Shown: positions 1-64,000 of the stretch, piece after piece | How the letters are laid out: the number at the start of each line of letters is the position of its first letter | Numbering within the stretch: the stretch's first letter is position 1 | Source: Psammoneis japonica | Taxonomy: Eukaryota | Reading direction: 5' to 3' | DNA: 64,000 nt | Assembly: GCA_008632985.1 (NCBI GenBank) | Contig: QPGO01000209.1 | Location: 1-64,000 of the forward strand | Program-made: the position numbers and the translations under genes | Notes under the pieces: model-generated | Database searches by the model: none | Seen by the model: only the letters and a program-made list of their open reading frames with translations | What the model was told of the DNA's origin: nothing

Positions 1-269
1 CGGTGCATTAGCTCTCACCCTCTAAATTTATTGTATTGGCTGACAATGCAGGCAAATAAGTCACATATTTCTAGCTTGTAACTACCTTATAGAATAAAGA
101 AACAATCCACCCCTTCATAATTGCCATGGTGCGTTTGTTATTTTGAGCCGCGAGCCAGAAAACACTCCCAAAAACTGTTCTACAGGGCGAAATGTACTGA
201 ATCTACACAGATTCGGGTTGTACCAGGCCACGTAGAAAGTGAACGGGCCGAAAACTCCGGTACGCCCAC

Positions 270-723
270 TTAAAAGAGAATAATGACTGCTTCCATCGGC
301 AGTTTCAGTGCCTCACGTAAAGCACATGAGCGCTGACGCATACGTCTTCTTCGCGCTATCTCATTTCGGTGCTTGAACTTTTAATTCACCATTTCCAACA
401 CACTCCTGCTGACCAATGACAAGATTCTTACCATTTCCAAATTTGACCATCTTAGGCACTTGGATGTTCATGATGGCTTGACGATCAACAATGAACTTCT
501 TACCAACCACAGGTTTGGTCATATAATCTGCCATCATCTTGTCCGTTGGGCGGAACTTAATCTCAAGTTCTCCTCTCTTGGTGAGGTCAGTGATGTAAAA
601 ATACTTAATGTTGAAATGTCTGGTGCGAGTTAAAAGAGAATAATGACTGCTTCCATCGGCAGTTTCAGTGCCTCAATCACGTAAGAGCACGTGAGCACTG
701 ACGTATACGTCTTCTTCGAGCTA
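270..723 (+). repeat. Direct repeat pair of about 90 bp (270-358 and 630-723) bracketing the Copia fragment
   Basis: TTAAAAGAGAATAATGACTGCTTCCATCGGCAGTTTCAGTGCCTCA...TACGTCTTCTTCG occurs twice. Confidence 0.9.
395..630 (-). mobile_element. Copia (CoDi-type) RNase H C-terminal fragment with PPT and start of a 3' LTR
   Basis: The minus strand reads TRTRHFNIKYFYITDLTKRGELEIKFRPTDKMMADYMTKPVVG (Copia RH end motif), followed by AGCAGGAGTG and then TGTTGGAAA. Tyr codons are intact. Confidence 0.75.
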
Positions 724-830
724 ATAGCGGAATGGTGGTACATATTCTATCTCCAACAGTCACCCTCCAAGATCGTCTTTGCGGTGCGAGCAACACCCTC
801 TCTGGTGCAATTCAAGGTGCAGGCGTTCTT

Positions 831-888
831 CTACTCTCTCTCTACTCTAGTAGTAGTAGCTACTAGCTCTACTCTAGCTACTAGCTAG
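831..888. repeat. Low-complexity CTA/TAG microsatellite-like tract
   Basis: CTACTCTCTCTCTACTCTAGTAGTAGTAGCTACTAGC... Confidence 0.8.
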
Positions 889-1677
889 CAGGGCCCTGCC
901 TACAGTACCGCCCGACCTCAGGCCCACCGATGCGACCGACACCAAAAAACGACCATAACAGTAGCAACAGCCGATGCTCAATTTTGCCGCCAAACCTTTT
1001 CCTACCAGAAATACTAATGCATTTTATGGTATCTTTTTCTCTGACAAGTATGTCCATGGAAAGAGAGGTGAGACAATGTCCAAAAATGGATAAAAAATCC
1101 TTCCTATGATGCGTTATTCTGACTCCATTCTCACAACTTGCGCGTTGCAATATCTGTTCAATTGTACGTGAATCCTGGGAAAGTAAAAGCTCCAGATCCT
1201 TCCGTCAGAACGAAAAGATAGCACCCTGATGAGTGCCTCTGCTTTTTCGCGGACTACTGGAAAGAACACTTTTCCTCTAGGAAGAAGAGATTAGTGTTAT
1301 CTATACTATCACGTCGTCACCTTGATAGTTTCGAGATCAATGGTTGCAACTTGGCACATCACGGCTCATAGTAGTAGCCTATCGGAGATGATGCGAGCCA
1401 AGGTACTATAAAAGCTAAAAATGCATCTGATGAAATGAAGGATTGGAGATGAAATGTATATAGGGTTCCCACTGAACCACAATCATAGAAATATGGATGA
1501 AATGCAATCATAGAAACATGGATGAAATGCATGATGAAACACTTGATGACCTTGAAGGAACCCAAGCACGTGGACTGAGTGACTCTTGCTAGCACGCCCT
1601 CTGCCAGCACCATCTTGATGAATCCCCAAACCCCAAGCTGATGCCTTCAGCGACCATCAACAGCAGAGTGACTTCAC

Positions 1678-3082
1678 CTAAGGCGCCGTTTCCAGGCACG
1701 TGTACTTGGGGAGCTCGTTAGCGATGCGATTAGCAGAACATTGGGTCAACCCGAGATCCTTGTCTGGAAAGCCATTTATAGCACTTCTGGCGATCATGGG
1801 AAAGGTGCAGCCAAATTGCCCATGATCTGCTCCCAGCACGTGCGCGAGCTCGTGAGTCACAGTGATGTACGATCCCAACGGGTCGGCGTACGCCACCGAT
1901 GGACGGTCGGCCAAGCATAGGCCTTGTTCCGCCCTGCCGCCGATTTGCTGCCCCTTTTCGTTAATGGTCTTCTGGTTGGTGAGGTACAACAAGACGTCGT
2001 ATTCGTCGGGGTGAGCCTCCGCCACAACTTGAAGCTTGTCAAAAACATCGGCGGCCTCAGTTCCTAGGATAAGGCGTTCCATGTTCTGACCATGCATGAC
2101 AAATCGGACACTATCTTCAATGCCAGACGTTGCTGCAATCAGGCGGTTGGCGTTTTCGAGTTCTTGTAGTGACTTTTCCTCGGTCCAATCCCTTTTTTTG
2201 ACCTGGGGGTTCACGAGGATCTTTACCTTGACTAGTTTTGTCTTGCCCGAGACAGGGGTGGTGACAGGGGGGCTCCAGCATGGTGGGTTATTCACCTTCT
2301 TGCCCTTACTGCAGCTCAAGTCCAAGGTGTTGAGCAGTTCAGCAGTGCAACAGGAGATTTCCTCTATGCCAGAATAGCGGTAACCGGCATCGCACCGTTT
2401 CGGTTTTCCCTCGTTGACTAGCAATTCATCGAGCACTTCCTTGATCATTTGCGGAAAAGACCGCGTTGGATTCGCGGTGTCAAAAGGCCATTCGATTGTG
2501 AGCCCCCTAGTGTCGCAAATAAACCCTAAGAACTTAGCGGGACTGTTCTTTTCTTTCCAAACAACCTTCAGGTCCGCCGCGTCGCCACTCGGTACCACCT
2601 GTACCGGAATATAAGGCTCGAGAACTTCAAATAATTTATCGGCAAAGCCACGCCCATCATCCTCAATCTTGAAAGGTTTCTTCGCCGCGACTTCTGCCAA
2701 AGTTCTCGTATTGAGACCCACGTTCGAGGCACCACCAGTAGTTCGTAGGGTTCTCATACTTCGCGCAATCTCTGTCATTTCCCTCAAACCATTTCTCTTC
2801 TCCTGGTGGAACAAAGTCATTGCACTCAACAGGGGTTTCGAGTCTAGTGCCACCACCGCAGGCACAGCATGCAGAGGCGGCATCTTGACCGAAGTTCACT
2901 TTGCTACCAGCGAAAACTTCGCATGAATTGCCGTCACGATACCAGAGGCAATCCTTGTCTGCAGTGTCGTACCATTTCTCTTCGCCTGGTGGAACAAAGT
3001 CCTTGCACGTCCTAAGCACAGATAACACCTTCGTGACAGAGGCAAGGAAGAGAACTTCTAATGCGAAGGTAGAGATCTTCAT
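1678..3082 (-). CDS. Secreted zinc metalloprotease (metzincin, reprolysin/M12B-like) with N-terminal Cys-rich repeats; split over two frames near 2690 (possible pseudogene)
   Basis: ORF 2663-3082 has a signal-peptide-like start and two CxDFVPPGEEKW repeats with CCACGGG. ORF 1678-2883 has HELAHVLGADH (HExxHxxGxxH) with a downstream Met (FPMI). The two ORFs are in different frames. Confidence 0.6.
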
Positions 3083-3754
3083 CGTGACAATAAAGAAGTA
3101 GGAACGGTTGTTCGCTTCTTCGCTTCGGTTTTGTAGTTTCTGTTGTCAGATATGAAGAGGAAAGATAGGAAAGTGTAAGGTGAAGACAGAGTTAGAGATG
3201 ATTGTAGTTGTTGAGTCCATCGAAAGGTTCGAAGACCCAATAGCACATCATAATCGAAAGCACAAGCGGTTTACCTGTCTGACCTGTCTCCTTTCTTGGT
3301 CTCTTGCTTTCGCTCGTATTGTTGCTTTTTCTTCTTGCTTTCAAAGAAACATAGAAGGAATAAATCATAAGTAAGAAGGTGCGAGATATGAATGAGAGAC
3401 AAGGGAAGCCATCATGGGCAACAATACTGCATGGGAGAGGCACCATCGTCCATCGTTCATCATTGACAAGTGGATTCAGGATGGTGTGGTGCATGGTTGG
3501 GTACCGGTACAGTGGGTGCGTGCGCGCTGTGTTTTGGTGCGGCGTCTGTCTGTCTGCCTGCCCGCCAATCTGTCTTGAATCATCGAGTGATTCCCATCGA
3601 AAAAGAAGGCCGCAACCGACGCGACGCGACGCGACGCGGCATAGCAACACTGTAAAAAGCAAGAAGTGGTAGCGCGAACACAATAAACCACGTGAAGACA
3701 GACAGTAGAACACACTGTACAGCACGACGCGTTTTCGCTTCATCGTACGTACGA

Positions 3755-5685
3755 GGGTGTTGAGAAAGCACAGGCAGGTGTGCGTCGCAGGGCCCTGCGT
3801 GGAGAAGGGCAGCGCCCTACACAACATGGTCATGATGATCTGCACAGCTCAGAAAACAGACAAAATGCAGGAACAACCCATGATGACGGCGGTGGGTGTG
3901 CCGGCAGGCGAGGCACCCCGAAGCTCATTGGACGTCAACACAAGCAGCAAAACTCAACACATGTGTGCAGTGATGTGCTTCTGCATTTTGCTTTCAAGGG
4001 ATGCAGAGCAATGTGGCACCGCAGAGCACTGAATCACCTTTTGAACTACAGTGCAGCACTTCTCACCATGCAAGCAATGGATCGCGGGTGGAACGCAAAG
4101 ACGGCAGCCGACCGGCGGCCATCACACTGGGCACTTGCATTGTCTCGTTCGTTTTTTTTCTCTTGTTTTCTTTTTTATGAGAAGCCCTCGGCGCTTTTCG
4201 GAAGCCTGACCCGAGAACAACAATTCTGGGCAAGAGCATCCCTTGTTTAATTTTGCGAAGCTTTTGTGTGTTTGTTGCGAGTCTTTTTCGTGCACAAAAC
4301 GCGTGCAACAACACAACAATCTGCAATCGTTAAATGACACTTCTGCACATTCCAGATTGATTTCTTCCTGCAAGAAACAATCGGAAACTGTCAGCCACGA
4401 CTCTCAGCAAAGAAAACGGCAATCACAGGTGTCCCAATGGGTCATTCGCGAACAATCAAAATCGGAAACTGTCAGCCACGGCACCCAGCAGAGAAAGGGC
4501 AATTGCGCACTGAGTGTGCGTGCTGACAAGTCATTCGCGAACAGTCACACAGCATCGTGGGATTGCAGGTCCAGCATGCTGTGTCATTCGTGAATGATCG
4601 AAGTCGGAAACTGTCAGTCACGGCACCTAGTGGAGAACGGGCAATGACTGAGTGTGCTGATGAGTCATTCGCGAACAGTCACACAGCGTCGTGGGATTGC
4701 TTGAGCAACGAGGGAACTTGAATTTTCATTGGTTTAGATTGTTGAGGGGACAGGAAAGGACAAAAAGAACATTGCATGTCTCCAAACTCTTGGATTGTGT
4801 TCGTGATGACAAACAGGGTCAAGTGCACCAGCGCAACAATGCTGTGCTTCCATTGTCAAGATGTGCTTTTGCAGATCTTCTGGCAGCTGTTGTGACAGTT
4901 CTGCACAAACCATGTTTGACCCCAACAAGCTGCAAAAAACAGTGTGCCTTTCATCATGGCCCGTTCCCCCATTTTCTGCTGAGTCTCACATCGCCAGCCA
5001 CAAGAGACTCTGCACACAGCACGTCTCGGTGCAGAAAACTCCAAAGGCTTTGGAGCAAGTCAGCACATGCCAAGCTCTGCTTTTTTTGACTTGAGACAGT
5101 TTCTTCCTGCTGCACTGGGTGGGTTTTCTCTCCTTCTTTGTTGTTTCCAGCCAGCCCCAAGCAAGCCTCTCGGCATGACTCTCTCAGCTGCTCGAGCTGC
5201 ACAAGGGGGGGAGAGTGTTTGCAGCAGCTCACCCACCTCCTCTCATTTGACACAAAGCACTGCTTGCACAGAATTTGCCAAATGCAGCTTTGTTTCTCAC
5301 ACTTTGCCATCAACTCTGTCTGAAAAACCTGTTGGCTTCTCAACAACTCTGCCAGGCATGAAAGCCTGGTGATGGCGGAGTCTCCTCAGTTGAAGTCAAC
5401 AGTGCTTCAGAGCATTTTTGGGCATGTGCTCTCAAACATGAGAGTGCAGCAAATTTGGCTCACAGCAAAAGTGTCACAAACAAACAAACAATCAAACAAT
5501 GTGCTTTCCAAGATCTGAGCCCTCCTGTGGGGAGCTTTTGAAGAAGAAAAAAAGGGCTTGCTCTGCCAAGGGCTCAGGCATCTTTTTCTTCCTCCTTTTG
5601 TGCTTTGTTGCACCTCACCCTCAAACTTGAGCTTGGAGCATTGGACCAGGTTTTGGATTTGTGGTCTCCTCCTGCAAATTCATTG
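3755..5685. mobile_element. Unclassified decayed repeat, TpA-depleted; host of the Copia insertion, continuing at 12793
   Basis: TpA is lost abruptly after about 3752. The segment contains internal repeats and is interrupted by the Copia with TSD. Confidence 0.45.
4381..4700 (+). repeat. Three imperfect tandem units (starts 4381, 4462, 4604)
   Basis: Each unit begins TCGGAAACTGTCAG and contains GTCATTCGCGAACA. Confidence 0.85.
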
Positions 5686-5961
5686 TGACAGGATTTGAAC
5701 AGGATTCAGGTGCGCGCGAAATGTCACGCGCTGTTTAGTTTGCCGCGCACAGTTTTGTGTGCTTTAGTTCCGCGCGTTCGCGCGCGATGTAGTTTGCTTT
5801 CGAGCCACAAGGCTCACAAGAATAACAACAGTGGCCCGATTGTACCGACTTACACGTCTTTCGGCTCCTGTGACGGTCTCTGAGCGGAGACTCATCTGCC
5901 ATTTAGACAGCAGTGAGGAGTCATTGTTTGAATTCTTGCCATTTGCCTTCAATTTCTGTCA
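5686..5961 (+). repeat. 5' LTR of Copia element
   Basis: TG...CA ends; aligns without gaps to 12512-12787. Confidence 0.95.
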
Positions 5962-6895
5962 GATTGACAGTCTTGCTCATTGTCAACCCATTGAGCAACC
6001 GCCATCGTCGTCGTTGATTTACCGACGACTTTCAATTCTGCGTGGACCTCCGTGTGTGTTCTACGTACATCGGCAAGTCTGCGCGCATTCAATGCCAGGC
6101 ATCGGCAGGAAGTTAACATCACCGTCAAGTCTCCTTGCCGCTGAATGTCTGGATTGATTGCGCTGCCTTTAATCGCTGAAGACATGCATTCAGCGGTTGC
6201 ATCCAAGTCCATCCTTGATCCTCATCCCTTGATGTGCCCATTCAACGGTTGACGGTCAAGAACCCCACACATTCAAGGATCTTCGTCACTGAAGACATGT
6301 GCACATCTGTGTCTTCACGGCCAAGAACTTGTGCCCACTCTTTGGACTGCGGCTTTGCTGCCACTCTACAAGCACACCGAGTCCATTGCACCTGATCTAC
6401 CCTGGACTGCTGGTGCTCTGCAGTTCTGCTGGGTCCACGAGGATGACTGTGAGAGCAAGCAGCCGTGATTGCAGCCTGCATTTGGGCGAGGGTGAATTTC
6501 CCACGTTTGTTCGTTCGTCCACAGCGCCTGACGCCTGCGTCAACTGGCCAGCCTGATCGGGAAATCCAACCGATGTAAAATGAGAACGGTTCGGGGGTCT
6601 TGTCCACCTCCAGTCAGCTTGCCTGCAGGGGTTTACAACCCGCTGCTCCGCTCGCAAGCAACCCAAAGCGCCGCTGGCTGCGGGTTCGGACGTGCCGGCA
6701 CAACTCTACGGACCGGATGGGAAGTTTAGCACTTGACAACGAACGGGATAACACAACCCGGCGACTTCTGATTTTAAGACAGTTCAAGATTTCAAGTCAA
6801 GTCCACTTCAAGTCAAGACTGTTCCCACTCAAGTTTCAAGTCCACCTCCGCGTCCCAACAAGAATCACTTGTCCTGACACCGCTTTTTGTCTGCC

Positions 6896-9800
6896 ATGGT
6901 TCTCACTCGTCAGCAACAAACCGATGGTTTCGAGCACGTTGTTGGAACCGCACTTGCCCAAGGTGCTGGAAGCCCTCTTCGTTTGGCTTTGACCCATGAC
7001 GACACGGACTCGCACCAAGAACTGTTCACGTTCATGCCTTCCCAAATCGACTCGCTTGAGTGCGACAACGGCGCTGATGTGATCCCATTGCCCCGAGGTC
7101 AAAGAACATGTTGGCAGCTCTAGTCAGTCTGCACATTGTCAAAGCACACGAAGGCCTTGATGTTGCCAATGACTCCTCGTTGTTCATGCATGAGGAGTTC
7201 CTTGCCTGCCGCCTCAGTCCCGACTGCATGTCTTCTGTGTCCGTCGGCAGCTCACCTCTCGCACCTCCGCATGTCACCAACCCGACCAAGGCACGCGACC
7301 CGGTGCGAGACTTCAAGCGAGGCATCAAGCGTGACCCCACTGCTTTCACGGCTCTCAAATCCGACAAGCAGTGGCACACTTGGCACACCTCACTTGTGGC
7401 ACAAGCCCGTGCCCAAGACGTCGAGTGCATTCTAGACTCGTCGTACAAACCGACCAGCCCCGAAGACAAACTGCTCTTTGCTGAACAGCAAAAGTGCATG
7501 TTCGCCATCTTCGAACGCATCCTTCTCACCGACAAGGGCAAGGCTCTCATTCGTGAAAATGCAGGGTCTTCTGACACCCAGACCGTCTGCCGCGCCTTGT
7601 CCGAGTGCGCGCTTGCCTCCACCCACGCATCTGTCGAGTCCTCCACCTTGCTCACGCACCTCACCACCGCACGCCTTGGTGATGGTGCTTGGAAAGGTCC
7701 GACCCACGGGTTCATCCTTCATTGGCAGGATCAGTTGCGCAAGTGCAAGGCACTCATCCCGGCCAGTGACCACTTCTCTGAAGGACAAAAGCACGTCATG
7801 CTCGAAAATGCCACACATCCTGTCGAGGAACTCCGCGCCGTCAAGAACCAAGCTGATCAGCATTGCACGCAGAGTGGCAAGAGCCTCACATGCGATCAAT
7901 GTTGTGGCTTGCTCCTCTCCGCGGCAGCTCAATGCGACAGCACGTTTCAACCCAAGACGACACCTCAAGCTCCCCGACGCGCCACACACGCACACGACAT
8001 CTGCTCCGAGGAACCATCCGATGATGTGTTCCATGACATCGACAGTGACATTGACGTCCTTCAGGCCAACGCTGCCTGCACCCGCGGCCCCAGCCTCACG
8101 GTGACCAATGGAAACGTCTCCCTCCCGACCACCAACGGATTTGGGATTCGTTGCCCCATTCCTCCAAGGCGATCATCCTTGAGCATTCTCGTCCGCCTCC
8201 CCGCAACCCGCGAGCCAGCAACCACCATGAGTCTGTTGCGGTCAACCTTCACGACCAACGACTTGGGAGTGACGGTGATGTCAACTTGTCCAACACGACT
8301 CCTGCTGACTCTGGTGACCCCGCTCCAAATGTGGGTGCCACTTCAGATGATCCCATCCTGGCGCACCTCACCAAGTGCAAGCCACTGCCACCCGGTGATC
8401 TGCAACCTGTTGTCTCCTAACCAAGCCCCCAACGCCAGTCGACCGGGCCCATCCGCTGCTCCCTCTACCTCGCCTGCTCCTGCAGATGACATGGAACTTA
8501 ACGGCCGCACTTGCCGCCGCGTCAATGACCACAATGTCATTTGCTCTGCCTCCGCTCATCGCTCCACACGCACTGGTGCTCTGGTCGATCGTGGAGCCAA
8601 CGGCGGCATTGCTGGCGACGACGTTCGCATCATTGCACGCACCTCTCGCCAAGTCAACGTTCAGGGCATTGACGACCATCAATTGGTGGACATCCCCATT
8701 GTCACCGCTGGTGCCATCATTGAGACACAGCGTGGTCCCGTCATCGCCATCCTCCATCAGCGCGCATGCACGGGAAAGGGCAAGACCATTCATTCCTGCG
8801 GCCAGCTCGAATGGTGCAAACATGATGTCAACGATCGCTCTGTCAAGGTGCCCAACGGCTTGCAACGTGTCGCCACCCCTGATGGCCATGTCATCCCTGT
8901 TGACATCAAGGGCGGCCTGCCTCATGTTGCCATGCGACCCCACACTGACGCCGAATGGGACACCCTGCCCCATGTCATCCTCACCGGTGATGACACATGG
9001 GATCCTTCCGTCCTCGATCACTCTGTCTCTGACGACGACCAGTGGTGCGACGCGATCTCTGACCTGCAGGATGATCCCACTGCCAACCTGTTTGACGAAT
9101 GCGGCAACTGCCGTCACCGTGTCGTTGTCCACAAGGCCATCATGTCCGCCTCCTTGTCTGCCGATCACGCGTCCGCCCTCGATGACCACCTCATTCTGAA
9201 TGACGACGTGTTCTGCGAGTGTCATCTGCACGCGATTGACCCCAAGGACGACGATGTTCCGCCCCTGGAGCGCACTGTGCAGCCCAAGGACCCCCCCCCC
9301 ACGAGTCTCTTTGGCCTTGCTTTGGTTTCCAACCTGCCGATGCGGTTCATCGTACTTTCGACTGCACCACGCAGTGCGCCCGCATGCCCGCCGGTGCACA
9401 CCTTGAGAAGGCCCACAAATCGCCCAACCCCGCCCTTAATGTGCACCGCCGCAATGAGCCTGTCGCCACTGACACCGTTCATGCCGACACCCCAGCCGTC
9501 GACTCTGGTTGCACCAGCGCCCAACTGTTTGTTGGCACCGAGTCTGCCGTCACTGACATCTACGGCACCAAAACGGACAAAGAGTTTGTCAACACACTCG
9601 AGGATCAGATCCGTGAGCGTGGTGCTCCATCCAAACTCATTGGCGACCATGCTCAAGTTGAGATCAGCAACAAGGTGCTCGGATCCTACGAGCCCTCTTT
9701 GTCTCCAGCTGGCAAAGTGAGCCTCACCAGCAACACCAAAACTTTGCCGAACGTCAACACCAGACCGTGAAGCACATGGCGAACACTGTGATGGACTGTT

Positions 9801-12564
9801 TTGGTTCGCCTGCCCACACATGGCTGCTGGCGCTCATGTGCATGTGCTTCATCCTCAACCATGCAGCATCCCCACATCTCCACTGGTGCACGCCCCTCGA
9901 GACTCTCACTGGCTCCACCCCGGACATCAGCCCATTGCTTTGCTTTCACTGGTGGGAACCCGTGTGCTTCCACCTCGATGACTCCGATTGGCCGTCCGAA
10001 TCCCGTGAGTTGTGTGGACGCTTTGTTGGCATTGCTGAGCATGTCGGCCACCAGATGACCTTCAAGATTCTCTCTGACGAGACTCAGAAGATCCTCTGCC
10101 GGTCCAACGTACGATCCGCCACCACCGATCCTGCCGTTCGAAACCTGCGTCTTGATCCTCCTGATGGGGAGCCACCTGAACCCATCATCAAATCTCGCCA
10201 TGACGACAACCCCGTCGATTCACCCGATGGGGAGATCAGGACACCCAAGATGCCAGTTTTCGATCCGCAAGACATCATCAGATGCACCTTCCTCATGCAG
10301 CCACAAGAGGACGGACAACGCCACAGAGCTCGCATCGTCAAGGCCGTCGAAGACCACGAATGGAAAGTGAACGGCAACCCCGAGCTCACCAAGTTCGTCT
10401 GCTCTGTCAACAACGACGAACACGAGGAAGTCCTGGCCTGCAACGACATCATGAATCACATTGAGCAAGAAGACGAAGACACTGCTGTTTGGAAATTTCA
10501 ATGCATTGTGTCACACGAAGGACCTCTGAAGCCTCATGACCCAACCTGGAAAGGCTCAAGCTACAACATCATGCTTGAATGGGAAAGTGGGGAGATCACG
10601 TCCGAGCCTCTTGCCATCATCGCCAAGGATGACCCTGTCACCTGCGCCATCTGTGCACGAGAGAACAGACTTCTCGACACTGATGGCTGGAAGCGGTTCC
10701 GCACCATCGCGAGGCGCCAGAAGAAGTCACTCCGCATGGCCAACCAAGCCAAGCTTCGCTCCTTCCACACTGCACCTCGCTGCAAGTGCGGACACGAAGT
10801 TCCCCGGAACTGCAAACACGCCATGTCACTGGACGAACGCAACGGCAACCGCAAATGGGGAGACGCGACTAATCTCGAGATGGACCAACTCGATGAATAC
10901 AAAGTCTTTCATGACTGCAGGCCCTCCGAGTCTTCCACTCCTCCTGCGGGACACAAGAAGATCCGAGTGCACCCAGTGTACGACGTGAAACACGACGGTC
11001 GCCACAAGGCACGACTCGCAGCCAATGGGCACCTCACGGACGCACCCATCGACAGTGTATGCTCCGGAGCAGTCTCCCTCCGTGGCCTTCGGCTGATGAT
11101 TTTCCTGGCCAAACTCAATGAGTTGGAGACATGGGCCACCAACATTGGCAATGCCCACCTTGAAGCCACCACCAAGGAGAAGCTGTACATTGCAGCTGGA
11201 CCCAAATTTGGCAAACTCGAAGGCCACATTCTTGTCATCCACAAGGCCCTGTGTGGACTGCGCAGCTCCGGCCTTCGCTGGCACGAGCGCTTCGCCGACT
11301 GCCTGCGAGCTGAAGGTTTCTTCCCCTGCCGCGCCGAACCCGACATTTGGATGCGCAGGAACGGCGACCACTGCGAACATGTTGCCGTTTGTGTGGATGA
11401 CCTCGCCATTGCCATGAAGGACCCTCAATCTTTCGTCGACACTCTCACGGAAAAGTGCAAGTTCAAGCTCAAGGGTGCGGGACCGATTGAGTTCCATCTG
11501 GGCTGCGACTTTTCCCGGGATCCTGATGGCACCTTGTGCCTGTCTCCGCGCAAGTGCATCGAACGCATGGTCGACAGCTGCACACGACTGTTTGGGGAGA
11601 AACCCCACCACCAACGCCCTGTCACCTCTGGAGAAGGGTGACCACCCCGAACTGGACACTTCCGAACTGCTGGGGCCCGATGGCATTCAACAGCTCCAGT
11701 CTCTTGTTGGTTCACTCCAATGGGCAGTGTCCCTTGGTCAAATTGACATTGCCACGGCCGTCATGTCACTCTCTAGCTTCCAAGCTGTGCCCCGTCAAGG
11801 CCACTTGGATCGTGCCAAACGCGTCTGTGGGTGCCTCTCCAAGATGCGACACGGCGCTCTCCAACGTTTGCACGGAAGAGCCCGACTGTTCGGATCTCCC
11901 TGCTCCGGCCCATGAGTGGATGCATTCCGTGTGCGGCGAAGCAGAAGAGATGATCCCGAAGGACGCTCCACCGCCCCTTGGCAAGTTTGTCACCACCACC
12001 CACTGCGTTGATGCAAACTTGTGCCATTGCATGCTCACCAGATGCCCTGTCATGGGAATGCTCCACTTCCTCAATAAATTCCCGGCTGATTGGTTCTCTA
12101 AGAAGCAAGCCACCGTGGAGACTGCAACCTGCGGGTCTGAATTTGTTGCCGCAAGGACTTGTGTCGAGCAGATCATCGACCTGCGCATCACCCTGCACTG
12201 CCTCGGTGTCCAGATCCGTGACATCAGTCACATGTTCGGTGACAACAAGTCGGTTGTAGACAGTGCCACCATCCCGCACTCCAAGTTACACAAGCAACAC
12301 ACCGCACTGTCGTTCCACCGTGTGTGTGAGGCAATTGCCTCTGGTTGCCTTGAGCTCCACTTCATTGAAGGCTCCCGCAACCCTGCTGACATTCTCAGCA
12401 AGCATTGGGGTCACTCCCAAGTCTGGGACCTTCTCCGCCCCCTCATGCTCTGGAACTTCATTCCATCCGAAGTCGAATCTGTTTCTGTGACTCCTCAAGC
12501 AAACTGGGGAGTGACAGGATTTGAACAGGATTTGGGTGCGCGCGAAATGTCACGCGCTGTTTAG
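6896..12564 (+). pseudogene. Copia gag-pol polyprotein, frameshifted near 7110, 9300, 9690, 11610 and 11865
   Basis: gag FKRGIKRD; protease LVDRGANGG; integrase NEPVATDTVHADTPAVD; RT VYDVKHDGRHKARL, KALCGLRSSG and HVAVCVDD; RH VETATCGSEF, FGDNKSV and NPADILSKHW. Confidence 0.93.
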
Positions 12565-12787
12565 TTCACCGCGCACAGTTTTGTGTGCTTCAGTTCCATG
12601 CATTCGCGCGCGATGCAGTTTGCTTTCGAGCCACAAGGCTCACAAGAACAATGACAGCAGCCCGATTGTGCCAACTCACACGTCTTTTGGCTCCTGCAAC
12701 GGTCTCTGAGCAGAGACTCATCTGCTGTTTAGACAGCAGCAAGGAGTCATTGTTTGAATTCTTGCCATTTGCCTTCAATTTCTGTCA
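12512..12787 (+). repeat. 3' LTR of Copia element
   Basis: Matches the 5' LTR and is followed by the TSD CATTG. Confidence 0.95.
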
Positions 12788-12792
12788 CATTG

Positions 12793-15700
12793 TGAGAGAC
12801 TTTGGCCTCCACACAGTCAACTTCTCCAGCCAGCCAATGAGCTGTGTCATGTTTGTGTTCTTCTAAGAAGGAGGGTGCAAAAAAAATGGTCCCATCATTT
12901 CTGCTTTTCACACATCCCAGCAACAAGATTGAAGATCTTTCTCCATTTGATCACAGTGCTGTGTCCCCACGGCATGCTGAACAAGCTCCGCGCACAAGAG
13001 CCAAGACATGCCAAAGAGCTGCTTCCTTGGCTTCTGACATTGTGGCATGAATGCACTCTCAGTGGCAGCAGGGCAGAGCTCACACATGCCAAATTTTGTG
13101 GTGGGAAACATGTCCATTGGCAAAATGTTGAAAACTTCTAAGATGAGGAGGTGGGCAGCACCAGGGAAAAGTGGTTCATTTGGCTGCCATGGGGTTGTCA
13201 AATTTTTTGTCTTGCCTGATGAGTGATGTGTTGAGCTCCTTTCTTGTGGGTCCAAATGTCATCCATTTTGAATTTAAAATTCTCATCTGTGGGATTCCAG
13301 CTGAGCTTGTTTGGCACCCATTCTCTCAGTTTCCTCAGAGCCAAGGCTTCCACCTGGGTTGTTGGGGCCATGCAGCAGGGCTGCACTGGCTGTGTTGTTG
13401 GAAGATGGCAGCACTCTCTCCACTTGCCATTTGCAGCTCTCCACTCCATTGTGACTGGCAAACAAATGGACAACAGATGTCAAATGAAGAGTTTCTGTTA
13501 AAATCATGCAGCAAAACATCATTTGGCAATCATTGCAAAAATGTGGCTGACAGCAATCTGCTTTCCATGCATGTGCACATGGTCTGTCTTGCCTTTGCTC
13601 ACATCTGCAGATCCTTGAGCTGATGGCAGGGTAGGATGCAGGCCAATGCTGCTGAGTCAGTGCCACAAACCACAAAATGATGGGTGCTGCCAATGAGAGT
13701 CTCATCCTTGTGCCTCCTGCCTGGAGCACTTGGCAGCAGATGTGCCAGCCAACTGTGCAGCAGCAACAAATGATTGATGAGGCAATCCACTCTCCATGCA
13801 CCATGGGTGCAGGGTCCATCTTGCATTTGCTCATGGAGTCTGCAGATCCTTGAGCAGATGACCAGGGATGCTGACCAATGCTGCTGAGACAATGCCACAA
13901 ACAAAGACCAAATGTTGTCAACAGTCTGGCGCACCTCCACAGTGTGCTTGGCAGATGCATCAGCCAAGATGCAACAAAAAGGGGGGTCTTGGGGGCACAA
14001 CTTCAGACTGACTGCCATGCATCCACAATGTGAGGAGTGCATTGGGTGGGCTGACAGTCATGGTTTTGGGGGGCAAAAGAAACTCCTCCAGCACTCAAAA
14101 TTTTGTTGCCACCTCAGACTCTGAGCAACCAATTTAGGTTGCTCTCTTTGTGTGGGTCAAGTCCACAAGCTCTTGTCAAGTCTCACTGAAGCCCATCTTG
14201 GCAGCCATTTGGACACTGTTGCCATGAACTCTTGGCTGTGTGGAGGGTGCAATGGGCACTTGCTTTGTCATTGGCCCTGCAGGAGACACACACAAGAGAA
14301 GATGCACTCTGGAAACTTGTTGTGCAGTGACAAGTTGGGGTCAGACCAATTGGGTGCAGCCATGCTGTCATGAGCATGAGCTAGACTGCCTTCAAATGAA
14401 CTGAACTGGACCTGGGGAAAAGCTGCAACAACTGCCATTGGGGTGTTGCCTGCATGGTGGAAACACACTGTGGGCAACAGCCATTGAACCATTGAACAAG
14501 TCCTGCAGCTGATTCACAAAACAAGTGCAATGATGATGACAATGAAAGGTGGCCAATGGTTTTCAAAAATGGCAAAACACAAAAAGTGAAACCTCAACTT
14601 GGAGTGCTTCCTGCTGGCCCAAACAGACAGACAGGTGGTGATGCCACACCAGAAGCCATTTCCTCACACAGCTCAATTCAATTTAATTCAATCCCAAAAA
14701 TTGCACAGCCATTGCTGGCTGCTGCCTGCAACAAGCTTTTGGCAATGCCTGGCATGCCTTTCAGTCCACAACTGCAGACAGGGTCAGAGCACATGTGCAC
14801 AACAAAACAAGCCCAAGTCCACATTTGAAGTTGTGGGGTGGAAACACTGCACAACTGACAATCCTTGTAGATCCTCAATCAGTGTCAAGCAAAGCAACAG
14901 CCAGTCTTGCGACTGACACTGCTTCCAGTCAATGTCATTTGTGGTCCTGATCTTCTGCCAAGATGTTCTCTGTTGGCCTGACAAACCATCAAGACAGATG
15001 GTGGTGAGAGATGGGGTTGTTGCAGAAGGTTCTGCATTCTTCCCCTGCCTGCCCATCTAAGATGCTGTTGTTGCAGCAGAGTTTCAGACTTCTCCAAGTC
15101 ATCCACTTGCTTCTGACTCCTCCACATGTCCCAGGCAATGTCCTGTAAGTGCGTGATTGGACCTGAGACCTGGGACAGGCCTGTGTTCCTTCCATCCAAG
15201 CATTCACAATGAGCCTGTTGCATGCATGCCCACTTGATGACAAGGAATCATCCTCTGGCAAAGAAGTTCTTGCTCAAATTTTCTTGAGCCAAGAAGGCAG
15301 TTTTGACCTTGCCACATTCTGAGTGGATTGTCAGAGGAGGAGTCTCATTGTGCCATGAAGAAAGAAGCCACATTGTGCCCACTTTGATGTCTGGATGTGT
15401 GACCCATTTTGATGTGGCCAATCCTCTAGTCCAAGCAGTTTCTTGCTCCACAGTTCTTGTGCCAAGAAGGATTTGCAATGTGGCATGTGATCCACAGTGG
15501 TGGGGGTGATGTCAGAACGTGAGAGAGGGCAATGGGCGGTGCTCTGTGGGCGTGTCTTGACAATCAGCTCATTGTCTGCGATCTCACAAACATCTCAAGG
15601 CAGGTGCGAGGTGTGGTGTCGAACAAGAAAAACAAAGACTGACAGCGGAAAGACCTTCTTGGATGATTCCACGCATGCACGCACCGCACCGCACACCATG

Positions 15701-16250
15701 CGTGCACGGAATGGAAGCTGCAAATGGTCACCTCTGTGACTCACAAAAACATCCCAGACAACACGCAGCCAGCCACAGCTGTGCCAACCCTGCAGTGCTG
15801 GCTTGACAGTTTGCTTTCCAGCTGCTCTGCTGTGGGTGCCAGTCTGAGCAAAGATGTGGTGTGGAAGTTGTTAAAAAGTGCTTTTTTCAAATCAGATCCA
15901 CTCCACAGCTTTCCCTCAATGCTGCGCTGAGAAAAGACCCTTTGCAAAGTTCTGGATGGCATGCGACTCATCCTCTCCCAATTGTCCTGTCCCAAGTCCT
16001 TCTTTCCTCATGCCTCCACAGACTCATTTCAACACTGGGTAACTCGCCCAGCAGATGACAACCCAAAATCTGTGCTCTCAAGAGCAGGACAACCTTTCCC
16101 ACTGCTTTTTGCATCAGCAAGTGTGCTTGTTGAGCTTTCATTCATGTTCATGAGCTTGGGAACACAACGTGTGGCTGTGAGATCAAACCAAACCCCAGCT
16201 GACCTACATGCAAAGTCATGTTGCCTTTTCTGCACTCTGCAACCTCTCAT
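12793..16250. mobile_element. Unclassified old repeat block, depleted of both TpA and CpG
   Basis: Composition. Internal duplicated motif CTGCAGATCCTTGAGC near 13606 and 13840. Homology to 34598-34685. Confidence 0.4.
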
Positions 16251-19200
16251 CACTTTGTCTGTCTCCAGCATGTCTTGTCCAACAGAAAATTTTGCCTGAC
16301 CGACGACATGATCTTCATGAACAGATCACTCAGACTTGTTTCCGTTCCCTCCTTTGCAATCCCAACAGTCCCTGCAGCAACAGTTTTGCGGTTGTGGTGA
16401 TGTGCAATGGAGTGATGCTTCTTCTTTAGCGTAGACTCAGGAACAAAGCAATTCTTGCAGACGGCTTCGTTGTCGCAAAAGACATTCGTTGATCCCTCGA
16501 TCGGCACCCCAAACATTCAAAGCTTGTGTTGCAGTCCTTCAATGAGCTCAACAGCATTCTTAAGTGTGACAATCTTGGCTCCAAATGCACTCGCCTCCAC
16601 AGCATTCTGATGTTTCGAGCACCACATGATGGGCACCTGATTGACAATCATCAAGATGCCTGTGTGACTGCGGCGGTTGGCAACATTGCCAGCATGGTTG
16701 GCATCCACAAAACAATGTGTTGACACTGCATCACCTCAAGCGGGTGGTGCATTTGTCAGGATGTCTTTTTTGGCATCTTGGCAAAAGTCGTGCCAACCAC
16801 ACTTCACGAATCGCGATTCATCAATCTTGGGATGAGCCAGGTCAAAAGCCACTTGGCACTTTGGAACATGTTTGAGGTGCACAAAGACATGCAGCACCTG
16901 TTCCAGATGACCAATGCAAGGCAAGCAGACATCAACAACACTTCCAAATGAATGTTGACTCCACCGAGTTCCACAGCCCAAACCAACACGCCAATCAACT
17001 CTTGACAACATGTGGTCCTTCGGCATTTAATTTGCCAGTTGTGTCCAGCTTGGGCTTGCATCCAACATTTTCCTTCTTTGCTGAGTTTGTCCTCAACATT
17101 CTGAACAGCGGCCTTGCAGCACTTCTCTGCAGACATTGACCAACAGGTGGTTCCATCGGCCAGAGTCATCTTGGAGAAAGCGCAGCTCTGAGATGAGAAT
17201 CAGGCTCAGCTGCCTCATCACCCTTGAGCTTGAACTTGGACCTGATGCCATCCATCATCTTCATTGGCTCATGGCTGATCAACAACATGTCATCAACATA
17301 AACCAAAATGTGTTCACAGCACTTGAGTCCATCGGGTTTCACCACAGGTTGCATCCACACATCCGGATTGGCCTTGCTCGGCTTGCACCCTAGATCACAC
17401 AGCGTCTCCACCAGAAATGCCCCAAATGCCACTCCTGAGCTCTTCAATCCACAGAGAGCTCTGACCACAATCATGATGCATCCTTTGTCTTCACCAAATT
17501 CTGAACCTGCATGGGTCCAAATCTTCTCCCTGCAAGGGGCAGTGAGGCAGGTGTTCTGGATGTTGCACGCAAAAACTTGCAAGCCGTTGAGCACTGCAAG
17601 TGTAAGTGCAATTCTCACTGAATCCTGCAAGATGACAGAGGAGCAGGTGAGAGTTGCAGGGGCTTCAGCAGTGTGGCCTCCAGCCACCATGCGAGCTTTG
17701 CGACGAAAATTTTCTCCCATCTTGACATCGAAAATCACATGGCATTTCACTTCCTGGCAACCAGGCGCCATGTCTTCTAGCCCCCCCCTCACGTTTCTCA
17801 AATGCAACGTGTCATTCTTCATCTCCATGCAAATGGCATCCCACCAAAGGGCACCACCATTTGCATGATCTAGCTGGATTGCCTCCTTGACGCTCTTGGG
17901 AATTCAGACACCAAACTCATGTGTCCTCAGCCAACATTTTGACTTGACCTTTGCAATGAAACGCTTGCGGGTCCTCACAATGTGAGGAACCCACCAAGCA
18001 AACACCACCTCCTCTGAGATCTTGTGCTGGATGGAAAACTTGGTGACTTGGACAGGGAAGCTCTCCTCAGCGTCCTTCAAGTCTGTCCATGTCGCACTCC
18101 CATCCTTCCATTGGAACAAGAGTTCCCATCCCTTGGCAGTCTTGCACCTCTTCCAAATGCCTTGCTCAGTCTCAAAGAATGCAGATTCCGGAATGTCCCC
18201 ATTTGCATGGCAATCAACTGTCTCGTCAAATGGAACATGCCGGTTCCCGTCTTCGTTGATCTGTGCAATCAAATTGGTGGCAATGGAGTTAGCAGACAGT
18301 GCAGCAAGATGCCCCTCAGGGTGCTCCACCTCATGCATCCCAGCATTGAGGATGGGATTGTCATTGACTGTTCCAACCAGACTGCTGTTGGCATCTCTTA
18401 ACCTCTTTGTAACACAAGCAAATTCGGGGCCATTGTCATCCCTCGGGAGTGCCACTTTCATGTTGAGACAACCCCAATCAGTTGCTTCCGGCAAGGCTTC
18501 CTTGTCTTTCTTGTCGTCATCTTCATCAATTGCTTCTTCCAATGACATGATGCAATCGCACTCATTGAGGAATTCGTCATCGCATCCAAGGTGGTCCTTC
18601 CAATCTTTGGGGCTGATCTTTCATTCCTCGTCATTGGGGAAATCTTGCTCCCTCAGACGGCACATGATCTCCTTGTCAAAACAGTCAAACTTAACCTTGT
18701 TCTCTTGGGCAGCGGCTTCTAAGTTGGTGACTTGTTGAATGGATGTCCTTGACATGACACTGCCGGTCTCTGTTAAAACATGGTGCAACATGAGACTCCC
18801 CGTTCTGTGAGATGCACCAAGCCACCTGCCAAGTTTCTCATCACCAAGACCTGCTTTCTCCCTGCACCAGACTCAATCATAAAATCCAAAGTCCAGGCAC
18901 TCCGAGATGTCCACGGGTTCTCTGAGAATGTTTTCAAGCAGCACTCCAGCATCCAAATGATGCAATCTAAGGAATGTGCAAGACATGATTTCGCAAGTCC
19001 TCCGTGCAAATCTGCAATCCCACAGTTGCCGCGGCACATGCTTCTTGACCATGATGTGGAACCACTTGCATCAAACTTTGTGCACAACTCCTTCAGCAGG
19101 GTTCTGGTTGTGTTGATTGGGTTCAACAACATGGCAGTCAATGCCTTCCTCACGCACCATCTTCATGAACTCAGTGCCCAGTTTTGTCTGTTCCTTGGAA

Positions 19201-22200
19201 CCATCCATGATGAGCTTCTCTAGAGCACCAAATTCTTGGCAGAACATCTTGAGAGCTTCTCCTGCTTTGCTCTTCTTGTCCATGGGGCAGATCGCAGCAA
19301 AGTGTTGCTTGTTTGTAAAGATCTGGGCATGTCAATTGCCTTCTGACAAAATCACCTTGCCATCAACAGTGTCGGTTGCCCATTCACCTCACAGTCTTGG
19401 TTTCGTAAACATGCAGTCCACTTGATGGTGTCAACCCACAGGCATTGGCGCCAACCTTGCAAGCTTCTGAGCAGTTTTCTTGAGTGTGCTCATTGCTTGC
19501 TTGAGTCCAATGCTCCATTGTTTGCTCAAGTCCGCAGCTGTCATGTCACTGTGCTGCTCCTTGGACATGAATGTCTTTCGGGTTGGCAAATCTTCAGGTC
19601 TGTCACCGATCGTTTTGGTTGCAGTGACCTTGACTTCTGGCAGTGACTCCACTTTAACCGCTGCCATCAACCTTGATTGAATTTGATCAACACCACAGAT
19701 GAATTGCCTGTCTTTGCAGTCCCCGGGCTGAGGGTTGCTGTGAGCAGGGTCAGCACTAAATTCGTGTGTCAAATTTGTCTGGGCAGCATGGATCATTGCA
19801 GTTGACCAAACCAACTCCATTCCTCCTCCACGGAGTGTCAAGGTCCAACAGAATTGAACTTGACATCATGTGGATCCCAGGGTTGCTGGGAGGTCATCTG
19901 GATCCTGGGGCACTTGTGCAACTCCTGATCCATGGGAGCACAAGTTGCTGCAACAAATTGGTCCCCACAACCTTGAGTGGCATCATGAACAAATTGTCCT
20001 CCATGAGAAGACCTCTTCACACCAAAATGCCGCAATTGGTTGGGGACAAGCAACAAGTGCTCCATGGAGTCTGACATCCATGAGCCCTTGTGGAAGACCA
20101 GAACAAACATTGCTCCCGATGTTGGCAACATCCACGCTGTGGCCGCTGAAACTGTTGGGACACTCTTGATGGAATCGCACCCCTCGTCAAAAGGCGACAT
20201 GTCACATTCTCTTCCAGAGTGACCTGAGAGGGTGAAATTACGACCAAAGACACAGTGGCGTCAGCATGCAAATCCATTTCAATGCGTCCATGCTGCGCCT
20301 GACTCATGTTGCAGATGTGAGGGATTTGGGTGTTGGACCAAGCTGCTGAAATGCATAGAGTGGAGGCAACTGCCTTGCAAATCTTTTGACTGCAGCGACT
20401 CGGGTCTCTTCTGACTGATCAACGTGGCTGTCCCCCACCCCAGTGCAGCAACCACAACACAAAGTTGATGATGCCACAGAGCAGAGTCCAGCTTGGTGGT
20501 CATTTCTGGCGTCTGCCATGCCTTTTGCTGTGTCCTCCGAATGCGTCTCCAGCACTGTCCTTGTCTTGTCCGCCATCCTTTGAATCATTGCCCAAATTGG
20601 CATGGGTGTCTGTGTTCAAAGTGGAGATTTTGCGGTTTGCATCTTTAAACTGTGACAAAAGCTTCCAATTTTTCTTCTCAAGCAACTTGACAGATGCAGC
20701 ATGGCATTTGGGATTCTCAGATTGCTTGGAAATTCCCAAATGCATGCACTCATCGACAACCTTCTGCTTGTTCTCTTTTCTCAACTGGCTGCTGAAACGC
20801 AAAATTTGCGAATCGCAAATTAATTTATAAAAACAAATAGCTCGAATTTTTTCACGATGAAAGCACGTGCGAGGTCTCTAAGTGCTTCATTTTTCGCTTC
20901 AAATGAGCAAATGACACTGTTTCGACAACCGAAGGTCTGTGGGTGACATGAAATAACAAACCAATAAGATTGTTATCATTATGAAGAGCTGTGTGACGTT
21001 TTGTTTGTGAGGAAAGGCGGTGTAATCATCCAAAAAGGTCATTTTTTGTTGAAATCTTGCGATGCATCGGCATGAGTTGCCGTCACAAGAAGGCAATTTC
21101 CTTTGAAAATAAGGATTTCTTGTCATTTCTCGTGCATCATATCTTTTCTTAATCGAAGTAGAAAGAACGCCTGCACCTTGAATTGCACCAGAGGATGTTG
21201 GCCGCGTCGCAAAGACAATCTTGGAGGGTGACAAGGGTCATTTCTCGACTCGCCGCGCGATGATTGTGCGGGGATTCGGAATTTGTCGCAAATTTTGCGA
21301 TGTCGCAAATTTTTCGATTCGGCAGCTGGTGCCAATTCTTGTTGTGTCCAGTGTCAATGGATCCATCGGCATTGTAGATGGTGCCACTCTTGCTTCCTCC
21401 TCCTGAGGCAACTGCAGCAATTGCACAGTGATGTGCAATTGTCTCAGCGAGTGTGGCGACCTTAGCAGCAAGATGGTCAGCTGCCACGGTGAATGTGATG
21501 CCTCCTCCGAACTTGTTCTGTGCCTTCAAGGTCTCAACCACAGCCTGCAGCTGTTGGTGCTGAGTCTTCTTGAAAAGGATGTGCAGTTTCTGAGCCTCCG
21601 TTTTGGGTTCGTTGTTCTCCTCACAAATGTTGAACATTTCTTTGAGTTTGTCAACAAACAACTCGAACAGCACAGTGTGTTCACTCTTGCAATGGAGAGC
21701 ATTCTCCATGCACTTGGCTTTTCAGAAATGTGATGGGAGGAATTTCCTTCTACCTGGTGGTGGTCACATGGCGCCTGATGGTCCACGCATCCATTTTGCT
21801 CACTCTTGCAGTCTTTCAACCACTGTTCACTTGGTGTCCCCATGGTGAGGGACTCCATCAACAAATGAACAGCATGAGCATCCACTTCAAAAGCCAGACC
21901 ATTGAGAGGGGCACATGCAACGCACTTCTGGATGAAGGTGTTGTGACCATTGGGCTCTGGTGCATTGTTCGGACGGATGCAATGCGCACCAGTGGCATGC
22001 CAGATGCTCCCAGCACAATGCCTGACATGTTTGTCAAGCCAGTGCACCACTTTACCCAACCTTTCTTGCTCTCCAACATCCCAGGTGATGCCTCCTTGCC
22101 AAGAGAGTCTGCAGTGTCCTTAGTCTGAGAGCAAATCTCAGCATGACTGAATGCCATCTGGAGCTCAGCACGGAATGTCACTTGGTTGAACCTGTCAAGA

Positions 22201-22500
22201 GTGGGGTTCTTGCTTGCACAGCCAAAATCTTGAGCCCAATGGACGAGAGCCTTGAGTTGACAACTGCAAGCCAAACCAAAATGAGTGCACCCTTCAGCAA
22301 CCATCCTCCTTGCATGTGACAAAGCAAGAGAGTCAATGTCATCTTCCTTGAGGTCTTCTAAATCATTGAATGACACAAAATCCACCACAATTGAAGCTTG
22401 GTGAGCCAGATCAACAAATCCAATCCAATCAAGAGCTGTGTCAATTGGATCTGGAGGAGAAGCCGCCACAGTGGTGCCCACACCAGTGGGAAAACAGAAT
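16250..22500 (-). mobile_element. Second Ty1/Copia (CoDi-like) element, heavily decayed; LTRs not resolved
   Basis: gag about 20500-22500; integrase DGSKEQ and NQNPAEG about 19071-19283; RT IFDVKMGENFRRKARMVAGGH, RALCGLKSSG and LVYVDD at 17166-17828; RH FVDANHAG and FCDNEAV at 16250-16726. Confidence 0.9.
20789..21325. mobile_element. 537-bp non-autonomous TIR element (MITE) inserted in Copia gag
   Basis: Imperfect TIRs CTGCTGAAACGCAAAATTTGCGA and CTGCCGAATCGAAAAATTTGCGA. 4-bp TSD CTGG at 20785-20788 and 21326-21329. Removing it restores gag NWHQLRKEN. Confidence 0.9.
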
Positions 22501-22994
22501 TGTGTGAGAAAACACATGAGATGATGGTGTTTCTCTTTTTGTGCTGACAACAACACACAGCCATTAGAAGCATGGAGACTGGCCATGTCTCCTCACTGCT
22601 TGTGCGCACACTGATGCTGGACAATGACAATCATTGTGCGCCCATTGATTGTCTGACATTCGTTGTCGCAACCATGTCACAATGGCACAATTGTTTCTTT
22701 TCAGTTGTTTGTCACTTTTTGTCAAACCAAACGTGAGTCATGACTTTGCTCTGACAAAGTGAGCAAATCTGGCTGCCAGATGGGCTCAGCCAGTCACAGT
22801 CTCAGTGCAACAATGTGAGTGCAGCCAACAAGATGCTTCTGGGCCTGTTGCAACTGCAACGATTGCAACAAGTGAGACTGATTGGTGGTCATGGTCATTT
22901 TCCCACCAACACCATGTCACAGTCCCGCCACTTCAACTTGCAGAGCACAGCATCCAATCATTGACACATCGGATTCCACTTTCTCCAAAGTTCA

Positions 22995-23202
22995 GTGTGC
23001 GCCCATTGGCAGGAGCTGCCATGGGTGGAGACGCCACAGAAATCATGCAGGTGCCATTTTTTTTCAGGGTTGTGTCTCATTGTCTTCATTTCTCTAAGCA
23101 AAGCTCAGTGTGTGCCCACAGTGGAAGCTGCCATTGGTGTGGACGCCATGAAAATCATGCAGGTGCCTTTTTTTTCAGGGTTGTGTCTCATTGTCTTCAT
23201 TT
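22995..23202 (+). repeat. Tandem duplication of about 100 bp
   Basis: AAATCATGCAGGTGCC-T tract-CAGGGTTGTGTCTCATTGTCTTCATTT occurs twice. Confidence 0.8.
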
Positions 23203-23989
23203 GCAAACATTTAAGATGAAAGATCAGATGCTTCAAACAACACAATGACATTGCAATTGTCAAAATGTCAAAGAGAAGGATGTCCGTGGTGCTCTTTTTC
23301 TTCATTTGGACACTTGTCAGCCACCAGCAAATCATGACTTCACGACATCTGTGCAAGTTTTGTGAAATGTTTCATCAGCATCATCTTCATCACATGCCTC
23401 TCCAATCAACTTGACAACAACCCACAAATGGTTGGGTGCAACAAGCGGAGAGTGCACAATGTTGCACAATGCATCATCATCAGCAACATGTTCTGTCTTG
23501 CACTTTTGTTGTCTCTTTGTGCTTTGTTGCCCAATTCTTGATGAACTGAGACAAAGCTGAAGACATGATTTGGTGGTGTTTTCATTGTTCATTGCAATCA
23601 GATGAGTCCTGAAAGGCCAGCCATTCTCCTCTGGATTTTCATCATTTTTGTAACTGACTCTCATGGAAACATCTGAAAGTTGAAAACCTTGATCTGCCAG
23701 CAATCTTTTCCTCATGGAAAGTGACATTCCAAGCACAATGCAATCTGTGCTGTTGCCGCTGATCTTGACAGGAATGCAGTCAACAATGGCATTTTCAAGA
23801 AGGTGCCAGAGGAAACATGCTCAAAATCTCTTGCACAGCCACCTCCAACCCACACCATTGTCCTCTGAGCAAGCAAGAACCTCAAGTGGAAAAAATGGAA
23901 CACCAGGTGCGAGCATGTGGATTTTCAAGATGAGCTGTTCAAGGACATTTTGTTTGCAGTTTGTCCAGATGCTCACATCAAACAAGCTG

Positions 23990-24530
23990 GGAATGAATCA
24001 AGGCATGTGGACCCACTTCTGAAGCTTTGCATGGCCGCCCTGTGACAATGAACCTCAGTGAGAATGTGTGGAGCAAAAGGAGGCCAATGGCACCATTGGC
24101 TTTTTTGAGAGAGTTGAGCTGAAGGAATGTGTTTCTTTGGATGATTTAGAGTTGATGAGGATTGATGGTCATTGGGTGAGGTCAGCCTGTGTTTTGCAAG
24201 TTGAGTCCATTGTCTTGAGGCATCTCATCATGAGGAAAAGGCTTGTCTCACATTTGGTCATGCAGCACTGTCAACTTTCCTGTTGCTGTGATGGGTTTCA
24301 CTCACAAGAGAACCCCAAGAATCAGTCAGAGGATGCAGATGACCCAGCTCCCACTTTTGTGCAACAACACAATGACTGTGCACCACAAGCTCCATGAGGG
24401 GAGGGGAGACAACTGCAAGCCTGGTTTTCTTGACAACTTTGACTGCAGAGACAACTGGGTTCATGTGGTTCTGTCTAGAGTGACAACAAGAAATGGACTT
24501 TGTCTTAGGAAAAAACTTGAAGGCAGGAAA
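23990..24530 (+). pseudogene. PIF1-like SF1 helicase C-terminal remnant, probably from a Helitron
   Basis: HVDPLLKL...EANGTIG, then MTQLPLLCNNTMTVHHKL and NWVHVVLSRV, resembling PIF1 motifs QxPL...TxHKxQG and YVxLSR with Y->H. Confidence 0.55.
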
Positions 24531-25399
24531 ATGAAGGGCATGTCATTGGCATTGAGTGGGTTCCTTGGTCACTTCAGGAGAACACAACAACAAAAGAGAG
24601 GGGGATCCAAGAAGGCTCTCAGGCTCCTGCTGCAAATGACTGTGCAAGGCTTCACAACTGAAGATTGCAATCATCAGACAATGACAACAATCCAAGCTTG
24701 CATCATGCAATTGTCCTTGTCAGGCATGGAAACAAGAGGGTTGAATTGTTTGTGCATGATCCCTGGTTTGAAAGCAAGCATGCAAGCAAAAAGCACAAAA
24801 TCCAAATGTCCCACATCTCAACGGTGGTGGAAAAAAGTGTTGTGTCACAATTGCAGATGGAGGTCAACAAATGGAAGACAAAAGCAACTGGTGTTCAAAC
24901 ATTTAAAACAAACGACCTCAAAATGGAGAAATGGCCAATCGATTGGCCAGGATTCAATGGCACCCCAACCGGAAAATGACCAAGGCAATGCAAAATTTGG
25001 AATGTTTTGTGTTTGTCAACATGGCAACTTTTGTGATGCTCTGAAGTGTGCGAAAGTCATTGGCGCCATTTCATGTGCAAAGACCCCTTGCAAATTTGGT
25101 CATTTTGAAAGTGGTCAGCCCCAACCCAACTTCATCTCACCCATCTGTCTCTGGTGCATTTGGGGTCAGGGCAGGAGGGAGACATGGATGGACACAAGAA
25201 AGGCAAGAATGCACCAATGCACCAACTCAAATTTGCACAATTCGATTGTGTAATTGGGTTTTACATTTGGGATCATTGTCATGCTTGCTGAGAGCACCGT
25301 GCAGCCATCAACATTGCAACAGCAGCTTTCTGCATTTGTCAGTCATTTCATGCACAAGAACACATCAAAATGCTGCCATTTAAAACATGCAAACGAAAC

Positions 25400-28300
25400 T
25401 CATGTTTCAGCAGAGGTTGAGGTGGAGGCCAAGGGAATTGTCAAAGCAGAGGTTCACAAGGCCAAGGAGGTTGTGGCAACTTCCAAGGTCAAGGACGTGG
25501 TGGCCATGGCAACCAAGGCAATTATGACAACCAAGGTTGTGGCAACTGTCAAGGTCCCCAGAATTCTCAAGGTGGTGGATCCTGCTGTCAAATTCAAAAT
25601 GGCACCCAAGCCAATGGTGACACCCAAGGCTGTGGAAATCTGGCTGGAACAGCTCCTCCAGGTGGCTGGCAAATGGAGTCACACCATTTTGATTGAGGAG
25701 GGCCTTGTGAGACATGAGGTGGAAATGGGTGCAACCAAGGCAGTTGTTTCCCTCAAGGCCAATGCAGTTGGCATGATTGACAAGGGACGGAAGTGCCCAA
25801 GTTAGAGTGTGTTGCTCAATCTTTTTGTGTTTCATGTGATTGTGATGAACATTTGTGTTTTAATGTTGATGAAAGTGTGGGAGATCCAATGGAATCTCAT
25901 GCTGTGAATGAAGAAGAAATGGGTGGCACCTTGGAGTGCGCTGTGCCAACCCCAAAAACCACGACTCCCAAACCATTGAATGTGGTGCCTGCAACGTCAA
26001 TGGCAGCACGCACAATTCAAAATCAAGAGAGCAAGTGAGTGTTGCATGCATTGTCAGATTCAGGAGGCACTGACACACTTGTTCATTCTTGAGTTTTGCC
26101 TGAGGGAGCCAATCCAACCATGAATGACAAGGGATGGCTGAGTTTTCAGACAGTGGCAGGGCATCATAAATCCTCCCGACATGTCATCATGAAGGATTTA
26201 GTGCCACCTGAATTTGACAAGTCCAAACAAGTTGATGGCATCACTGCTCAAGTTTTTGATTCCCCCTGCACAAGCATGGTGTGATTTTGGGCCAAGACTT
26301 TCTTTCCAAGGCTGGCACAGTGCTGGATTTCCAGTTTGGAATCATGAAATGGTTGGATGCTTCAATCCCAATGAAGCAGTCCAGTCATTGGAATCAAGTT
26401 CAAAATTGGTTGGATGTGCTGGACGACCATGAGGAGGACAAAGACAATGAGGACCTCCAAGGTCAAGCTTTTGTGCCAGATGCTAAGTGTGAGAAGGTGT
26501 CAACTGAGAAAGTGGTGCAATCACAGACTCATTTGACTCAAGATCAATGTGATGAGCTTCAGGCCATGCTTGAAAAGCATGAAACCCTTTTGATGGGACC
26601 CTTGGCAAACATCCACATGAAACCATTCATTTGGAAGTTGACCCCAATGCTGTTCCCTTTCACTCTAAAGCCTGTGAAGCATCCAATCAAGATGAGGCCA
26701 TTTTCAAGAAAGAACTGCAACACCTTTGTGACATTGGCACATTAGAACCAGTGGGGCCAACAGAGTGGGTGGCCGGAACCTTCGTAACACCCAAAAAGGA
26801 TCAACAAGTGAGATGGGCACCTGATTTCTGAGAACTGAACAAGGTGCTTAATCAAGTGAAAAGCATGCTCTCTGCCAATCATTCAAGATGTTTTACACTG
26901 ATGATCGGGGTGCAAGTTTTTAACCAAGTTGGACCTCACCATGTTTTGTTGTCATGTCAAGCTTGACAAAGAATCCAAGGACCTGTGTGCTGTTGTCACT
27001 CCATTTGGGAAGTTCCAACATTGTTGACTGGCAATGAGTTTGAAAACTTCTCCCGACATTGCTCAAGCCATCATTGAGAAAGTGGCAAACGGACATGATG
27101 TTGAATCCTGTGTTGATGACATTCCTCAATTTGATGACTCATTTGACACTCACATGTGCCGACTTGATGAGTCATTGTCCAGACTAGAAGAGAACAATCT
27201 CAAGGTCAATCCACTCAGGTGCATCCAAGAGACGGATTTTCTGGGCCATTGGCTCACACCTGCTGGAGTTTGACTGTTGAAAAAGAAAGCTGAAGCAGTT
27301 TTGTGAGTGCATCCTCCTTGGAACATGACTCAGCTGTGGTCTTTCATTGGTGCGGCAACCTGCTGTTGCAATGTGTGGCCTTGTTGCTCTCACACACTTG
27401 CTCCACCACTTGCAAAGTTAACTGGCAAGAGCAAGTTGGAATGGACCCCAGAGTGTCAGAAGGCCTTCAAAGACATGAAAACCTTGATGTTGGATGACAC
27501 CCTTTGGGTCTGCCCTGATCACAACAAATGCTTCTCCATGTTTGTTCCGATTTCTCTGACTGCCAAATGGGCACAGTGATCATGCATGAAGGAAAGCCAG
27601 CAGCGCATTGGTCCTGGAAGCTCAGTGCAGCGCAACAAAATCATTCAACCATTGAGAAAGAACTTCTCACAGTGGCAATGTGTTTCAAAGAATTCCATGC
27701 CATGTTGCTTGGGGCTGATTGTGCTGTTTTTGCTGATCATAAAAATCTCACTTTTTGTGTGCTCAACTCTCAACAAGAGCTCAGGTGGAGACTGTTTTTG
27801 GAGGATTTTGCTCCAACCTTTGAGCATGTTGATGACAAGGACAACCTGTTGGTGGATTGTTTCTCATGATCACCTCATGTGGAACGTCCCACGGAAGGGA
27901 AGTGTGCTCCCAATGAAGGAAAGTTGACAGATTTCAAGGTGATTGACACTGCCACGCCACCTCATGAAGAGGAACTTGACAACACAGATCATGTGTCTTG
28001 TTTTTCCTGTCATCATGAAGAGCCATCTCATTTCTGCTCCTCCTTTGTTGATGATCCCGAGTTGTGTGAATCATTTTTGAACTGTCCCTCACTTGATGAA
28101 ATGCAAAACCCCACAACCATGCAATGGATTCAAGAGCACCAATTTGTCAATGTGGAATTGAGTGACATGAGTGCCAGAAGGCTTTTGAAGACATGAAAAC
28201 TTTGATGATGGATGACACCCTTTGGGTCTGCCTGAATCACAACAAACCCTTCCACATTTGTGTCAACTCCTCCGATTGTCAAATGGGCACAGTGATCATG

Positions 28301-30127
28301 CAAGATGGGGAGCTGGTGGTGCATTGGTCGCAAAAGCTCAGCGCAGTGGAACAAAATTGCTCAACCATCAAGAAGGAACTTCTTGCAGTGGCAATGTGTT
28401 TCAAGGAATTTCGTTCCATGTCACTTGGAGCTGACTGCACTGTTTTCACTGATCATAAAAATCTCACCTTTCGTGTGCTCAATTCTCAACAAGTGCTCAG
28501 GTGGAGGCTCTTCTTGGAGGACTTTGCTCCAACTTTTGAGCATGTTGATGGCAAGGACAACCTGTTGGCAGATTGTTTTTTTGTGATTGCCATGTGTGGA
28601 TCCACCAACAGAAGGGAAGTGCGCTCCGAATGCAGGCAAACTGACAGGTTTCAAGGCAATCATCACTGCCATGCTGCCTCATGAAGAGGAACTTGACAAC
28701 ACAGATCATGTGTCATGTTTTGCTTGCTGTCGGGAAGAACCATCTCAATTCCATTCCTCCTTTGTTGATGATCCTGAGCTGTGTGAATCATTTTTTTGCT
28801 GTCCCTCACTTGATGAAATGCAAAACCCAACAACTGTGCAACGAATTGAGGAGCACCAATTTGTTGATGTGGAGCTGAACAACATGTGACAACAACATCT
28901 GGAATGATTCGTTGTTGAATGTGTGAACCAGTGTCCTGTGTGATTTGTTGTTGTGCTCATCCAATGATCCTCCATCAGAGTGGAAAATTTGCACTCCTGC
29001 TGCTTTGTTGCATGACATGATGCGATGGCATGACAGGACATTGGGGCATGCGGGAGTGCACCAAATGCACTCAACCATTGGCTTGCATTTTTGTCATCCA
29101 GTCCTTTGTCAGACTTGTGAAAAACTTCATTGTGCCAATTGTCAACATTTGAAAACTTTTGGTCCCAGATGTGGAGAGTTGCCTGAACGTGAAGCATCTT
29201 TGCTGCCATGGAATGAAGTTGCGGTCAACCTCATTGGTCCCTGGAAGATCAACATCCAGGGCCAAGAGATTGAGTTCAATGCTTTGACTTGTGTTGACAC
29301 TGTTTCAAATGGTGCTGAGATTGTTCGCATTGACAACAAAACCTCAGCTCACATCGCCCAACAGCTCGAGTTGGTTGTCTCGTCATCCCCAGCTTTGGTG
29401 GATCTCGCTGCCACTCAAGAACATCGACAAGTGATCGTCAACACAAATCTCCACAGAGCAAATGCCAAGCACTGATCTCATGACTTTCAAGTTGGTGGCC
29501 AAGTTCTCATCAAGACTGTTGACCCCATCAAGCTCGCACCTCAAGCACACAGTCCATGCCCCATTGTTCAGGCACGTGCAAATGGCGCCATTGCGGTTCA
29601 ACGGGCACCTCATGTGGTTGAACAACTTGACATTTGGCACATCGCACTGCACCGAGTTTGATGTTGAGGGTTTTTTCCCCAACTCTTAGATTCCCCTTGT
29701 TTCCTCTCATGGAATTTGAGTTGGAATTTTAAAATTTTTTTGAGCCCCGAATGATTCTCACGATTCGAGTCATGGAAGGGAAGAGTTCAGTGTCGCGCAC
29801 CCTGTTTTTCCGACACATGGTGTCAATGATTCCATTGGACACAAAGGAAGCCGTTGTAACGGGCTTCGCTGAAAGCGACCTCGTCACCTCTCACAACTTT
29901 GTCATCACTCAAGTCTTTGCTGCATCTCGTTGGACCTTGCACTTTTACGAAAGTCATCCAGTTTAAAGGGGAAAAACACAATGACTGTTTTCACGTTCAC
30001 TTCTACAGGTTCCTCTACAAACCAAATGACTGTTCTCTGGACCAGGGAGATATTAACGGGAATGTCCGTCTTTGAGGCTGCGTAGCGCGTCTGCGGCAAG
30101 ATTGTTGAAAGCATCACATGCATTACA
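25400..30127 (+). mobile_element. Ty3/Gypsy LTR retrotransposon, decayed; probable 3' LTR from about 29786
   Basis: Gly/Gln-rich gag end; protease DSGGT near 26057; RT (SCVDDI, TDFLGHWLT); RH (TIEKELL, DHKNL); integrase (WHDRTLGHAG...CANCQ, PWNEVAVNLIGPW); purine tract GGAAGGGAAGAG at 29774-29785. The LTR end is uncertain. Confidence 0.85.
27451..28886 (+). repeat. Tandem duplication (about 718 bp) of the Gypsy RNase H region
   Basis: Copies at 27451-28168 and 28169-28886; both encode KTLMxDDTLWVC...DHKNLTF...DDPELCESF. Confidence 0.9.
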
Positions 30128-30518
30128 TACATTTGCACAGGTTGGGCCTGATGTTGCGTCGCCATGCATAAGCGCAGAACTAATAAATGTTTGACATGCC
30201 TTAAGTGTCAAAAAGCGCCTTTAAATAACCTCTTAATTGGCATGAATAGTAGAAGAGCCACGTACGCAGGCACAGAATTCGGTCAACGAGCTCGATTTGG
30301 TACTGTGTGTCTCGTCCACAGCGCACAAAGAGCTCGAAACATACATGGTCATTTTTCTTCTGCAGGGGACAGTTTGCGTTTAAGTCTATACCGGTACAGA
30401 CGACGTTGTGCATTGAAGAAGGCGAAGTCTTACACACATGATGACGCGGAGGAATGCCCAAATTCGAGAAGCCCCCAACTGTGTCACGAAACAAAACTTG
30501 CGAACACACACACGAAGA

Positions 30519-31186
30519 ATGATTAATGAAGCGCTCTCTCAAGATATCATCACGCCCAATGATCTCGATGTGCTTTTCGGGCGAGGTAATGAAAGCACCA
30601 AGCATGTTGGAAACGTGTGTTTACGAACCGTGATTGGCTTGTCTCTACCCGAATATATGAAGCCCTGCCCAAAAAACACCGTTCGTGGAAGAACAAGTTG
30701 CTCAAAGACGTGGTAAGTGTCATTCTCATGTCTGGAGGTAGATTCTTGAAGAAGTACAAAGGTGTTGAGAGTGACTGCTGGGGTGAAGTGGACTTAAAAG
30801 AGGCAAGGTTGAAGGTCGCACAGCAAGTCCGAGACATCAAGAAAGACCCTCACGTTCTGGAACACTCCTCGCTTCTATACTCTCTTCAAGTCGCGTCACA
30901 CTTTGTATCCGCTCATGACTTTGATTGGCCTGCCATGGTGCAAGCATCAACTCATGAACTCAATGAATCTCGCCTGCAGAAGAAGAATAGGGAGGACTGG
31001 ACAACAAGAAGTTTGGTTGCTTCTGATTGCGACTTGAAATCGGAGTCAGAACTCCAAGTCCCACAGTTGCTCACGGATGTGGGCGAAAAAGGATCAGCTG
31101 CAAGTGAAGTTGAGAGTTTCTATTATCTTTGCGCTCCTGCTATCTCAAGGATGTCTTCACTTTCAGAGCATTGCCAGCATTATTAA
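30519..31186 (+). pseudogene. DUF6824-like (diatom family) protein with an apparent 2-nt frameshift near 30655
   Basis: PNDLDVLFGRG...HVGN is in one frame and GGRFLK...W.EV....AR.KVAQ..RD in another. GAATATATGAA suggests an extra AT. Confidence 0.7.
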
Positions 31187-32974
31187 CATGTGCATGTCAT
31201 CGCGCATGATGGATGTGATCCCGGCTATTATCGGATTTGTACTATGACAATAGACGTCTTGGATGTTACACTACGTTAATACATCAAAAAGCTCGTGTAT
31301 AAACGATTAGCATTTGTGCTCATGTGTTTACCTCCGCCTCCTCCCAGCGCACCGCGTAAAAAAGATAGAAGCAGATACGAGTCCTGCTTATCACATGTGC
31401 AACTCATCATTGTCGGAGGGATAAGAATCAATCTTCAAAATTCTGCTTCCTATTGTTAAACACAGTTACTCGTTTTCCCGGAGTTGTGCCCAATGTTGGC
31501 GACCCGCCTTTTGTCTCTCTCCCATTCAGAAATCAATATTTGTAGGCATGTGTATTGGCAAACAACATCAAGGCATATTTGCATGCTTTTCGATACTGCT
31601 CGGGGTCAGTACCATGCCGTGATTCATTTCGTTTTGAATCTCGAATCATGTCTAGGACATCCATTAACAGCATATCTAGTAGGACCAGAAACATCAGTGG
31701 TTCCTCTTTTGGCCCGCTCAATCATGAAGTCTACAACATCGACGAGAGAGACCTCGCCTGCATCTGCCACTAGCACACTAGCTGCTTTCCGTGCTGCCCC
31801 GAGAATAAGTATTACAACATTGGTCTCAGTAAATTCTGCACGTGGGCTGACTGTGTCGGGTCCGATCAATGGGAACAAAATAAAGTCTCGAGCTTTTTCT
31901 GACTTTCGAAAACGAGATATGATATGCCGTTCAAATGCATCTGTCGAGACGACGCCTTTCATTTTCTTTATAAACGTCATTTCTGTGTGCATTGGTCCAT
32001 TGTATATATTGTACGTTTGGAATCCGTTTGGTTTTCCTCATCTCTCTGTTTCAACAAAACAAATGTAGGCGCCCCATCTTGGCCCGCCGCAGGTGTTAGA
32101 GCGTCGTCTGTGCTATGTCGTCACACCTTTTCAGACTCCTCCATAAGCTTATCATAGTATGGCTGTAAAGCCTTCTCCCTCAGATGAAGTCCATACCGAT
32201 GAAGCTGTCGTGTTGTTCTTGTACTGCCTAGATCATGCATCCAAGGCACCTCCAACTTCAGGTTGTTGATGCTGTACAAAGTCCTTTTTCCCCGTGTTGA
32301 CGCGTACCGTAGTCTTGGGATGGATCAGTCAAGTTGGGGTTGTAGTCATCGAGATCAATATCAATTGTATCCTCTTGAACCTCTGACTCCACCCGTTGTT
32401 CTATTTGCGTCCTCAAGTTCAACATTCACAATCTCGGCGTTGTTAATTTCAGCTGGAATCACAGCCCATGGATGCGATGACATCTTTAATTGATGACGTG
32501 TCACATAGCAACTCACGGCATTCGTCCACAGTTGGAAATTCTGACTCCATTTCAAGTATCATTTCAATGTGATCAAATGAGCGACAAGAGAGTACAGCAT
32601 GCTCAGCGGAACTAGGCACGAAGTGTTGGGGTGTATACCGTGAACGAATCAAACGCCCGTCCGACCGAGTTCGCGACAATGGATTGTTCATATCGTAACC
32701 CCTAGCAAGCTTTGGTGAACCTGCTTCAATCGTTTTCCCTTCTCAAGAGCTTTACTGCAATAATAGTAGTTTGCAGATATCCACAGGTTACCTCCGTCAT
32801 GTCCCACCCTTTCAACAATGCAGCATCTACCCGTTTGTGCTTCCTAAGATTGAGATGTGATTCACTCGTAGAAAGACGAATGTTGGATAGCAATCGCTTG
32901 ACTTGCTGCGGGACTTGGTGCATTTCAAGATGGTCGCCTATCACTTGCTGAAGAAGAGTTGGTTGGTGGGCGAA

Positions 32975-33832
32975 TCATGAGCTCTTTGCCGCAAAGAGGG
33001 ACATTCGTTCACCTGTATAGTATGTTCCTTCCTTATTTTCAATGCTGAACTTCCCCGTTGTCAGTACAAAAAGCAGTCGGAATAGCAACGACTCATCTTT
33101 CCGTGCGTACTGGAAAAAATGTTCAGGACTTATTATTGCTGACGGAGGCAGCTCTGAAGGCAAGACGACGGTGGTGTTTGCAGTGCCCGTTATGACAGAT
33201 CCATGTAGCTTGACAAAAATAGCCCGCAAAGCTTCTTCATCTTTTTCTGTGAGTTTGGTGGTTGGTGACGTGGGAAGACGTGAACAAAGTACTTTGTACC
33301 TCGACTGTGGATTTGCTGAATCTGAGTCGTCATGGTAAACCATCGTCAAAATATTTGCAGTCCGCCACACTGTTGTGGGTTGCCAAATTAGCCAATGAAG
33401 GGGGTCAACTGCCAAATCAATAGGCGGGAATATTGCTGGTTCAGAGGCCTTGGCTTCCTTCTGATGACGTCCGCCAATGTATAATCGCTGCGTTGATGTT
33501 ACTCGGTACCTTTTCCTGTACTTGTTCCAGCAACACGGACACTCCAGTGGAGCACATCCTCGCTCACCATGGAGAGTTATGATGCATTCAGAACAAAAAA
33601 ACATGTCCACACGTGTTTTGCCTGTATCATCCTCCGACTCTCCTACTGCTACTCGAAGCATGTACGCTTCATCCATGCCGCTCTTTCTGCATCTCCTGCA
33701 TCGCTCGGCCGTTTTCATCCGTTTTTCCGCTTGGTCGTCCGAAAGATCCGGATTCTTTTGTTTTGGAAATGTTCTGAAGGCAGTGTGGTTTATAACCAAC
33801 GCCGCATGGCACCTTGAGTCAACGGGGAACAA
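32975..33832 (-). CDS. Hypothetical protein with CxxC pairs (zinc-finger-like); coding-like but broken frames continue down to about 31500
   Basis: 285-aa ORF with CRRC, CSEC and CPCC; normal Tyr and TpA content; no family recognised. Confidence 0.4.
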   Translation of the reverse strand: MFPVDSRCHAALVINHTAFRTFPKQKNPDLSDDQAEKRMKTAERCRRCRKSGMDEAYMLRVAVGESEDDTGKTRVDMFFCSECIITLHGERGCAPLECPCCWNKYRKRYRVTSTQRLYIGGRHQKEAKASEPAIFPPIDLAVDPLHWLIWQPTTVWRTANILTMVYHDDSDSANPQSRYKVLCSRLPTSPTTKLTEKDEEALRAIFVKLHGSVITGTANTTVVLPSELPPSAIISPEHFFQYARKDESLLFRLLFVLTTGKFSIENKEGTYYTGERMSLFAAKSS

Positions 33833-34385
33833 GTTGTGACAATTGAGAATGCGGTGTGATTTGTGAGTTGAATTCTAGTGCAAAAATTACGTAGCTTTCT
33901 ACGAGGGAGAAACTCAGTGTTACTGTACAACACCGTTCACCACACTGTACAAGCTTACTGCTTTTCGTACCGACCCCAGTAGCATTCTACGTTACATACC
34001 AGAATTTTTAATTATTTACATAGTCATTAGTATATCATTACGAATTGACAACCACCGATTTTTCGCACGCGACACCACCACGATGACACGTTCCGTCGAA
34101 CGAGTTCGGGCCCACCCGGAATAGTTACCAAGCCATTTGGGTACAGCTGTATCAATGAGGTACTTGCGGATCATATATATCTCATTGGCTTGGTAATTCT
34201 TCGTGGTTGACAAATAAACGACGGCAAAGGATTCACGTGTTGTTTTGTCGTGCTTTGGCGTCAAGAGCCAGGTTAGTCGAGTTAATCCCAGTAGAAAACC
34301 TACGTAGGCCTACTCTGAGCCACAAGCGCGCGTAATAAGCTTGTAGGGCCCTAAAACAAAGAACGACATGTGAGACCACGGCGAC

Positions 34386-37300
34386 TGTCATCCAACAGCA
34401 GTGCATGACTTGGCCGAGTTGCGAAAGGAAGCAACGAGAATCTCATCAGACTGAATCTCATCAGACTTGAATGATGAAATTAAGCATGACAAGAAGCAAC
34501 AGCACACAGGTCTTCGGCACGTGACTGGGTCAGCACTGCACAAGGACAAGGGCCTCCAATGTGAACATGTTGCTTCTTTGATTTTGGCTGGTTTGCAATG
34601 TTCATGAGCTTGGGAACACAAAATGTGCAGCTGTGATCAAATTGAGCCCCAGCTGACCTCCTTGTGAAATCATGTCACCTTCTCTTGTTGCTCCATCATC
34701 ATGAAGCAGTGTTTTGCTGGCGCTGAACCAGTGTCACAAATGTCTGCTCCATCTGTTGCTCACTGCGGCCATCACCTTGTTTTGCAGTGGTGGAGCAAGA
34801 TGATGAAAAACAGATGCAAATGGGGTCAGTCTTTGTGAAGTCAGAGGCAAGCAGTCTCGAAGCTGGCAGAGAGCAACAAACACCAGAGAACAGGCCAGTG
34901 GAGAAAACCAATTTTCTCTGCAGAAAAGCAGTTCCTTGGATTGTGAGAGAGAAGCATGTCAACACCTGGGAGCCATCCAACAATGCCACAAACTTGTTAA
35001 AGTGTGCGCACATGGCCTCATCCAAAATGCAGGAGGTTTGAGCACACCTTCCCTTGCACGGTGCACACAGGTGTTGAGCAGTGGTGCTGCCAGCAAAGAC
35101 AAAAGACACACCAGCCAAGAAGCCAGTGAAGAGCGGCAACCCTTGTTCCACTCAGGTCCAGCTGTGGCTTCAACCATGGCATGTTTAAAGCACTGCACAT
35201 CCCACACAGAAAACTTGCTTTTTGCTGCAAATGCTTTGCGGTGGCTTTGGCGGCAGCCATGACAACAATGCCTTCCAGGAAAGGCTCAACCACTTTTTTG
35301 GTCACCAGCTGAAAGAGAGCACCAACCACCAGCTGGCTGACTTTGCTGCCATTGTGTTTGATGCAAGCCTCCCATTCATTCATGTCTGCTCGGCTCCTGT
35401 GAGCAGATGCCAGTGGCCACACAGCCAGCCATCATGAGGTGTGTTGCTTTCATCAAGTGTCATCACTTTGTTGGAGCTCTTCTTGTTCAAAGTCATTTTG
35501 AAGAGTTTGGTGACCCCCACATCAGCAGCACTGTCCAGTGCCATTCAAAGGTGATGCAGATGACAAAACTGACCAACCATTTAGAGTCAACAAACTGGAG
35601 CAACAGTGCTTGATGCTTTTTGAGATTTGCCAGAGTCGCCCCATCAAAAAGGCCTTGGACAAAAGCATTGTTCCCTTGACTTTGCTTCACCTTTCAAGAA
35701 GAGCAGTTTTCAAGGACATCTGGAATGCCTTGCACCTGGCTTGCATGAATGATGATGCAGCTTGTGTGAACACAGAACTGGGAAGTCTGGGCTGCCTCAA
35801 CTGCACAGCACACCAACAAAATGCTTGCCCACAACAGCGTTCTTGCATGCTTGCTGCTGAGAATGCATGCAGCACCACTTTGCTTGCATTGTCAGTGCTT
35901 TCAAATTGGCAGGCAAGCCAAGTGCTGTCTGCTGCAACCCCAGCACTTTGTTCATTTCCATGGCTGGGGTGTCTCCTTGTTAATTTGCCATTGATTGTCT
36001 GAAGTGATGGAGGAGACTGTTGTCAACAAGCTTGGCCTGTGCATGATGTGCTGCAAAGGCATTGCAATGTTTGGTGCAGTGCATCAAAGCAGCATTGCAG
36101 TGTTGTTTCTTGTTGCACCAGCAACATCAGCACAATGAGAGATGAGTGCTGGTGCAACAAGAGATGATGCAGTGACAAAGAAAGAACTTGCCACCATGGC
36201 TCCCATTTGTGGGCCAATTTTCCACATGTGTTGGAGAGCTTGTGCCACGATGCTTTTCAATGTGAGTCTGGCACAGGGTGGTGCCAACCCAGGTCTTGCC
36301 TTTGCCGGCCTTGCCCAGCTTCACAAACAGCAAAACACACCCTGCAACTCTGCGTGCATGAGCAAAGCCCTTTTCAGCTGCTGGGTGGCCATCTTGCAGG
36401 TGGAAAAAGTGGCTCTGATGCAAAGATTTTTGCAACCTCTTTGCTGCTGCGCTGCATTGAGCTTTGAGCACTGGGCTGGTCTTCTGCTCACTCCTCCATT
36501 GCATGACACTCAGTGCAGCTGCCACCACTCCAACTGCCCCTCTTCTTCTCTCCTTCTTTCCTCTCCTTCCCCCCCATGCTGCAAACAACAACCTTGTGCA
36601 ATGTGCAAGAATGGAGGCAAAGTGACCTCCTCATGAGCACTGGGCTGCAAGAACTGGGTGGCATTTTGTGCACAGTGTCTCTTTTCATGGTGTCTTTGTG
36701 CAGTGTCATGGCATCTTTGACCACATCATCAGTGCATGATGGCACCACGTGCTGCTGCCGCCCTCCAAACAAAGGCATTTTTGTTGTGAGCAGCAGTCTC
36801 TTGCATGCTGGCAAGGTTTTTTTTGGAGCGGAAAAGCTGGAGAGAGTTTGCAGCTTTTGCAGGCAACAATTTTGTCCTCTTGGGCACTGTCCTCAGCAAG
36901 CCAGCATGCAAAGTGCTGTCCCACAAACAGGAGCCAATGATGTTTGTCTCATGGTGTGTGCACTTTGCTTGTTTCTCCTTGATGAGAAAAGGTGCGAAAG
37001 GCAAGGTGAAGGCTGGGTGGGAGAAAAGGGAAAACCGTTGTCTCAACAGATGCCAGTGCGGACAAAATCATTGACCACCCATGCCAGCCAATGTGGCATG
37101 GCTGTGCGTGCAGTGTGTGCATTTAAATCCATCAACATCACTCTCCATTGTGAGTCTGTGCATCAACCATTCTTCATGCGTGCTCGCACGTGCCCAAAGG
37201 TCTCCTCATGGACTCTCACGGAAGTCAGACAGATGGTTTGTCGCGATGCCTCCGGAATCCCCGTTGTTTCTAGATGCGCAAAAAAACTTTTCTACGGAGA
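34386..37300. mobile_element. Unclassified old repeat block, depleted of TpA and CpG
   Basis: Sharp compositional change from the flanks; segment 34598-34685 is homologous to 16144-16230. Confidence 0.45.
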
Positions 37301-37644
37301 ATTCCACACGAAACAAACCAGGAGGGCATGGCACCAAATCGCCCACATGCGACCCTGGTACATCGTCTGTCTTACTTCCGCGAGAGTCTGTGAGGAGACT
37401 TCGGGTAGTGTGCGCAGCGCACACGACAACGGTCGACGCATAGACTCACGATGGAGGTAACATACATCAAGGATTTGATGCGACACTCGCGGATCACTGA
37501 ACAAATGACACCAAAAAAAAGCGAAAAACGAGAACTATTAACCCCGCGGTCGTTCGCACAACACAACATACTTCTTGAAACACACCGCTGCAACATTGTG
37601 TGTGCTAAAGACTTTTTGTGTGCCAAGGACGTACAAGAGACAAA

Positions 37645-39816
37645 ATGAACTGGTTGGTTTGGGGCATCATTGCGACAACATGTTGTCTTGTCACGTGCTT
37701 TCATCGTGCGGATGCGTCGACGCAAGAAGTTCTTCGTCGTGCTGGAAACGACAATGGGTCTGTGTTACAAAACCAAAAGACGACGGCAGAAAGGAAAACC
37801 TACAAGCATAATCGACAATTGGTGGAAGAACGTCATGATGTTCCATCCTACAAGTCATCAGTCGTTCGGGATGGTACAAATGACAAAGCCCTCAGGATTC
37901 CAAAATTAACGGATGGCAAGCCGGAACCAATGAATGGAAAGCTGTATTTCGCTGCTTTGGACGGAAACAATGGAAGTAAGCTCTGGGTGTATGATCCATT
38001 GAAACGCCATGCGGAAAGGGTGCAGGGGCGTACAGACTTTTCGAATCCACTTGGATTAAAAGCCATGGATGGAAGGCTGTATTTCCGTGCAAGCGATGGA
38101 ACGCATGGATTAGAGCTGTGGGAGCACGATCCAGCGCGTGGTACAACGGAAATGCTAAAAGACATCCGTCCGGGTCCCAAAGCCTCGTATCCAGCTCAAT
38201 TGACACCCATGGATGGAAAGCTGTACTTTTCTGCTGCGGATGGAGCACATGTGATTCGGACAAAGAATTCTGGTTCCATTTCTCCGAGTACCGAGCTTTG
38301 GATGCATGATCCGGTGAGTCGCACAACGGAAATGGTAAAGGACATCTGGCCCGGAAGCAGAAGTTCATCTCCAACAAGGTTGACGCCAATGAATGGGAAG
38401 CTCTATTTTAGAGCGGATGATGGGACGCAAGGACGGGAGGTCTGGGTGCATGATCCGTCGAGCAACAGAACTGAAATGATAAAGGACATCAACCCTGTTG
38501 CCAAGAGTTTGCGTCCTTATTCTTTTTTGTTGTTTTTGGCACCCATGGATGGCAAGCTTTATTTCACAGAAGATGATGGAACACATGGAATGGAGCTTTG
38601 GGTGCACGATCCAGTGAGCAATACAACGGAAATGGTGGAGGACATCAATCCCGGCAAGGGCAAGTCGCATTCCAATCCGTCGGGTTTGGTCCCCATAAAC
38701 GGAAAGCTGTACTTTGGTGCTGATGATGGGCGACATGGACGGGAGCTGTGGGTGCATGATTCATCGAGTCACACTACGAACATGGTGCAGGATATTCACC
38801 CCGGCAGTGGCTCTTCGAATCCTGGTGAAAGTTTTGCGTCTTTGTTTCAATCGTCGGGTTTGATGTCTATGGATGGAAAGTTGTATTTTTGGGCCAATGA
38901 TGGAAAGCATGGACGCGAGCTTTGGTTTCATGATCCCACGAGTGACACGACTAGGATGGTAAAGGACATCCGTCCCGGTGGCATGGGCTCGGTGTCACCT
39001 CCAACGGAATTTTTAACACCCGAGGATGGAGACATATCACCCATGGATGGAAAGCTCTATTTTGAAGCTAACGACGGAATCCATGGTTTGGAGCTTTGGG
39101 TGCACGACCCCATGAGTGGCACAACAAAATTAGTAAAAGACATCAATCCGGGAAGAGCGGAATCGAATCCAACGTTTCTGACCCCCATGGATGGCAGGTT
39201 GTACTTCAGCGCACACGACGGAAAAAGTCGCAAGCTTTTCGTATTGGAGTCGTTGTTTGAGGATGAGGATGTTGACGGCGATGGTGTGCCAGACGACATG
39301 GACAACTGCCCCCTGTTTCCTAATGCAAATCAAGCAGATACCGACGGCGACGGCATCGGAGATGCTTGTGATATATGTCCTACGGTTTCCAACCATAATC
39401 AGCTTGAAGTTATAACCAAACCTCCCATGGGTCCAGTGAGGATTCGTGCATCACCAAAGCACTACCACTCTTGCCCCTCTTGGTTAAAGAGAAAAGCCGC
39501 AGACATCACAGCTTTAAATCTACGTTTGAAGCTTCGGCTAAAGGACTGCGAGAACAGTCTGGTCACGCATGCCCTTACAGAACGTGGACTTGAGCCAGAG
39601 TTGACCCGACTCGTGAAAGTTGTAAAAAATGGCAAATTCAAAGACACTGGCTTGTCGGGTGGTACTATGCGTCTTACCAAGAAGAATGGAAATTGGATGC
39701 ATACCATCGAGAAACCGAAAGAGCTTGGTGGAGTTGGTTGCTATGTGGCCGAATTTAAGATTTACCAAACGAATGGAGAAGCCGTGTATGCAAGCTCACC
39801 GTTCTTTTTGATGTAA
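37645..39816 (+). CDS. Secreted ELWxxDGT-like repeat (beta-propeller) protein with thrombospondin type 3 repeats
   Basis: Signal-like [16 protein letters not shown]; repeated MDGKLYFxADDGxHGxELWVHDP units; [33 protein letters not shown]; uninterrupted ORF. Confidence 0.9.
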
Positions 39817-40401
39817 TTTGTTTTGACCGATAAGCCTTCACCCTCGTAAAAATAAACGATCCTTTACTTTACATTGTATATTTGCATTGTACCGTCGTAA
39901 TGAGGAGAGACTTACGGCACATTGCTGCCCAGCCACACATAGTCCCAACGCTCGAACTGATCTTGCCCGTCATCAATGGCGAATGTTACGCCTTGACGAA
40001 ACAATGATTCAGGGCTCCCGGGTGTACAAGAACGCGTCTTGAAGAATCTGATGACTAATTAGGGGTGAACACTTGCAACAACCCACCGTCGTCCTGGACA
40101 CCGACGGAACGGCATTGTTCTAATGAGTTGAGGGTGGTTCTTTACTGTCGGGACAAGTACGAGGAAGCCGTGTTGGGGAGTTTCGAAGTTCAAGCATCTT
40201 TCTCGACTCTCAAAGCTTTCTCAGGCTCTTCACAAGCAGGTCACGCAGCAACATTTTTTGGTGCATTATCGAAAGGCACTTGTCATTCGCGAAGATGCCT
40301 TTGTGCACGAAGCATTCTACTAGTAGCACACTGTCACGACGAGATACGACAACACTTTTGGTTAATATAGGACAGATTCCCTTCATGAGTCTGATCATGA
40401 A

Positions 40402-42462
40402 TCAGACTAGATAGAACGGGGAGCTTACATACAATGGCTCTCGACCATCCGGTCGGTAAATCTTGAACTCCGCCAAATAACAACCAACTCCACCCAGAGC
40501 GCTGGGATTCCGCACCTTGAAAAACCACTTTCCATTCTTCTTTGAAAGTCGCATTTTGCCACCTTCCAAGCCCGTGTTCTCACCCTTGATGCCCTTGCCG
40601 ACAAACCTTACAATACGGGTCAACTCTGGCTCCAGTCCACTTTTACTTAGACTATCCGAGATCACATTGCTGTTGCAGTCCTTCACTTGAATCTTCAAGA
40701 ATAGTCTCGAGGCTGTGCCATCGGCTGCTTTTCTCATCAAGTAGGATGGGCACGAGAAACTGTATCTCGGTGATGAACGAATCCTCACAGGACCCATGGG
40801 TCTTGAGGTAACAACCTGAATAACATCCAACTGGTCTGGATTGGAATCCATGGGGCATGTGTCACAAACATCTCCGACACCGTCCCCATCGCCATCCGCT
40901 TGATTTGCATTGGCAACCGAGGGGCAGTTGTCGTCGCCATCCAACACACCGTCGCCGTCACTATCTTCCTGAGACAACTCCATCACGAAAAGCTTACCTT
41001 GTCTTCCCGTTAATCCATCTATGGCTTCGAAGTACAGCTTTCCATCAAGGGGTGTTAGATTAGTTGGCTGCGACCATTCGCTACCTCGATTGATATCCTT
41101 TACCATTTGAGTACTGTCGCTCAGTGGGTCATGAACCCAAAGCTCAATTCCATGCGTTCCATCATTAGCTCTAAAATACAGTCTTCCGTCCATTGGTGTT
41201 AACAATTGCGGCTCAAAGCTGACATCAGGGCTGATGTCCTTTACCAGTTTGGTTGTGTTACTCACTGGATCATGCTTCCAAAGCTCAAATCCATATTTTT
41301 CAGTCAACGCTACGAAATATAGCTTTCCGTCCATGGGTGTCAACCCCAATGGGGCCGAGGGTATCCCGGGGCCTGGATTGATGTCAGCCACCATTTGCGT
41401 TGTGCGGCTCGCTGGATCATGCACCCACAGCTCATCTCCGTGCGTTAAATCTGAGGCCATAAAGTACAGCTTTCCATCCATTGGTGTCAATTCTGCAGGA
41501 GATGACCCTACCCTGCCGGGAAAGATGTCCTTTAACATTTCCATTGTATTGCTCGATGGATCAAACATCCGAGGTTCCCATCCATTAGTTTCATCCGCAG
41601 CACTGAAATAAAGCTTTCCGTCCAACTTCGTCAAATATTGGGGACGCGAGCTCGAGAAACGACGGGGGTTGATATCCCCCACCATTTCGGTGGTGTTGCT
41701 CAATGGATCATGCATCCAGAACTCCATTCCCCGCTCTCGATAAAGAGTGAAGTACAGCTTGCCATCCAGTGAGACCATGGTTCCTGGAGAAGAGCGTCTC
41801 TTGCCGGGACGGATGTCAGTTATCATTTCCGTTGTCTGACTCACTGGGTCGTGCTCCCAGACCTCACTTCCATGGATTCCATCATCAGCACTGAAATAGA
41901 GCCTCCCGTTCATTGGTGTTAAACCATCTGGACTTGATGAGCCACTGCCGGGTTGGATGTCTTTTACCATTTCTGTCGTTTCAGTCAATGGATCATGCAC
42001 CCATAGCTCCAGACCATGTGTTCCATCATTAGCCGTAAAGTATAGCTTCCCATCCATCGGCGTCAGTCGTTCTGGAAACGAAAATGCGTCACCGGGATTC
42101 ACATCTTTTATCAATTGCGTTGTGTCACTGGCTGGATCGTACTTCCATAGCTCCAGACCATGCGTTTCATCGGTAGCACCGAAATATAGCTTTCCATCCA
42201 TTACCGTAATTCCACCTGATGGCACAATCTCGCTGACTTCCATAATCTTGAAGGATAAAGGTTGACCGTCCACCAACTGACGATTTGCTTTCTCGTGTGT
42301 TTGGGATTCGTGTAGAATTCTCGCGTCGACCTTGGTTCGCCTGGGATTGCTCTCAAGAACCAACGGCATCCCCTCGTCCTTATCAACTTGTCGTGTAGCA
42401 CCGACACTACTGCCGAAGCAAAGGAGGAGCACCAATGCGTCAAAAACAATCCGCCCGATCAT
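40402..42462 (-). CDS. Paralogous secreted ELWxxDGT-like repeat and TSP3 protein, convergent with the previous gene
   Basis: Signal-like [17 protein letters not shown] (upstream in-frame start at 42513); same repeats; [33 protein letters not shown]; shared C-terminal PMGPVRIR...GGVGCY.AEFKIY...SSPF. Confidence 0.9.
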
Positions 42463-42899
42463 TGTATTCTTTCGTTCCGGTTTTGCGATTCCTCTTGGGA
42501 TACAAGAATGCACTCAAATGGCCCCAAACAATGCGGCGGTTGAGAATGTGCGATACAACATATTTGACTCGACTGGCGTCTTTCGAGAACAGAAGTTGCT
42601 TTTTTGAAGCGAATGTTGAATTGCCCAATAAATGTTACGAAACATTTACGATTTATGACTTATGACCCCGACAACTTGACGGAGGAAGAAAGAATGTCCA
42701 ATCCCGTTGGTTTATTGTTCGTATGACATTGTGTGCATTTCTACATGCACGATTTTGTTTTTTCACCTAGATGAAAAATTTAAGGGGGACCACCGACTTA
42801 TTTTTTCCGCGTTTATCCTAAAATTGGCAATGTGTTTGAATGCGTTTGTTTGTAATTGTTAATTTTAAATGCAAGAATTGTTCGATTGCCCATGAAAAC

Positions 42900-45800
42900 G
42901 AGAGACATCAGGCACCGCGATCGAAGCACGACGATGACGGCCATTGCACCATCTCTCAAAATTGGCCCAGTGGCGCGAGGGACCAAAGCATGCAAATCAA
43001 TCTGCGCTGTGTCACGACAACAAAACCAATGAGCGTCCCTCGTGAGGTGACACTTTGCAGCTCACTGCTCGTCGCGAACATCATCATTGTCACTCGTGCT
43101 TTTGTTGTGTCATTTTCTGTCGTGACACGTCAAAAACGGGGAAAAACCCGGAAAAGACGTAAAAAAATGAGCCGACGGCCCGCCTTGGTTGTGGCTGTTG
43201 CTTGCAGTTGCGACATTTTCGAATGACCCCACCTTCAGCGATGGATTTGCACTCTGTTCCAGTGGCAACCAACAAACCAAAAGAACACCTCAGAAATGTG
43301 CGATGGCTTTCAGATCTTTCACAAATGACGAGCACATCCACCACAAACTGACGGTCCATCCTCAAACTTCTGCATCTGTTCACAAGGTCAAAGCACCCCC
43401 CCCCACCACCGAGCACTGCTCTGTCATTCTCAAATGTGTCTTGTGCAGGAGCACACCCCCCCCATCACCAGCTGCTTTGCAGCCATGGCACGTTTGATCA
43501 GCACGCCAGTGCAGACAAACAAAAAAAGACTCTCCAGCCTCCTGCTTCATTGGCTTGTCATCTCATGCAAGGCCAAACAAACTTTTCAGAAACGGCCTTT
43601 GGTTGCTAGCTGACAACATGCCCGCAGCAACCTGCGCCCTCTTTTTCCTCTCCAAAAACAAGCAAGATGCCTGCCCTCATCTCTTTTGCTTCTCCTCAAT
43701 GGCCTGGTTGTGCTGGCACTTTGTTTGCCAAAGAGCCACACCTGGTCTTTCTCTCATCAACCACAGCGAGCTTGTCATGCCCTTCACCCTCGCTTTTCAA
43801 CACAGGGCTTGTCACGTTGGGAGCAAACCAGCTCAGCTCTGCCAGCATTTGAGCCAGCAGGTGCACAAACAGGTTGTCAATTGGAGATGAGCTCATCTTT
43901 TGAACTTTTCAAGCGTGGCTGCACTTGCCTCGCCCCCCCCCTTTCTGGCAGCAAGAAGCAGCCCCCAGGGGCAAGAGCTTGAAGCACACTGTGTTGGCTG
44001 CTGACCTGGAGACACTCTTGGATTGCCCCAAATGGGGGCCACACGTTTTTGCAGTTTCCACATTTTTTTGACAAAACAACCAAATGGCAGAAAAGAGCAA
44101 CTTGACCTTTGAGCTTGGTGTGCTGCTGATTTGCTGCTCAGCCCATTGGGTTGTTTCCTCAGCATCATCTTTGGTGTCTGCACAGAACATGCCACATGTT
44201 GACTTCCTCGAAACATTGCAAATTTCTGGTGGGGAGCTGCTGCTTTGCTCAACTGCCTGTGATGTCAGAAAGTTGTGCAGCGACTCAATCTTCTGCGTGT
44301 GTCTGTCATTCTGTCCATCAGAGTTCTGGCTGAAATTGTTCTTTTTTGATGCCACATCATGCGGAATTTCAAGCTCATTGCTGTGAGGACCGCCGATGGT
44401 CTGTGGATGTTGGGGCAACCATGGATGATTGCTTCAGCAGTGCTTGGTTGATTGTTGTGAAGGTGTCCATCCCTGAGACTTGCACTGGTGTCTGGCGCAA
44501 GCGTGTGTGGAAAAACATCCTCCCTTTGTGCACCCAGCAGGTTCAGTCCAGGTGGCTCACAATTTGGTTGCTGGCAGTTTTGTGAAGACTGTTGGCTGAA
44601 CTTCTGTCACTGCTTTCCAGCTGACGCTCTCAGCTTGCATTCTGTCTGAGGTGTTGGTTGGCCTGTCCCAGCGCATTGGACTCCTTCAATTTTGATCGTT
44701 TCGAAAATCGAAAGGTGAGTGTACACCCAAAAAAACATGCAAAGTGTGCACTCACCCTTCGATTTGGCAAAAAACGGATTTTGAAAAAGTTTGATGCGCT
44801 GAATGCAAAAATTTTGGCAAATGATGGGAATCGAACCCGCGCGCATCATCTGGAGCTGGAGACAGGCCGGTTTGGAGTGGACATCTGGCCAACATGTTGG
44901 GAAGACACTCAGAGCTCAGCCATGGATGCACAAGCTTCAACTGGTCAACTCATCTGGCTGGGGCAAATTGACACATGCAACACCTCCACTTGGCAATGCT
45001 CAGACTGGAGCAACCATCTTTGGCTCTGACCCATCAGCGCTTCCCTCTGTGGATGCACTCCACACTCTTGTCCTTGAGCGCTCTGCCTGGCTCTGTCAGA
45101 ATGATTGGCTGGCCCCACCACAAAGTTCATTGTTGATTTTGTGGCACGTGCACCATCTCAGGTCCAACTCTGTCCCATGGCCCTCCTGAGACCCAAGCAA
45201 GACAGCTCTCCAAGTTCATGCTTGTCAGCTCAGAATGTCCCAGATGATTGGCCAGCTTCAGCAGCCTCAAACATGTTGTCAGACTTGGCTGGCAATCCTG
45301 ATGATCACTTCCAGGACCAGCCCCTGAGGACCAACCTCCTCCACCAGAGAGTCAACCACCTCCTCAAGAAGCCAAGGACTCAGATGATGAGTCTGTCTTG
45401 GCTCTTGTGCCTTGGTGTGAGATGACGCTGAGTTGTCAGATGAGGAGTCTGATGACAAAGTCCCGTGATGCTGGGTGAACACCAAGCCATGCAATGTCTG
45501 CAAAAGCAATGCTGCAGATGAAGATCTGCAAAAGCCCAAGACCAGCTGTGGGGGACGTTGCCCTCATTGGCTCTGCTGAGAAGGTGGCATGAACAGGAGG
45601 CAAGCCCAAGGCTGGCTGGTTTGGTCTGGACTCTTTGGTGGTGAGTGCTCCTGCCTTGCCAAATCAGTGCTGCTCACACCATGTTTCCACCATGCAGAAG
45701 AGCAAGAGCTGCCACACCATCAGGCTTTCTGCCAAGCTCATGGAAAAGGGGCACTTGGCTGTTTTTGAGAAGAGCAACATGTGCGTCAAAGTTGCTGTGC

Positions 45801-46200
45801 TGTGCAGTGCAGCAGCACTTGCCACAATCTGCATCTTGACAGAGTCAAGTTTGGAGCAATTGATGATGTCCAAAAGGTGTTTTCTTGTGTTGGACCCATC
45901 ATCAGGGCTGGCATGGCCACATTCCTTGAGCCCTTTGAGGTTGGCATGCTCTGCTCAACCTGAGGATGGATGCCTCCAAAGGAGGTTTGGCATCTTGCCC
46001 CATGTGCTGGGCACTGAAAAAGAAGATGTGTTGCGACTTTGTCGTTGTGAAAATTGTGAGCTGGTTTAGAGTAGAGAAAGTGGGATCGTGCGAATGGGGA
46101 ATCTTGCCAAATCCCTGTTCGTTCGCATTTGGATCGCATCAAATCGATCGTGCGTTTGCATTGTGGATCGTGCGAATCAAGCCATCACGCGCCATGCACG
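42900..46200. mobile_element. Unclassified TpA-depleted repeat-like sequence
   Basis: Composition only; no domain recognised. Confidence 0.35.
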
Positions 46201-46690
46201 AGTGATGTCATCGTGTGGAATCACGCTGCCATCGTGGGCCAGACGACGGGCCAGTGTGCTTCACACGGATGCGCTCTTAGCATCCTTCTGGAATTGCCCA
46301 AGACCCAGAGCCATGCCCTTCTGTGGTCGTGCTTTCCAGGTGCACGTTGACAATGCTGCGTTGCCACGTGCAAGAGGCTTGTGCACGGTCTCGCCGTGTT
46401 GTCCAGCAGCAAGGCACACTGCACACTCCCCCATGATCAGGGCCGTTGAGTGACAGGATGTCTTGCTGGTGATAGGGTGCAATCTGCCGTAGATTGTGCG
46501 CATCCATCAGCGCTCCGTTCTGGATGCGCAACATGCCGTTGTCACACAGGGCCCTGCACGGACAACTCTGGCGGGTCCTGCACAGCTGTCAGAACCGTGT
46601 TTAGAGGATTGTTCCTGTTTGACAAGCACCAATTGCCCCATTTTGTGTTGACACCATTTGCGTTTCTGATTTTCATGCTTGTTGTTTAAG

Positions 46691-47404
46691 GAGACCACGG
46701 GAAAACAGGGCGTCCGCCCAGACGGTGCGCAATTTTACCTTGTTTTCCGTTGAACAGCATGTGACACACAAGAGAAAGACACACACATTCAACGGTCGGC
46801 TGTCGCAAAAATTTGCGTGCGCTTTTGCTCGGACGTCTGACATGCCAGCAGTTCTTTTTTACCGGATCGCCAAAACGCGTGCCGTTCGAGCAGTTTTTTT
46901 TTACCGGAAGGTAAAAAAATGGCATTCTTTTTTACCGCACGGTGACGGAGATGTTAAACTTTTGCCATTGAGGCAAATCAAAACCTCTCGGTTTCAGCAT
47001 GAGAACCGACGGACATTTTCCATGCTGACGTTTGTCTTTGAGCTTTCCACATCCTCCGCCAAGCATCCGATCATCATGCGAAGCCCTGAGGGAAGAAAGA
47101 AGGATTCAGCGTGGGCCATGGTGGTTTTTTATGGCATCAGAGAGCGATCGCTGATGCTGTGTGCGAACAGCATTTTTACCGGACGACGCAAAGTTGAGCC
47201 GTTCAAGCTGTTTTTTTTTACCGCACGACTCAACGTCAAGCCGTTCTCGCCAATTTTATTTAGCGAAATCGCCAACACAAACTTTTTTAGCGATTGTCAT
47301 TGTTGCCCACATGCAAAATCTACACAAGCCTTTTTAAATGCATTTGACAACTTCTTTTCACAAATGTCCGAAGAACAACAGCCATTCAATTTTCCCGTGC
47401 TCTC
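46691..47404. mobile_element. 714-bp non-autonomous TIR element in the Gypsy integrase tail
   Basis: TIRs GAGACCACGGGAAAA and GAGAGCACGGGAAAA; AAG duplicated at the flanks; removing it restores KLIHLNNK; internal repeated TTTTTACCG. Confidence 0.85.
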
Positions 47405-47838
47405 AAGTGGATGAGCTTCTGCTTTCTGTTTTCCATGTACTTCCACTTAGCACGATGGACAATAGATAAAACCGCATCGCGTCCGAAGACCAATTGCATG
47501 GGACTTGCACGCGTGGTCGTGTGTGCCGCAGCTCTAACAGCGAAGGCCACTGCGGAGAGGATGCCACTCCATGGGTCATCTTCATCCAGTTCCATGTCCT
47601 GCACTGAAAAGGAACGCACCATGTTACCAAGTGTCTGGTGTGCAAGTTCCACTGTGGCGTTCGCCTGTGGATTCGGCTTGCTTGTGGGTTTCTTCAAAAT
47701 CCCACAGTCATTTTTAATCATCTGGCTAAATTCTGCCATAAATTCTGTCCCACGGTCATAAACCACCTGGGTTGGCCACGGACATCTGCATGGCCACGTT
47801 TGTTCTACGACGTTTGCTGCGACGTCTGCGCGTTTCGT

Positions 47839-48260
47839 GGCTGTTTGCCACCAACGCTGCTGGGGGGTGCGTCCCACTGCAGTTAGGAGGCGGTGGTTGG
47901 TGGTGTCAGCGCTTCACCAGGGTTTCTTGCCCTCTTCAGGCTCACCAGCAACCGAGACCGCCTCCGATGAGGCGGCTGGGCGGGAGTGGAGGGTCAAAAA
48001 GTTTGCAACTGCTGCTGCGGCCTCGGCAGGCAGCGACGAGTTGCAAAGAATGCCGCTGGCATTCCGGTCATTCAAGGCTGCGTGCGTTGGGGGGTGGGTG
48101 CATCTGTCCTTCCCCCTGCGATGCTAAAATGGCTGTTCGCCACCAACGCTGCTGGGGGGTGCGTCCCACTGTAGTCAGGAGGCGGTGGTTGGTGGTGTCA
48201 GCGCTTTGCTGGGGTTTCTTGCCCTCTTTGGGCTCACCAGCAACCGAGACCGCCTCCGAT
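47839..48260 (-). repeat. Split direct repeats B2, A2 and B1
   Basis: The two 130-bp B copies align without gaps; the 138-bp A2 matches 61736-61873. Confidence 0.93.
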
Positions 48261-48419
48261 CCGCCACTCTTGGAGGGCCGAGAAGGAAAAAGGGGATGGG
48301 TCAGAAGCAAAACAAAACCAAACATCCACATTTTAAGTGCTGCTGCGCTTCCACCCTGCAACTCCGGCAACAAGCTAACCCACACCCCCAGTGCACTGTC
48401 AGTGCGGCAGGAGCAAATG

Positions 48420-51400
48420 GCGATTGGCCGAGATCGGCGTCACCCGAGGGTAACGCCGCGCCGAAATAACTTGCAATGGTTCTTGTGCCTCGTGCAGCCA
48501 ACCTTTTGGCTTCCCGCATGCTCGATTTAAAGACTGGTTTGAACACAGCCAGCCAGCTTCGAAGCCCATGTGTTGAGTGTGTCAGGTGGTCTTCCACCGA
48601 ATCCAGGAGGAGCGCTTTGTCTCTGGCCAGATGATCATCCGTTCGGGAGCAAATGGCTTTAACCTCCGCTTCCGCATCTCTCCTCTGAGAAGATTTCCTA
48701 GTTTCCGAATCGTGCCCGTGTGCAGCGTCGTTGTTAGAGTCCCACAGGTCCCACCACTGTTCCCACATGTGATTCCCGATTGTTGCCGCCCAATCCAATC
48801 GTCACTGTTGCTCAGTTAAAGTTTGACAAATGCCACTCGACAGAAGATGAGAGGTTTGTGCAACATTCCAATGGACTGAAAATCGTCCGTTGAACAAATG
48901 ACGCCATCCGATTTCGCCCTGAGAATGGAAGGCAGCCGTCACACTGTGATGAAACTGTTCAGAGCACAGAAGCTCACTTCGGAACCATGCCTCTAAAGCC
49001 GAAACAATCAGATCTCTTAATGACGGAGATGTGTGAATGTCATCGCACTTCTTGCGCAGGCCTTGTAAAAATTTTCTGCGCCAGGCTTCGTCATGAGGAC
49101 ATCGGAGAATGTGGTCTCTGTCTTTGTTCGGGTCCTGACAGTGAACGCAACAGTCCGGATGAACCGGGTTGCATCTGTGAACGATTTTGTTGGTGGGGAG
49201 AAGGTCTTGCACTAACTTGACGGTGCTGACTTTCCAACGGATGTTTCGAGACATCAATTTGGCATGCACGTCCCAGTCGATAGAATCATGTGCCTCGTCG
49301 GACCAGCTGCACTTTTCTTTCATGTGAGAAATGAGCGCCGGACTGGATGCCTGATGACGGAGAACTGGCTTGCATTTGGAAGAAACAGTGGCACCTCGGA
49401 GAATCAAGTTTGCTCGACAATGAGGCACACTAGGGGCTTCAAGAGTGTCGCCTGCAAATGTTCCCTGGAATTGTCCAGCCAGTCGATCAGCTCGAATGTT
49501 CAGCTTCGCAGCCAAAGAAAGAGATTCCCAAGGGAGGACATCGTCTTGATGGCCTTTGGCCCAGTGAATCGCGACTGGAGGATCCTGCGACTCTTCAATT
49601 CTGGCTTCGGACACTTGTTGCTGGGAGTGAAAAATTTCATTGACAATGTCCCAATCGGGAGAGAGGGTGTTGGCAATGTGATGACGCCAATGGAAGTCGT
49701 TGATGCTTGAAGTGTCCTCATCTTCAGGAGGGTGAGGAATCACCTGGAAATTCAAGATGTTGCGAATGAGTGAGGAGCTGTCGCAATGCAAGTCCGTGCC
49801 TCGTAGATGTGAGGAACAACATTCAGTCATTCGGATCAGAAAACGGAGGAATGACAACAGGCCGCATGCTTCTGCTCGGCAAGAAGATGGACGACAACCA
49901 AAAACTGGGCCCGCACAGTCCACTGGGGGAGTGCCATCAATTGTGATCGTCCATCCGAAGGCACCTCTAAATTGAAGGACCAATCCATCGCTGCCCGCAG
50001 ACGCTTGGTGTGTCGCAAGGAAGTCGGCTGTTTCGAATGTGGACCGGTGCAGTGCAATGTCCACAAACAGGGACGATTCCCAACGAGGGAGAGACCGCAG
50101 CATCGAGAGAAAATCGTTGGGGACGGGAGGCACAGTTGGCAAGGAGACTGAAGCACCAAAAGACTGAATGCACCAATGTCCATTGCTGGTGGCATCCACA
50201 AGCACCGGGGATGCCGCAGGGGAAACATCTGGGACAGTTTCCAAGGCCGCAATCGATTCTGCGTAACCGTGTTTCACCGGAAAAATGTGAAATCCTGCAT
50301 CCGAGCGGATGCACAAGTGATCTTCAGAGGGTTCGTGGCATGCCACGTGTGACATTCGCATTTCTGTGGCCGGTGTTAGCCATTGACCTAGGGGATCTCG
50401 GAGATTGAAGGAATCATCCTTGCAAAATAAGGAACAAGCTCTTCGCCACTGTTTCCAAGCTCAAGCAGACGGACGCTGTTGTTCAACGGGGTTCAATGCA
50501 CTGCGGCTGCTGAAAAGGGACGATCGGCCATCGACCTTAAAGGAGTCAAGCGACAGGCCATCTGGAAGAGTAACATCCGACAGTGTCAGGACGTTTGGAT
50601 GTAATCGACAGCAGTTGACCCACCTGATCTCTCGATCACTGAAGGCGTCCGACTCAAGCACAACATCCACAACATGTTGGTCGTCATCTCGCTGTAGCGG
50701 GAGGATGCCAGGCTCGTCACAGTCAACAGAAGCATGATCCTTGCCAAGAAGGATCGGAGAGACACAAACCACCGTGATTCCGAATGAGGCAACTTGGCAT
50801 GAACATCTTTTAGAAAACTAACACCCGTTCCGATCTGCAACTGGATCCATGACACTGCAATGCGGGGTGGAGCTTGGGGTTGTCCTGTCCCGCGCCAGTG
50901 ACGAAGAAACTGTAGAACTTGAGCAACGCCTTGTTCGACGTCTAAGGACCTGAAACCGCCACCTCCTAGGGAGTGAGGCCCGAACAAAACATCCCGTTTC
51001 GCATTACGATTGTATCCGCACTTGGCAAAAATCGCACGCACAGCTTTTCGTTGTGCCTCTAACAACTCTTTCTCCTTGAAGTGAGTGTTTGGGAGAACGC
51101 ACGCAGTTGACGACAAGTAACAAGCAAAGCAGTGGGTCCATGCCTCGTGTCGATCGAGAGGGCAAGATCGGAGAAACAAGGCAATGCCGTCGCTCTTTTG
51201 TTTGAGAGCCGAGTGTTGAGTCTTTTGTGCACCCGCAGGGGATTTATAGTGACCAAGTGTCTTGTGAGAGGAACAAGCAGATAGTTGTTTGCTAGACCGT
51301 GTCGTGGTTCGATCAGCCGAAGAGATTTCGATGTCAATCTCCTCATTGTAGGGTCGCAGGTGTGGTTCTCCGTCGTCAGTAAACATCCACTCAATTGCGT

Positions 51401-54314
51401 GGAAGGAGCACTTGGGTAGTTCTAACTCGTGTCCGGCCGCGTTCAAAAGGTCACACCATGGCTGGTCATCCTCCTGCATCTTAAAAGCCAAATCTAAAAC
51501 ATCAGGTTGAGGGGACATGCAGAAATCATTCACCTGTTTAGAAGTGTCATCCACGCGTCCTCGATTGAACATCTGCAGCGAGAGAGATCTGTCTGGGGTC
51601 TCAAAGCAGGCACCGTGTGCGTGCTGATCAAAAATCTGAAACAAACTGTTGCACATTTGATTCCAATAGAACGGAGAGTTTCCACTGCCCTGTCCTGTGC
51701 CACATGTCGGGAAGGCATCTGAGTGGGAGTGCAAACTTTGAGACAGGCCGAGCACCGTGCGCAACCAACAGCGAGCCTTGTGAAGAGTAGAGTTTGCAAC
51801 CTGAGTAACTTCTTTGGGCATGCCGTTGCTGCTGCTCTCTATCGCAACCAAAGCCGGGACATTCCGGTCACAACAGGAGGTGCAGTCGTCATCGCTGTGA
51901 ACAGCCGACTTGCGTGAAGCTCCACTGATCTCCAGCATGAGTTCTTCGAGGTAAACAGGAGTGTTGGCATTCGAGAACGCACAAGTGCCGTAGATCCCAG
52001 GATTGTGTGATGACGTTGCTCCACATTTTGCGCCAGAGACCACCACTTGACACTTGAAATCAATTGGAAGTCGGCTTCATGCATGTGAATGACACGAAGA
52101 CGATGAATCTTGTTGTTGCCTGGCTCTTTGAAAATCATGACATTGACGACATCTTGCCAACGGTGAAACGAGCACCCCCATTTGAGAGCGCAATTTAGCA
52201 GATTCAACCTGATTTGAACAAGGGTCTGTTGAACTTCATCGAGGGCCTCTCGATCAGCCGTGGGGTTGCCATCAGAATCCGTGGCCTCCAAAAATTGATG
52301 AGAGGCGTACATTGCCTTCCAATGACCAAGATGAAGGCCGGAATAAATGGACGTGGTGGTGGATTCTTTCCAGCATTTTATTTTCCCTTCAAGATCTGAT
52401 GCCGAAAGAAATTTCGTGACTGATGCCGGAGACCTTTGTCGCAAGTGTTGGATGAAAAGAGCAGTGGCATCATCCAAAACGGCAGCATTGTACTCGCCGT
52501 CGAGAATGAGATCCGCCATGATCGTGTCGCCTTCGCAGCCTAAGTCCATAGATGATGGAGGGACAGCAGGCGGAGTGCCGTGTGCTTGACCAAAATGTTT
52601 CTGATTGCGTTGACGGAGAGCCGCTGCAACTTCTTCCGGAGCGTCGACAGTGACCCAGTCTTGACATTCTTTCAGAGGAATCAAAGGGTTGCGGGGAACC
52701 TGTACACTCTGCATTCCAGTGTCCCGCTGAGCGCGACAAGAATCAATCTTCTTGAACAATTTCTTCATTTCTTCAGCTTTGCGGACATTGCATAAAATGG
52801 TGGCCTGCTTGCGGGAATCCTCAGTGCCTTCCAAATCAAGTGCCACTGTCCTCTCGGAGATCTCCCGTTCACGGTGAACCATGCTGTCAGCAGCTGAGTG
52901 CTTGCAATCATCTTGAGCAGCACGCAACTCTTGTTGACACCCTTGCAGTGTCTCCGGGACAGCAAAGGACCCACAAAGTTTATCTCGAATCGACCTGATC
53001 TGTGACACACAATCCAATTTAGCGTGCATCATCGAAACGAGACGTGAAAAGATGTGCACCCTGTGTCTCAAGTCTGCAAGTTCTACAGACCAATCCGGTT
53101 CACGATGTGAGCGGCACTTCTTGGCAGCGGCAAGGGAGAACTGTAGAAGGTCACGGTCCAATCGTTCAGCCAATGCATGATCCGGGGTTTCGAGCTCCAG
53201 CAGCTGTCGGGACCTGTCCAATGCAGAGCGACTCTGAAGCATCGGGCCAATGGCCTGAAGACAAGTGGTGAGCTGAGGTTTGGATGTTGCCTGAATGTCC
53301 CGGAATGATGCCCTGGGTAAATCAACAGTCGGGTTTCCAAAAAGGCCAATGTGTCAAAATCCACAAAGTGAGCTCGATGATCGGAAGTGACTCGATAGCC
53401 GAAGGCTTCGCATCCACCGAATCTCGCTGCGGCGAGAGCTCCAGGTGTGGCCAGCACACAGTCAAGGCGCCTGGAACCTCTCGTGTGTGCAGCGAAGTCA
53501 TTGTCACCCACAATGTTGAACAGAACATTGGACAAATCGAAACGCTGAGCAACAGTGGCCAAAGAGTCAGTGTCAAAGTTGAAGTCTGCATTGAAATCAC
53601 CAAACATGATAACTTCCCGATTAGGTTCTGCCAGAAAGTCCTGCAAAACACGGGAAATGTCAGTGCAGAAGGCCTTCGAGGATCTAAAATCCGACGGCCT
53701 TGTTGTCGGAGTAGAGACAGTTGCTGAGCGCAAGCCGTTGTCTTCCCTGGATGTTGTTGATTTTTAGAGCAAACACGGCAGCAGGAAATAAACATCACTT
53801 GGCATCCATTCCTACCATCGAAGACTTGAATGGACCACCGGCCGAGCGGGTCAGATTCTTGAGTCCTAAAGCAAGCAGAGATCGAATTGCATGACAACAA
53901 TGCCGTTCCTCCTGGTTTGCATTGAGTTGCAAAGGTCATGGAGCTCGTCGAGAAGGTGGAGCGCCCATGGTGCAGAGATTTGGAGACAGTAGATCGGCAA
54001 ATGGATAAAACATCAAATTGGGTGGTGTCGAGACACACTTCAGAGATGCCAACAACATCAGCTTGCATTTCTGAAGCAATTTGACAAAATTCATTGACAT
54101 CACCGCCTCGTTTGTCGAACTTACAACCATTTGCGTTAAAGGCATGCAGGCGAGTGTGATGAGAAAGCTTGGGTCGAAGTTCGTCGCCCATTGGTTCGTT
54201 GGTCTTGAGGCGAGTAAAATCGATCCGGCGATCAGCGGGAGGATTGTGGCTGCGTCCGTCGAGAATTTGCTGCCATGCGAGAGAGGGATCATCAGTCGAA
54301 ATCGTTCCACTCAT
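48420..54314 (-). pseudogene. LINE ORF2 (endonuclease-RT-RNase H-CCHC), frameshifted
   Basis: FNANG...GISE, FGDFNA, RLDCVL and SDHR (APE); IFKEPGNNKIHRLRVIH, GTGQGSG and GRVDD (RT); GSDG...RAEACG...HCDS...WAKGHQD...NIRADRLA (RH); CVHC...DRDHILRC. Confidence 0.9.
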
Positions 54315-54541
54315 GGTTGGGCCGTGCTCCTCCGAAGAGAAGACTGAGGCTTAGAGCACTGCATTAACTTGAGGTTCGGTTGAAAGGAGAAAGGCCGACA
54401 TCTAGAGGTCCGACGAAAAATGGAAATTAAAGTGAGAGGTGAGTGGAGCCGAGCAACAATGTCGGGAGGACGCCTAATTTCTTGAGGGGGTGGAGGCGGT
54501 GAGATCCAACCCCTGCCCAAAAATCCGATTCCCTGTCTTTG

Positions 54542-56221
54542 TCATCCCCCAGGGCGCTCGGGAGTTTCCATGTGGTTGGGGCGTTTTCTGGCGGAGCTCT
54601 GAGACGGTTGACTGGCTTGAAGGAGTTCAACTGTTTGGTTCATTTGGTCCTGCATGGTGGCCAGTTGCTGGGAGCATTGTGACTGAAGTGCGGCCATGTC
54701 TTGAGTGTGTTGTTTGTTGAACGTGTCATTCAAAGCTTCCACATCCTTGGAATGCTGATGGCGGAGTTCGGCAAGGGCCTGATCGTTTTTATGTTGCATC
54801 TGAGATGACGTCTGTTGCACTTCCGCCATCTGAGCTGAAGCAAGAGAGGAGCTCGACGTAGATTGAGCAGCTTGAGCATACGACAATTGGGGAGACGGCA
54901 TGCCAGGGCATCCAGTGTGACCAAGTTTCGATGGAGATTGGGAGGAAAGGGGGGTGAAGATCTGAGGTGGAACCGGAGAACCTCGCGCAGGACCTCGACC
55001 GGGGAATCCTCGTCCTGCATGTCCGCGACCAGGATGAGATTGCGATGGAGGGTGATGATGCGCACTGGGAGCATGAGTGTCTGTCAAAGGAGAAACGTCC
55101 AAAAAGGTTGGGGACTCAAGACTGCGAATGCTTGCAGAGACGATGGATTTGCTGGTCTCCGACGGTTCGTCAAAAATGCCTGAGACTTGAGGATGATCTG
55201 GGAAGGGAGGAGTCGGGTGAGATTCTTCCGGTGGATCTGGAACAAGATTCGTGACACACGTGGAAATTGCGGCACGTGCTGTCTTGAAATCCACTCGATT
55301 GACGAGAATGTTGCACCTCCCGTCGGCGGAGTTAGAGGCGCAAATGTCCTGCACGCCTTTCAAGGCCCCAACATTTTGTTCGAAGCAGAACATCACATCT
55401 GGGGAGGTGCACAAGAGTGGGACGATGCATGTGTTTTCATTGCGGCGGGCTTGAGTCTTGACAGCATTGTAGAAGGCCAAGGGAGAGAGGCAACGGGTCT
55501 TGGCCATCACGACATGAGTCGGGAGTTTGTTAGATGCGCACAACAAGACTTTCCCGGCAGTGCGATGCTCATCATTTTGAACCTCAATGGCAAAAGTCGT
55601 TGTGCGAATGGGAGTGGAGAGTTTGTTGTCATCTGCTAGGATTGACGTAGGTGCCAGACGAAACTTTGGCATCTTGGTCTTGAATTCACCCAAATCTCCA
55701 AGAAACTTTTTGGCAGCGTCATCGACTGGAGCATGTTTCGCAGTGGTGGCAATGCAATGGGCCGGTGTCGCCGCATCAATCACTGATTCATTCCAGGTGT
55801 GTCGTTTCATGCCCACATTGTTCAGATCCAAAATGCTTTGAATGTGAGGATGAGAGCGAATTTCACGAAGCGGCAACTTTGTAAGAATGCGGTGACACAA
55901 GCGATGGGCAACCGGGCGTTTTTCACCACTGCGAGCAGTGGAGATGACGAAATGACGTTCGTGCTGAAGGGAGGAAATCCAATCAGCCACATTGATTTGC
56001 GTGATTCGGTTGTCATGGTTGTCAAGGATTTGCACGTCTTTATGATGCATGAAAAGAATCTGCTGTAAGACTTGCAAATGGGCGGTGACAAGAGTCATCG
56101 GCTTGCATGTCGCTGCAGGGCCACGAATTTCGAAGCGAAGAGTAATTTCTTCGAACTGACGCTCTTTCGGTTTAGAAGTCGACTTAAGAGAAGTCTGATC
56201 GACGGCAATGTCATCTGCCAT
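54542..56221 (-). CDS. LINE ORF1 (559 aa, Pro/Gln-rich C-terminal part)
   Basis: Long ORF upstream of ORF2 inside the TSD-bounded element; only 2 Tyr. Confidence 0.7.
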   Translation of the reverse strand: MADDIAVDQTSLKSTSKPKERQFEEITLRFEIRGPAATCKPMTLVTAHLQVLQQILFMHHKDVQILDNHDNRITQINVADWISSLQHERHFVISTARSGEKRPVAHRLCHRILTKLPLREIRSHPHIQSILDLNNVGMKRHTWNESVIDAATPAHCIATTAKHAPVDDAAKKFLGDLGEFKTKMPKFRLAPTSILADDNKLSTPIRTTTFAIEVQNDEHRTAGKVLLCASNKLPTHVVMAKTRCLSPLAFYNAVKTQARRNENTCIVPLLCTSPDVMFCFEQNVGALKGVQDICASNSADGRCNILVNRVDFKTARAAISTCVTNLVPDPPEESHPTPPFPDHPQVSGIFDEPSETSKSIVSASIRSLESPTFLDVSPLTDTHAPSAHHHPPSQSHPGRGHAGRGFPGRGPARGSPVPPQIFTPLSSQSPSKLGHTGCPGMPSPQLSYAQAAQSTSSSSLASAQMAEVQQTSSQMQHKNDQALAELRHQHSKDVEALNDTFNKQHTQDMAALQSQCSQQLATMQDQMNQTVELLQASQPSQSSARKRPNHMETPERPGG

Positions 56222-56403
56222 GGTGGCGTTGTGGATGGGAGGAGGGGTGTGGCTGCCGTCAACGATGGAAGGAGACGCGATGGTGATCGGCTGTTCTGCG
56301 GGGAGCCTGGCACTGAAAACACGTAGGCACTTTCAACACCAGCAATCACAGAATTGTGGATGGGTTAGAAGCAGAGCTGAGGGTGGGTGAAGGCGTGGAC
56401 GCG

Positions 56404-57600
56404 TCAGTTGGCGGGTGCGTCGGCTTGATTGATGATGTTTTGCACAATGGGAGGGACATCGGACCCTGGAAGCAGCATGAAATTTCCACAGTTCAGGATT
56501 TTCGTAGACAGTCCTGCTGTCAATTGTGACGCTTGGGCGTGAAGACATCGAAACACAGCATCGGATTTCCAGCGGCCGACGAGACGGATGATGTCGGTGT
56601 CTGCTTTTGTGCACAGCAGGGCCATGGCGCCACCGGCGCGGAGGCTGCGGGCTGTGACATCTTTCGGCAGGAATCCCACATGTGGCAAGGCGGCAGCTGA
56701 CACTTGGAGCATTTTGGTGATGGCACGGCTCGTGACATGACCCCACCGCAAACCAAGGCGCACAGCACACAGGGGGGTGTTAGCGTTGGCGCCGTTGGAA
56801 CGCAGGTGATGCACACGGCGGGCAATGGCGAGGACCGGGCATGCCTTGGAGTGAGAGCTTCTAGCATGACCAACCGTTTCGCCGCATTCTCGATTCTTCT
56901 GAGCATCAAACGCAATGCTGCTGTGTGTCGCGAGGAACAGCTGTTGCAGGGGGCAGGTCAAGTGGTCTAGTGCGCGTTGTCCGACGAGCAGTTTGATGTC
57001 TTTTAAAACCAAAGGGTCATTGTCTTTGCTCTTGCAATGCTCCCCCGGTCGCAGAAGGCAGAAAAGGCCGATCCAGGACATGTCGATGACAGCGTTGTCG
57101 AGGGCGGATGATTCATCGACAAGGGCTTGTGCGTGGTGCACGATTTGGATCGGAAGAGGCTTGACGCGGTTCGGCAGCAGATCGTCTTTGGAGCACAAAG
57201 GCGAGCAAGGCGGGGATCCATAATGCCGTGTGGCGTTAGCCGCGGGTCCGGGGCCCCCAGTTCGGTGAACGTCTTCGCGACGTGAAGGACTTCGTCACGA
57301 ACGTGCGGAGCTGAGATTGGGTTGCCGCTGCGGCTGAGGCGTCCATCCCTGAGGCGACAGGCAAAGACTCGGAGTGTCAGGATTTTGTCTTGGACACCGG
57401 TGAGGAGAGGGTCTTCGACTCCAATGTCGGACAGGAAAGGCAACCAACACTTTGCCCAGACGGTGTCCGTGGCACGGGCGCGCTCGCTGGTGACAGCTTC
57501 GTGGGCTTTTGCCGTCGCAAGGCGGAGATCAGTGAAGAAATGATGTCTGGCGGCGGGTGTGGCATTCGCCAAGGTTTCGTCTGCGGGGCAAGGCGAGCAA
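56404..57600 (-). pseudogene. Tyrosine recombinase of the YR retrotransposon; frameshift near 57195; catalytic Tyr replaced by Cys
   Basis: GLFCLLRPGEH, RSLRAGGAMAL and GRWKSDAVFRCLH (expected RW.S....RY). Confidence 0.9.
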
Positions 57601-57634
57601 GCGCAGCAAGAAGGTGAGACGGCGTGGAAAATTT

Positions 57635-59554
57635 TCAGGAGCACGTGTCTGCGAGGAGATTGGCTGGGCCAGGAATGTAATGGAAGCGGGAGACGTGTCG
57701 GAGCTGCCGTTGTTGCAGGCTCCCCATCCGCAGCATGTCGGCGCCGGGGCCGTCGGTTGTGACAGAGCCTTTTCCGCGCCGGGAAATGGCAGGCGTGTTG
57801 TCGCAGCACGTGTGGACGGTGCGTTCCCTGATGTCGACGGCGATGCCGACGACGGCCTCTTGCAGAATTGTGCCGGCGAGCTCGAGGTCGGAGTTTGTTA
57901 TAGTTCCTGTGGGGTTGTCGTCCGAAACAACAGCGGCTTGCAGGTCTAGAGGCAGCGGCACTTGCCAGGCGGTAGGAGGGAAGTCGTCGTGAGGGCCAGG
58001 CAATGGGACGCCACCAAACCCAGGTTTTGCTGCGTCGCACGCCCCGTAGAAGTGCCCGTCGGCAGCAGGGAAAAGTTCAGCCAGCCGAGTAGGACGCGAG
58101 ACAATGTCCACGGCCAAGGTGTGCAAATCTTGGAGCTGGCGGCGCGCATGGCGGTTGATGCGAGTGCGGGAGTCACCAGAGGTGGCAAGAGAGTGCTGGA
58201 GGTTGGAGAGAACGCCCACACCACCGGATGCTGCCAACAACATGCTGCGGACTTCGCCGAGAAGTTTGTGGCATTGTTTGTTGGATGTGCGGCGGCGAGG
58301 GATGGTGTCAGCCAGAATGTCGAGGAGGCGTTGTCGACGATGCGGCGGCAACTCGACAGTCCCGGCTAGTGTGTCTATGAGCCACCCCAAAATGACCTTC
58401 ACTGTCGACCACGACGCGTCTCCTTTGAGAAGTTTCTTTAGGGAGATGGTTTCACGCCGCCAGTGCTCGTCAGACGGTGTGTTGGGACGGAAGACTTGAT
58501 CGTTGATGTGTAAGAGGCGTCGACGCAGCTTGTTGAGACGAGCCTTCGTTCCTTGTGCGGCGCATGTTTCATCATCAACGTAGACATCGAAGTGTTCTAG
58601 TGGCTGAGAGCCCCGTTGGGGTCTGCGACAGAGAGCGGCGGGAGGAGGAAGGCGTGACATGCGGCCAGTCGGAGCCGCACTGGAAGGCGGTGGCACGTCG
58701 ATGCGCAAGGTGTTGTCGTGAGGCGCTGGAGTGGCCGCGGCCTGTTCCAGGGGATGAACCGGAGGGTCCCAAGTTGTGGGCGAGCAGCCACTCGCCAAGT
58801 CAATCACCGTCTCGGTGCCCACACAAAAGAATGGCGGACTCTCGGTCCAGCCCATGGGTAGGACGAGAGGCAGCGCTGTCAGCGGTTCCTCCCCTGGGCC
58901 TGCTGGGAAGGCCACCCCGAGCTTGGGTGTGTCCTGGGGTCGCAGCCCAACGCGATAGAACCCATCGGAAAGGTCAAGTTTGAGCATGTGTGCCGGGCCG
59001 TGCTTCGGGTCTGCACGGAAGATGTTGTACAAGAACCTGTCGAGAGCTCGACCGAATTGCATGGCTTCTGGAGGGGTGTGCTTCACAGTCTCGTCGTTGA
59101 GACCGCAATGGCTGCAATCAATGATGGTGCGCGGGCGGCGGTCGCGTTGCGGCACCACGCCCATCGGTGAGACACGTAGGTGGGGGAGCTTGCAGGCTTC
59201 GCGGCACGGCAGGACTGTCCAGTGTTGTTTCTGGATCATGTCCGCCACATCCGATTCGAGGAAGCCCAGATGCTCGTGCGTGGACGGATGGCTCCCGCGG
59301 TCGGTTGCCATCCGGACCCGGTGAGGGGACCAGTCTTCCGTTGAAAACTGGACCGGTGCTCCGTCGTTGCGGAGTTTAGAAAGTAACTCGGCAGCTGGGT
59401 GGGGCAGCTGCCGAACATTCTCGGCCAGACACGGCTCCCTGCGCAGGTGTGCAACGAACTGGCTCCAGCCTAAAGTTTGTAAGAGTTCAACATGGTCCTC
59501 TGCTGACTTGCCTAGTTCGTTGCTGCGTGGATGCTGCTGGTGCGGATCTGGCAA
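57635..59554 (-). CDS. Reverse transcriptase/RNase H of the YR retrotransposon
   Basis: KLDLSDGFYRV, LPMGWTESP, VYVDD and ILGWLID; RH CDAAKPGFGG, NSDLELAG, CDNTPA and IPGPANLLAD. Confidence 0.9.
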   Translation of the reverse strand: MPDPHQQHPRSNELGKSAEDHVELLQTLGWSQFVAHLRREPCLAENVRQLPHPAAELLSKLRNDGAPVQFSTEDWSPHRVRMATDRGSHPSTHEHLGFLESDVADMIQKQHWTVLPCREACKLPHLRVSPMGVVPQRDRRPRTIIDCSHCGLNDETVKHTPPEAMQFGRALDRFLYNIFRADPKHGPAHMLKLDLSDGFYRVGLRPQDTPKLGVAFPAGPGEEPLTALPLVLPMGWTESPPFFCVGTETVIDLASGCSPTTWDPPVHPLEQAAATPAPHDNTLRIDVPPPSSAAPTGRMSRLPPPAALCRRPQRGSQPLEHFDVYVDDETCAAQGTKARLNKLRRRLLHINDQVFRPNTPSDEHWRRETISLKKLLKGDASWSTVKVILGWLIDTLAGTVELPPHRRQRLLDILADTIPRRRTSNKQCHKLLGEVRSMLLAASGGVGVLSNLQHSLATSGDSRTRINRHARRQLQDLHTLAVDIVSRPTRLAELFPAADGHFYGACDAAKPGFGGVPLPGPHDDFPPTAWQVPLPLDLQAAVVSDDNPTGTITNSDLELAGTILQEAVVGIAVDIRERTVHTCCDNTPAISRRGKGSVTTDGPGADMLRMGSLQQRQLRHVSRFHYIPGPANLLADTCS

Positions 59555-59605
59555 GCAGGCAGAGGAGGGCTGCAGGCCAGCTCTAGGGCTGACTGGCCCC
59601 CGTCC

Positions 59606-61702
59606 TCAGGTGGAGGCCGCCGGTGCCGGCGCGGGTGCCGGAGCTGGGGCGCCACCTTCTTGGGGATTGGACACGTGGTCCCGGATGAACGCGCTCACAG
59701 CCGTCCTTTCGCATGGCGAGAGGTTCCGGTGCGTGTTGCTGCGCTCACAGTTGGCGAAGCACGTTCCTTTTAGGTGATGGGAAAGGCACACTTCACATGC
59801 GGTGCCACTTGAATCCGTGGTTCGGGGTGCGAAACGTCGGACCGTAGCCAAGCGGATCCCGGCTTGTGCAAAGGCCGTCAGCCAGGACCGCACCGGGTTG
59901 GGATTCGTGACGGCCGCGCCCGGGTCGCGACGTCCCGCAGTGGCGGCAGCCGCGGAAGGAGTGCCGCTGTTGCTGGCGCTGGTCGAGCTCGCCTGGGAAT
60001 TGGTTGTCTGCTCTGGTTGGCCAAGCAAATGGCGTGGCAACTGTGCCAGCAAGGAGAATTGTCCGTGGAGCACCTTGTGCGCCACAGCAGTGTAGTCGGG
60101 CACCCGGGGCACACCACCTTGCGTGAGCCTGCGCAGGTAGACTCCCATGAGCATCTGCACCTCGCGACAGATGCGGGGAAGTGCGTTCCCCTCAGCCAGG
60201 AGTGCTCCCGATTGTTCGAGCAGGTCGACCATGTCTCGCCAATCTTCCAAGCAGAACTGCCGGAACGCCACAGCATGGGGGTGATTCGATCCTTGGATGA
60301 CGTCCAACACCAGACTGGCAGCTTGAAGCATGCTTCCGCAATGGCAAGTGGACGTGGGAAGAGGTGTGTCCTTGGTGTGGAACTCCTCCTGTTCCGCAAC
60401 GGCAGGCATCAAGTTTCCGGCCAACGTGAGGTCGCAGCGTTCGGCCCGGACTTGCACAGTGGAGCCTTGTCCAGCCAAAAAGAAGCCACACATGAATGGG
60501 GAGACGCCGGCGGTCAGATCGTTCACTTGGTGCACGTGAGGTGCCACCTTCCCTTGCAACACCATCTCGCACAACTCCTTGGAGACTGTGGGCGCTGTGC
60601 GGGATGCCGCGTCAGGCTCTTGGGCGCGAGCTTCCAAGGCGCAAGCAAAACACAGGCGCCGCTCGGCTTTGGTGCTGTTGGCCCAGGCGTGGTACAGCGC
60701 GGGCAAAGCCGCATCGTCCGGTGTGCTCGAAAGCAAGAGCCACACGGGCGCAGTCTGCGGGAAGGCTTCCGTCGGAGTTTTGGGGGCGGCGGCCGCGGCC
60801 GCCGCTGCGGAACGTGTTGCTTCCGCGCGTGCTGCATCGGCGCGAACTGTGTTGGCGAAAGCCAGCACCCGGTCGGTGTTGTCCACAGCCGTTGTGTCCA
60901 GGGCGGGAAGGTCCTGTAACAACGTACGCCAGCGATGCTCCTGCAGGTGGGCGTCCACCGCGAGTGGTGGCAAGGCGGTGTCACGATCACCCATGCACTG
61001 AACCGGATCTGGATTCGCCGCTGTGTCGGCAGTGAGTGCCGCGCGCAACCAATCGATGAGGGGACTCAAGTCCCCCGCGCGTCCGTCGTTTTGGATTGCT
61101 CCTGCGAGTTCCCGCCAGGCCTGTGGAGGAGTGAGATCCCGGCTCAGCACGAGATGCAGATGGGCATGGGGCACCTGCATGAGTCGGCGGACGTAGATCG
61201 TGTCGGTGTCCGGGGCGCCATCGGTCTGCGGAGGTCCCAAATCCTCTTCATCAACCAGAGTGCCTTCTAGGGCGGCCATGTTGGCCACCGCAGGTGCCAC
61301 TTGTGGACCCACGGTTTCAAACGGGGTGTTGGGCAACTCGAGGATGGCAATGAAGTTACCCAGTAGCACGTCTCCTTGAAAACAGAACACACGACCGTCC
61401 CACGGCGAGGTCTCCACCGGGTCTCTTATGCAAACCGAGGGCCGGTGGATGCAGGTGATCTGGCACCCCGTGCCTTGGCGCACTGGCACCAAAAAGGCCT
61501 TGGGTGCCACGTCGCTCGAGTCGATGGTGTGCTCGAGTAGCGCAGCGGCCGGCTCGGGAGCAGCGACGGTGGTGTCGCATCGACGGAATGAATTCACGTG
61601 CTCCCCTCCCAAGTGATCGCCTTGGGTCATCCACTTGTCGTGGTGTGTTTTTGGGGGTGCCGGTGGCGCTCCACCGGCAGCTGCAGGAGGGACAGCAGCC
61701 AT
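59606..61702 (-). CDS. gag-like ORF1 of the YR retrotransposon with C-terminal CCCH zinc finger
   Basis: Starts MAAVPP just after repeat A1; contains CLSHHLKGTCFANCERSNTH near the end. Confidence 0.75.
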   Translation of the reverse strand: MAAVPPAAAGGAPPAPPKTHHDKWMTQGDHLGGEHVNSFRRCDTTVAAPEPAAALLEHTIDSSDVAPKAFLVPVRQGTGCQITCIHRPSVCIRDPVETSPWDGRVFCFQGDVLLGNFIAILELPNTPFETVGPQVAPAVANMAALEGTLVDEEDLGPPQTDGAPDTDTIYVRRLMQVPHAHLHLVLSRDLTPPQAWRELAGAIQNDGRAGDLSPLIDWLRAALTADTAANPDPVQCMGDRDTALPPLAVDAHLQEHRWRTLLQDLPALDTTAVDNTDRVLAFANTVRADAARAEATRSAAAAAAAAPKTPTEAFPQTAPVWLLLSSTPDDAALPALYHAWANSTKAERRLCFACALEARAQEPDAASRTAPTVSKELCEMVLQGKVAPHVHQVNDLTAGVSPFMCGFFLAGQGSTVQVRAERCDLTLAGNLMPAVAEQEEFHTKDTPLPTSTCHCGSMLQAASLVLDVIQGSNHPHAVAFRQFCLEDWRDMVDLLEQSGALLAEGNALPRICREVQMLMGVYLRRLTQGGVPRVPDYTAVAHKVLHGQFSLLAQLPRHLLGQPEQTTNSQASSTSASNSGTPSAAAATAGRRDPGAAVTNPNPVRSWLTAFAQAGIRLATVRRFAPRTTDSSGTACEVCLSHHLKGTCFANCERSNTHRNLSPCERTAVSAFIRDHVSNPQEGGAPAPAPAPAPAAST

Positions 61703-62665
61703 CAAGAGACAAGGTTGGCGTGTGTCGCTCCCTTTGTCAAAAAGTTTACAACTGCTGCTACGGCCTCGGTGGGCGGTGACAAGTTGCAAAGAATGCCATT
61801 GGCATTCCGGTCGTTCAAGGCTGCGTGCGTTGGGGGGTGGATGCGTCTGTCCTTCCCCCTGCGCTGCTGAAATAGACACTTCTTCAATCTCAAACCACCC
61901 GGTTGCTGGGTCGATCATTGTGACTGCCCACAATTGCAAAGTGTCCTTTCCGCGTCTTTGAATTTTGTGTGGCCCTGTCACATCCATGCACAGAGTCTCC
62001 CATGGAATTATCTCGGCGACCTTTTCTGGCAGCTTCTCATGACGCTGCGTTCGGCGTTTTGTCTTCTGGCATCGATCGCACTTGACGCACGTAGAATGCA
62101 CCGTAGACCTCATGCCAGGCCAGCAGAAGTGCTGGGCAACAGATGTTTCCGTGCGTGTCTCACCTGGGTGACACAGTGTCTCGTGGCACCATTCAGCTAG
62201 CGGAACCTGCAATGACTGTGGCACTGCGATTTTGTCCTTATGACAGATTAACTGTCGTGATGACCCTCCCCCACGATGCGCGCGAATGGAGCAGTCGGAC
62301 AAGTCCTCAGCTCGTGAGAGCAGGCGCTTGTCCTTTTGTTGTTCTTTTTGAATGCGCTTGAAGCCAACAGGCAGAGATGCGTCGTCTTGCGTGTCCGCGT
62401 TAAAAGCTTCATGCAAAGGACGACTCGATGGAGTGTCTTTTGCATCCGGATTGGCCTCGGAAGGCAAGCTGGGTGCCAGCCGAAGGCGACTAAGAGCGTC
62501 AGCGACCAGGTTGTGGGTGCCCTCAACATGGCGTAATTCGGGACCGCATTCTTCGCATGTCAACCGCCAGCGCATAACGCGCTCAGTGTTGAATGCTTTG
62601 TGCGCAAGATTTTTATGATCAGCATGTACAATCACACGATGACCGAGGAGAGTCGTTCGAAATTC

Positions 62666-63061
62666 GACGTGTTCCAGCTCTGGGTGGGACCTCGCACTGC
62701 TGAACTGTGACACAATTGTTTTTTGTCATCCGTCGTATGTTTCGCACGCACATTTCTACGTGTTCTGTTATAAAAAATTGTTCCACACTGCCTGTTTTGC
62801 GAAGCCAAAGGCTTTCTGTTGTCTGCACTTGTGTCAACAAAAATGCGCTGGGTGTGTTCTTTAATGTCTAAAGAGCACACCCGGGCACACTGCAAAGAAT
62901 GTACTTCAAGTGTGGAGGAGGAGACACGTTCGCAAAATTGCCTCTTTTTCTGTTGGCGATCATTCACATGTCCATTGCTTGGTGATTTTACTGTGGAGCT
63001 CGCACGCAGAATTCTGCGGGCCCAATGTCACAAAAAGTCCCACCTGGGACTGGAACCCGTC
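62666..63061. mobile_element. 396-bp MITE, copy 1
   Basis: TIRs GACGTGTTCCAGCTCTGGGTGGGAC and GACGGGTTCCAGTCCCAGGTGGGAC; TSD ATTC; removing it restores TLKEFRT. Confidence 0.92.
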
Positions 63062-63102
63062 ATTCTTTCAATGTCTCCACAATGGCGAGCAATTCTCTCT
63101 CC

Positions 63103-63498
63103 GACGTGTTCCAGCTCTGGGTGGGACCTCGCACTGCTGAACTGTGACACAATTGTTTTTTTTCATCCGTCGCATGTTTTGCGCGCACATTTCTGACTGT
63201 TCCATCATGAAAAATTGTTCCACACTGCCTGTTTTGCGAAGCCAAAGGCTTTCTGTCATCTGCACTTGTGTCAACAAAAATGCGCTGGGCATGTTCTTTA
63301 ATGTCTGAAGAATGTGCCCGGGCACACTGCAAAGAATGTGCTTCAAGTGTGGAGGAGGAGATGCGTTCGCAAAATTGCCTCTTTTTCTGTTGGCGATCAT
63401 TCACACATCCATTGCTTGACAATTTTACTGCGGAGCTCGCACGCAGAAATCTGCGGGCCTGATGTCACAAAAAGTCCCACCCAGGACTGGAACCCGTC
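63103..63498. mobile_element. 396-bp MITE, copy 2
   Basis: Same TIRs; TSD CTCC; removing it restores ATTEREL. Confidence 0.92.
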
Positions 63499-63688
63499 CT
63501 CCGTTGTTGCACAATTTAATTGCGCACTGTTGAGCTTTCTGCCACAAAAGGCGACAGGTTTGTTGTCTTGGGATGTGACTGCTCCCAATTGACATTTAGA
63601 GGCATCGGTGTGCACCTCAAAGGATTCATTAAAATCAGGATGTGATGATAAAACATCATCTGACATTGCCCGTTTAACGGTTTTGAAT

Positions 63689-63792
63689 GCCTCGTCTTCA
63701 ACGGACGTCCACTCCCACTTGACAGTCTCGCTTGCGAGTCGCCTCGTCTTCAACGGACGTCCACTCCCACTTGACAGTCTCGCTTGCGAGTC
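63689..63792 (+). repeat. Perfect 52-bp tandem duplication within Gypsy pol
   Basis: GCCTCGTCTTCAACGGACGTCCACTCCCACTTGACAGTCTCGCTTGCGAGTC occurs twice. Confidence 0.92.
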
Positions 63793-64000
63793 GTGTCAGC
63801 GGAGCCAAGACTTCAGAACGTCCAATCCACGGGTCACGGCAGCAGTTGACCATGCCAACAAATGACCGCAGGTCGCGTTCATTGGTTGGGGTCGCGATTT
63901 GCTTAATGGCGTCAACTTTATCAGGCATTGGTCGTGTTCCGTCTCTGTTGACCAGGCAACCCAAGCACTCCAATTGGGTTTGACAGAAGTGAGATTTGGC

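Follow-up and report, generated by a model that had tools for sequence, protein, structure and literature searches.

What removes almost every TpA dinucleotide from long tracts of a genome while leaving the genes between them unaffected? The question is raised by a 64,000-nucleotide stretch of Psammoneis japonica contig QPGO01000209.1 (hereafter, the window). To our knowledge, RIP and the APOBEC-type defences all change C to T. A first-pass annotation, which knew of no description of the opposite change, proposed a transposon-restricted "reverse RIP" that converts TpA to TpG or CpA. A natural A:T to G:C mutator of foreign DNA has, however, one report so far, a 2026 preprint on one alga, Bigelowiella natans, and this preprint describes TpA-only A to G and T to C hypermutation of integrated viruses (Mettrop et al., 10.64898/2026.01.13.699255).

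Extent and borders of the TpA depletion

In the three stretches described by the first-pass annotation as nearly devoid of TpA, we counted 143 TpA vs. 1647 expected from base composition (3755-30000, o/e 0.087), 8 vs. 186 (34386-37300, o/e 0.043) and 213 vs. 1123 (42900-64000, o/e 0.19), compared with o/e of 0.67, 0.64 and 0.51 in the three gene islands; the depletion is confirmed. Block by block, seven have a TpA o/e of 0.03-0.13 and five others one of 0.20-0.31, against 0.50-0.66 for the islands, and the o/e of TG and CA rises up to 1.6-2.0 where TpA is depleted. The features of the window are as follows (strand in brackets where one applies; o/e values for TA and CpG):

1-3750: gene island, spared; TA about 0.66, CpG 0.88
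3751-5684: TpA-depleted block, no match to transposable elements (TEs) by tblastn; TA 0.057, CpG 0.52
5681-5685 (+): left CATTG target-site duplication copy of Copia-1
5686-12787 (+): Copia-1, full-length LTR retrotransposon; TA 0.13, CpG 0.85, GC 56%
5686-5961 (+): 5' LTR of Copia-1, the less mutated LTR; 7 TA and 21 CG retained
9767-11641 (+): RT ORF of Copia-1, with CVDD at 11390
12512-12787 (+): 3' LTR of Copia-1; 2 TA and 15 CG retained
12788-12792 (+): right CATTG target-site duplication copy of Copia-1
12793-16282: TpA- and CpG-depleted block, no TE match; TA 0.066, CpG 0.11
16283-19505 (-): Copia-2 fragment (RVT_2 in 17166-17903); TA 0.095, CpG 0.38
19506-26265: depleted block, no TE match, HVVLSR motif at 24462; TA 0.085, CpG 0.30
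26266-29890 (+): Gypsy-like element (RT_RNaseH in 28166-28684); TA 0.053
29891-34352: gene island, spared; TA about 0.62-0.64, CpG 0.92
34353-37123: depleted block between gene islands, no TE match; 5 TA in 2771 bp, TA 0.028, CpG 0.18
37124-42866: gene island with two ELWxxDGT/TSP3-repeat genes, spared; TA about 0.50, CpG 0.92
42867-46400: depleted block, no TE match; 6 TA in 3534 bp, TA 0.029, CpG 0.43
46401-49173 (-): Gypsy-like fragment and a stretch without TE match (48001-49173), partly depleted; TA 0.31 and 0.23, CpG 0.91 and 0.79
49174-56215 (-): LINE, partly depleted; TA 0.20, CpG 0.83
53322-54314, 50586-52046 and 54542-56221 (-): LINE ORFs, namely, endonuclease, RT and ORF1-like
56216-62749 (-): Gypsy-like element 2 (Integrase_H2C2 in ORF 59606-62713), partly depleted; TA 0.23, CpG 0.95, GC 60%
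62665-63061 and 63102-63498: direct repeat pair, 91% identical

The edges of the depletion are sharp (<300 bp), as indicated by the TA pairs that flank the block borders (3750 and 3818, 34352 and 34481, 42866 and 43160). All recognisable TEs of the window are depleted and three of three gene islands are spared, but the six depleted blocks marked above as lacking a TE match have no recognisable TE or viral homology, so that restriction to transposons is borne out only in part. For block 3751-5684 this homology was judged by tblastn, and Pfam searches covered ORFs of the other blocks. Block 34353-37123 is now single copy by contig depth, a state that could itself stem from mutation; the Gypsy-like element 26266-29890 is multi-copy by summed contig depth. 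The relatives of the window's TEs are from diatoms. As to the labels "Helitron-like" and "YR element" given earlier, the HVVLSR motif does occur at 24462, yet the family assignment finds no backing in Pfam or PDB; a further HVVLSR, at 37679, matches by chance.

Depletion of CpG occurs in part of the same DNA. CpG o/e is 0.11-0.43 in six depleted blocks, and TG together with CA make up 95% of YpR steps in 12793-16282, whereas CpG is intact (o/e 0.79-0.95) in Copia-1 and most of 46-64 kb. Copia-1 has lost TA and kept CpG (o/e 0.13 vs. 0.85), and in several metagenome Copia loci CpG is lost (o/e 0.10-0.24) and TA is normal; CpG decay and TpA loss overlap but are separable. The decay of CpG to TpG or CpA in silenced, methylated transposons resembles what is seen in six blocks of the window, in their coinciding edges and in 6 of the 19 differences between the Copia-1 LTRs. 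However, deamination of 5-methylcytosine is incapable of removing TpA and accounts for the CpG part only.

Direction, strands and timing of the change

To determine the direction of the change, the window was compared with dinucleotides shared by 60% or more of 71 related elements. Only 3 of 22 conserved TA sites (14%) are kept in the window, and 18 of the 19 changed sites became TG or CA (15 TG, 3 CA, and 1 TT), while each of the remaining 15 dinucleotides survives at 61-100% of its sites; the lower retention of AC and AT is that of the A of TAC and TAT. Conserved AA reads AG at only 3 of 46 sites, compared with 18 of 22 for TA to TG/CA. The RT ORF of Copia-1 contains 7 TA vs. a mean of about 90 in its homologues. 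On the + strand of the most depleted blocks TG and CA are nearly equally frequent (1870/1876 and 341/332), in line with the proposed A to G change on either strand, and in the same blocks TG or CA outcomes show no clustering into runs (absolute z below 2). That both strands have been altered is also seen in three repeat pairs, which hold 7, 10 and 23 double differences, i.e., sites with TG in one copy and CA in the other.

The proteins of the elements reflect this change in their tyrosine content. The Copia motifs reported earlier are in place (CVDD at 11390, KALCG at 11243, GNAHL at 11147), and the ORF at 7108 has 1 Tyr in its 870 aa, ORF 54542-56221 having 2 in 559 aa. Tyr makes up 0-0.8% of residues in 14 of 15 ORFs of depleted blocks (1.9% in the LINE RT ORF) and 2.0-3.2% in four island ORFs. 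Conserved Tyr columns are kept in 3 of 22 cases in the Copia RT (14 Cys, 3 His, 1 Phe and 1 Trp instead; 19/21 to 32/32 kept in five homologues used as controls) and in 2 of 19 cases in the Gypsy-like ORF (10 His and 5 Cys; 295/393 in pooled controls). The LINE RT keeps 4 of 17, its 13 changes including 5 Cys, 4 Phe and 2 Asp, and its six controls keep 6/15 to 16/16. The replacement of Tyr by Cys or His claimed across TE classes is clear in Copia and Gypsy-like proteins and noisier in the LINE, which is the least clean of the three comparisons.

The timing can be read from Copia-1, which has an intact 5-bp target-site duplication, CATTG, on both sides. Its LTRs (282 aligned nt) differ by 26 mismatched nt that represent 19 events, 18 of them at YpR steps (7 TG-versus-CA doubles, 5 differences of TA from TG or CA, and 6 of CG from TG or CA); the remaining event is 1 transversion, and there are no other transitions. 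At all 11 polymorphic TA or CG sites the 3' LTR has the mutated form. In 5000 simulation runs of 26 random transitions, the mean number of TG-versus-CA doubles was 0.6 (maximum 5, vs. 7 observed), and that of non-YpR events was 12.5 (minimum 4, vs. 1 observed). Since the LTRs of one target-site-duplicated element differ almost only at YpR steps, at least part of the TA to TG/CA change dates after insertion; Copia-1 has lost about 90% of its TA, yet its LTRs show 1 non-YpR difference in 282 nt. The repeat pair 62665-63061/63102-63498 holds 10 TG-versus-CA doubles, 8 single YpR events and 4 other events, and the first copy has TA at all 5 sites where TA faces TG or CA. The tandem pair 27451-28169/28169-28886 inside the Gypsy-like element 26266-29890 holds 23 doubles. 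Within a pair, the polymorphic TA sites are all unmutated in the same copy, at a ratio of 5:0 both in the LTR pair and in the 62.7-kb pair, which suggests uneven exposure of repeat copies but is no proof of episodes. The LTR pair, the strand counts and the conserved-site test together support the post-insertion, double-strand, TpA-specific A:T to G:C mutator postulated in the first-pass annotation.

The loss depends on sequence context. Among surviving TAs, RTAY is the most erased and YTAR the least, with relative survival of 0.08 for ATAT and ATAC, 1.8-2.2 for CTAG, which is among the better-surviving contexts, 2.7 for CTAA and 4.6 for TTAA, and the partly depleted 46-64 kb shows the same pattern. 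The trinucleotides ATA/TAT are at 0.01 of their reference level, and the order of preference for the 3' neighbour is T>C>G>A. ADAR prefers G at the 3' side. A plain ADAT-type enzyme does not readily fit, because the order observed differs both from this preference of ADAR and from the anticodon contexts of ADAT2/3. The ratio of TG to CA outcomes at Tyr codons varies by element (15:3 in Copia, 5:10 in the Gypsy-like element). A 3'-neighbour model derived from surviving TAs predicted Copia outcomes with 10 right, 2 wrong and 7 ties, and had no predictive success in the Gypsy-like element and LINE (8 right, 7 wrong, 7 ties).

The proposed process and its alternatives

The window demonstrates the direction of the change, its specificity for one dinucleotide, the involvement of both strands, its timing after insertion, its confinement to non-genic blocks and its dependence on context. 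In our opinion, the host genome quite probably hypermutates mobile or otherwise foreign DNA in place, from TpA to TpG or CpA. In such a process the A of TpA would be replaced by G on either strand (equivalently, T by C), in DNA and after insertion, so that TA gives either TG or CA, at many sites seemingly by chance. Mutation would run far above background, so that a young element would shed about 90% of its TAs before ordinary substitutions build up. Susceptibility would be set by the neighbours, being highest for RTAY and lowest for YTAR, and the process would halt at the borders of inserted DNA, sparing genes. The removal of Tyr codons and of TAA/TAG stops would wreck the proteins and leave long open frames. 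The change of CpG to TpG/CpA, as expected for methylated DNA, would be slower and separable, and would converge on TG/CA with the TpA process. The latter is presumably enzymatic, is likely to be targeted via silent or methylated chromatin, and may serve as a defence. Its chemistry is perhaps adenine deamination, to which we give somewhat less than even chances, the alternatives being thymine oxidation or biased repair.

These alternatives would leave the in-place phenomenon as it is and change its chemistry only. A T to C change at RTA is formally identical to A to G at TAY, and the 3' preference observed is unlike the preferences known for deaminases, both of which speak for thymine oxidation at TpA of the TET/JBP type (5hmU or 5fU), where the oxidised T would mispair with G to give T to C, or for error-prone or biased repair in silent chromatin. 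In dinoflagellates 5hmU favours TpA and TpC, and 5-formyluracil gives A:T to G:C changes. However, 5-hydroxymethyluracil combined with diatoms led, in the literature records retrieved, to dinoflagellate reports only, and GC-biased gene conversion has no TpA specificity. The Pol eta-like WA to WG synthesis named among the candidates in the first-pass annotation fits poorly, as it would deplete ApA, and AA to AG is barely seen (3/46, vs. 18/22 for TA to TG/CA). We regard another chemistry as rather unlikely.

Very unlikely, in turn, is editing during the retrotransposition cycle, in which element RNA would be edited from A to I, or cDNA deaminated, and the result made permanent by reverse transcription and integration, as in the ADAR and APOBEC3 footprints of animal retroelements. 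Most recognisable elements of the window are retroelements, U at position -1 is preferred by ADAR and by fungal A-to-I editing, and the element-specific bias to Cys or His could reflect strand-specific steps. ADAR, ADAT (TadA-fold) and APOBEC3 also share with the window the reading of A, once deaminated to I, as G, the U/T at -1 and the logic of hypermutation as defence, but they act on RNA or single-stranded cDNA and mark one strand, whereas both strands of integrated DNA are altered here, about equally, and the ADAR/ADAT contexts differ from the 3' order T>C>G>A. One-strand editing before integration was rejected on these grounds and because the LTRs, which start out identical on integration, have diverged by 18 YpR events despite the intact target-site duplication. 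Furthermore, in-place tandem and direct repeats hold 23 and 10 independent TG-versus-CA doubles, and blocks without retroelement homology are equally depleted. In B. natans the targets are integrated DNA viruses, which mutate in place (10.64898/2026.01.13.699255).

A sequencing or assembly artefact, in which a modified T or A at TpA of silent DNA is misread and the true genome has TA, is hardly credible. In the B. natans lines such mutations were called from Illumina data (10.64898/2026.01.13.699255). The effect is limited to DNA that is probably silent, the kind in which base modifications are concentrated, and of the two-platform read support envisaged earlier a single run covers the region, X1, a public run of about 30x word depth with no platform recorded, whose reads are possibly those of the assembly itself. 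Contigs of this run nevertheless reproduce the TA-free 34319-37446, 43076-44708 and 44810-46000 with 0 differences and at the depth of gene islands. LTRs and repeat pairs read TG in one copy and CA in the other at one site, a pattern that systematic miscalling would not yield, and four proteins of other public assemblies share the Tyr to Cys/His signature. Finally, native composition or selection, i.e., families that avoid TpA/UpA or came from a TA-poor donor, can practically be set aside: mild UpA avoidance is widespread, many RNA viruses avoid TpA/UpA and the gene islands themselves have TA o/e of about 0.5-0.67, but the 79 related metagenome Copia loci have TA o/e of 0.33-1.0, with a minimum of 0.25 among their 745 one-kb windows and none of the depletion seen here, so that the family is not natively TpA-poor, conserved catalytic Tyr is destroyed (e.g., YVDD to CVDD), the LTRs of one insertion differ at TA sites, and unrelated element classes are in one common state.

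Relation to known systems and significance

Fungal RIP changes C to T, mostly at CpA, creates TpA, lowers GC, and requires duplication and a sexual phase. It resembles the change in the window in producing context-specific transitions in mobile DNA, on both strands, with sharp edges, destroyed proteins and spared genes. In the window, unlike in RIP, TpA is destroyed, CpA/TpG are gained and GC is raised (56% in Copia-1); the designation "reverse RIP", like "transposon-restricted", is borne out only in part, given the six blocks without TE homology. Very-short-patch repair of E. coli leads to CTAG loss, its T:G to C:G bias turning a TA word into TG/CA, but here CTAG is one of the contexts that survive better (1.8-2.2).

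The closest counterpart is B. natans, where, of 231 new mutations found in two integrated viral regions, 230 are A to G or T to C, and all GC-biased mutations fall on TpA according to the authors, at a rate estimated by the authors as about 1000x that of the genome (10.64898/2026.01.13.699255). The target is single copy, and reverse transcriptase and DDE endonuclease domains are over-represented among low-TpA coding sequences; the preprint puts forward an A-deaminase hypothesis and cites ADAT2 of amphioxus and trypanosomes as able to act on DNA (10.64898/2026.01.13.699255). As in the window, only TpA is affected, with TpG or CpA resulting according to strand, and long-term TpA depletion is accompanied by a gain of CpA and TpG. 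In B. natans only foreign DNA is affected and mutation elsewhere in the genome is normal, while in the window islands are spared and six blocks lack TE homology; the B. natans process looks non-constitutive, and in the window one LTR or repeat copy is mutated far more than its twin. B. natans belongs to another supergroup branch, being a rhizarian, and the relatives of the window's TEs are from diatoms. Depletion in its two integrated viruses is mild (Rho TpA 0.45, and none in the virophage region), whereas every recognisable TE class of the window is altered, near saturation (o/e 0.03-0.13). The overlap with CpG decay and the RTAY-over-YTAR rule are particular to the window, as judged against the available text of the preprint. 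The mutation rate was measured directly in B. natans, and the window is known from sequence alone. TpA erasure in the window looks like a second, much more saturated case.

A second case, apparently in a diatom, would mean that the process is not a one-species curiosity, and that it can erase nearly every TA, hence every Tyr codon and most TAA/TAG stops, across all mobile-element classes. A joint reading, which we consider improbable, is that of an old common defence of SAR algae, rhizarian and diatoms alike, in which one machinery at silent chromatin would drive TpA and (methyl)CpG to TG/CA. Within it, A-deamination at TpA and C-deamination at (methyl)CpG might possibly be due to a single dual-specificity DNA deaminase of the TadA/ADAT2 fold with RTAY preference, which would make it a naturally occurring adenine editor of double-stranded DNA. 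Were the enzyme a DNA adenine deaminase, it would also be of interest for base editing. The enzyme would be constrained by action on integrated DNA and on both strands, by RTAY over YTAR, and by co-location with CpG decay, and the search for its gene could set the deaminase, TET/JBP and polymerase repertoires of diatoms that carry the signature against those of diatoms that lack it. In genomes of this kind the annotation of TEs, the dating of LTRs and the prediction of genes would be misled, through long spurious ORFs, undetectable domains and inflated LTR divergence.

The signature of TpA erasure is uncommon, as it is carried by 0 of 120 public LINE homologues, as judged by Tyr, and by 0 of the 79 metagenome Copia loci. 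Among 120 public Copia homologues, 116 have Cys or His at no more than 14% of conserved Tyr columns; the share is 37-70% in the remaining four, P0171, P0233, P0235 and P0169, which come from JGI and ENA.

TpA depletion along the window and identity of the depleted blocks

The first-pass annotation had described TpA as nearly absent from large parts of the window and normal in its gene islands, and block counts confirm both the depletion and the sparing of the islands. TA was found 143 times in 3755-30000, where 1647 occurrences are expected from base composition (observed/expected ratio, o/e, 0.087), 8 times vs. 186 expected in 34386-37300 (o/e 0.043), and 213 times vs. 1123 expected in 42900-64000 (o/e 0.19), while o/e in the three gene islands is 0.67, 0.64, and 0.51. 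A 1-kb dinucleotide scan gave TpA o/e of 0.00-0.12 across most of 4-30 kb, 0.05 and 0.00 at 35-37 kb, 0.00-0.03 at 43-46 kb, 0.10-0.35 at 46-64 kb, and 0.35-0.84 in the stretches between the depleted regions. The block edges are abrupt, with the last TA before the edge and the next one beyond it at 3750 and 3818, 34352 and 34481, and 42866 and 43160. Directly adjoining the second of these TA-free blocks is a stretch of about 120 bp (34228-34346) of normal TA content that has the look of a dispersed short repeat spared by the hypermutation. Its summed contig depth reaches about 5000 vs. 30 for unique DNA, and another run shows it with different flanks.

Pfam searches and tblastn with fetched homologues assigned the following depleted blocks to transposable elements (TEs):

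5686-12787 (+), full-length Copia retrotransposon (Copia-1), with LTRs of 276 bp and flanked by a CATTG target-site duplication
16283-19505 (-), Copia fragment
26266-29890 (+), Gypsy-like element
49174-56215 (-), LINE
about 56216-62749 (-), second Gypsy-like element

Among named sequences, the TE proteins are closest to those of two diatoms, Fistulifera solaris and Fragilaria crotonensis, and on the strength of these TE relatives the window is likely to be diatom DNA. Six depleted blocks (3751-5684, 12793-16282, 19506-26265, 34353-37123, 42867-46400, and 48001-49173) gave no tblastn match to the fetched TE proteins, and Pfam, applied to ORFs of the second, third, and fourth of these, returned no family at E<=0.05. 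Two of the unassigned blocks were examined for terminal repeats and have none, no tRNA genes were found in the course of this identification, and two ORFs from these blocks had no match in a PDB sequence search, so that the first-pass labels 'Helitron-like' and 'YR element' are putative.

TG and CA o/e values rise up to 1.6-2.0 in depleted DNA, and in the most decayed blocks TG and CA make up 95% of all YpR steps (TA, CG, TG, and CA). CpG is nearly lost in part of the region (o/e 0.11 in 12793-16282 and 0.18 in 34353-37123). Copia-1, the LINE, and the second Gypsy-like element retain theirs (o/e 0.85, 0.83, and 0.95).

Among island genes, the ORF 30593-31186 (+), counted to the first gene island, encodes a DUF6824 domain (E 4e-7) and could be of use in placing the organism. 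Two ELWxxDGT-repeat genes, 37618-39816 (+) and 40402-42513 (-), are diverged inverted paralogues of about 65% nucleotide identity that both also encode a thrombospondin type 3 repeat and are not TpA-depleted. Their products have bacterial or unnamed metagenome proteins as best database relatives (29-43% identity) and thus give no taxonomic signal for the host; the pair is a gene family that this eukaryote may have gained by horizontal transfer. At 37679, the motif HVVLSR occurs by chance and in a different frame.

Direction and timing of the change

The Copia motifs from which the first-pass annotation had read a loss of tyrosine are in place (CVDD at 11390, KALCG at 11243, and GNAHL at 11147), and the loss recurs across conserved Tyr columns of three elements, of which the LINE is the weakest replicate.

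Fate of conserved tyrosines (element; conserved Tyr columns; kept; replaced by; controls)
Copia RT, vs. 60 homologues; 22; 3; 14 Cys, 3 His, 1 Phe, 1 Trp; five homologues keep 19/21 to 32/32
Gypsy-like ORF; 19; 2; 10 His, 5 Cys, 1 Trp, 1 Leu; pooled, 295/393 kept
LINE RT; 17; 4; 5 Cys, 4 Phe, 2 Asp, and others; six homologues keep 6/15 to 16/16

For a nucleotide comparison, codons of 71 of 79 related metagenome Copia loci were threaded onto the protein alignment, the other eight being left out for a longest tblastn segment of <430 aa. At 22 sites where TA is conserved in >=60% of loci, the Copia RT of the window keeps TA at 3 and has TG at 15, CA at 3, and TT at 1. The remaining 15 dinucleotides are kept at 61-100% of conserved sites, the lower retention of AC and AT reflecting the A of TAC and TAT codons. 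The whole RT ORF has 7 TA vs. a homologue mean of about 90. This direction is opposite to that of RIP, which is thereby ruled out. ApA is spared (AA->AG at 3/46 conserved sites), which eliminates the Pol eta-like (WA->WG) signature proposed as a candidate by the first-pass annotation.

TpA poverty could also be the native composition of the Copia family. This is ruled out by the TA content of the 79 loci, of which none is hypermutated: their TA o/e is 0.33-1.0, and the lowest of 745 one-kb windows taken from them is at 0.25, with just 4 below 0.3. Locus L065 is merely mildly low (TA o/e 0.33, Tyr 2.9%). Six loci (L069, L062, L078, L002, L003, and L006) have CpG o/e of 0.10-0.24 yet ordinary TpA (0.49-0.70), so the CpG and TpA decays are separable. 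CpG decay without TpA hypermutation seems to be the commoner state among these relatives. CpG decay is ruled out as the sole cause of the pattern in the window.

Contigs of the public read run X1, at a word depth of about 30x that equals that of the gene islands, show 0 differences to 34319-37446, 43076-44708, and 44810-46000 and thus reproduce three TA-free stretches exactly, although X1, whose platform is not on record, may be the assembly's own data; runs X2 and X3 from the same sample are nearly devoid of the region. Of 69 between-copy differences 40 were listed, and 15 of the 23 examined, which lie in or beside depleted blocks (the other 17 are rows of island-2 gene paralogues, left out), are YpR interconversions, including one TG-versus-CA double. 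At two of these sites the window keeps TA, in the contexts TTAA and GTTAA. The signature also appears in public proteins: in four of 120 Copia homologues (P0171, P0233, P0235, and P0169), 37-70% of conserved Tyr columns read Cys or His, vs. at most 14% in the other 116; it was found in 0 of 120 public LINE homologues.

LTR retrotransposition inserts an element with two identical LTRs, and for Copia-1 the intact target-site duplication speaks against later rearrangement. Its LTRs differ at 26 of 282 aligned positions, which form 19 events: 7 TG-versus-CA doubles, 5 TA-versus-TG/CA, 6 CG-versus-TG/CA, 1 transversion, and no other transitions. A double results when one ancestral TA is converted independently on opposite strands. 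When 26 random transitions were simulated 5000 times, the mean number of doubles was 0.6 (maximum 5) and that of non-YpR events 12.5 (minimum 4). The direct repeat pair at 62665-63498 differs by 10 doubles, 8 single YpR changes, and 4 other events, and the older tandem pair at 27451-28886 has 23 doubles and 13 CG-type events atop 67 ordinary substitutions. The 5' LTR of Copia-1 has the unmutated state at 11/11 polymorphic TA or CG sites, as does the first copy of the 62.7-kb pair at 5/5 polymorphic TA sites, which suggests unequal exposure of neighbouring copies. About 90% of the TAs of Copia-1 are gone, yet its LTRs show a single non-YpR difference, from which we infer a per-site TpA rate at least two orders of magnitude above background.

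Strands, neighbour context and known systems

In the most depleted blocks the plus strand carries TG and CA in nearly equal numbers (1870/1876 and 341/332), which rules out a simple strand bias, and a runs test on TG/CA order gave no clustering indicative of strand tracks or processivity (|z|<2 in 8/8 regions). Editing during the retrotransposition cycle is ruled out because both strands are affected and the LTRs differ. The surviving TAs are a non-random sample of contexts.

Relative survival of TA, scaled to NTAN frequencies in the 79 native loci (context; strong blocks; partly depleted 46-64 kb)
ATAT; 0.08; 0.0
ATAC; 0.08; 0.09
ATAG; 0.11; 0.54
GTAC; 0.59; 0.48
CTAG; 2.2; 1.8
CTAA; 2.7; 2.6
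TTAA; 4.6; 2.4

Susceptibility is highest for RTAY and lowest for YTAR, and ATA/TAT trinucleotides fall to 0.01 of the reference level, TAA/TTA only to 0.06-0.18. An additive per-strand model fits this ranking: the A in 5'-T-A-N-3' is converted most readily if N is T, followed by C, G, and A. Applied to the choice between TG and CA, this 3'-neighbour model is right at 10 conserved Tyr codons of Copia and wrong at 2, with 7 ties, and has no predictive value in the Gypsy-like element and LINE (8 right, 7 wrong, 7 ties). The Cys:His ratio of lost tyrosines is 15:3 (nucleotide level) in Copia-1 (9767-11641) and 5:10 in the Gypsy-like element (59606-62713), a contrast for which neither strand orientation nor the neighbour model accounts.

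The core of the first-pass reading, a post-insertion TA->TG/CA change on both strands, is supported by the conserved TA sites, the LTR doubles, and the strand balance, and we consider it likely that the pattern arose because mobile or foreign DNA was hypermutated in place from TpA to TpG/CpA. The same annotation knew of no description of such a process, which has been superseded: our literature search found none in diatoms and elsewhere only a preprint on Bigelowiella natans, and two diatom TE papers and two others, looked up by term, do not mention the signature. According to that preprint (bioRxiv 10.64898/2026.01.13.699255, Mettrop et al.), in mutation-accumulation lines two integrated viral regions mutate about 1000x faster than the rest of the genome, with 230/231 new mutations being A->G or T->C, all of these on TpA according to the authors; the hypermutation is limited to some lines, the larger region is single-copy and silent, low-TpA coding sequences are enriched in reverse transcriptase and DDE endonuclease domains, and an ADAT2-like deaminase is the authors' hypothetical agent. 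The window shows the sequence-level features of the B. natans process but differs in host lineage, in that all recognisable TE classes are affected, in near-saturation, in the neighbour rule, and in that CpG decay overlaps the TpA loss. We regard the window as probably the first case of this very recently described process in a diatom, and by far the most extreme. Adenine deamination is a possible chemistry, which we put forward tentatively; that one machinery underlies both TpA and CpG changes, or that the process shares descent with that of B. natans, appears unlikely.

Consequences for reading frames

TAA is present 2.5 times and TAG 1.5 times per kb of the first depleted block, vs. 10.2 and 7.1 times in the islands, and TGA is up. 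This accounts for the many long ORFs on both strands and for Pfam matches that are weak or absent. Antisense ORFs of 286-351 aa lie within hypermutated elements at 8368-9399 (-), 10826-11686 (-), and 59864-60919 (+); they are probably by-products of stop-codon loss, and such ORFs are a trap for gene prediction. At 59606-62713 (-), an integrase (residues about 17-284) and a region of roughly 690 aa share a single ORF of 1035 aa; the relatives of the 690-aa region are about 700 aa long, stand alone, and were assigned to no family here. This fusion may have arisen by the loss of a TAA or TAG stop through TA->TG/CA.

Follow-up and report, generated by a model that had tools for sequence, protein, structure and literature searches.

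Transposon-derived DNA in the window, the whole 64,000-nt stretch that was analysed, is probably subject to a DNA-level, post-integration process which is confined to such DNA and drives TpA and CpG to CpA/TpG. The spectrum of the changes, their restriction to transposons, their context preference and their distinctness from RIP and from CpG decay alone are directly apparent.

The element and its boundaries

A Ty1/copia retrotransposon occupies 5686–12787, inserted in an older, decayed repeat block (Table 1). Its two LTRs were delimited by repeat search, MAFFT and gap-free comparison, and the direct repeats with TG...CA ends together with a 5-bp target-site duplication (TSD) identify an LTR retrotransposon. 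The match to RVT_2 (PF07727, 77 bits against a cut-off of 31.6) identifies a copia-type reverse transcriptase (RT). RVT_2 is the sole Pfam domain detected in the element, with no match to the rve, gag or protease models. The integrase-like piece, in which 31 of 47 conserved columns are identical to relatives, and the segment 9662–10900 match the N-terminal portion of relatives in which RVT_2 lies further along; in copia elements the integrase precedes RT. Among the 120 relatives listed, the closest named ones of the RT are diatom proteins, and judged by these relatives the genome is probably that of a diatom or another stramenopile.

Tyr makes up 0.1% and Cys 3.9% of the residues encoded by the long frame at 7078–9720, the RT catalytic motif departs from the copia consensus YVDD, and the C-terminal pol piece has Tyr replaced by Cys at 11932, 12004, 12130 and 12199 and by His at 12412.

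Table 1. Features of the element and its flanks, in positions of the window
Feature	Position	Strand	Remarks
Upstream flank, old decayed repeat DNA	4001..5685	.	6 TA vs 111 expected; 51 CG vs 100 expected
Target-site duplication CATTG, upstream copy	5681..5685	+	Same 5 bases after 3' LTR
5' LTR, 276 bp, TG...CA	5686..5961	+	Less decayed copy, 21 CG and 7 TA
Internal sequence adjoining 5' LTR	5962..6800	+	TA survival higher relative to rest of element
Long open frame 5' of integrase-like piece; presumed gag–protease region	7078..9720	+	No Pfam match
Integrase-like piece, different frame	9240..9770	+	Aligns to N-terminal part of relatives
Integrase end and reverse transcriptase	9662..11641	+	RVT_2, E 2e-21; 16 of 17 conserved Tyr gone
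RT catalytic motif CVDD	11390..11401	+	Tyr column at 11390 conserved in relatives; TGT codon here
C-terminal pol piece, expected RNase H region	11527..12564	+	In frame from ~11880; no Pfam match
Purine run GGGGAG immediately 5' of 3' LTR	12506..12511	+	Putative polypurine tract, read from sequence
3' LTR, 276 bp	12512..12787	+	More decayed copy, 15 CG and 2 TA
Target-site duplication CATTG, downstream copy	12788..12792	+	
Downstream flank, old decayed repeat block	12793..30000	.	Counts taken over 12788–30000

Differences between the two LTRs

The gap-free comparison gives 25 mismatches, all of them transitions, at 18 pyrimidine-purine (YR) steps, and neither it nor MAFFT found transversions or gaps inside the LTR pair. 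Seven sites read CA in one copy and TG in the other (5' LTR/3' LTR: CA/TG at three, TG/CA at four), five have TA in the 5' LTR (TA/CA at four, TA/TG at one) and six have CG there (CG/CA at four, CG/TG at two), while the steps common to both LTRs are 15 CG, 18 CA, 19 TG and 2 TA. YR steps cover 144 of the 276 LTR positions, and the probability that 25 random positions would all fall there is 3e-8; that all 25 would be transitions under a 2:1 bias has p = 4e-5. The p-distance is 0.0906 and the K2P distance 0.0999. At the 132 non-YR positions there are no changes, which places the divergence there below 0.023, and the LTR-based age of the element is inflated.

Under the standard model of reverse transcription an element integrates with two identical LTRs. 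DNA-level events after integration must therefore have produced the 25 differences, among which TA-type changes affect both strands. The computed alignment reproduces all the difference counts of an earlier sequence-only reading, and supports its claims of targeted post-integration mutation on both strands and of inflated dating.

Composition of the window

In transposon-derived DNA the observed/expected ratio (o/e) of TpA is 0.02–0.21, CpG is also lost, and CpA/TpG are in excess. The old blocks have o/e values of 0.02–0.08 for TpA, 0.27–0.51 for CpG and 1.5–1.76 for CpA and TpG, and are strand-symmetric (1877 CA, 1872 TG). Over 12788–30000 there are 92 TA vs 1192 expected, 265 CG vs 965, and 3749 CA+TG vs 2145. 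Younger transposons have a TpA o/e of 0.11–0.21 but a CpG o/e of 0.83–0.93, and gene-like islands look normal (TpA 0.51–0.64, CpG 0.86–0.89). Domain edges are sharp at 500-bp resolution, the bin from 34001 containing 29 TA and 30 CG and the next one 1 TA and 5 CG.

The proteins carry the same signature. All three retroelement types in the window have 0–1.8% Tyr vs 4.1% in relatives and 2.3–5.3% Cys vs 1.3%; the non-transposon ORFs of the window have 2.0–2.7% Tyr. On both strands of the element the stop words TAA and TAG occur 27 and 25 times and TGA 304 times, and 22 spurious ORFs of at least 100 aa occupy all six frames of the 7.1 kb.

Other repeat pairs of the window show a similar bias. Gap-free comparison gave 31 transitions, 29 of them in YR context, and 4 transversions for 62665–63061 vs 63102–63498; 9 transitions, all in YR context, and no transversions for 47838–47968 vs 48130–48260; and 13 transitions, 11 in YR context, and 1 transversion for 47993–48130 vs 61736–61873.

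Three repeat pairs that are older or shorter carry more ordinary changes, which counts against a targeted process. These are 22986–23091 vs 23099–23202 (8 transitions, 3 of them in YR context, and 5 transversions), 759–835 vs 21232–21157 (5 transitions and 1 transversion, 2 in YR context) and 16144–16231 vs 34598–34685 (11 transitions and 3 transversions, 6 in YR context).

If the process were RIP as in fungi, or another C-to-T process of that kind (CpA>TpA, TpG>TpA), the TA states of the 5' LTR would be derived. It would share with the changes seen here the restriction to repeats, the exclusive use of transitions and the action on both strands. RIP is recognized by a TpA/ApT above 0.89 and a (CpA+TpG)/(ApC+GpT) below 1.03, but in the transposon DNA both indices are inverted, at 0.02–0.23 and 1.41–1.97, respectively. 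The changes abolish Tyr codons instead of generating TA, and TAA and TAG are rare compared to TGA. This reading is extremely improbable, even with the diatom affinity of the RT and the presence in diatoms of DNMT4 enzymes akin to fungal RID, the function of which is given as unknown in PMC9998398.

Ancestral state of the changed sites

Polarity was judged at columns where at least 80% of relatives share a residue, using the first 40 of the 120 listed relatives. The element retains Tyr in 1 of the 24 columns where it is conserved, with Cys in 15, His in 4 and Phe, Trp, Ser and Ala in one each, vs 414 of 530 columns kept for other residues (p = 7e-14). For the ORF 9662–11641 alone, with the first 60 of the 120 listed relatives, the figures are 1 of 17 for Tyr (12 Cys, 2 His) and 259 of 287 for the others. 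Because the conserved Tyr codons were lost mostly to Cys (TAY>TGY) or His (TAY>CAY), TA is the ancestral state and CA/TG the sink. The single-step changes at conserved columns are TA>TG (18), CG>CA (11), TA>CA (7) and CG>TG (5), so that TA>TG/CA, an A:T to G:C change, makes up 25 of the 41 YR-type ones.

The comparison with relatives thus shows that TA and CG are ancestral and CA/TG derived. It contradicts the opposite case, sites ancestrally CG with TA derived, by which the sequence-only reading would have failed. At each of the 18 LTR sites the ancestral state is inferred from the coding region and composition, rather than read at the site itself. Given the Tyr codons and the near-absence of TpA from old repeats, the earlier claim that the 11 single-change sites are losses in the 3' LTR is the best reading of them.

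Decay of methylated CpG alone would require that all 18 sites were CG at insertion, CA/TG being single hits and TA a double hit. Real CG>TG/CA changes do exist, at six LTR sites and as 16 single-step changes at conserved columns of pol, and CG is the majority state of the family (91–99% of the depth of contigs from run X1) at five places where the element has CA or TG, namely 5726, 6288, 6444, 6503 and 6867. PMC9998398 also reports CG methylation of diatom transposons, with DNMT5a maintaining it. CpG decay cannot, however, cause the loss of TAY Tyr codons in 23 of 24 columns, mostly to TGY/CAY, and TpA, which it should accumulate, is nearly absent from old repeats. All five double hits would sit in the less-hit 5' LTR (Fisher p = 0.0056), and the ancestral LTR would need ~35 CpG in 276 bp, about twice the expectation. 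Hits in the two LTRs would also be non-independent (p = 0.0014), while independence is not rejected (p = 0.10) if the seven CA-versus-TG sites are TA-derived and ~7 invisible same-direction sites are assumed. CpG decay as the sole process is therefore very unlikely.

In X1, three of the seven CA-versus-TG LTR sites carry A as their second base in 59%, 62% and 80% of depth, and at 5914/5915 TA is ahead of CG by 15 points or more. At 6675/76 the family reads CA in 45% and TG in 55%; the context there is of the CTAG type, in which TA would be expected to persist. Certain sites in the family thus seem to stem from CG rather than TA, and the seven CA-versus-TG sites may be mixed in origin.

Sequence context and rate

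The loss of TA is at least 30–50 times faster than background and depends on the neighboring bases. RTAY accounts for 23 of 359 surviving TAs in transposon DNA vs 124 of 403 in normal DNA, and YTAR for 164 of 359 vs 73 of 403 (chi-square 105), with CTAG among the best-surviving contexts (ratio 2.5). This distribution of survivors suggests that the change is A>G at 5'-TAY-3'. The rule is imperfect at the LTRs, where none of the seven CA-versus-TG sites lies in RTAY, the most mutable context, and two of the five TA sites changed in the disfavored direction.

An alternative in which the DNA is not the target is ADAR-like A-to-I editing of RNA at UA before reverse transcription, with copies dead on arrival. 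It would agree with the excess of Tyr>Cys (sense-strand A>G) over Tyr>His, 15 to 4 (p = 0.019), and with the sense strand of the copia interior, where the TpG o/e of 1.62 exceeds the CpA o/e of 1.36. The Cys excess is explained by the TAY preference, and no strand bias is needed. Moreover, the 25 LTR differences arose on both strands after integration, antisense-type TA>CA is frequent as well, at 7 of the 25 TA changes in pol, and the old blocks are symmetric in CA and TG. As the explanation of the pattern RNA editing is very improbable, although it could contribute to the interior of the element.

X1 contigs and relatives

A contig of 848 nt from run X1, anchored in the unique flank and of single-copy depth, matches 5386–5712 (327 nt) with no differences. 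It confirms the first 27 LTR bases (5686–5712), including CA at 5707, and X1 confirmation of individual LTR bases is limited to this interval. The family is very abundant, with 4955 X1 contigs over 1.6 kb and a summed contig depth of 80,000–670,000 over the LTR vs 60–98 in the flank. A share of 0.50 of the element's sampled 31-mers is present in X1 contigs. Family copies vary at 104 places (A>G 20, C>T 15, G>A 32, T>C 29, transversions 8), of which 40 are listed, six of these being in the LTR.

Base-modification miscalls in some long-read assemblies are transition-only, motif-specific and strand-random. The differences described here have this profile, and misread modified bases of heterochromatin might make TA and CG appear as CA/TG, with which the presence of only half of the sampled words in X1 would agree. 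Such an artefact is highly improbable. The flank that X1, itself not necessarily independent of the assembly, reproduces without differences is free of TA and CG, and miscalls arising at random from site to site could not coincide at ~40 sites in two assemblies. Moreover, X1 copies vary by the same spectrum, and the Tyr-loss signature is shared by unrelated database proteins.

These proteins are two of the 120 listed relatives and come from other data sets, P0048 keeping 3 of 16 conserved Tyr and P0056 keeping 9 of 19. Being unrelated environmental sequences, they suggest that the process occurs in more than one organism. In a third relative, P0082, Tyr survives in 21 of 22 columns but Arg in only 6 of 29 (9 His, 6 Cys, 4 Gln); this Arg loss without Tyr loss means that the TA and CG components can occur separately.

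Asymmetry between the LTRs

In this one LTR pair, with polarity inferred, the single-change sites fall 11:0 toward more decay in the 3' LTR (p = 0.001). The sequence-only reading had hinted at the adjoining old repeat block as the cause of the heavier loss in the 3' LTR, and this was not borne out. Since the element sits inside that block, its 5' flank is as decayed as the 3' flank (5386–5712 has neither TA nor CG), and the neighboring block thus does not explain the excess. The difference in decay lies inside the element, where 5736–6775, comprising the 5' LTR and ~0.8 kb of adjoining interior, has 20 TAs in ~1.0 kb vs ~26 in the remaining 5.7 kb; 6020–6775 contains 13 TAs, and the TA o/e over 5962–7100 is 0.21.

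The decay may be real and yet the asymmetry, and perhaps some CA-versus-TG sites, may stem from ectopic gene conversion or mis-polishing, with no rate difference along the element. We consider this unlikely. Thousands of family copies are available as donors, and with their differences confined almost entirely to YR steps, a tract converted by one of them would be indistinguishable from what is seen. In X1, 6871 is joined back to 5686 and there are loose ends at 6884/6885, which implies that the 5' module recombines within the family, and the TA-richer zone ends near 6800. A 5' end overwritten by a younger copy would mimic the asymmetry of a single LTR pair. On the other hand, the TSD is intact, the three classes of differences are interleaved along the LTR without tract structure, the 5' LTR is itself decayed at the seven CA-versus-TG sites, and the flank-anchored contig confirms its beginning, including the CA at 5707.

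Proposed process and its significance

Two components are proposed for the post-integration process. The fast one would convert TpA to TpG or CpA (A:T to G:C), preferentially when A is in 5'-TAY-3', and the slower one would convert CpG to TpG or CpA (C:G to T:A) and resembles the decay of methylated CpG. The element would have inserted into an already decayed block and lost TA from both LTRs since then. The seven CA-versus-TG sites would most simply be TA steps, some perhaps CG, resolved oppositely in the two LTRs, and the 3' LTR would additionally have lost five TA and six CG still present in the 5' LTR. As a guess, the chemistry might be two hydrolytic deaminations on silenced repeats, of adenine to hypoxanthine (read as G) at TAY and of 5-methylcytosine to T at CpG; alternatively, a modified thymine at RTA might mispair with G.

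No matching mutation pattern was found described in the literature searched. That the process is an undescribed, enzyme-driven genome defence, making A-to-G changes at 5'-TAY-3' on either strand of resident transposon DNA alongside CpG decay, is a tentative proposal with somewhat less than an even chance of being right. If true, it would be a functional analogue of RIP with opposite chemistry and opposite compositional outcome, removing Tyr codons and TAA/TAG stops, acting tens to hundreds of times faster than background, and would be the first eukaryotic DNA-level adenine (or thymine) hypermutation of repeats known. A TAY-specific adenine (or RTA-specific thymine) DNA enzyme, if it exists, would be relevant to the fields of base modification and base editing.

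Repeat-targeted hypermutation, so far known as C-to-T, would thereby gain a second chemistry, A:T to G:C at TpA. The setting is a lineage with a RID-like DNMT4 whose role is left open in PMC9998398. Transposon dating by LTR divergence is badly misleading here, with a K2P of 0.10 yet no change outside YR steps. Annotation is harmed too, as decayed transposons lose TAA/TAG stops, show long spurious six-frame ORFs and encode proteins that lose Tyr. Joint TA/CG depletion is a simple compositional marker of silenced DNA in this genome.

Comparison with known systems

RIP of Neurospora and other ascomycetes is likewise confined to repeats, makes only transitions on both strands, affects both duplicates, proceeds at rates far above background, destroys coding capacity and leaves sharp domain edges. 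It differs in being C:G to T:A, mostly CpA>TpA, with TpA enriched, whereas here A:T to G:C at TpA dominates and CpA/TpG accumulate. RIP is set off by duplicated sequence in the sexual phase and depends on a DNMT of the RID type. A process making only C:G to T:A changes does not account for the 25 TA>TG/CA among the 41 YR-type changes.

The decay of methylated CpG in vertebrates, plants and CG-methylated diatom transposons (the latter in PMC9998398) shares the CG>TG/CA component, the slower pace and the restriction to transposons, and is displayed alone by P0082. CG>TG/CA with CpG depletion and CpA/TpG excess is found here as one of two components. CpG decay by itself involves no loss of another dinucleotide, no Tyr>Cys/His and no TAY context, whereas here TpA falls to an o/e of 0.02–0.21 in transposon DNA and the TA component is faster than that of CG.

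CpG-targeted RIP-like hypermutation (TpCpG) has been reported in some basidiomycetes and is not known to have a TpA component. It shares the CpG target in repeats, but the neighbors of the six CG that the 3' LTR has lost are mixed and reveal no preference for TCG.

ADAR (A>G) and APOBEC (G>A) edit the RNA or nascent cDNA of retroelements on one strand before integration. They resemble the present case in deaminase-type transitions clustered in retroelements, and A>G with a 5' T recalls ADAR, an animal enzyme that prefers a 5' T/U and a 3' G neighbor. Here the 3' preference is Y, and the LTRs diverged after integration on both strands. Pre-integration editing would leave identical changes in both LTRs, which are instead separated by 25 changes within an intact TSD.

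The depletion of CTAG in enterobacteria is attributed to very-short-patch repair, which corrects T:G mismatches to C:G. It is similarly a repair- or modification-linked bias that turns TA to CA/TG and depletes a TA-containing word, but it is bacterial, tetranucleotide-specific and modest, while here CTAG survives well.

Composition of the window

The observed/expected (o/e) dinucleotide frequencies split the window into three states, which are gene-like islands, younger retroelements and old blocks, with edges that are sharp at 500-bp resolution. The block at 12788–30000 contains 92 TA steps against 1192 expected and 265 CG steps against 965 expected, together with 3749 CA and TG steps against 2145 expected; CA/TG is thus the end state of both CG and TA, and TA is lost first. 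The most extreme block lies at 43001–46000: the stretch 43800–46200 has 3 TA steps where 143 would be expected, and a single one falls in the 2-kb bin that starts at 44001.

The depletion is also visible in the stop codons of the copia element (5686–12787), which number, on both strands, 27 TAA and 25 TAG against 304 TGA. The near absence of TAA and TAG leaves the element with many long ORFs (22 of at least 100 amino acids, both strands), and gene callers would over-predict in this region.

Features of the window, with their dinucleotide o/e ratios
Feature	Position	TpA o/e	CpG o/e	Remarks
5' LTR	5686–5961			276 bp, TG...CA ends
3' LTR	12512–12787			276 bp, TG...CA ends
Target-site duplication CATTG	5681–5685 and 12788–12792			directly flanks the LTRs
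Purine run GGGGAG	immediately 5' of the 3' LTR			
Gene-like islands	1–4000, 30001–34000, 37600–42500	0.51–0.64	0.86–0.89	
Younger retroelements	copia interior; LINE-like 48.8–54.4 kb; gypsy-like 54.5–62.7 kb	0.11–0.21	0.83–0.93	
Old blocks	4001–5685, 12788–30000, 43800–46200	0.02–0.08	0.27–0.51	CpA and TpG o/e 1.5–1.76
405-aa ORF	1678–2895 (-)			HExxH...H metalloprotease-like motif at the end, seen in translation
Inverted pair of long ORFs	37609–39816 (+), 40402–42513 (-)			thrombospondin type 3 repeats
Tandem 720-bp duplicate	27451–28169, 28169–28886			old, 82% identity
LINE-like element	48802–54350 (-)			Exo_endo_phos, E 2e-5; weak RVT_1
Gypsy-like element	54542–62725 (-)			Integrase_H2C2, E 8e-13

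The LTR pair

A repeat finder returned one direct pair, 5685–5966 and 12511–12792 at 91% identity, and MAFFT and a gap-free comparison placed the LTRs within it. The presence of CATTG on both outer sides of the LTRs indicates one insertion with its own target-site duplication. The gap-free comparison gave 25 mismatches, all of them transitions, and no gaps, and every mismatch lies inside one of 18 pyrimidine-purine (YR) steps. Written as 5' LTR/3' LTR, these comprise three CA/TG and four TG/CA sites, four TA/CA sites and one TA/TG site, and four CG/CA and two CG/TG sites; the YR steps common to both LTRs are 15 CG, 18 CA, 19 TG and 2 TA. Since YR steps cover only 144 of the 276 positions, the probability that 25 randomly placed changes would all fall there is 3e-8. 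The sequence-only reading had given the same counts from a manual alignment, and all of its numbers were reproduced computationally. By eye, no trinucleotide preference was evident at the six CG steps that the 3' LTR has lost.

The 132 non-YR positions show no change, which bounds the background pairwise divergence below 2.3% (95% bound). The 3' LTR differs at five of the seven places where the 5' LTR has TA (log-corrected 1.25) and at 6 of the 21 where it has CG (0.34), so that the loss of TA is at least 30–50 times and that of CG at least 12 times the background. The earlier warning that LTR-based dating would be inflated is borne out by the lack of non-YR changes, as the K2P distance of 0.10 overstates the age several-fold.

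Random miscalls induced by base modification were rejected as the source of the differences, since miscalls of that kind could not coincide at this many sites between two assemblies. The comparison was made with contigs of X1, a public sequencing run possibly from the same sample as the window assembly. An 848-nt X1 contig of single-copy depth, which covers the first 27 LTR bases, matches 5386–5712, a stretch devoid of TA and CG, with no differences, and the variation among X1 copies has the same spectrum (20 A>G, 15 C>T, 32 G>A and 29 T>C changes and 8 transversions). The share of sampled words of the element found in X1 contigs was 0.50, perhaps because contigs of a family with so many copies were simplified.

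Polarity and sequence context of the loss

Protein relatives of pol served as an outgroup. A large protein collection contains 779 of them at E≤1e-10; the best 120 of the 779 have 47–63% identity, and the eukaryotes named among these 120 are diatoms only (Fistulifera solaris and a Nitzschia species), which makes a diatom or another stramenopile the probable host. A 21-nt spliced-leader motif of dinoflagellates had no match even when up to 3 mismatches were allowed, and the idea of a dinoflagellate host with hydroxymethyluracil found no support. The pol pieces were aligned to the first 40 of the 120, and a column was taken as conserved when at least 80% of the 40 relatives shared its residue. 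Tyr is kept in one of the 24 conserved Tyr columns, the others holding Cys in 15 (TAY>TGY), His in 4 (TAY>CAY) and Phe, Trp, Ser and Ala in one each. Other residue types are kept in 414 of 530 columns, a figure lowered by out-of-frame stretches among them (Fisher p=7e-14 versus Tyr), and a comparison of the in-frame ORF 9662–11641 alone with 60 relatives finds 1 of 17 Tyr columns and 259 of 287 columns of other residues intact. The catalytic motif of the reverse transcriptase reads CVDD at 11390. Single-step changes at conserved columns comprise 18 TA>TG, 11 CG>CA, 7 TA>CA and 5 CG>TG.

The same trend is found in amino acid content: Tyr makes up 0–1.8% of all retroelement ORFs of the window versus 4.1% in the relatives, Cys 2.3–5.3% versus 1.3%, and the three non-transposon ORFs contain 2.0–2.7% Tyr. 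The loss of conserved Tyr and the Tyr-poor, Cys-rich character of the retroelement ORFs thus show that TA is the ancestral state, turned into TG or CA. Such copies are unable to function, and the pattern is therefore one of decay and not of adaptation of the elements.

The context of the loss was derived from surviving TA steps in transposon DNA (359) versus gene-like DNA (403). RTAY words drop from 124 in gene-like to 23 in transposon DNA (ATAT alone from 33 to 1) and YTAR words rise from 73 to 164, with a chi-square of 105. The ten tetranucleotide ratios roughly fit a multiplicative model in which the 3' neighbour sets how readily A is lost (TAT > TAC >> TAA, TAG); ATAA fits it poorly. A preference for A loss at TAY is equivalent to T>C favoured in RTA. 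The excess of Cys over His at conserved Tyr codons (15:4, p=0.019) follows from the TAY context with no need for a transcription-strand bias, which was set aside as its cause. Surviving CG steps are enriched in GCGC and CCGC words.

Ancestry of the LTR sites

The possibility that all 18 LTR sites were ancestrally CG was rejected. It would place all five double hits in the 5' LTR, the one with fewer hits (p=0.0056), would make the hits in the two LTRs strongly correlated (p=0.0014) and, by the arithmetic of this analysis, would need an ancestral LTR with ~35 CpG, twice the expectation. Taking the seven CA-versus-TG sites as mostly TA, with about as many same-direction sites invisible, is compatible with independent decay of the LTRs (p=0.10), and the same arithmetic then implies ~21 ancestral TA steps versus ~17 expected.

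The X1 depth, with variant states from 40 of the 104 variant places listed, lends partial support to TA ancestry of the CA-versus-TG sites: the second base is A at 5742, 5833 and 5915 in 59%, 62% and 80% of depth, respectively, and at 5914/5915 TA is ahead of CG by 15 points or more. The step at 5725/5726 is CA in both LTRs versus CG in 99% of the family depth. Other family sites, such as 6675/6676, look CG-derived, and the ancestral states of the CA-versus-TG sites are therefore likely a mixture of TA and CG.

Asymmetry between the LTRs

All 11 single-change sites, which were polarised indirectly, are losses in the 3' LTR on the inferred polarity (binomial p=0.001; one LTR pair). The sequence-only reading had suggested a positional gradient, with the 3' LTR worse off as the neighbour of the old repeat block. 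This is contradicted by the equal decay of both flanks, as the element is nested in the block and the upstream flank (5386–5712) has no TA and no CG against 24.6 and 16.5 expected. The 5' LTR with ~0.8 kb adjoining it (5736–6775, ~1.0 kb) retains 20 TA steps versus ~26 in the remaining 5.7 kb. The 5' end may thus decay about half as fast, for example if the promoter region is less exposed to silencing, or may owe its state to conversion by a younger copy. In favor of conversion, X1 contains a junction that links 6871 back to 5686, and loose ends occur at 6884/6885, showing that this module recombines in the family; both are also signs of module exchange or structural variants around 6.88 kb.

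The element and its family

The interior of the element encodes a copia-type reverse transcriptase (Pfam RVT_2, E 2e-21). Gag, protease and integrase have no Pfam match in the element, although an integrase-like stretch aligns with the relatives. The pol frame switches at least four times, near 9240, 9680, 11600 and 11880, as opposed to the LTRs, which have no indel; the neighbourhoods of the switches contain no long homopolymer, and the switches may be genuine indels or errors of the assembly.

No second family copy was found within the window (blastn, E 1e-5), and a degenerate pattern from the LTR end had no match in viral_contigs or metagenome_contigs. The family is very abundant in X1, where 4955 contigs were placed on 1.6 kb and the summed contig depth reaches 80,000–670,000 over the LTR, thousands of times the 60–98 of the flank. 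LTR depth is several-fold that of the interior, which suggests many solo LTRs.

Other repeats and ORFs of the window

Ten repeat pairs of at least 78% identity were found in the window, and the three gap-free ones besides the LTR pair behave like it. The copies 62665–63061 and 63102–63498 differ by 31 transitions, 29 of them in YR context, and 4 transversions, with 10 CA-versus-TG sites and six sites with TA in one copy only. This tandem 397-bp repeat (91% identity) adjoins the gypsy-like ORF, and its six one-copy TA steps all survive in the first copy, making this pair one-sided as well. The pair 47838–47968 and 48130–48260 shows 9 transitions and no transversions, and the pair 47993–48130 and 61736–61873 shows 13 transitions (11 in YR context) and one transversion. 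The latter repeat suggests that the LINE-like and gypsy-like elements may be nested; both are GC-rich (51–62%) and poor in Tyr, with coding sequence spread across several frames. Gapped pairs that are older or shorter show a more ordinary set of changes, e.g. 22986–23091 versus 23099–23202 with 8 transitions (3 in YR context) and 5 transversions. The 720-bp duplicate, with 22 CA-versus-TG sites, 13 sites of CG versus CA/TG, a single shared TA and 30 transversions, seems to show the same TA and CG decay at a late stage.

The inverted ORF pair lies inside a compositionally normal island, with TSP_3 matches at Pfam E values of 9e-11 and 1e-7 and internal repeats of 63–76% identity. The 405-aa ORF has no Pfam match, and the large protein collection yielded nothing related to it at E 1e-5.

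Possible mechanism and comparison with known systems

Tyr content was screened in all 120 of the best relatives. P0048, with 0.9% Tyr, keeps 3 of 16 conserved Tyr residues (6 His, 5 Cys) and 22 of 25 Arg, and in P0056 Tyr survives in 9 of 19 columns (4 His, 4 Cys). In P0082, 21 of 22 Tyr columns are intact but only 6 of 29 Arg columns are (9 His, 6 Cys, 4 Gln), which is CpG decay alone. TA loss and CpG decay are thus separable, each turning up without the other in different sources, and the TA component is also present in other data sets. A search of metagenome_contigs for the DNA locus of the Tyr-poor P0048 gave 67 pattern matches, none of which was confirmed.

The results demonstrate a change of TA and CG to CA/TG that acts on DNA after integration, is restricted to transposons and prefers TAY. 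The TA component might be enzymatic, a guess prompted by a speed and completeness beyond those of spontaneous decay. Two routes are conceivable: deamination of adenine at TAY, a context that would be similar to the UAC of tRNA adenosine deaminases, or pairing with G by an oxidised or otherwise modified thymine at RTA. The CG component is likely the deamination of methylated CpG; PMC9998398 describes CG methylation of diatom transposons through DNMT5a and, in many diatoms, DNMT4 enzymes that are relatives of fungal RID and have no known function. The A>G change cannot be explained by a DNMT alone.

No description of repeat-specific TpA loss was found in the full-text literature searched, which does not prove its absence from print, and the portion of PMC2806351 consulted contains nothing on mutation spectra. 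The pattern would add to repeat-targeted hypermutation, and there is a real chance that it represents a new kind of enzyme system. The transposon DNA here has a TpA/ApT ratio of 0.02–0.23 and a (CpA+TpG)/(ApC+GpT) ratio of 1.41–1.97, which deviate in the direction opposite to RIP, as judged by the RIP thresholds: TpA is vanishing from the transposon DNA rather than accumulating in it.
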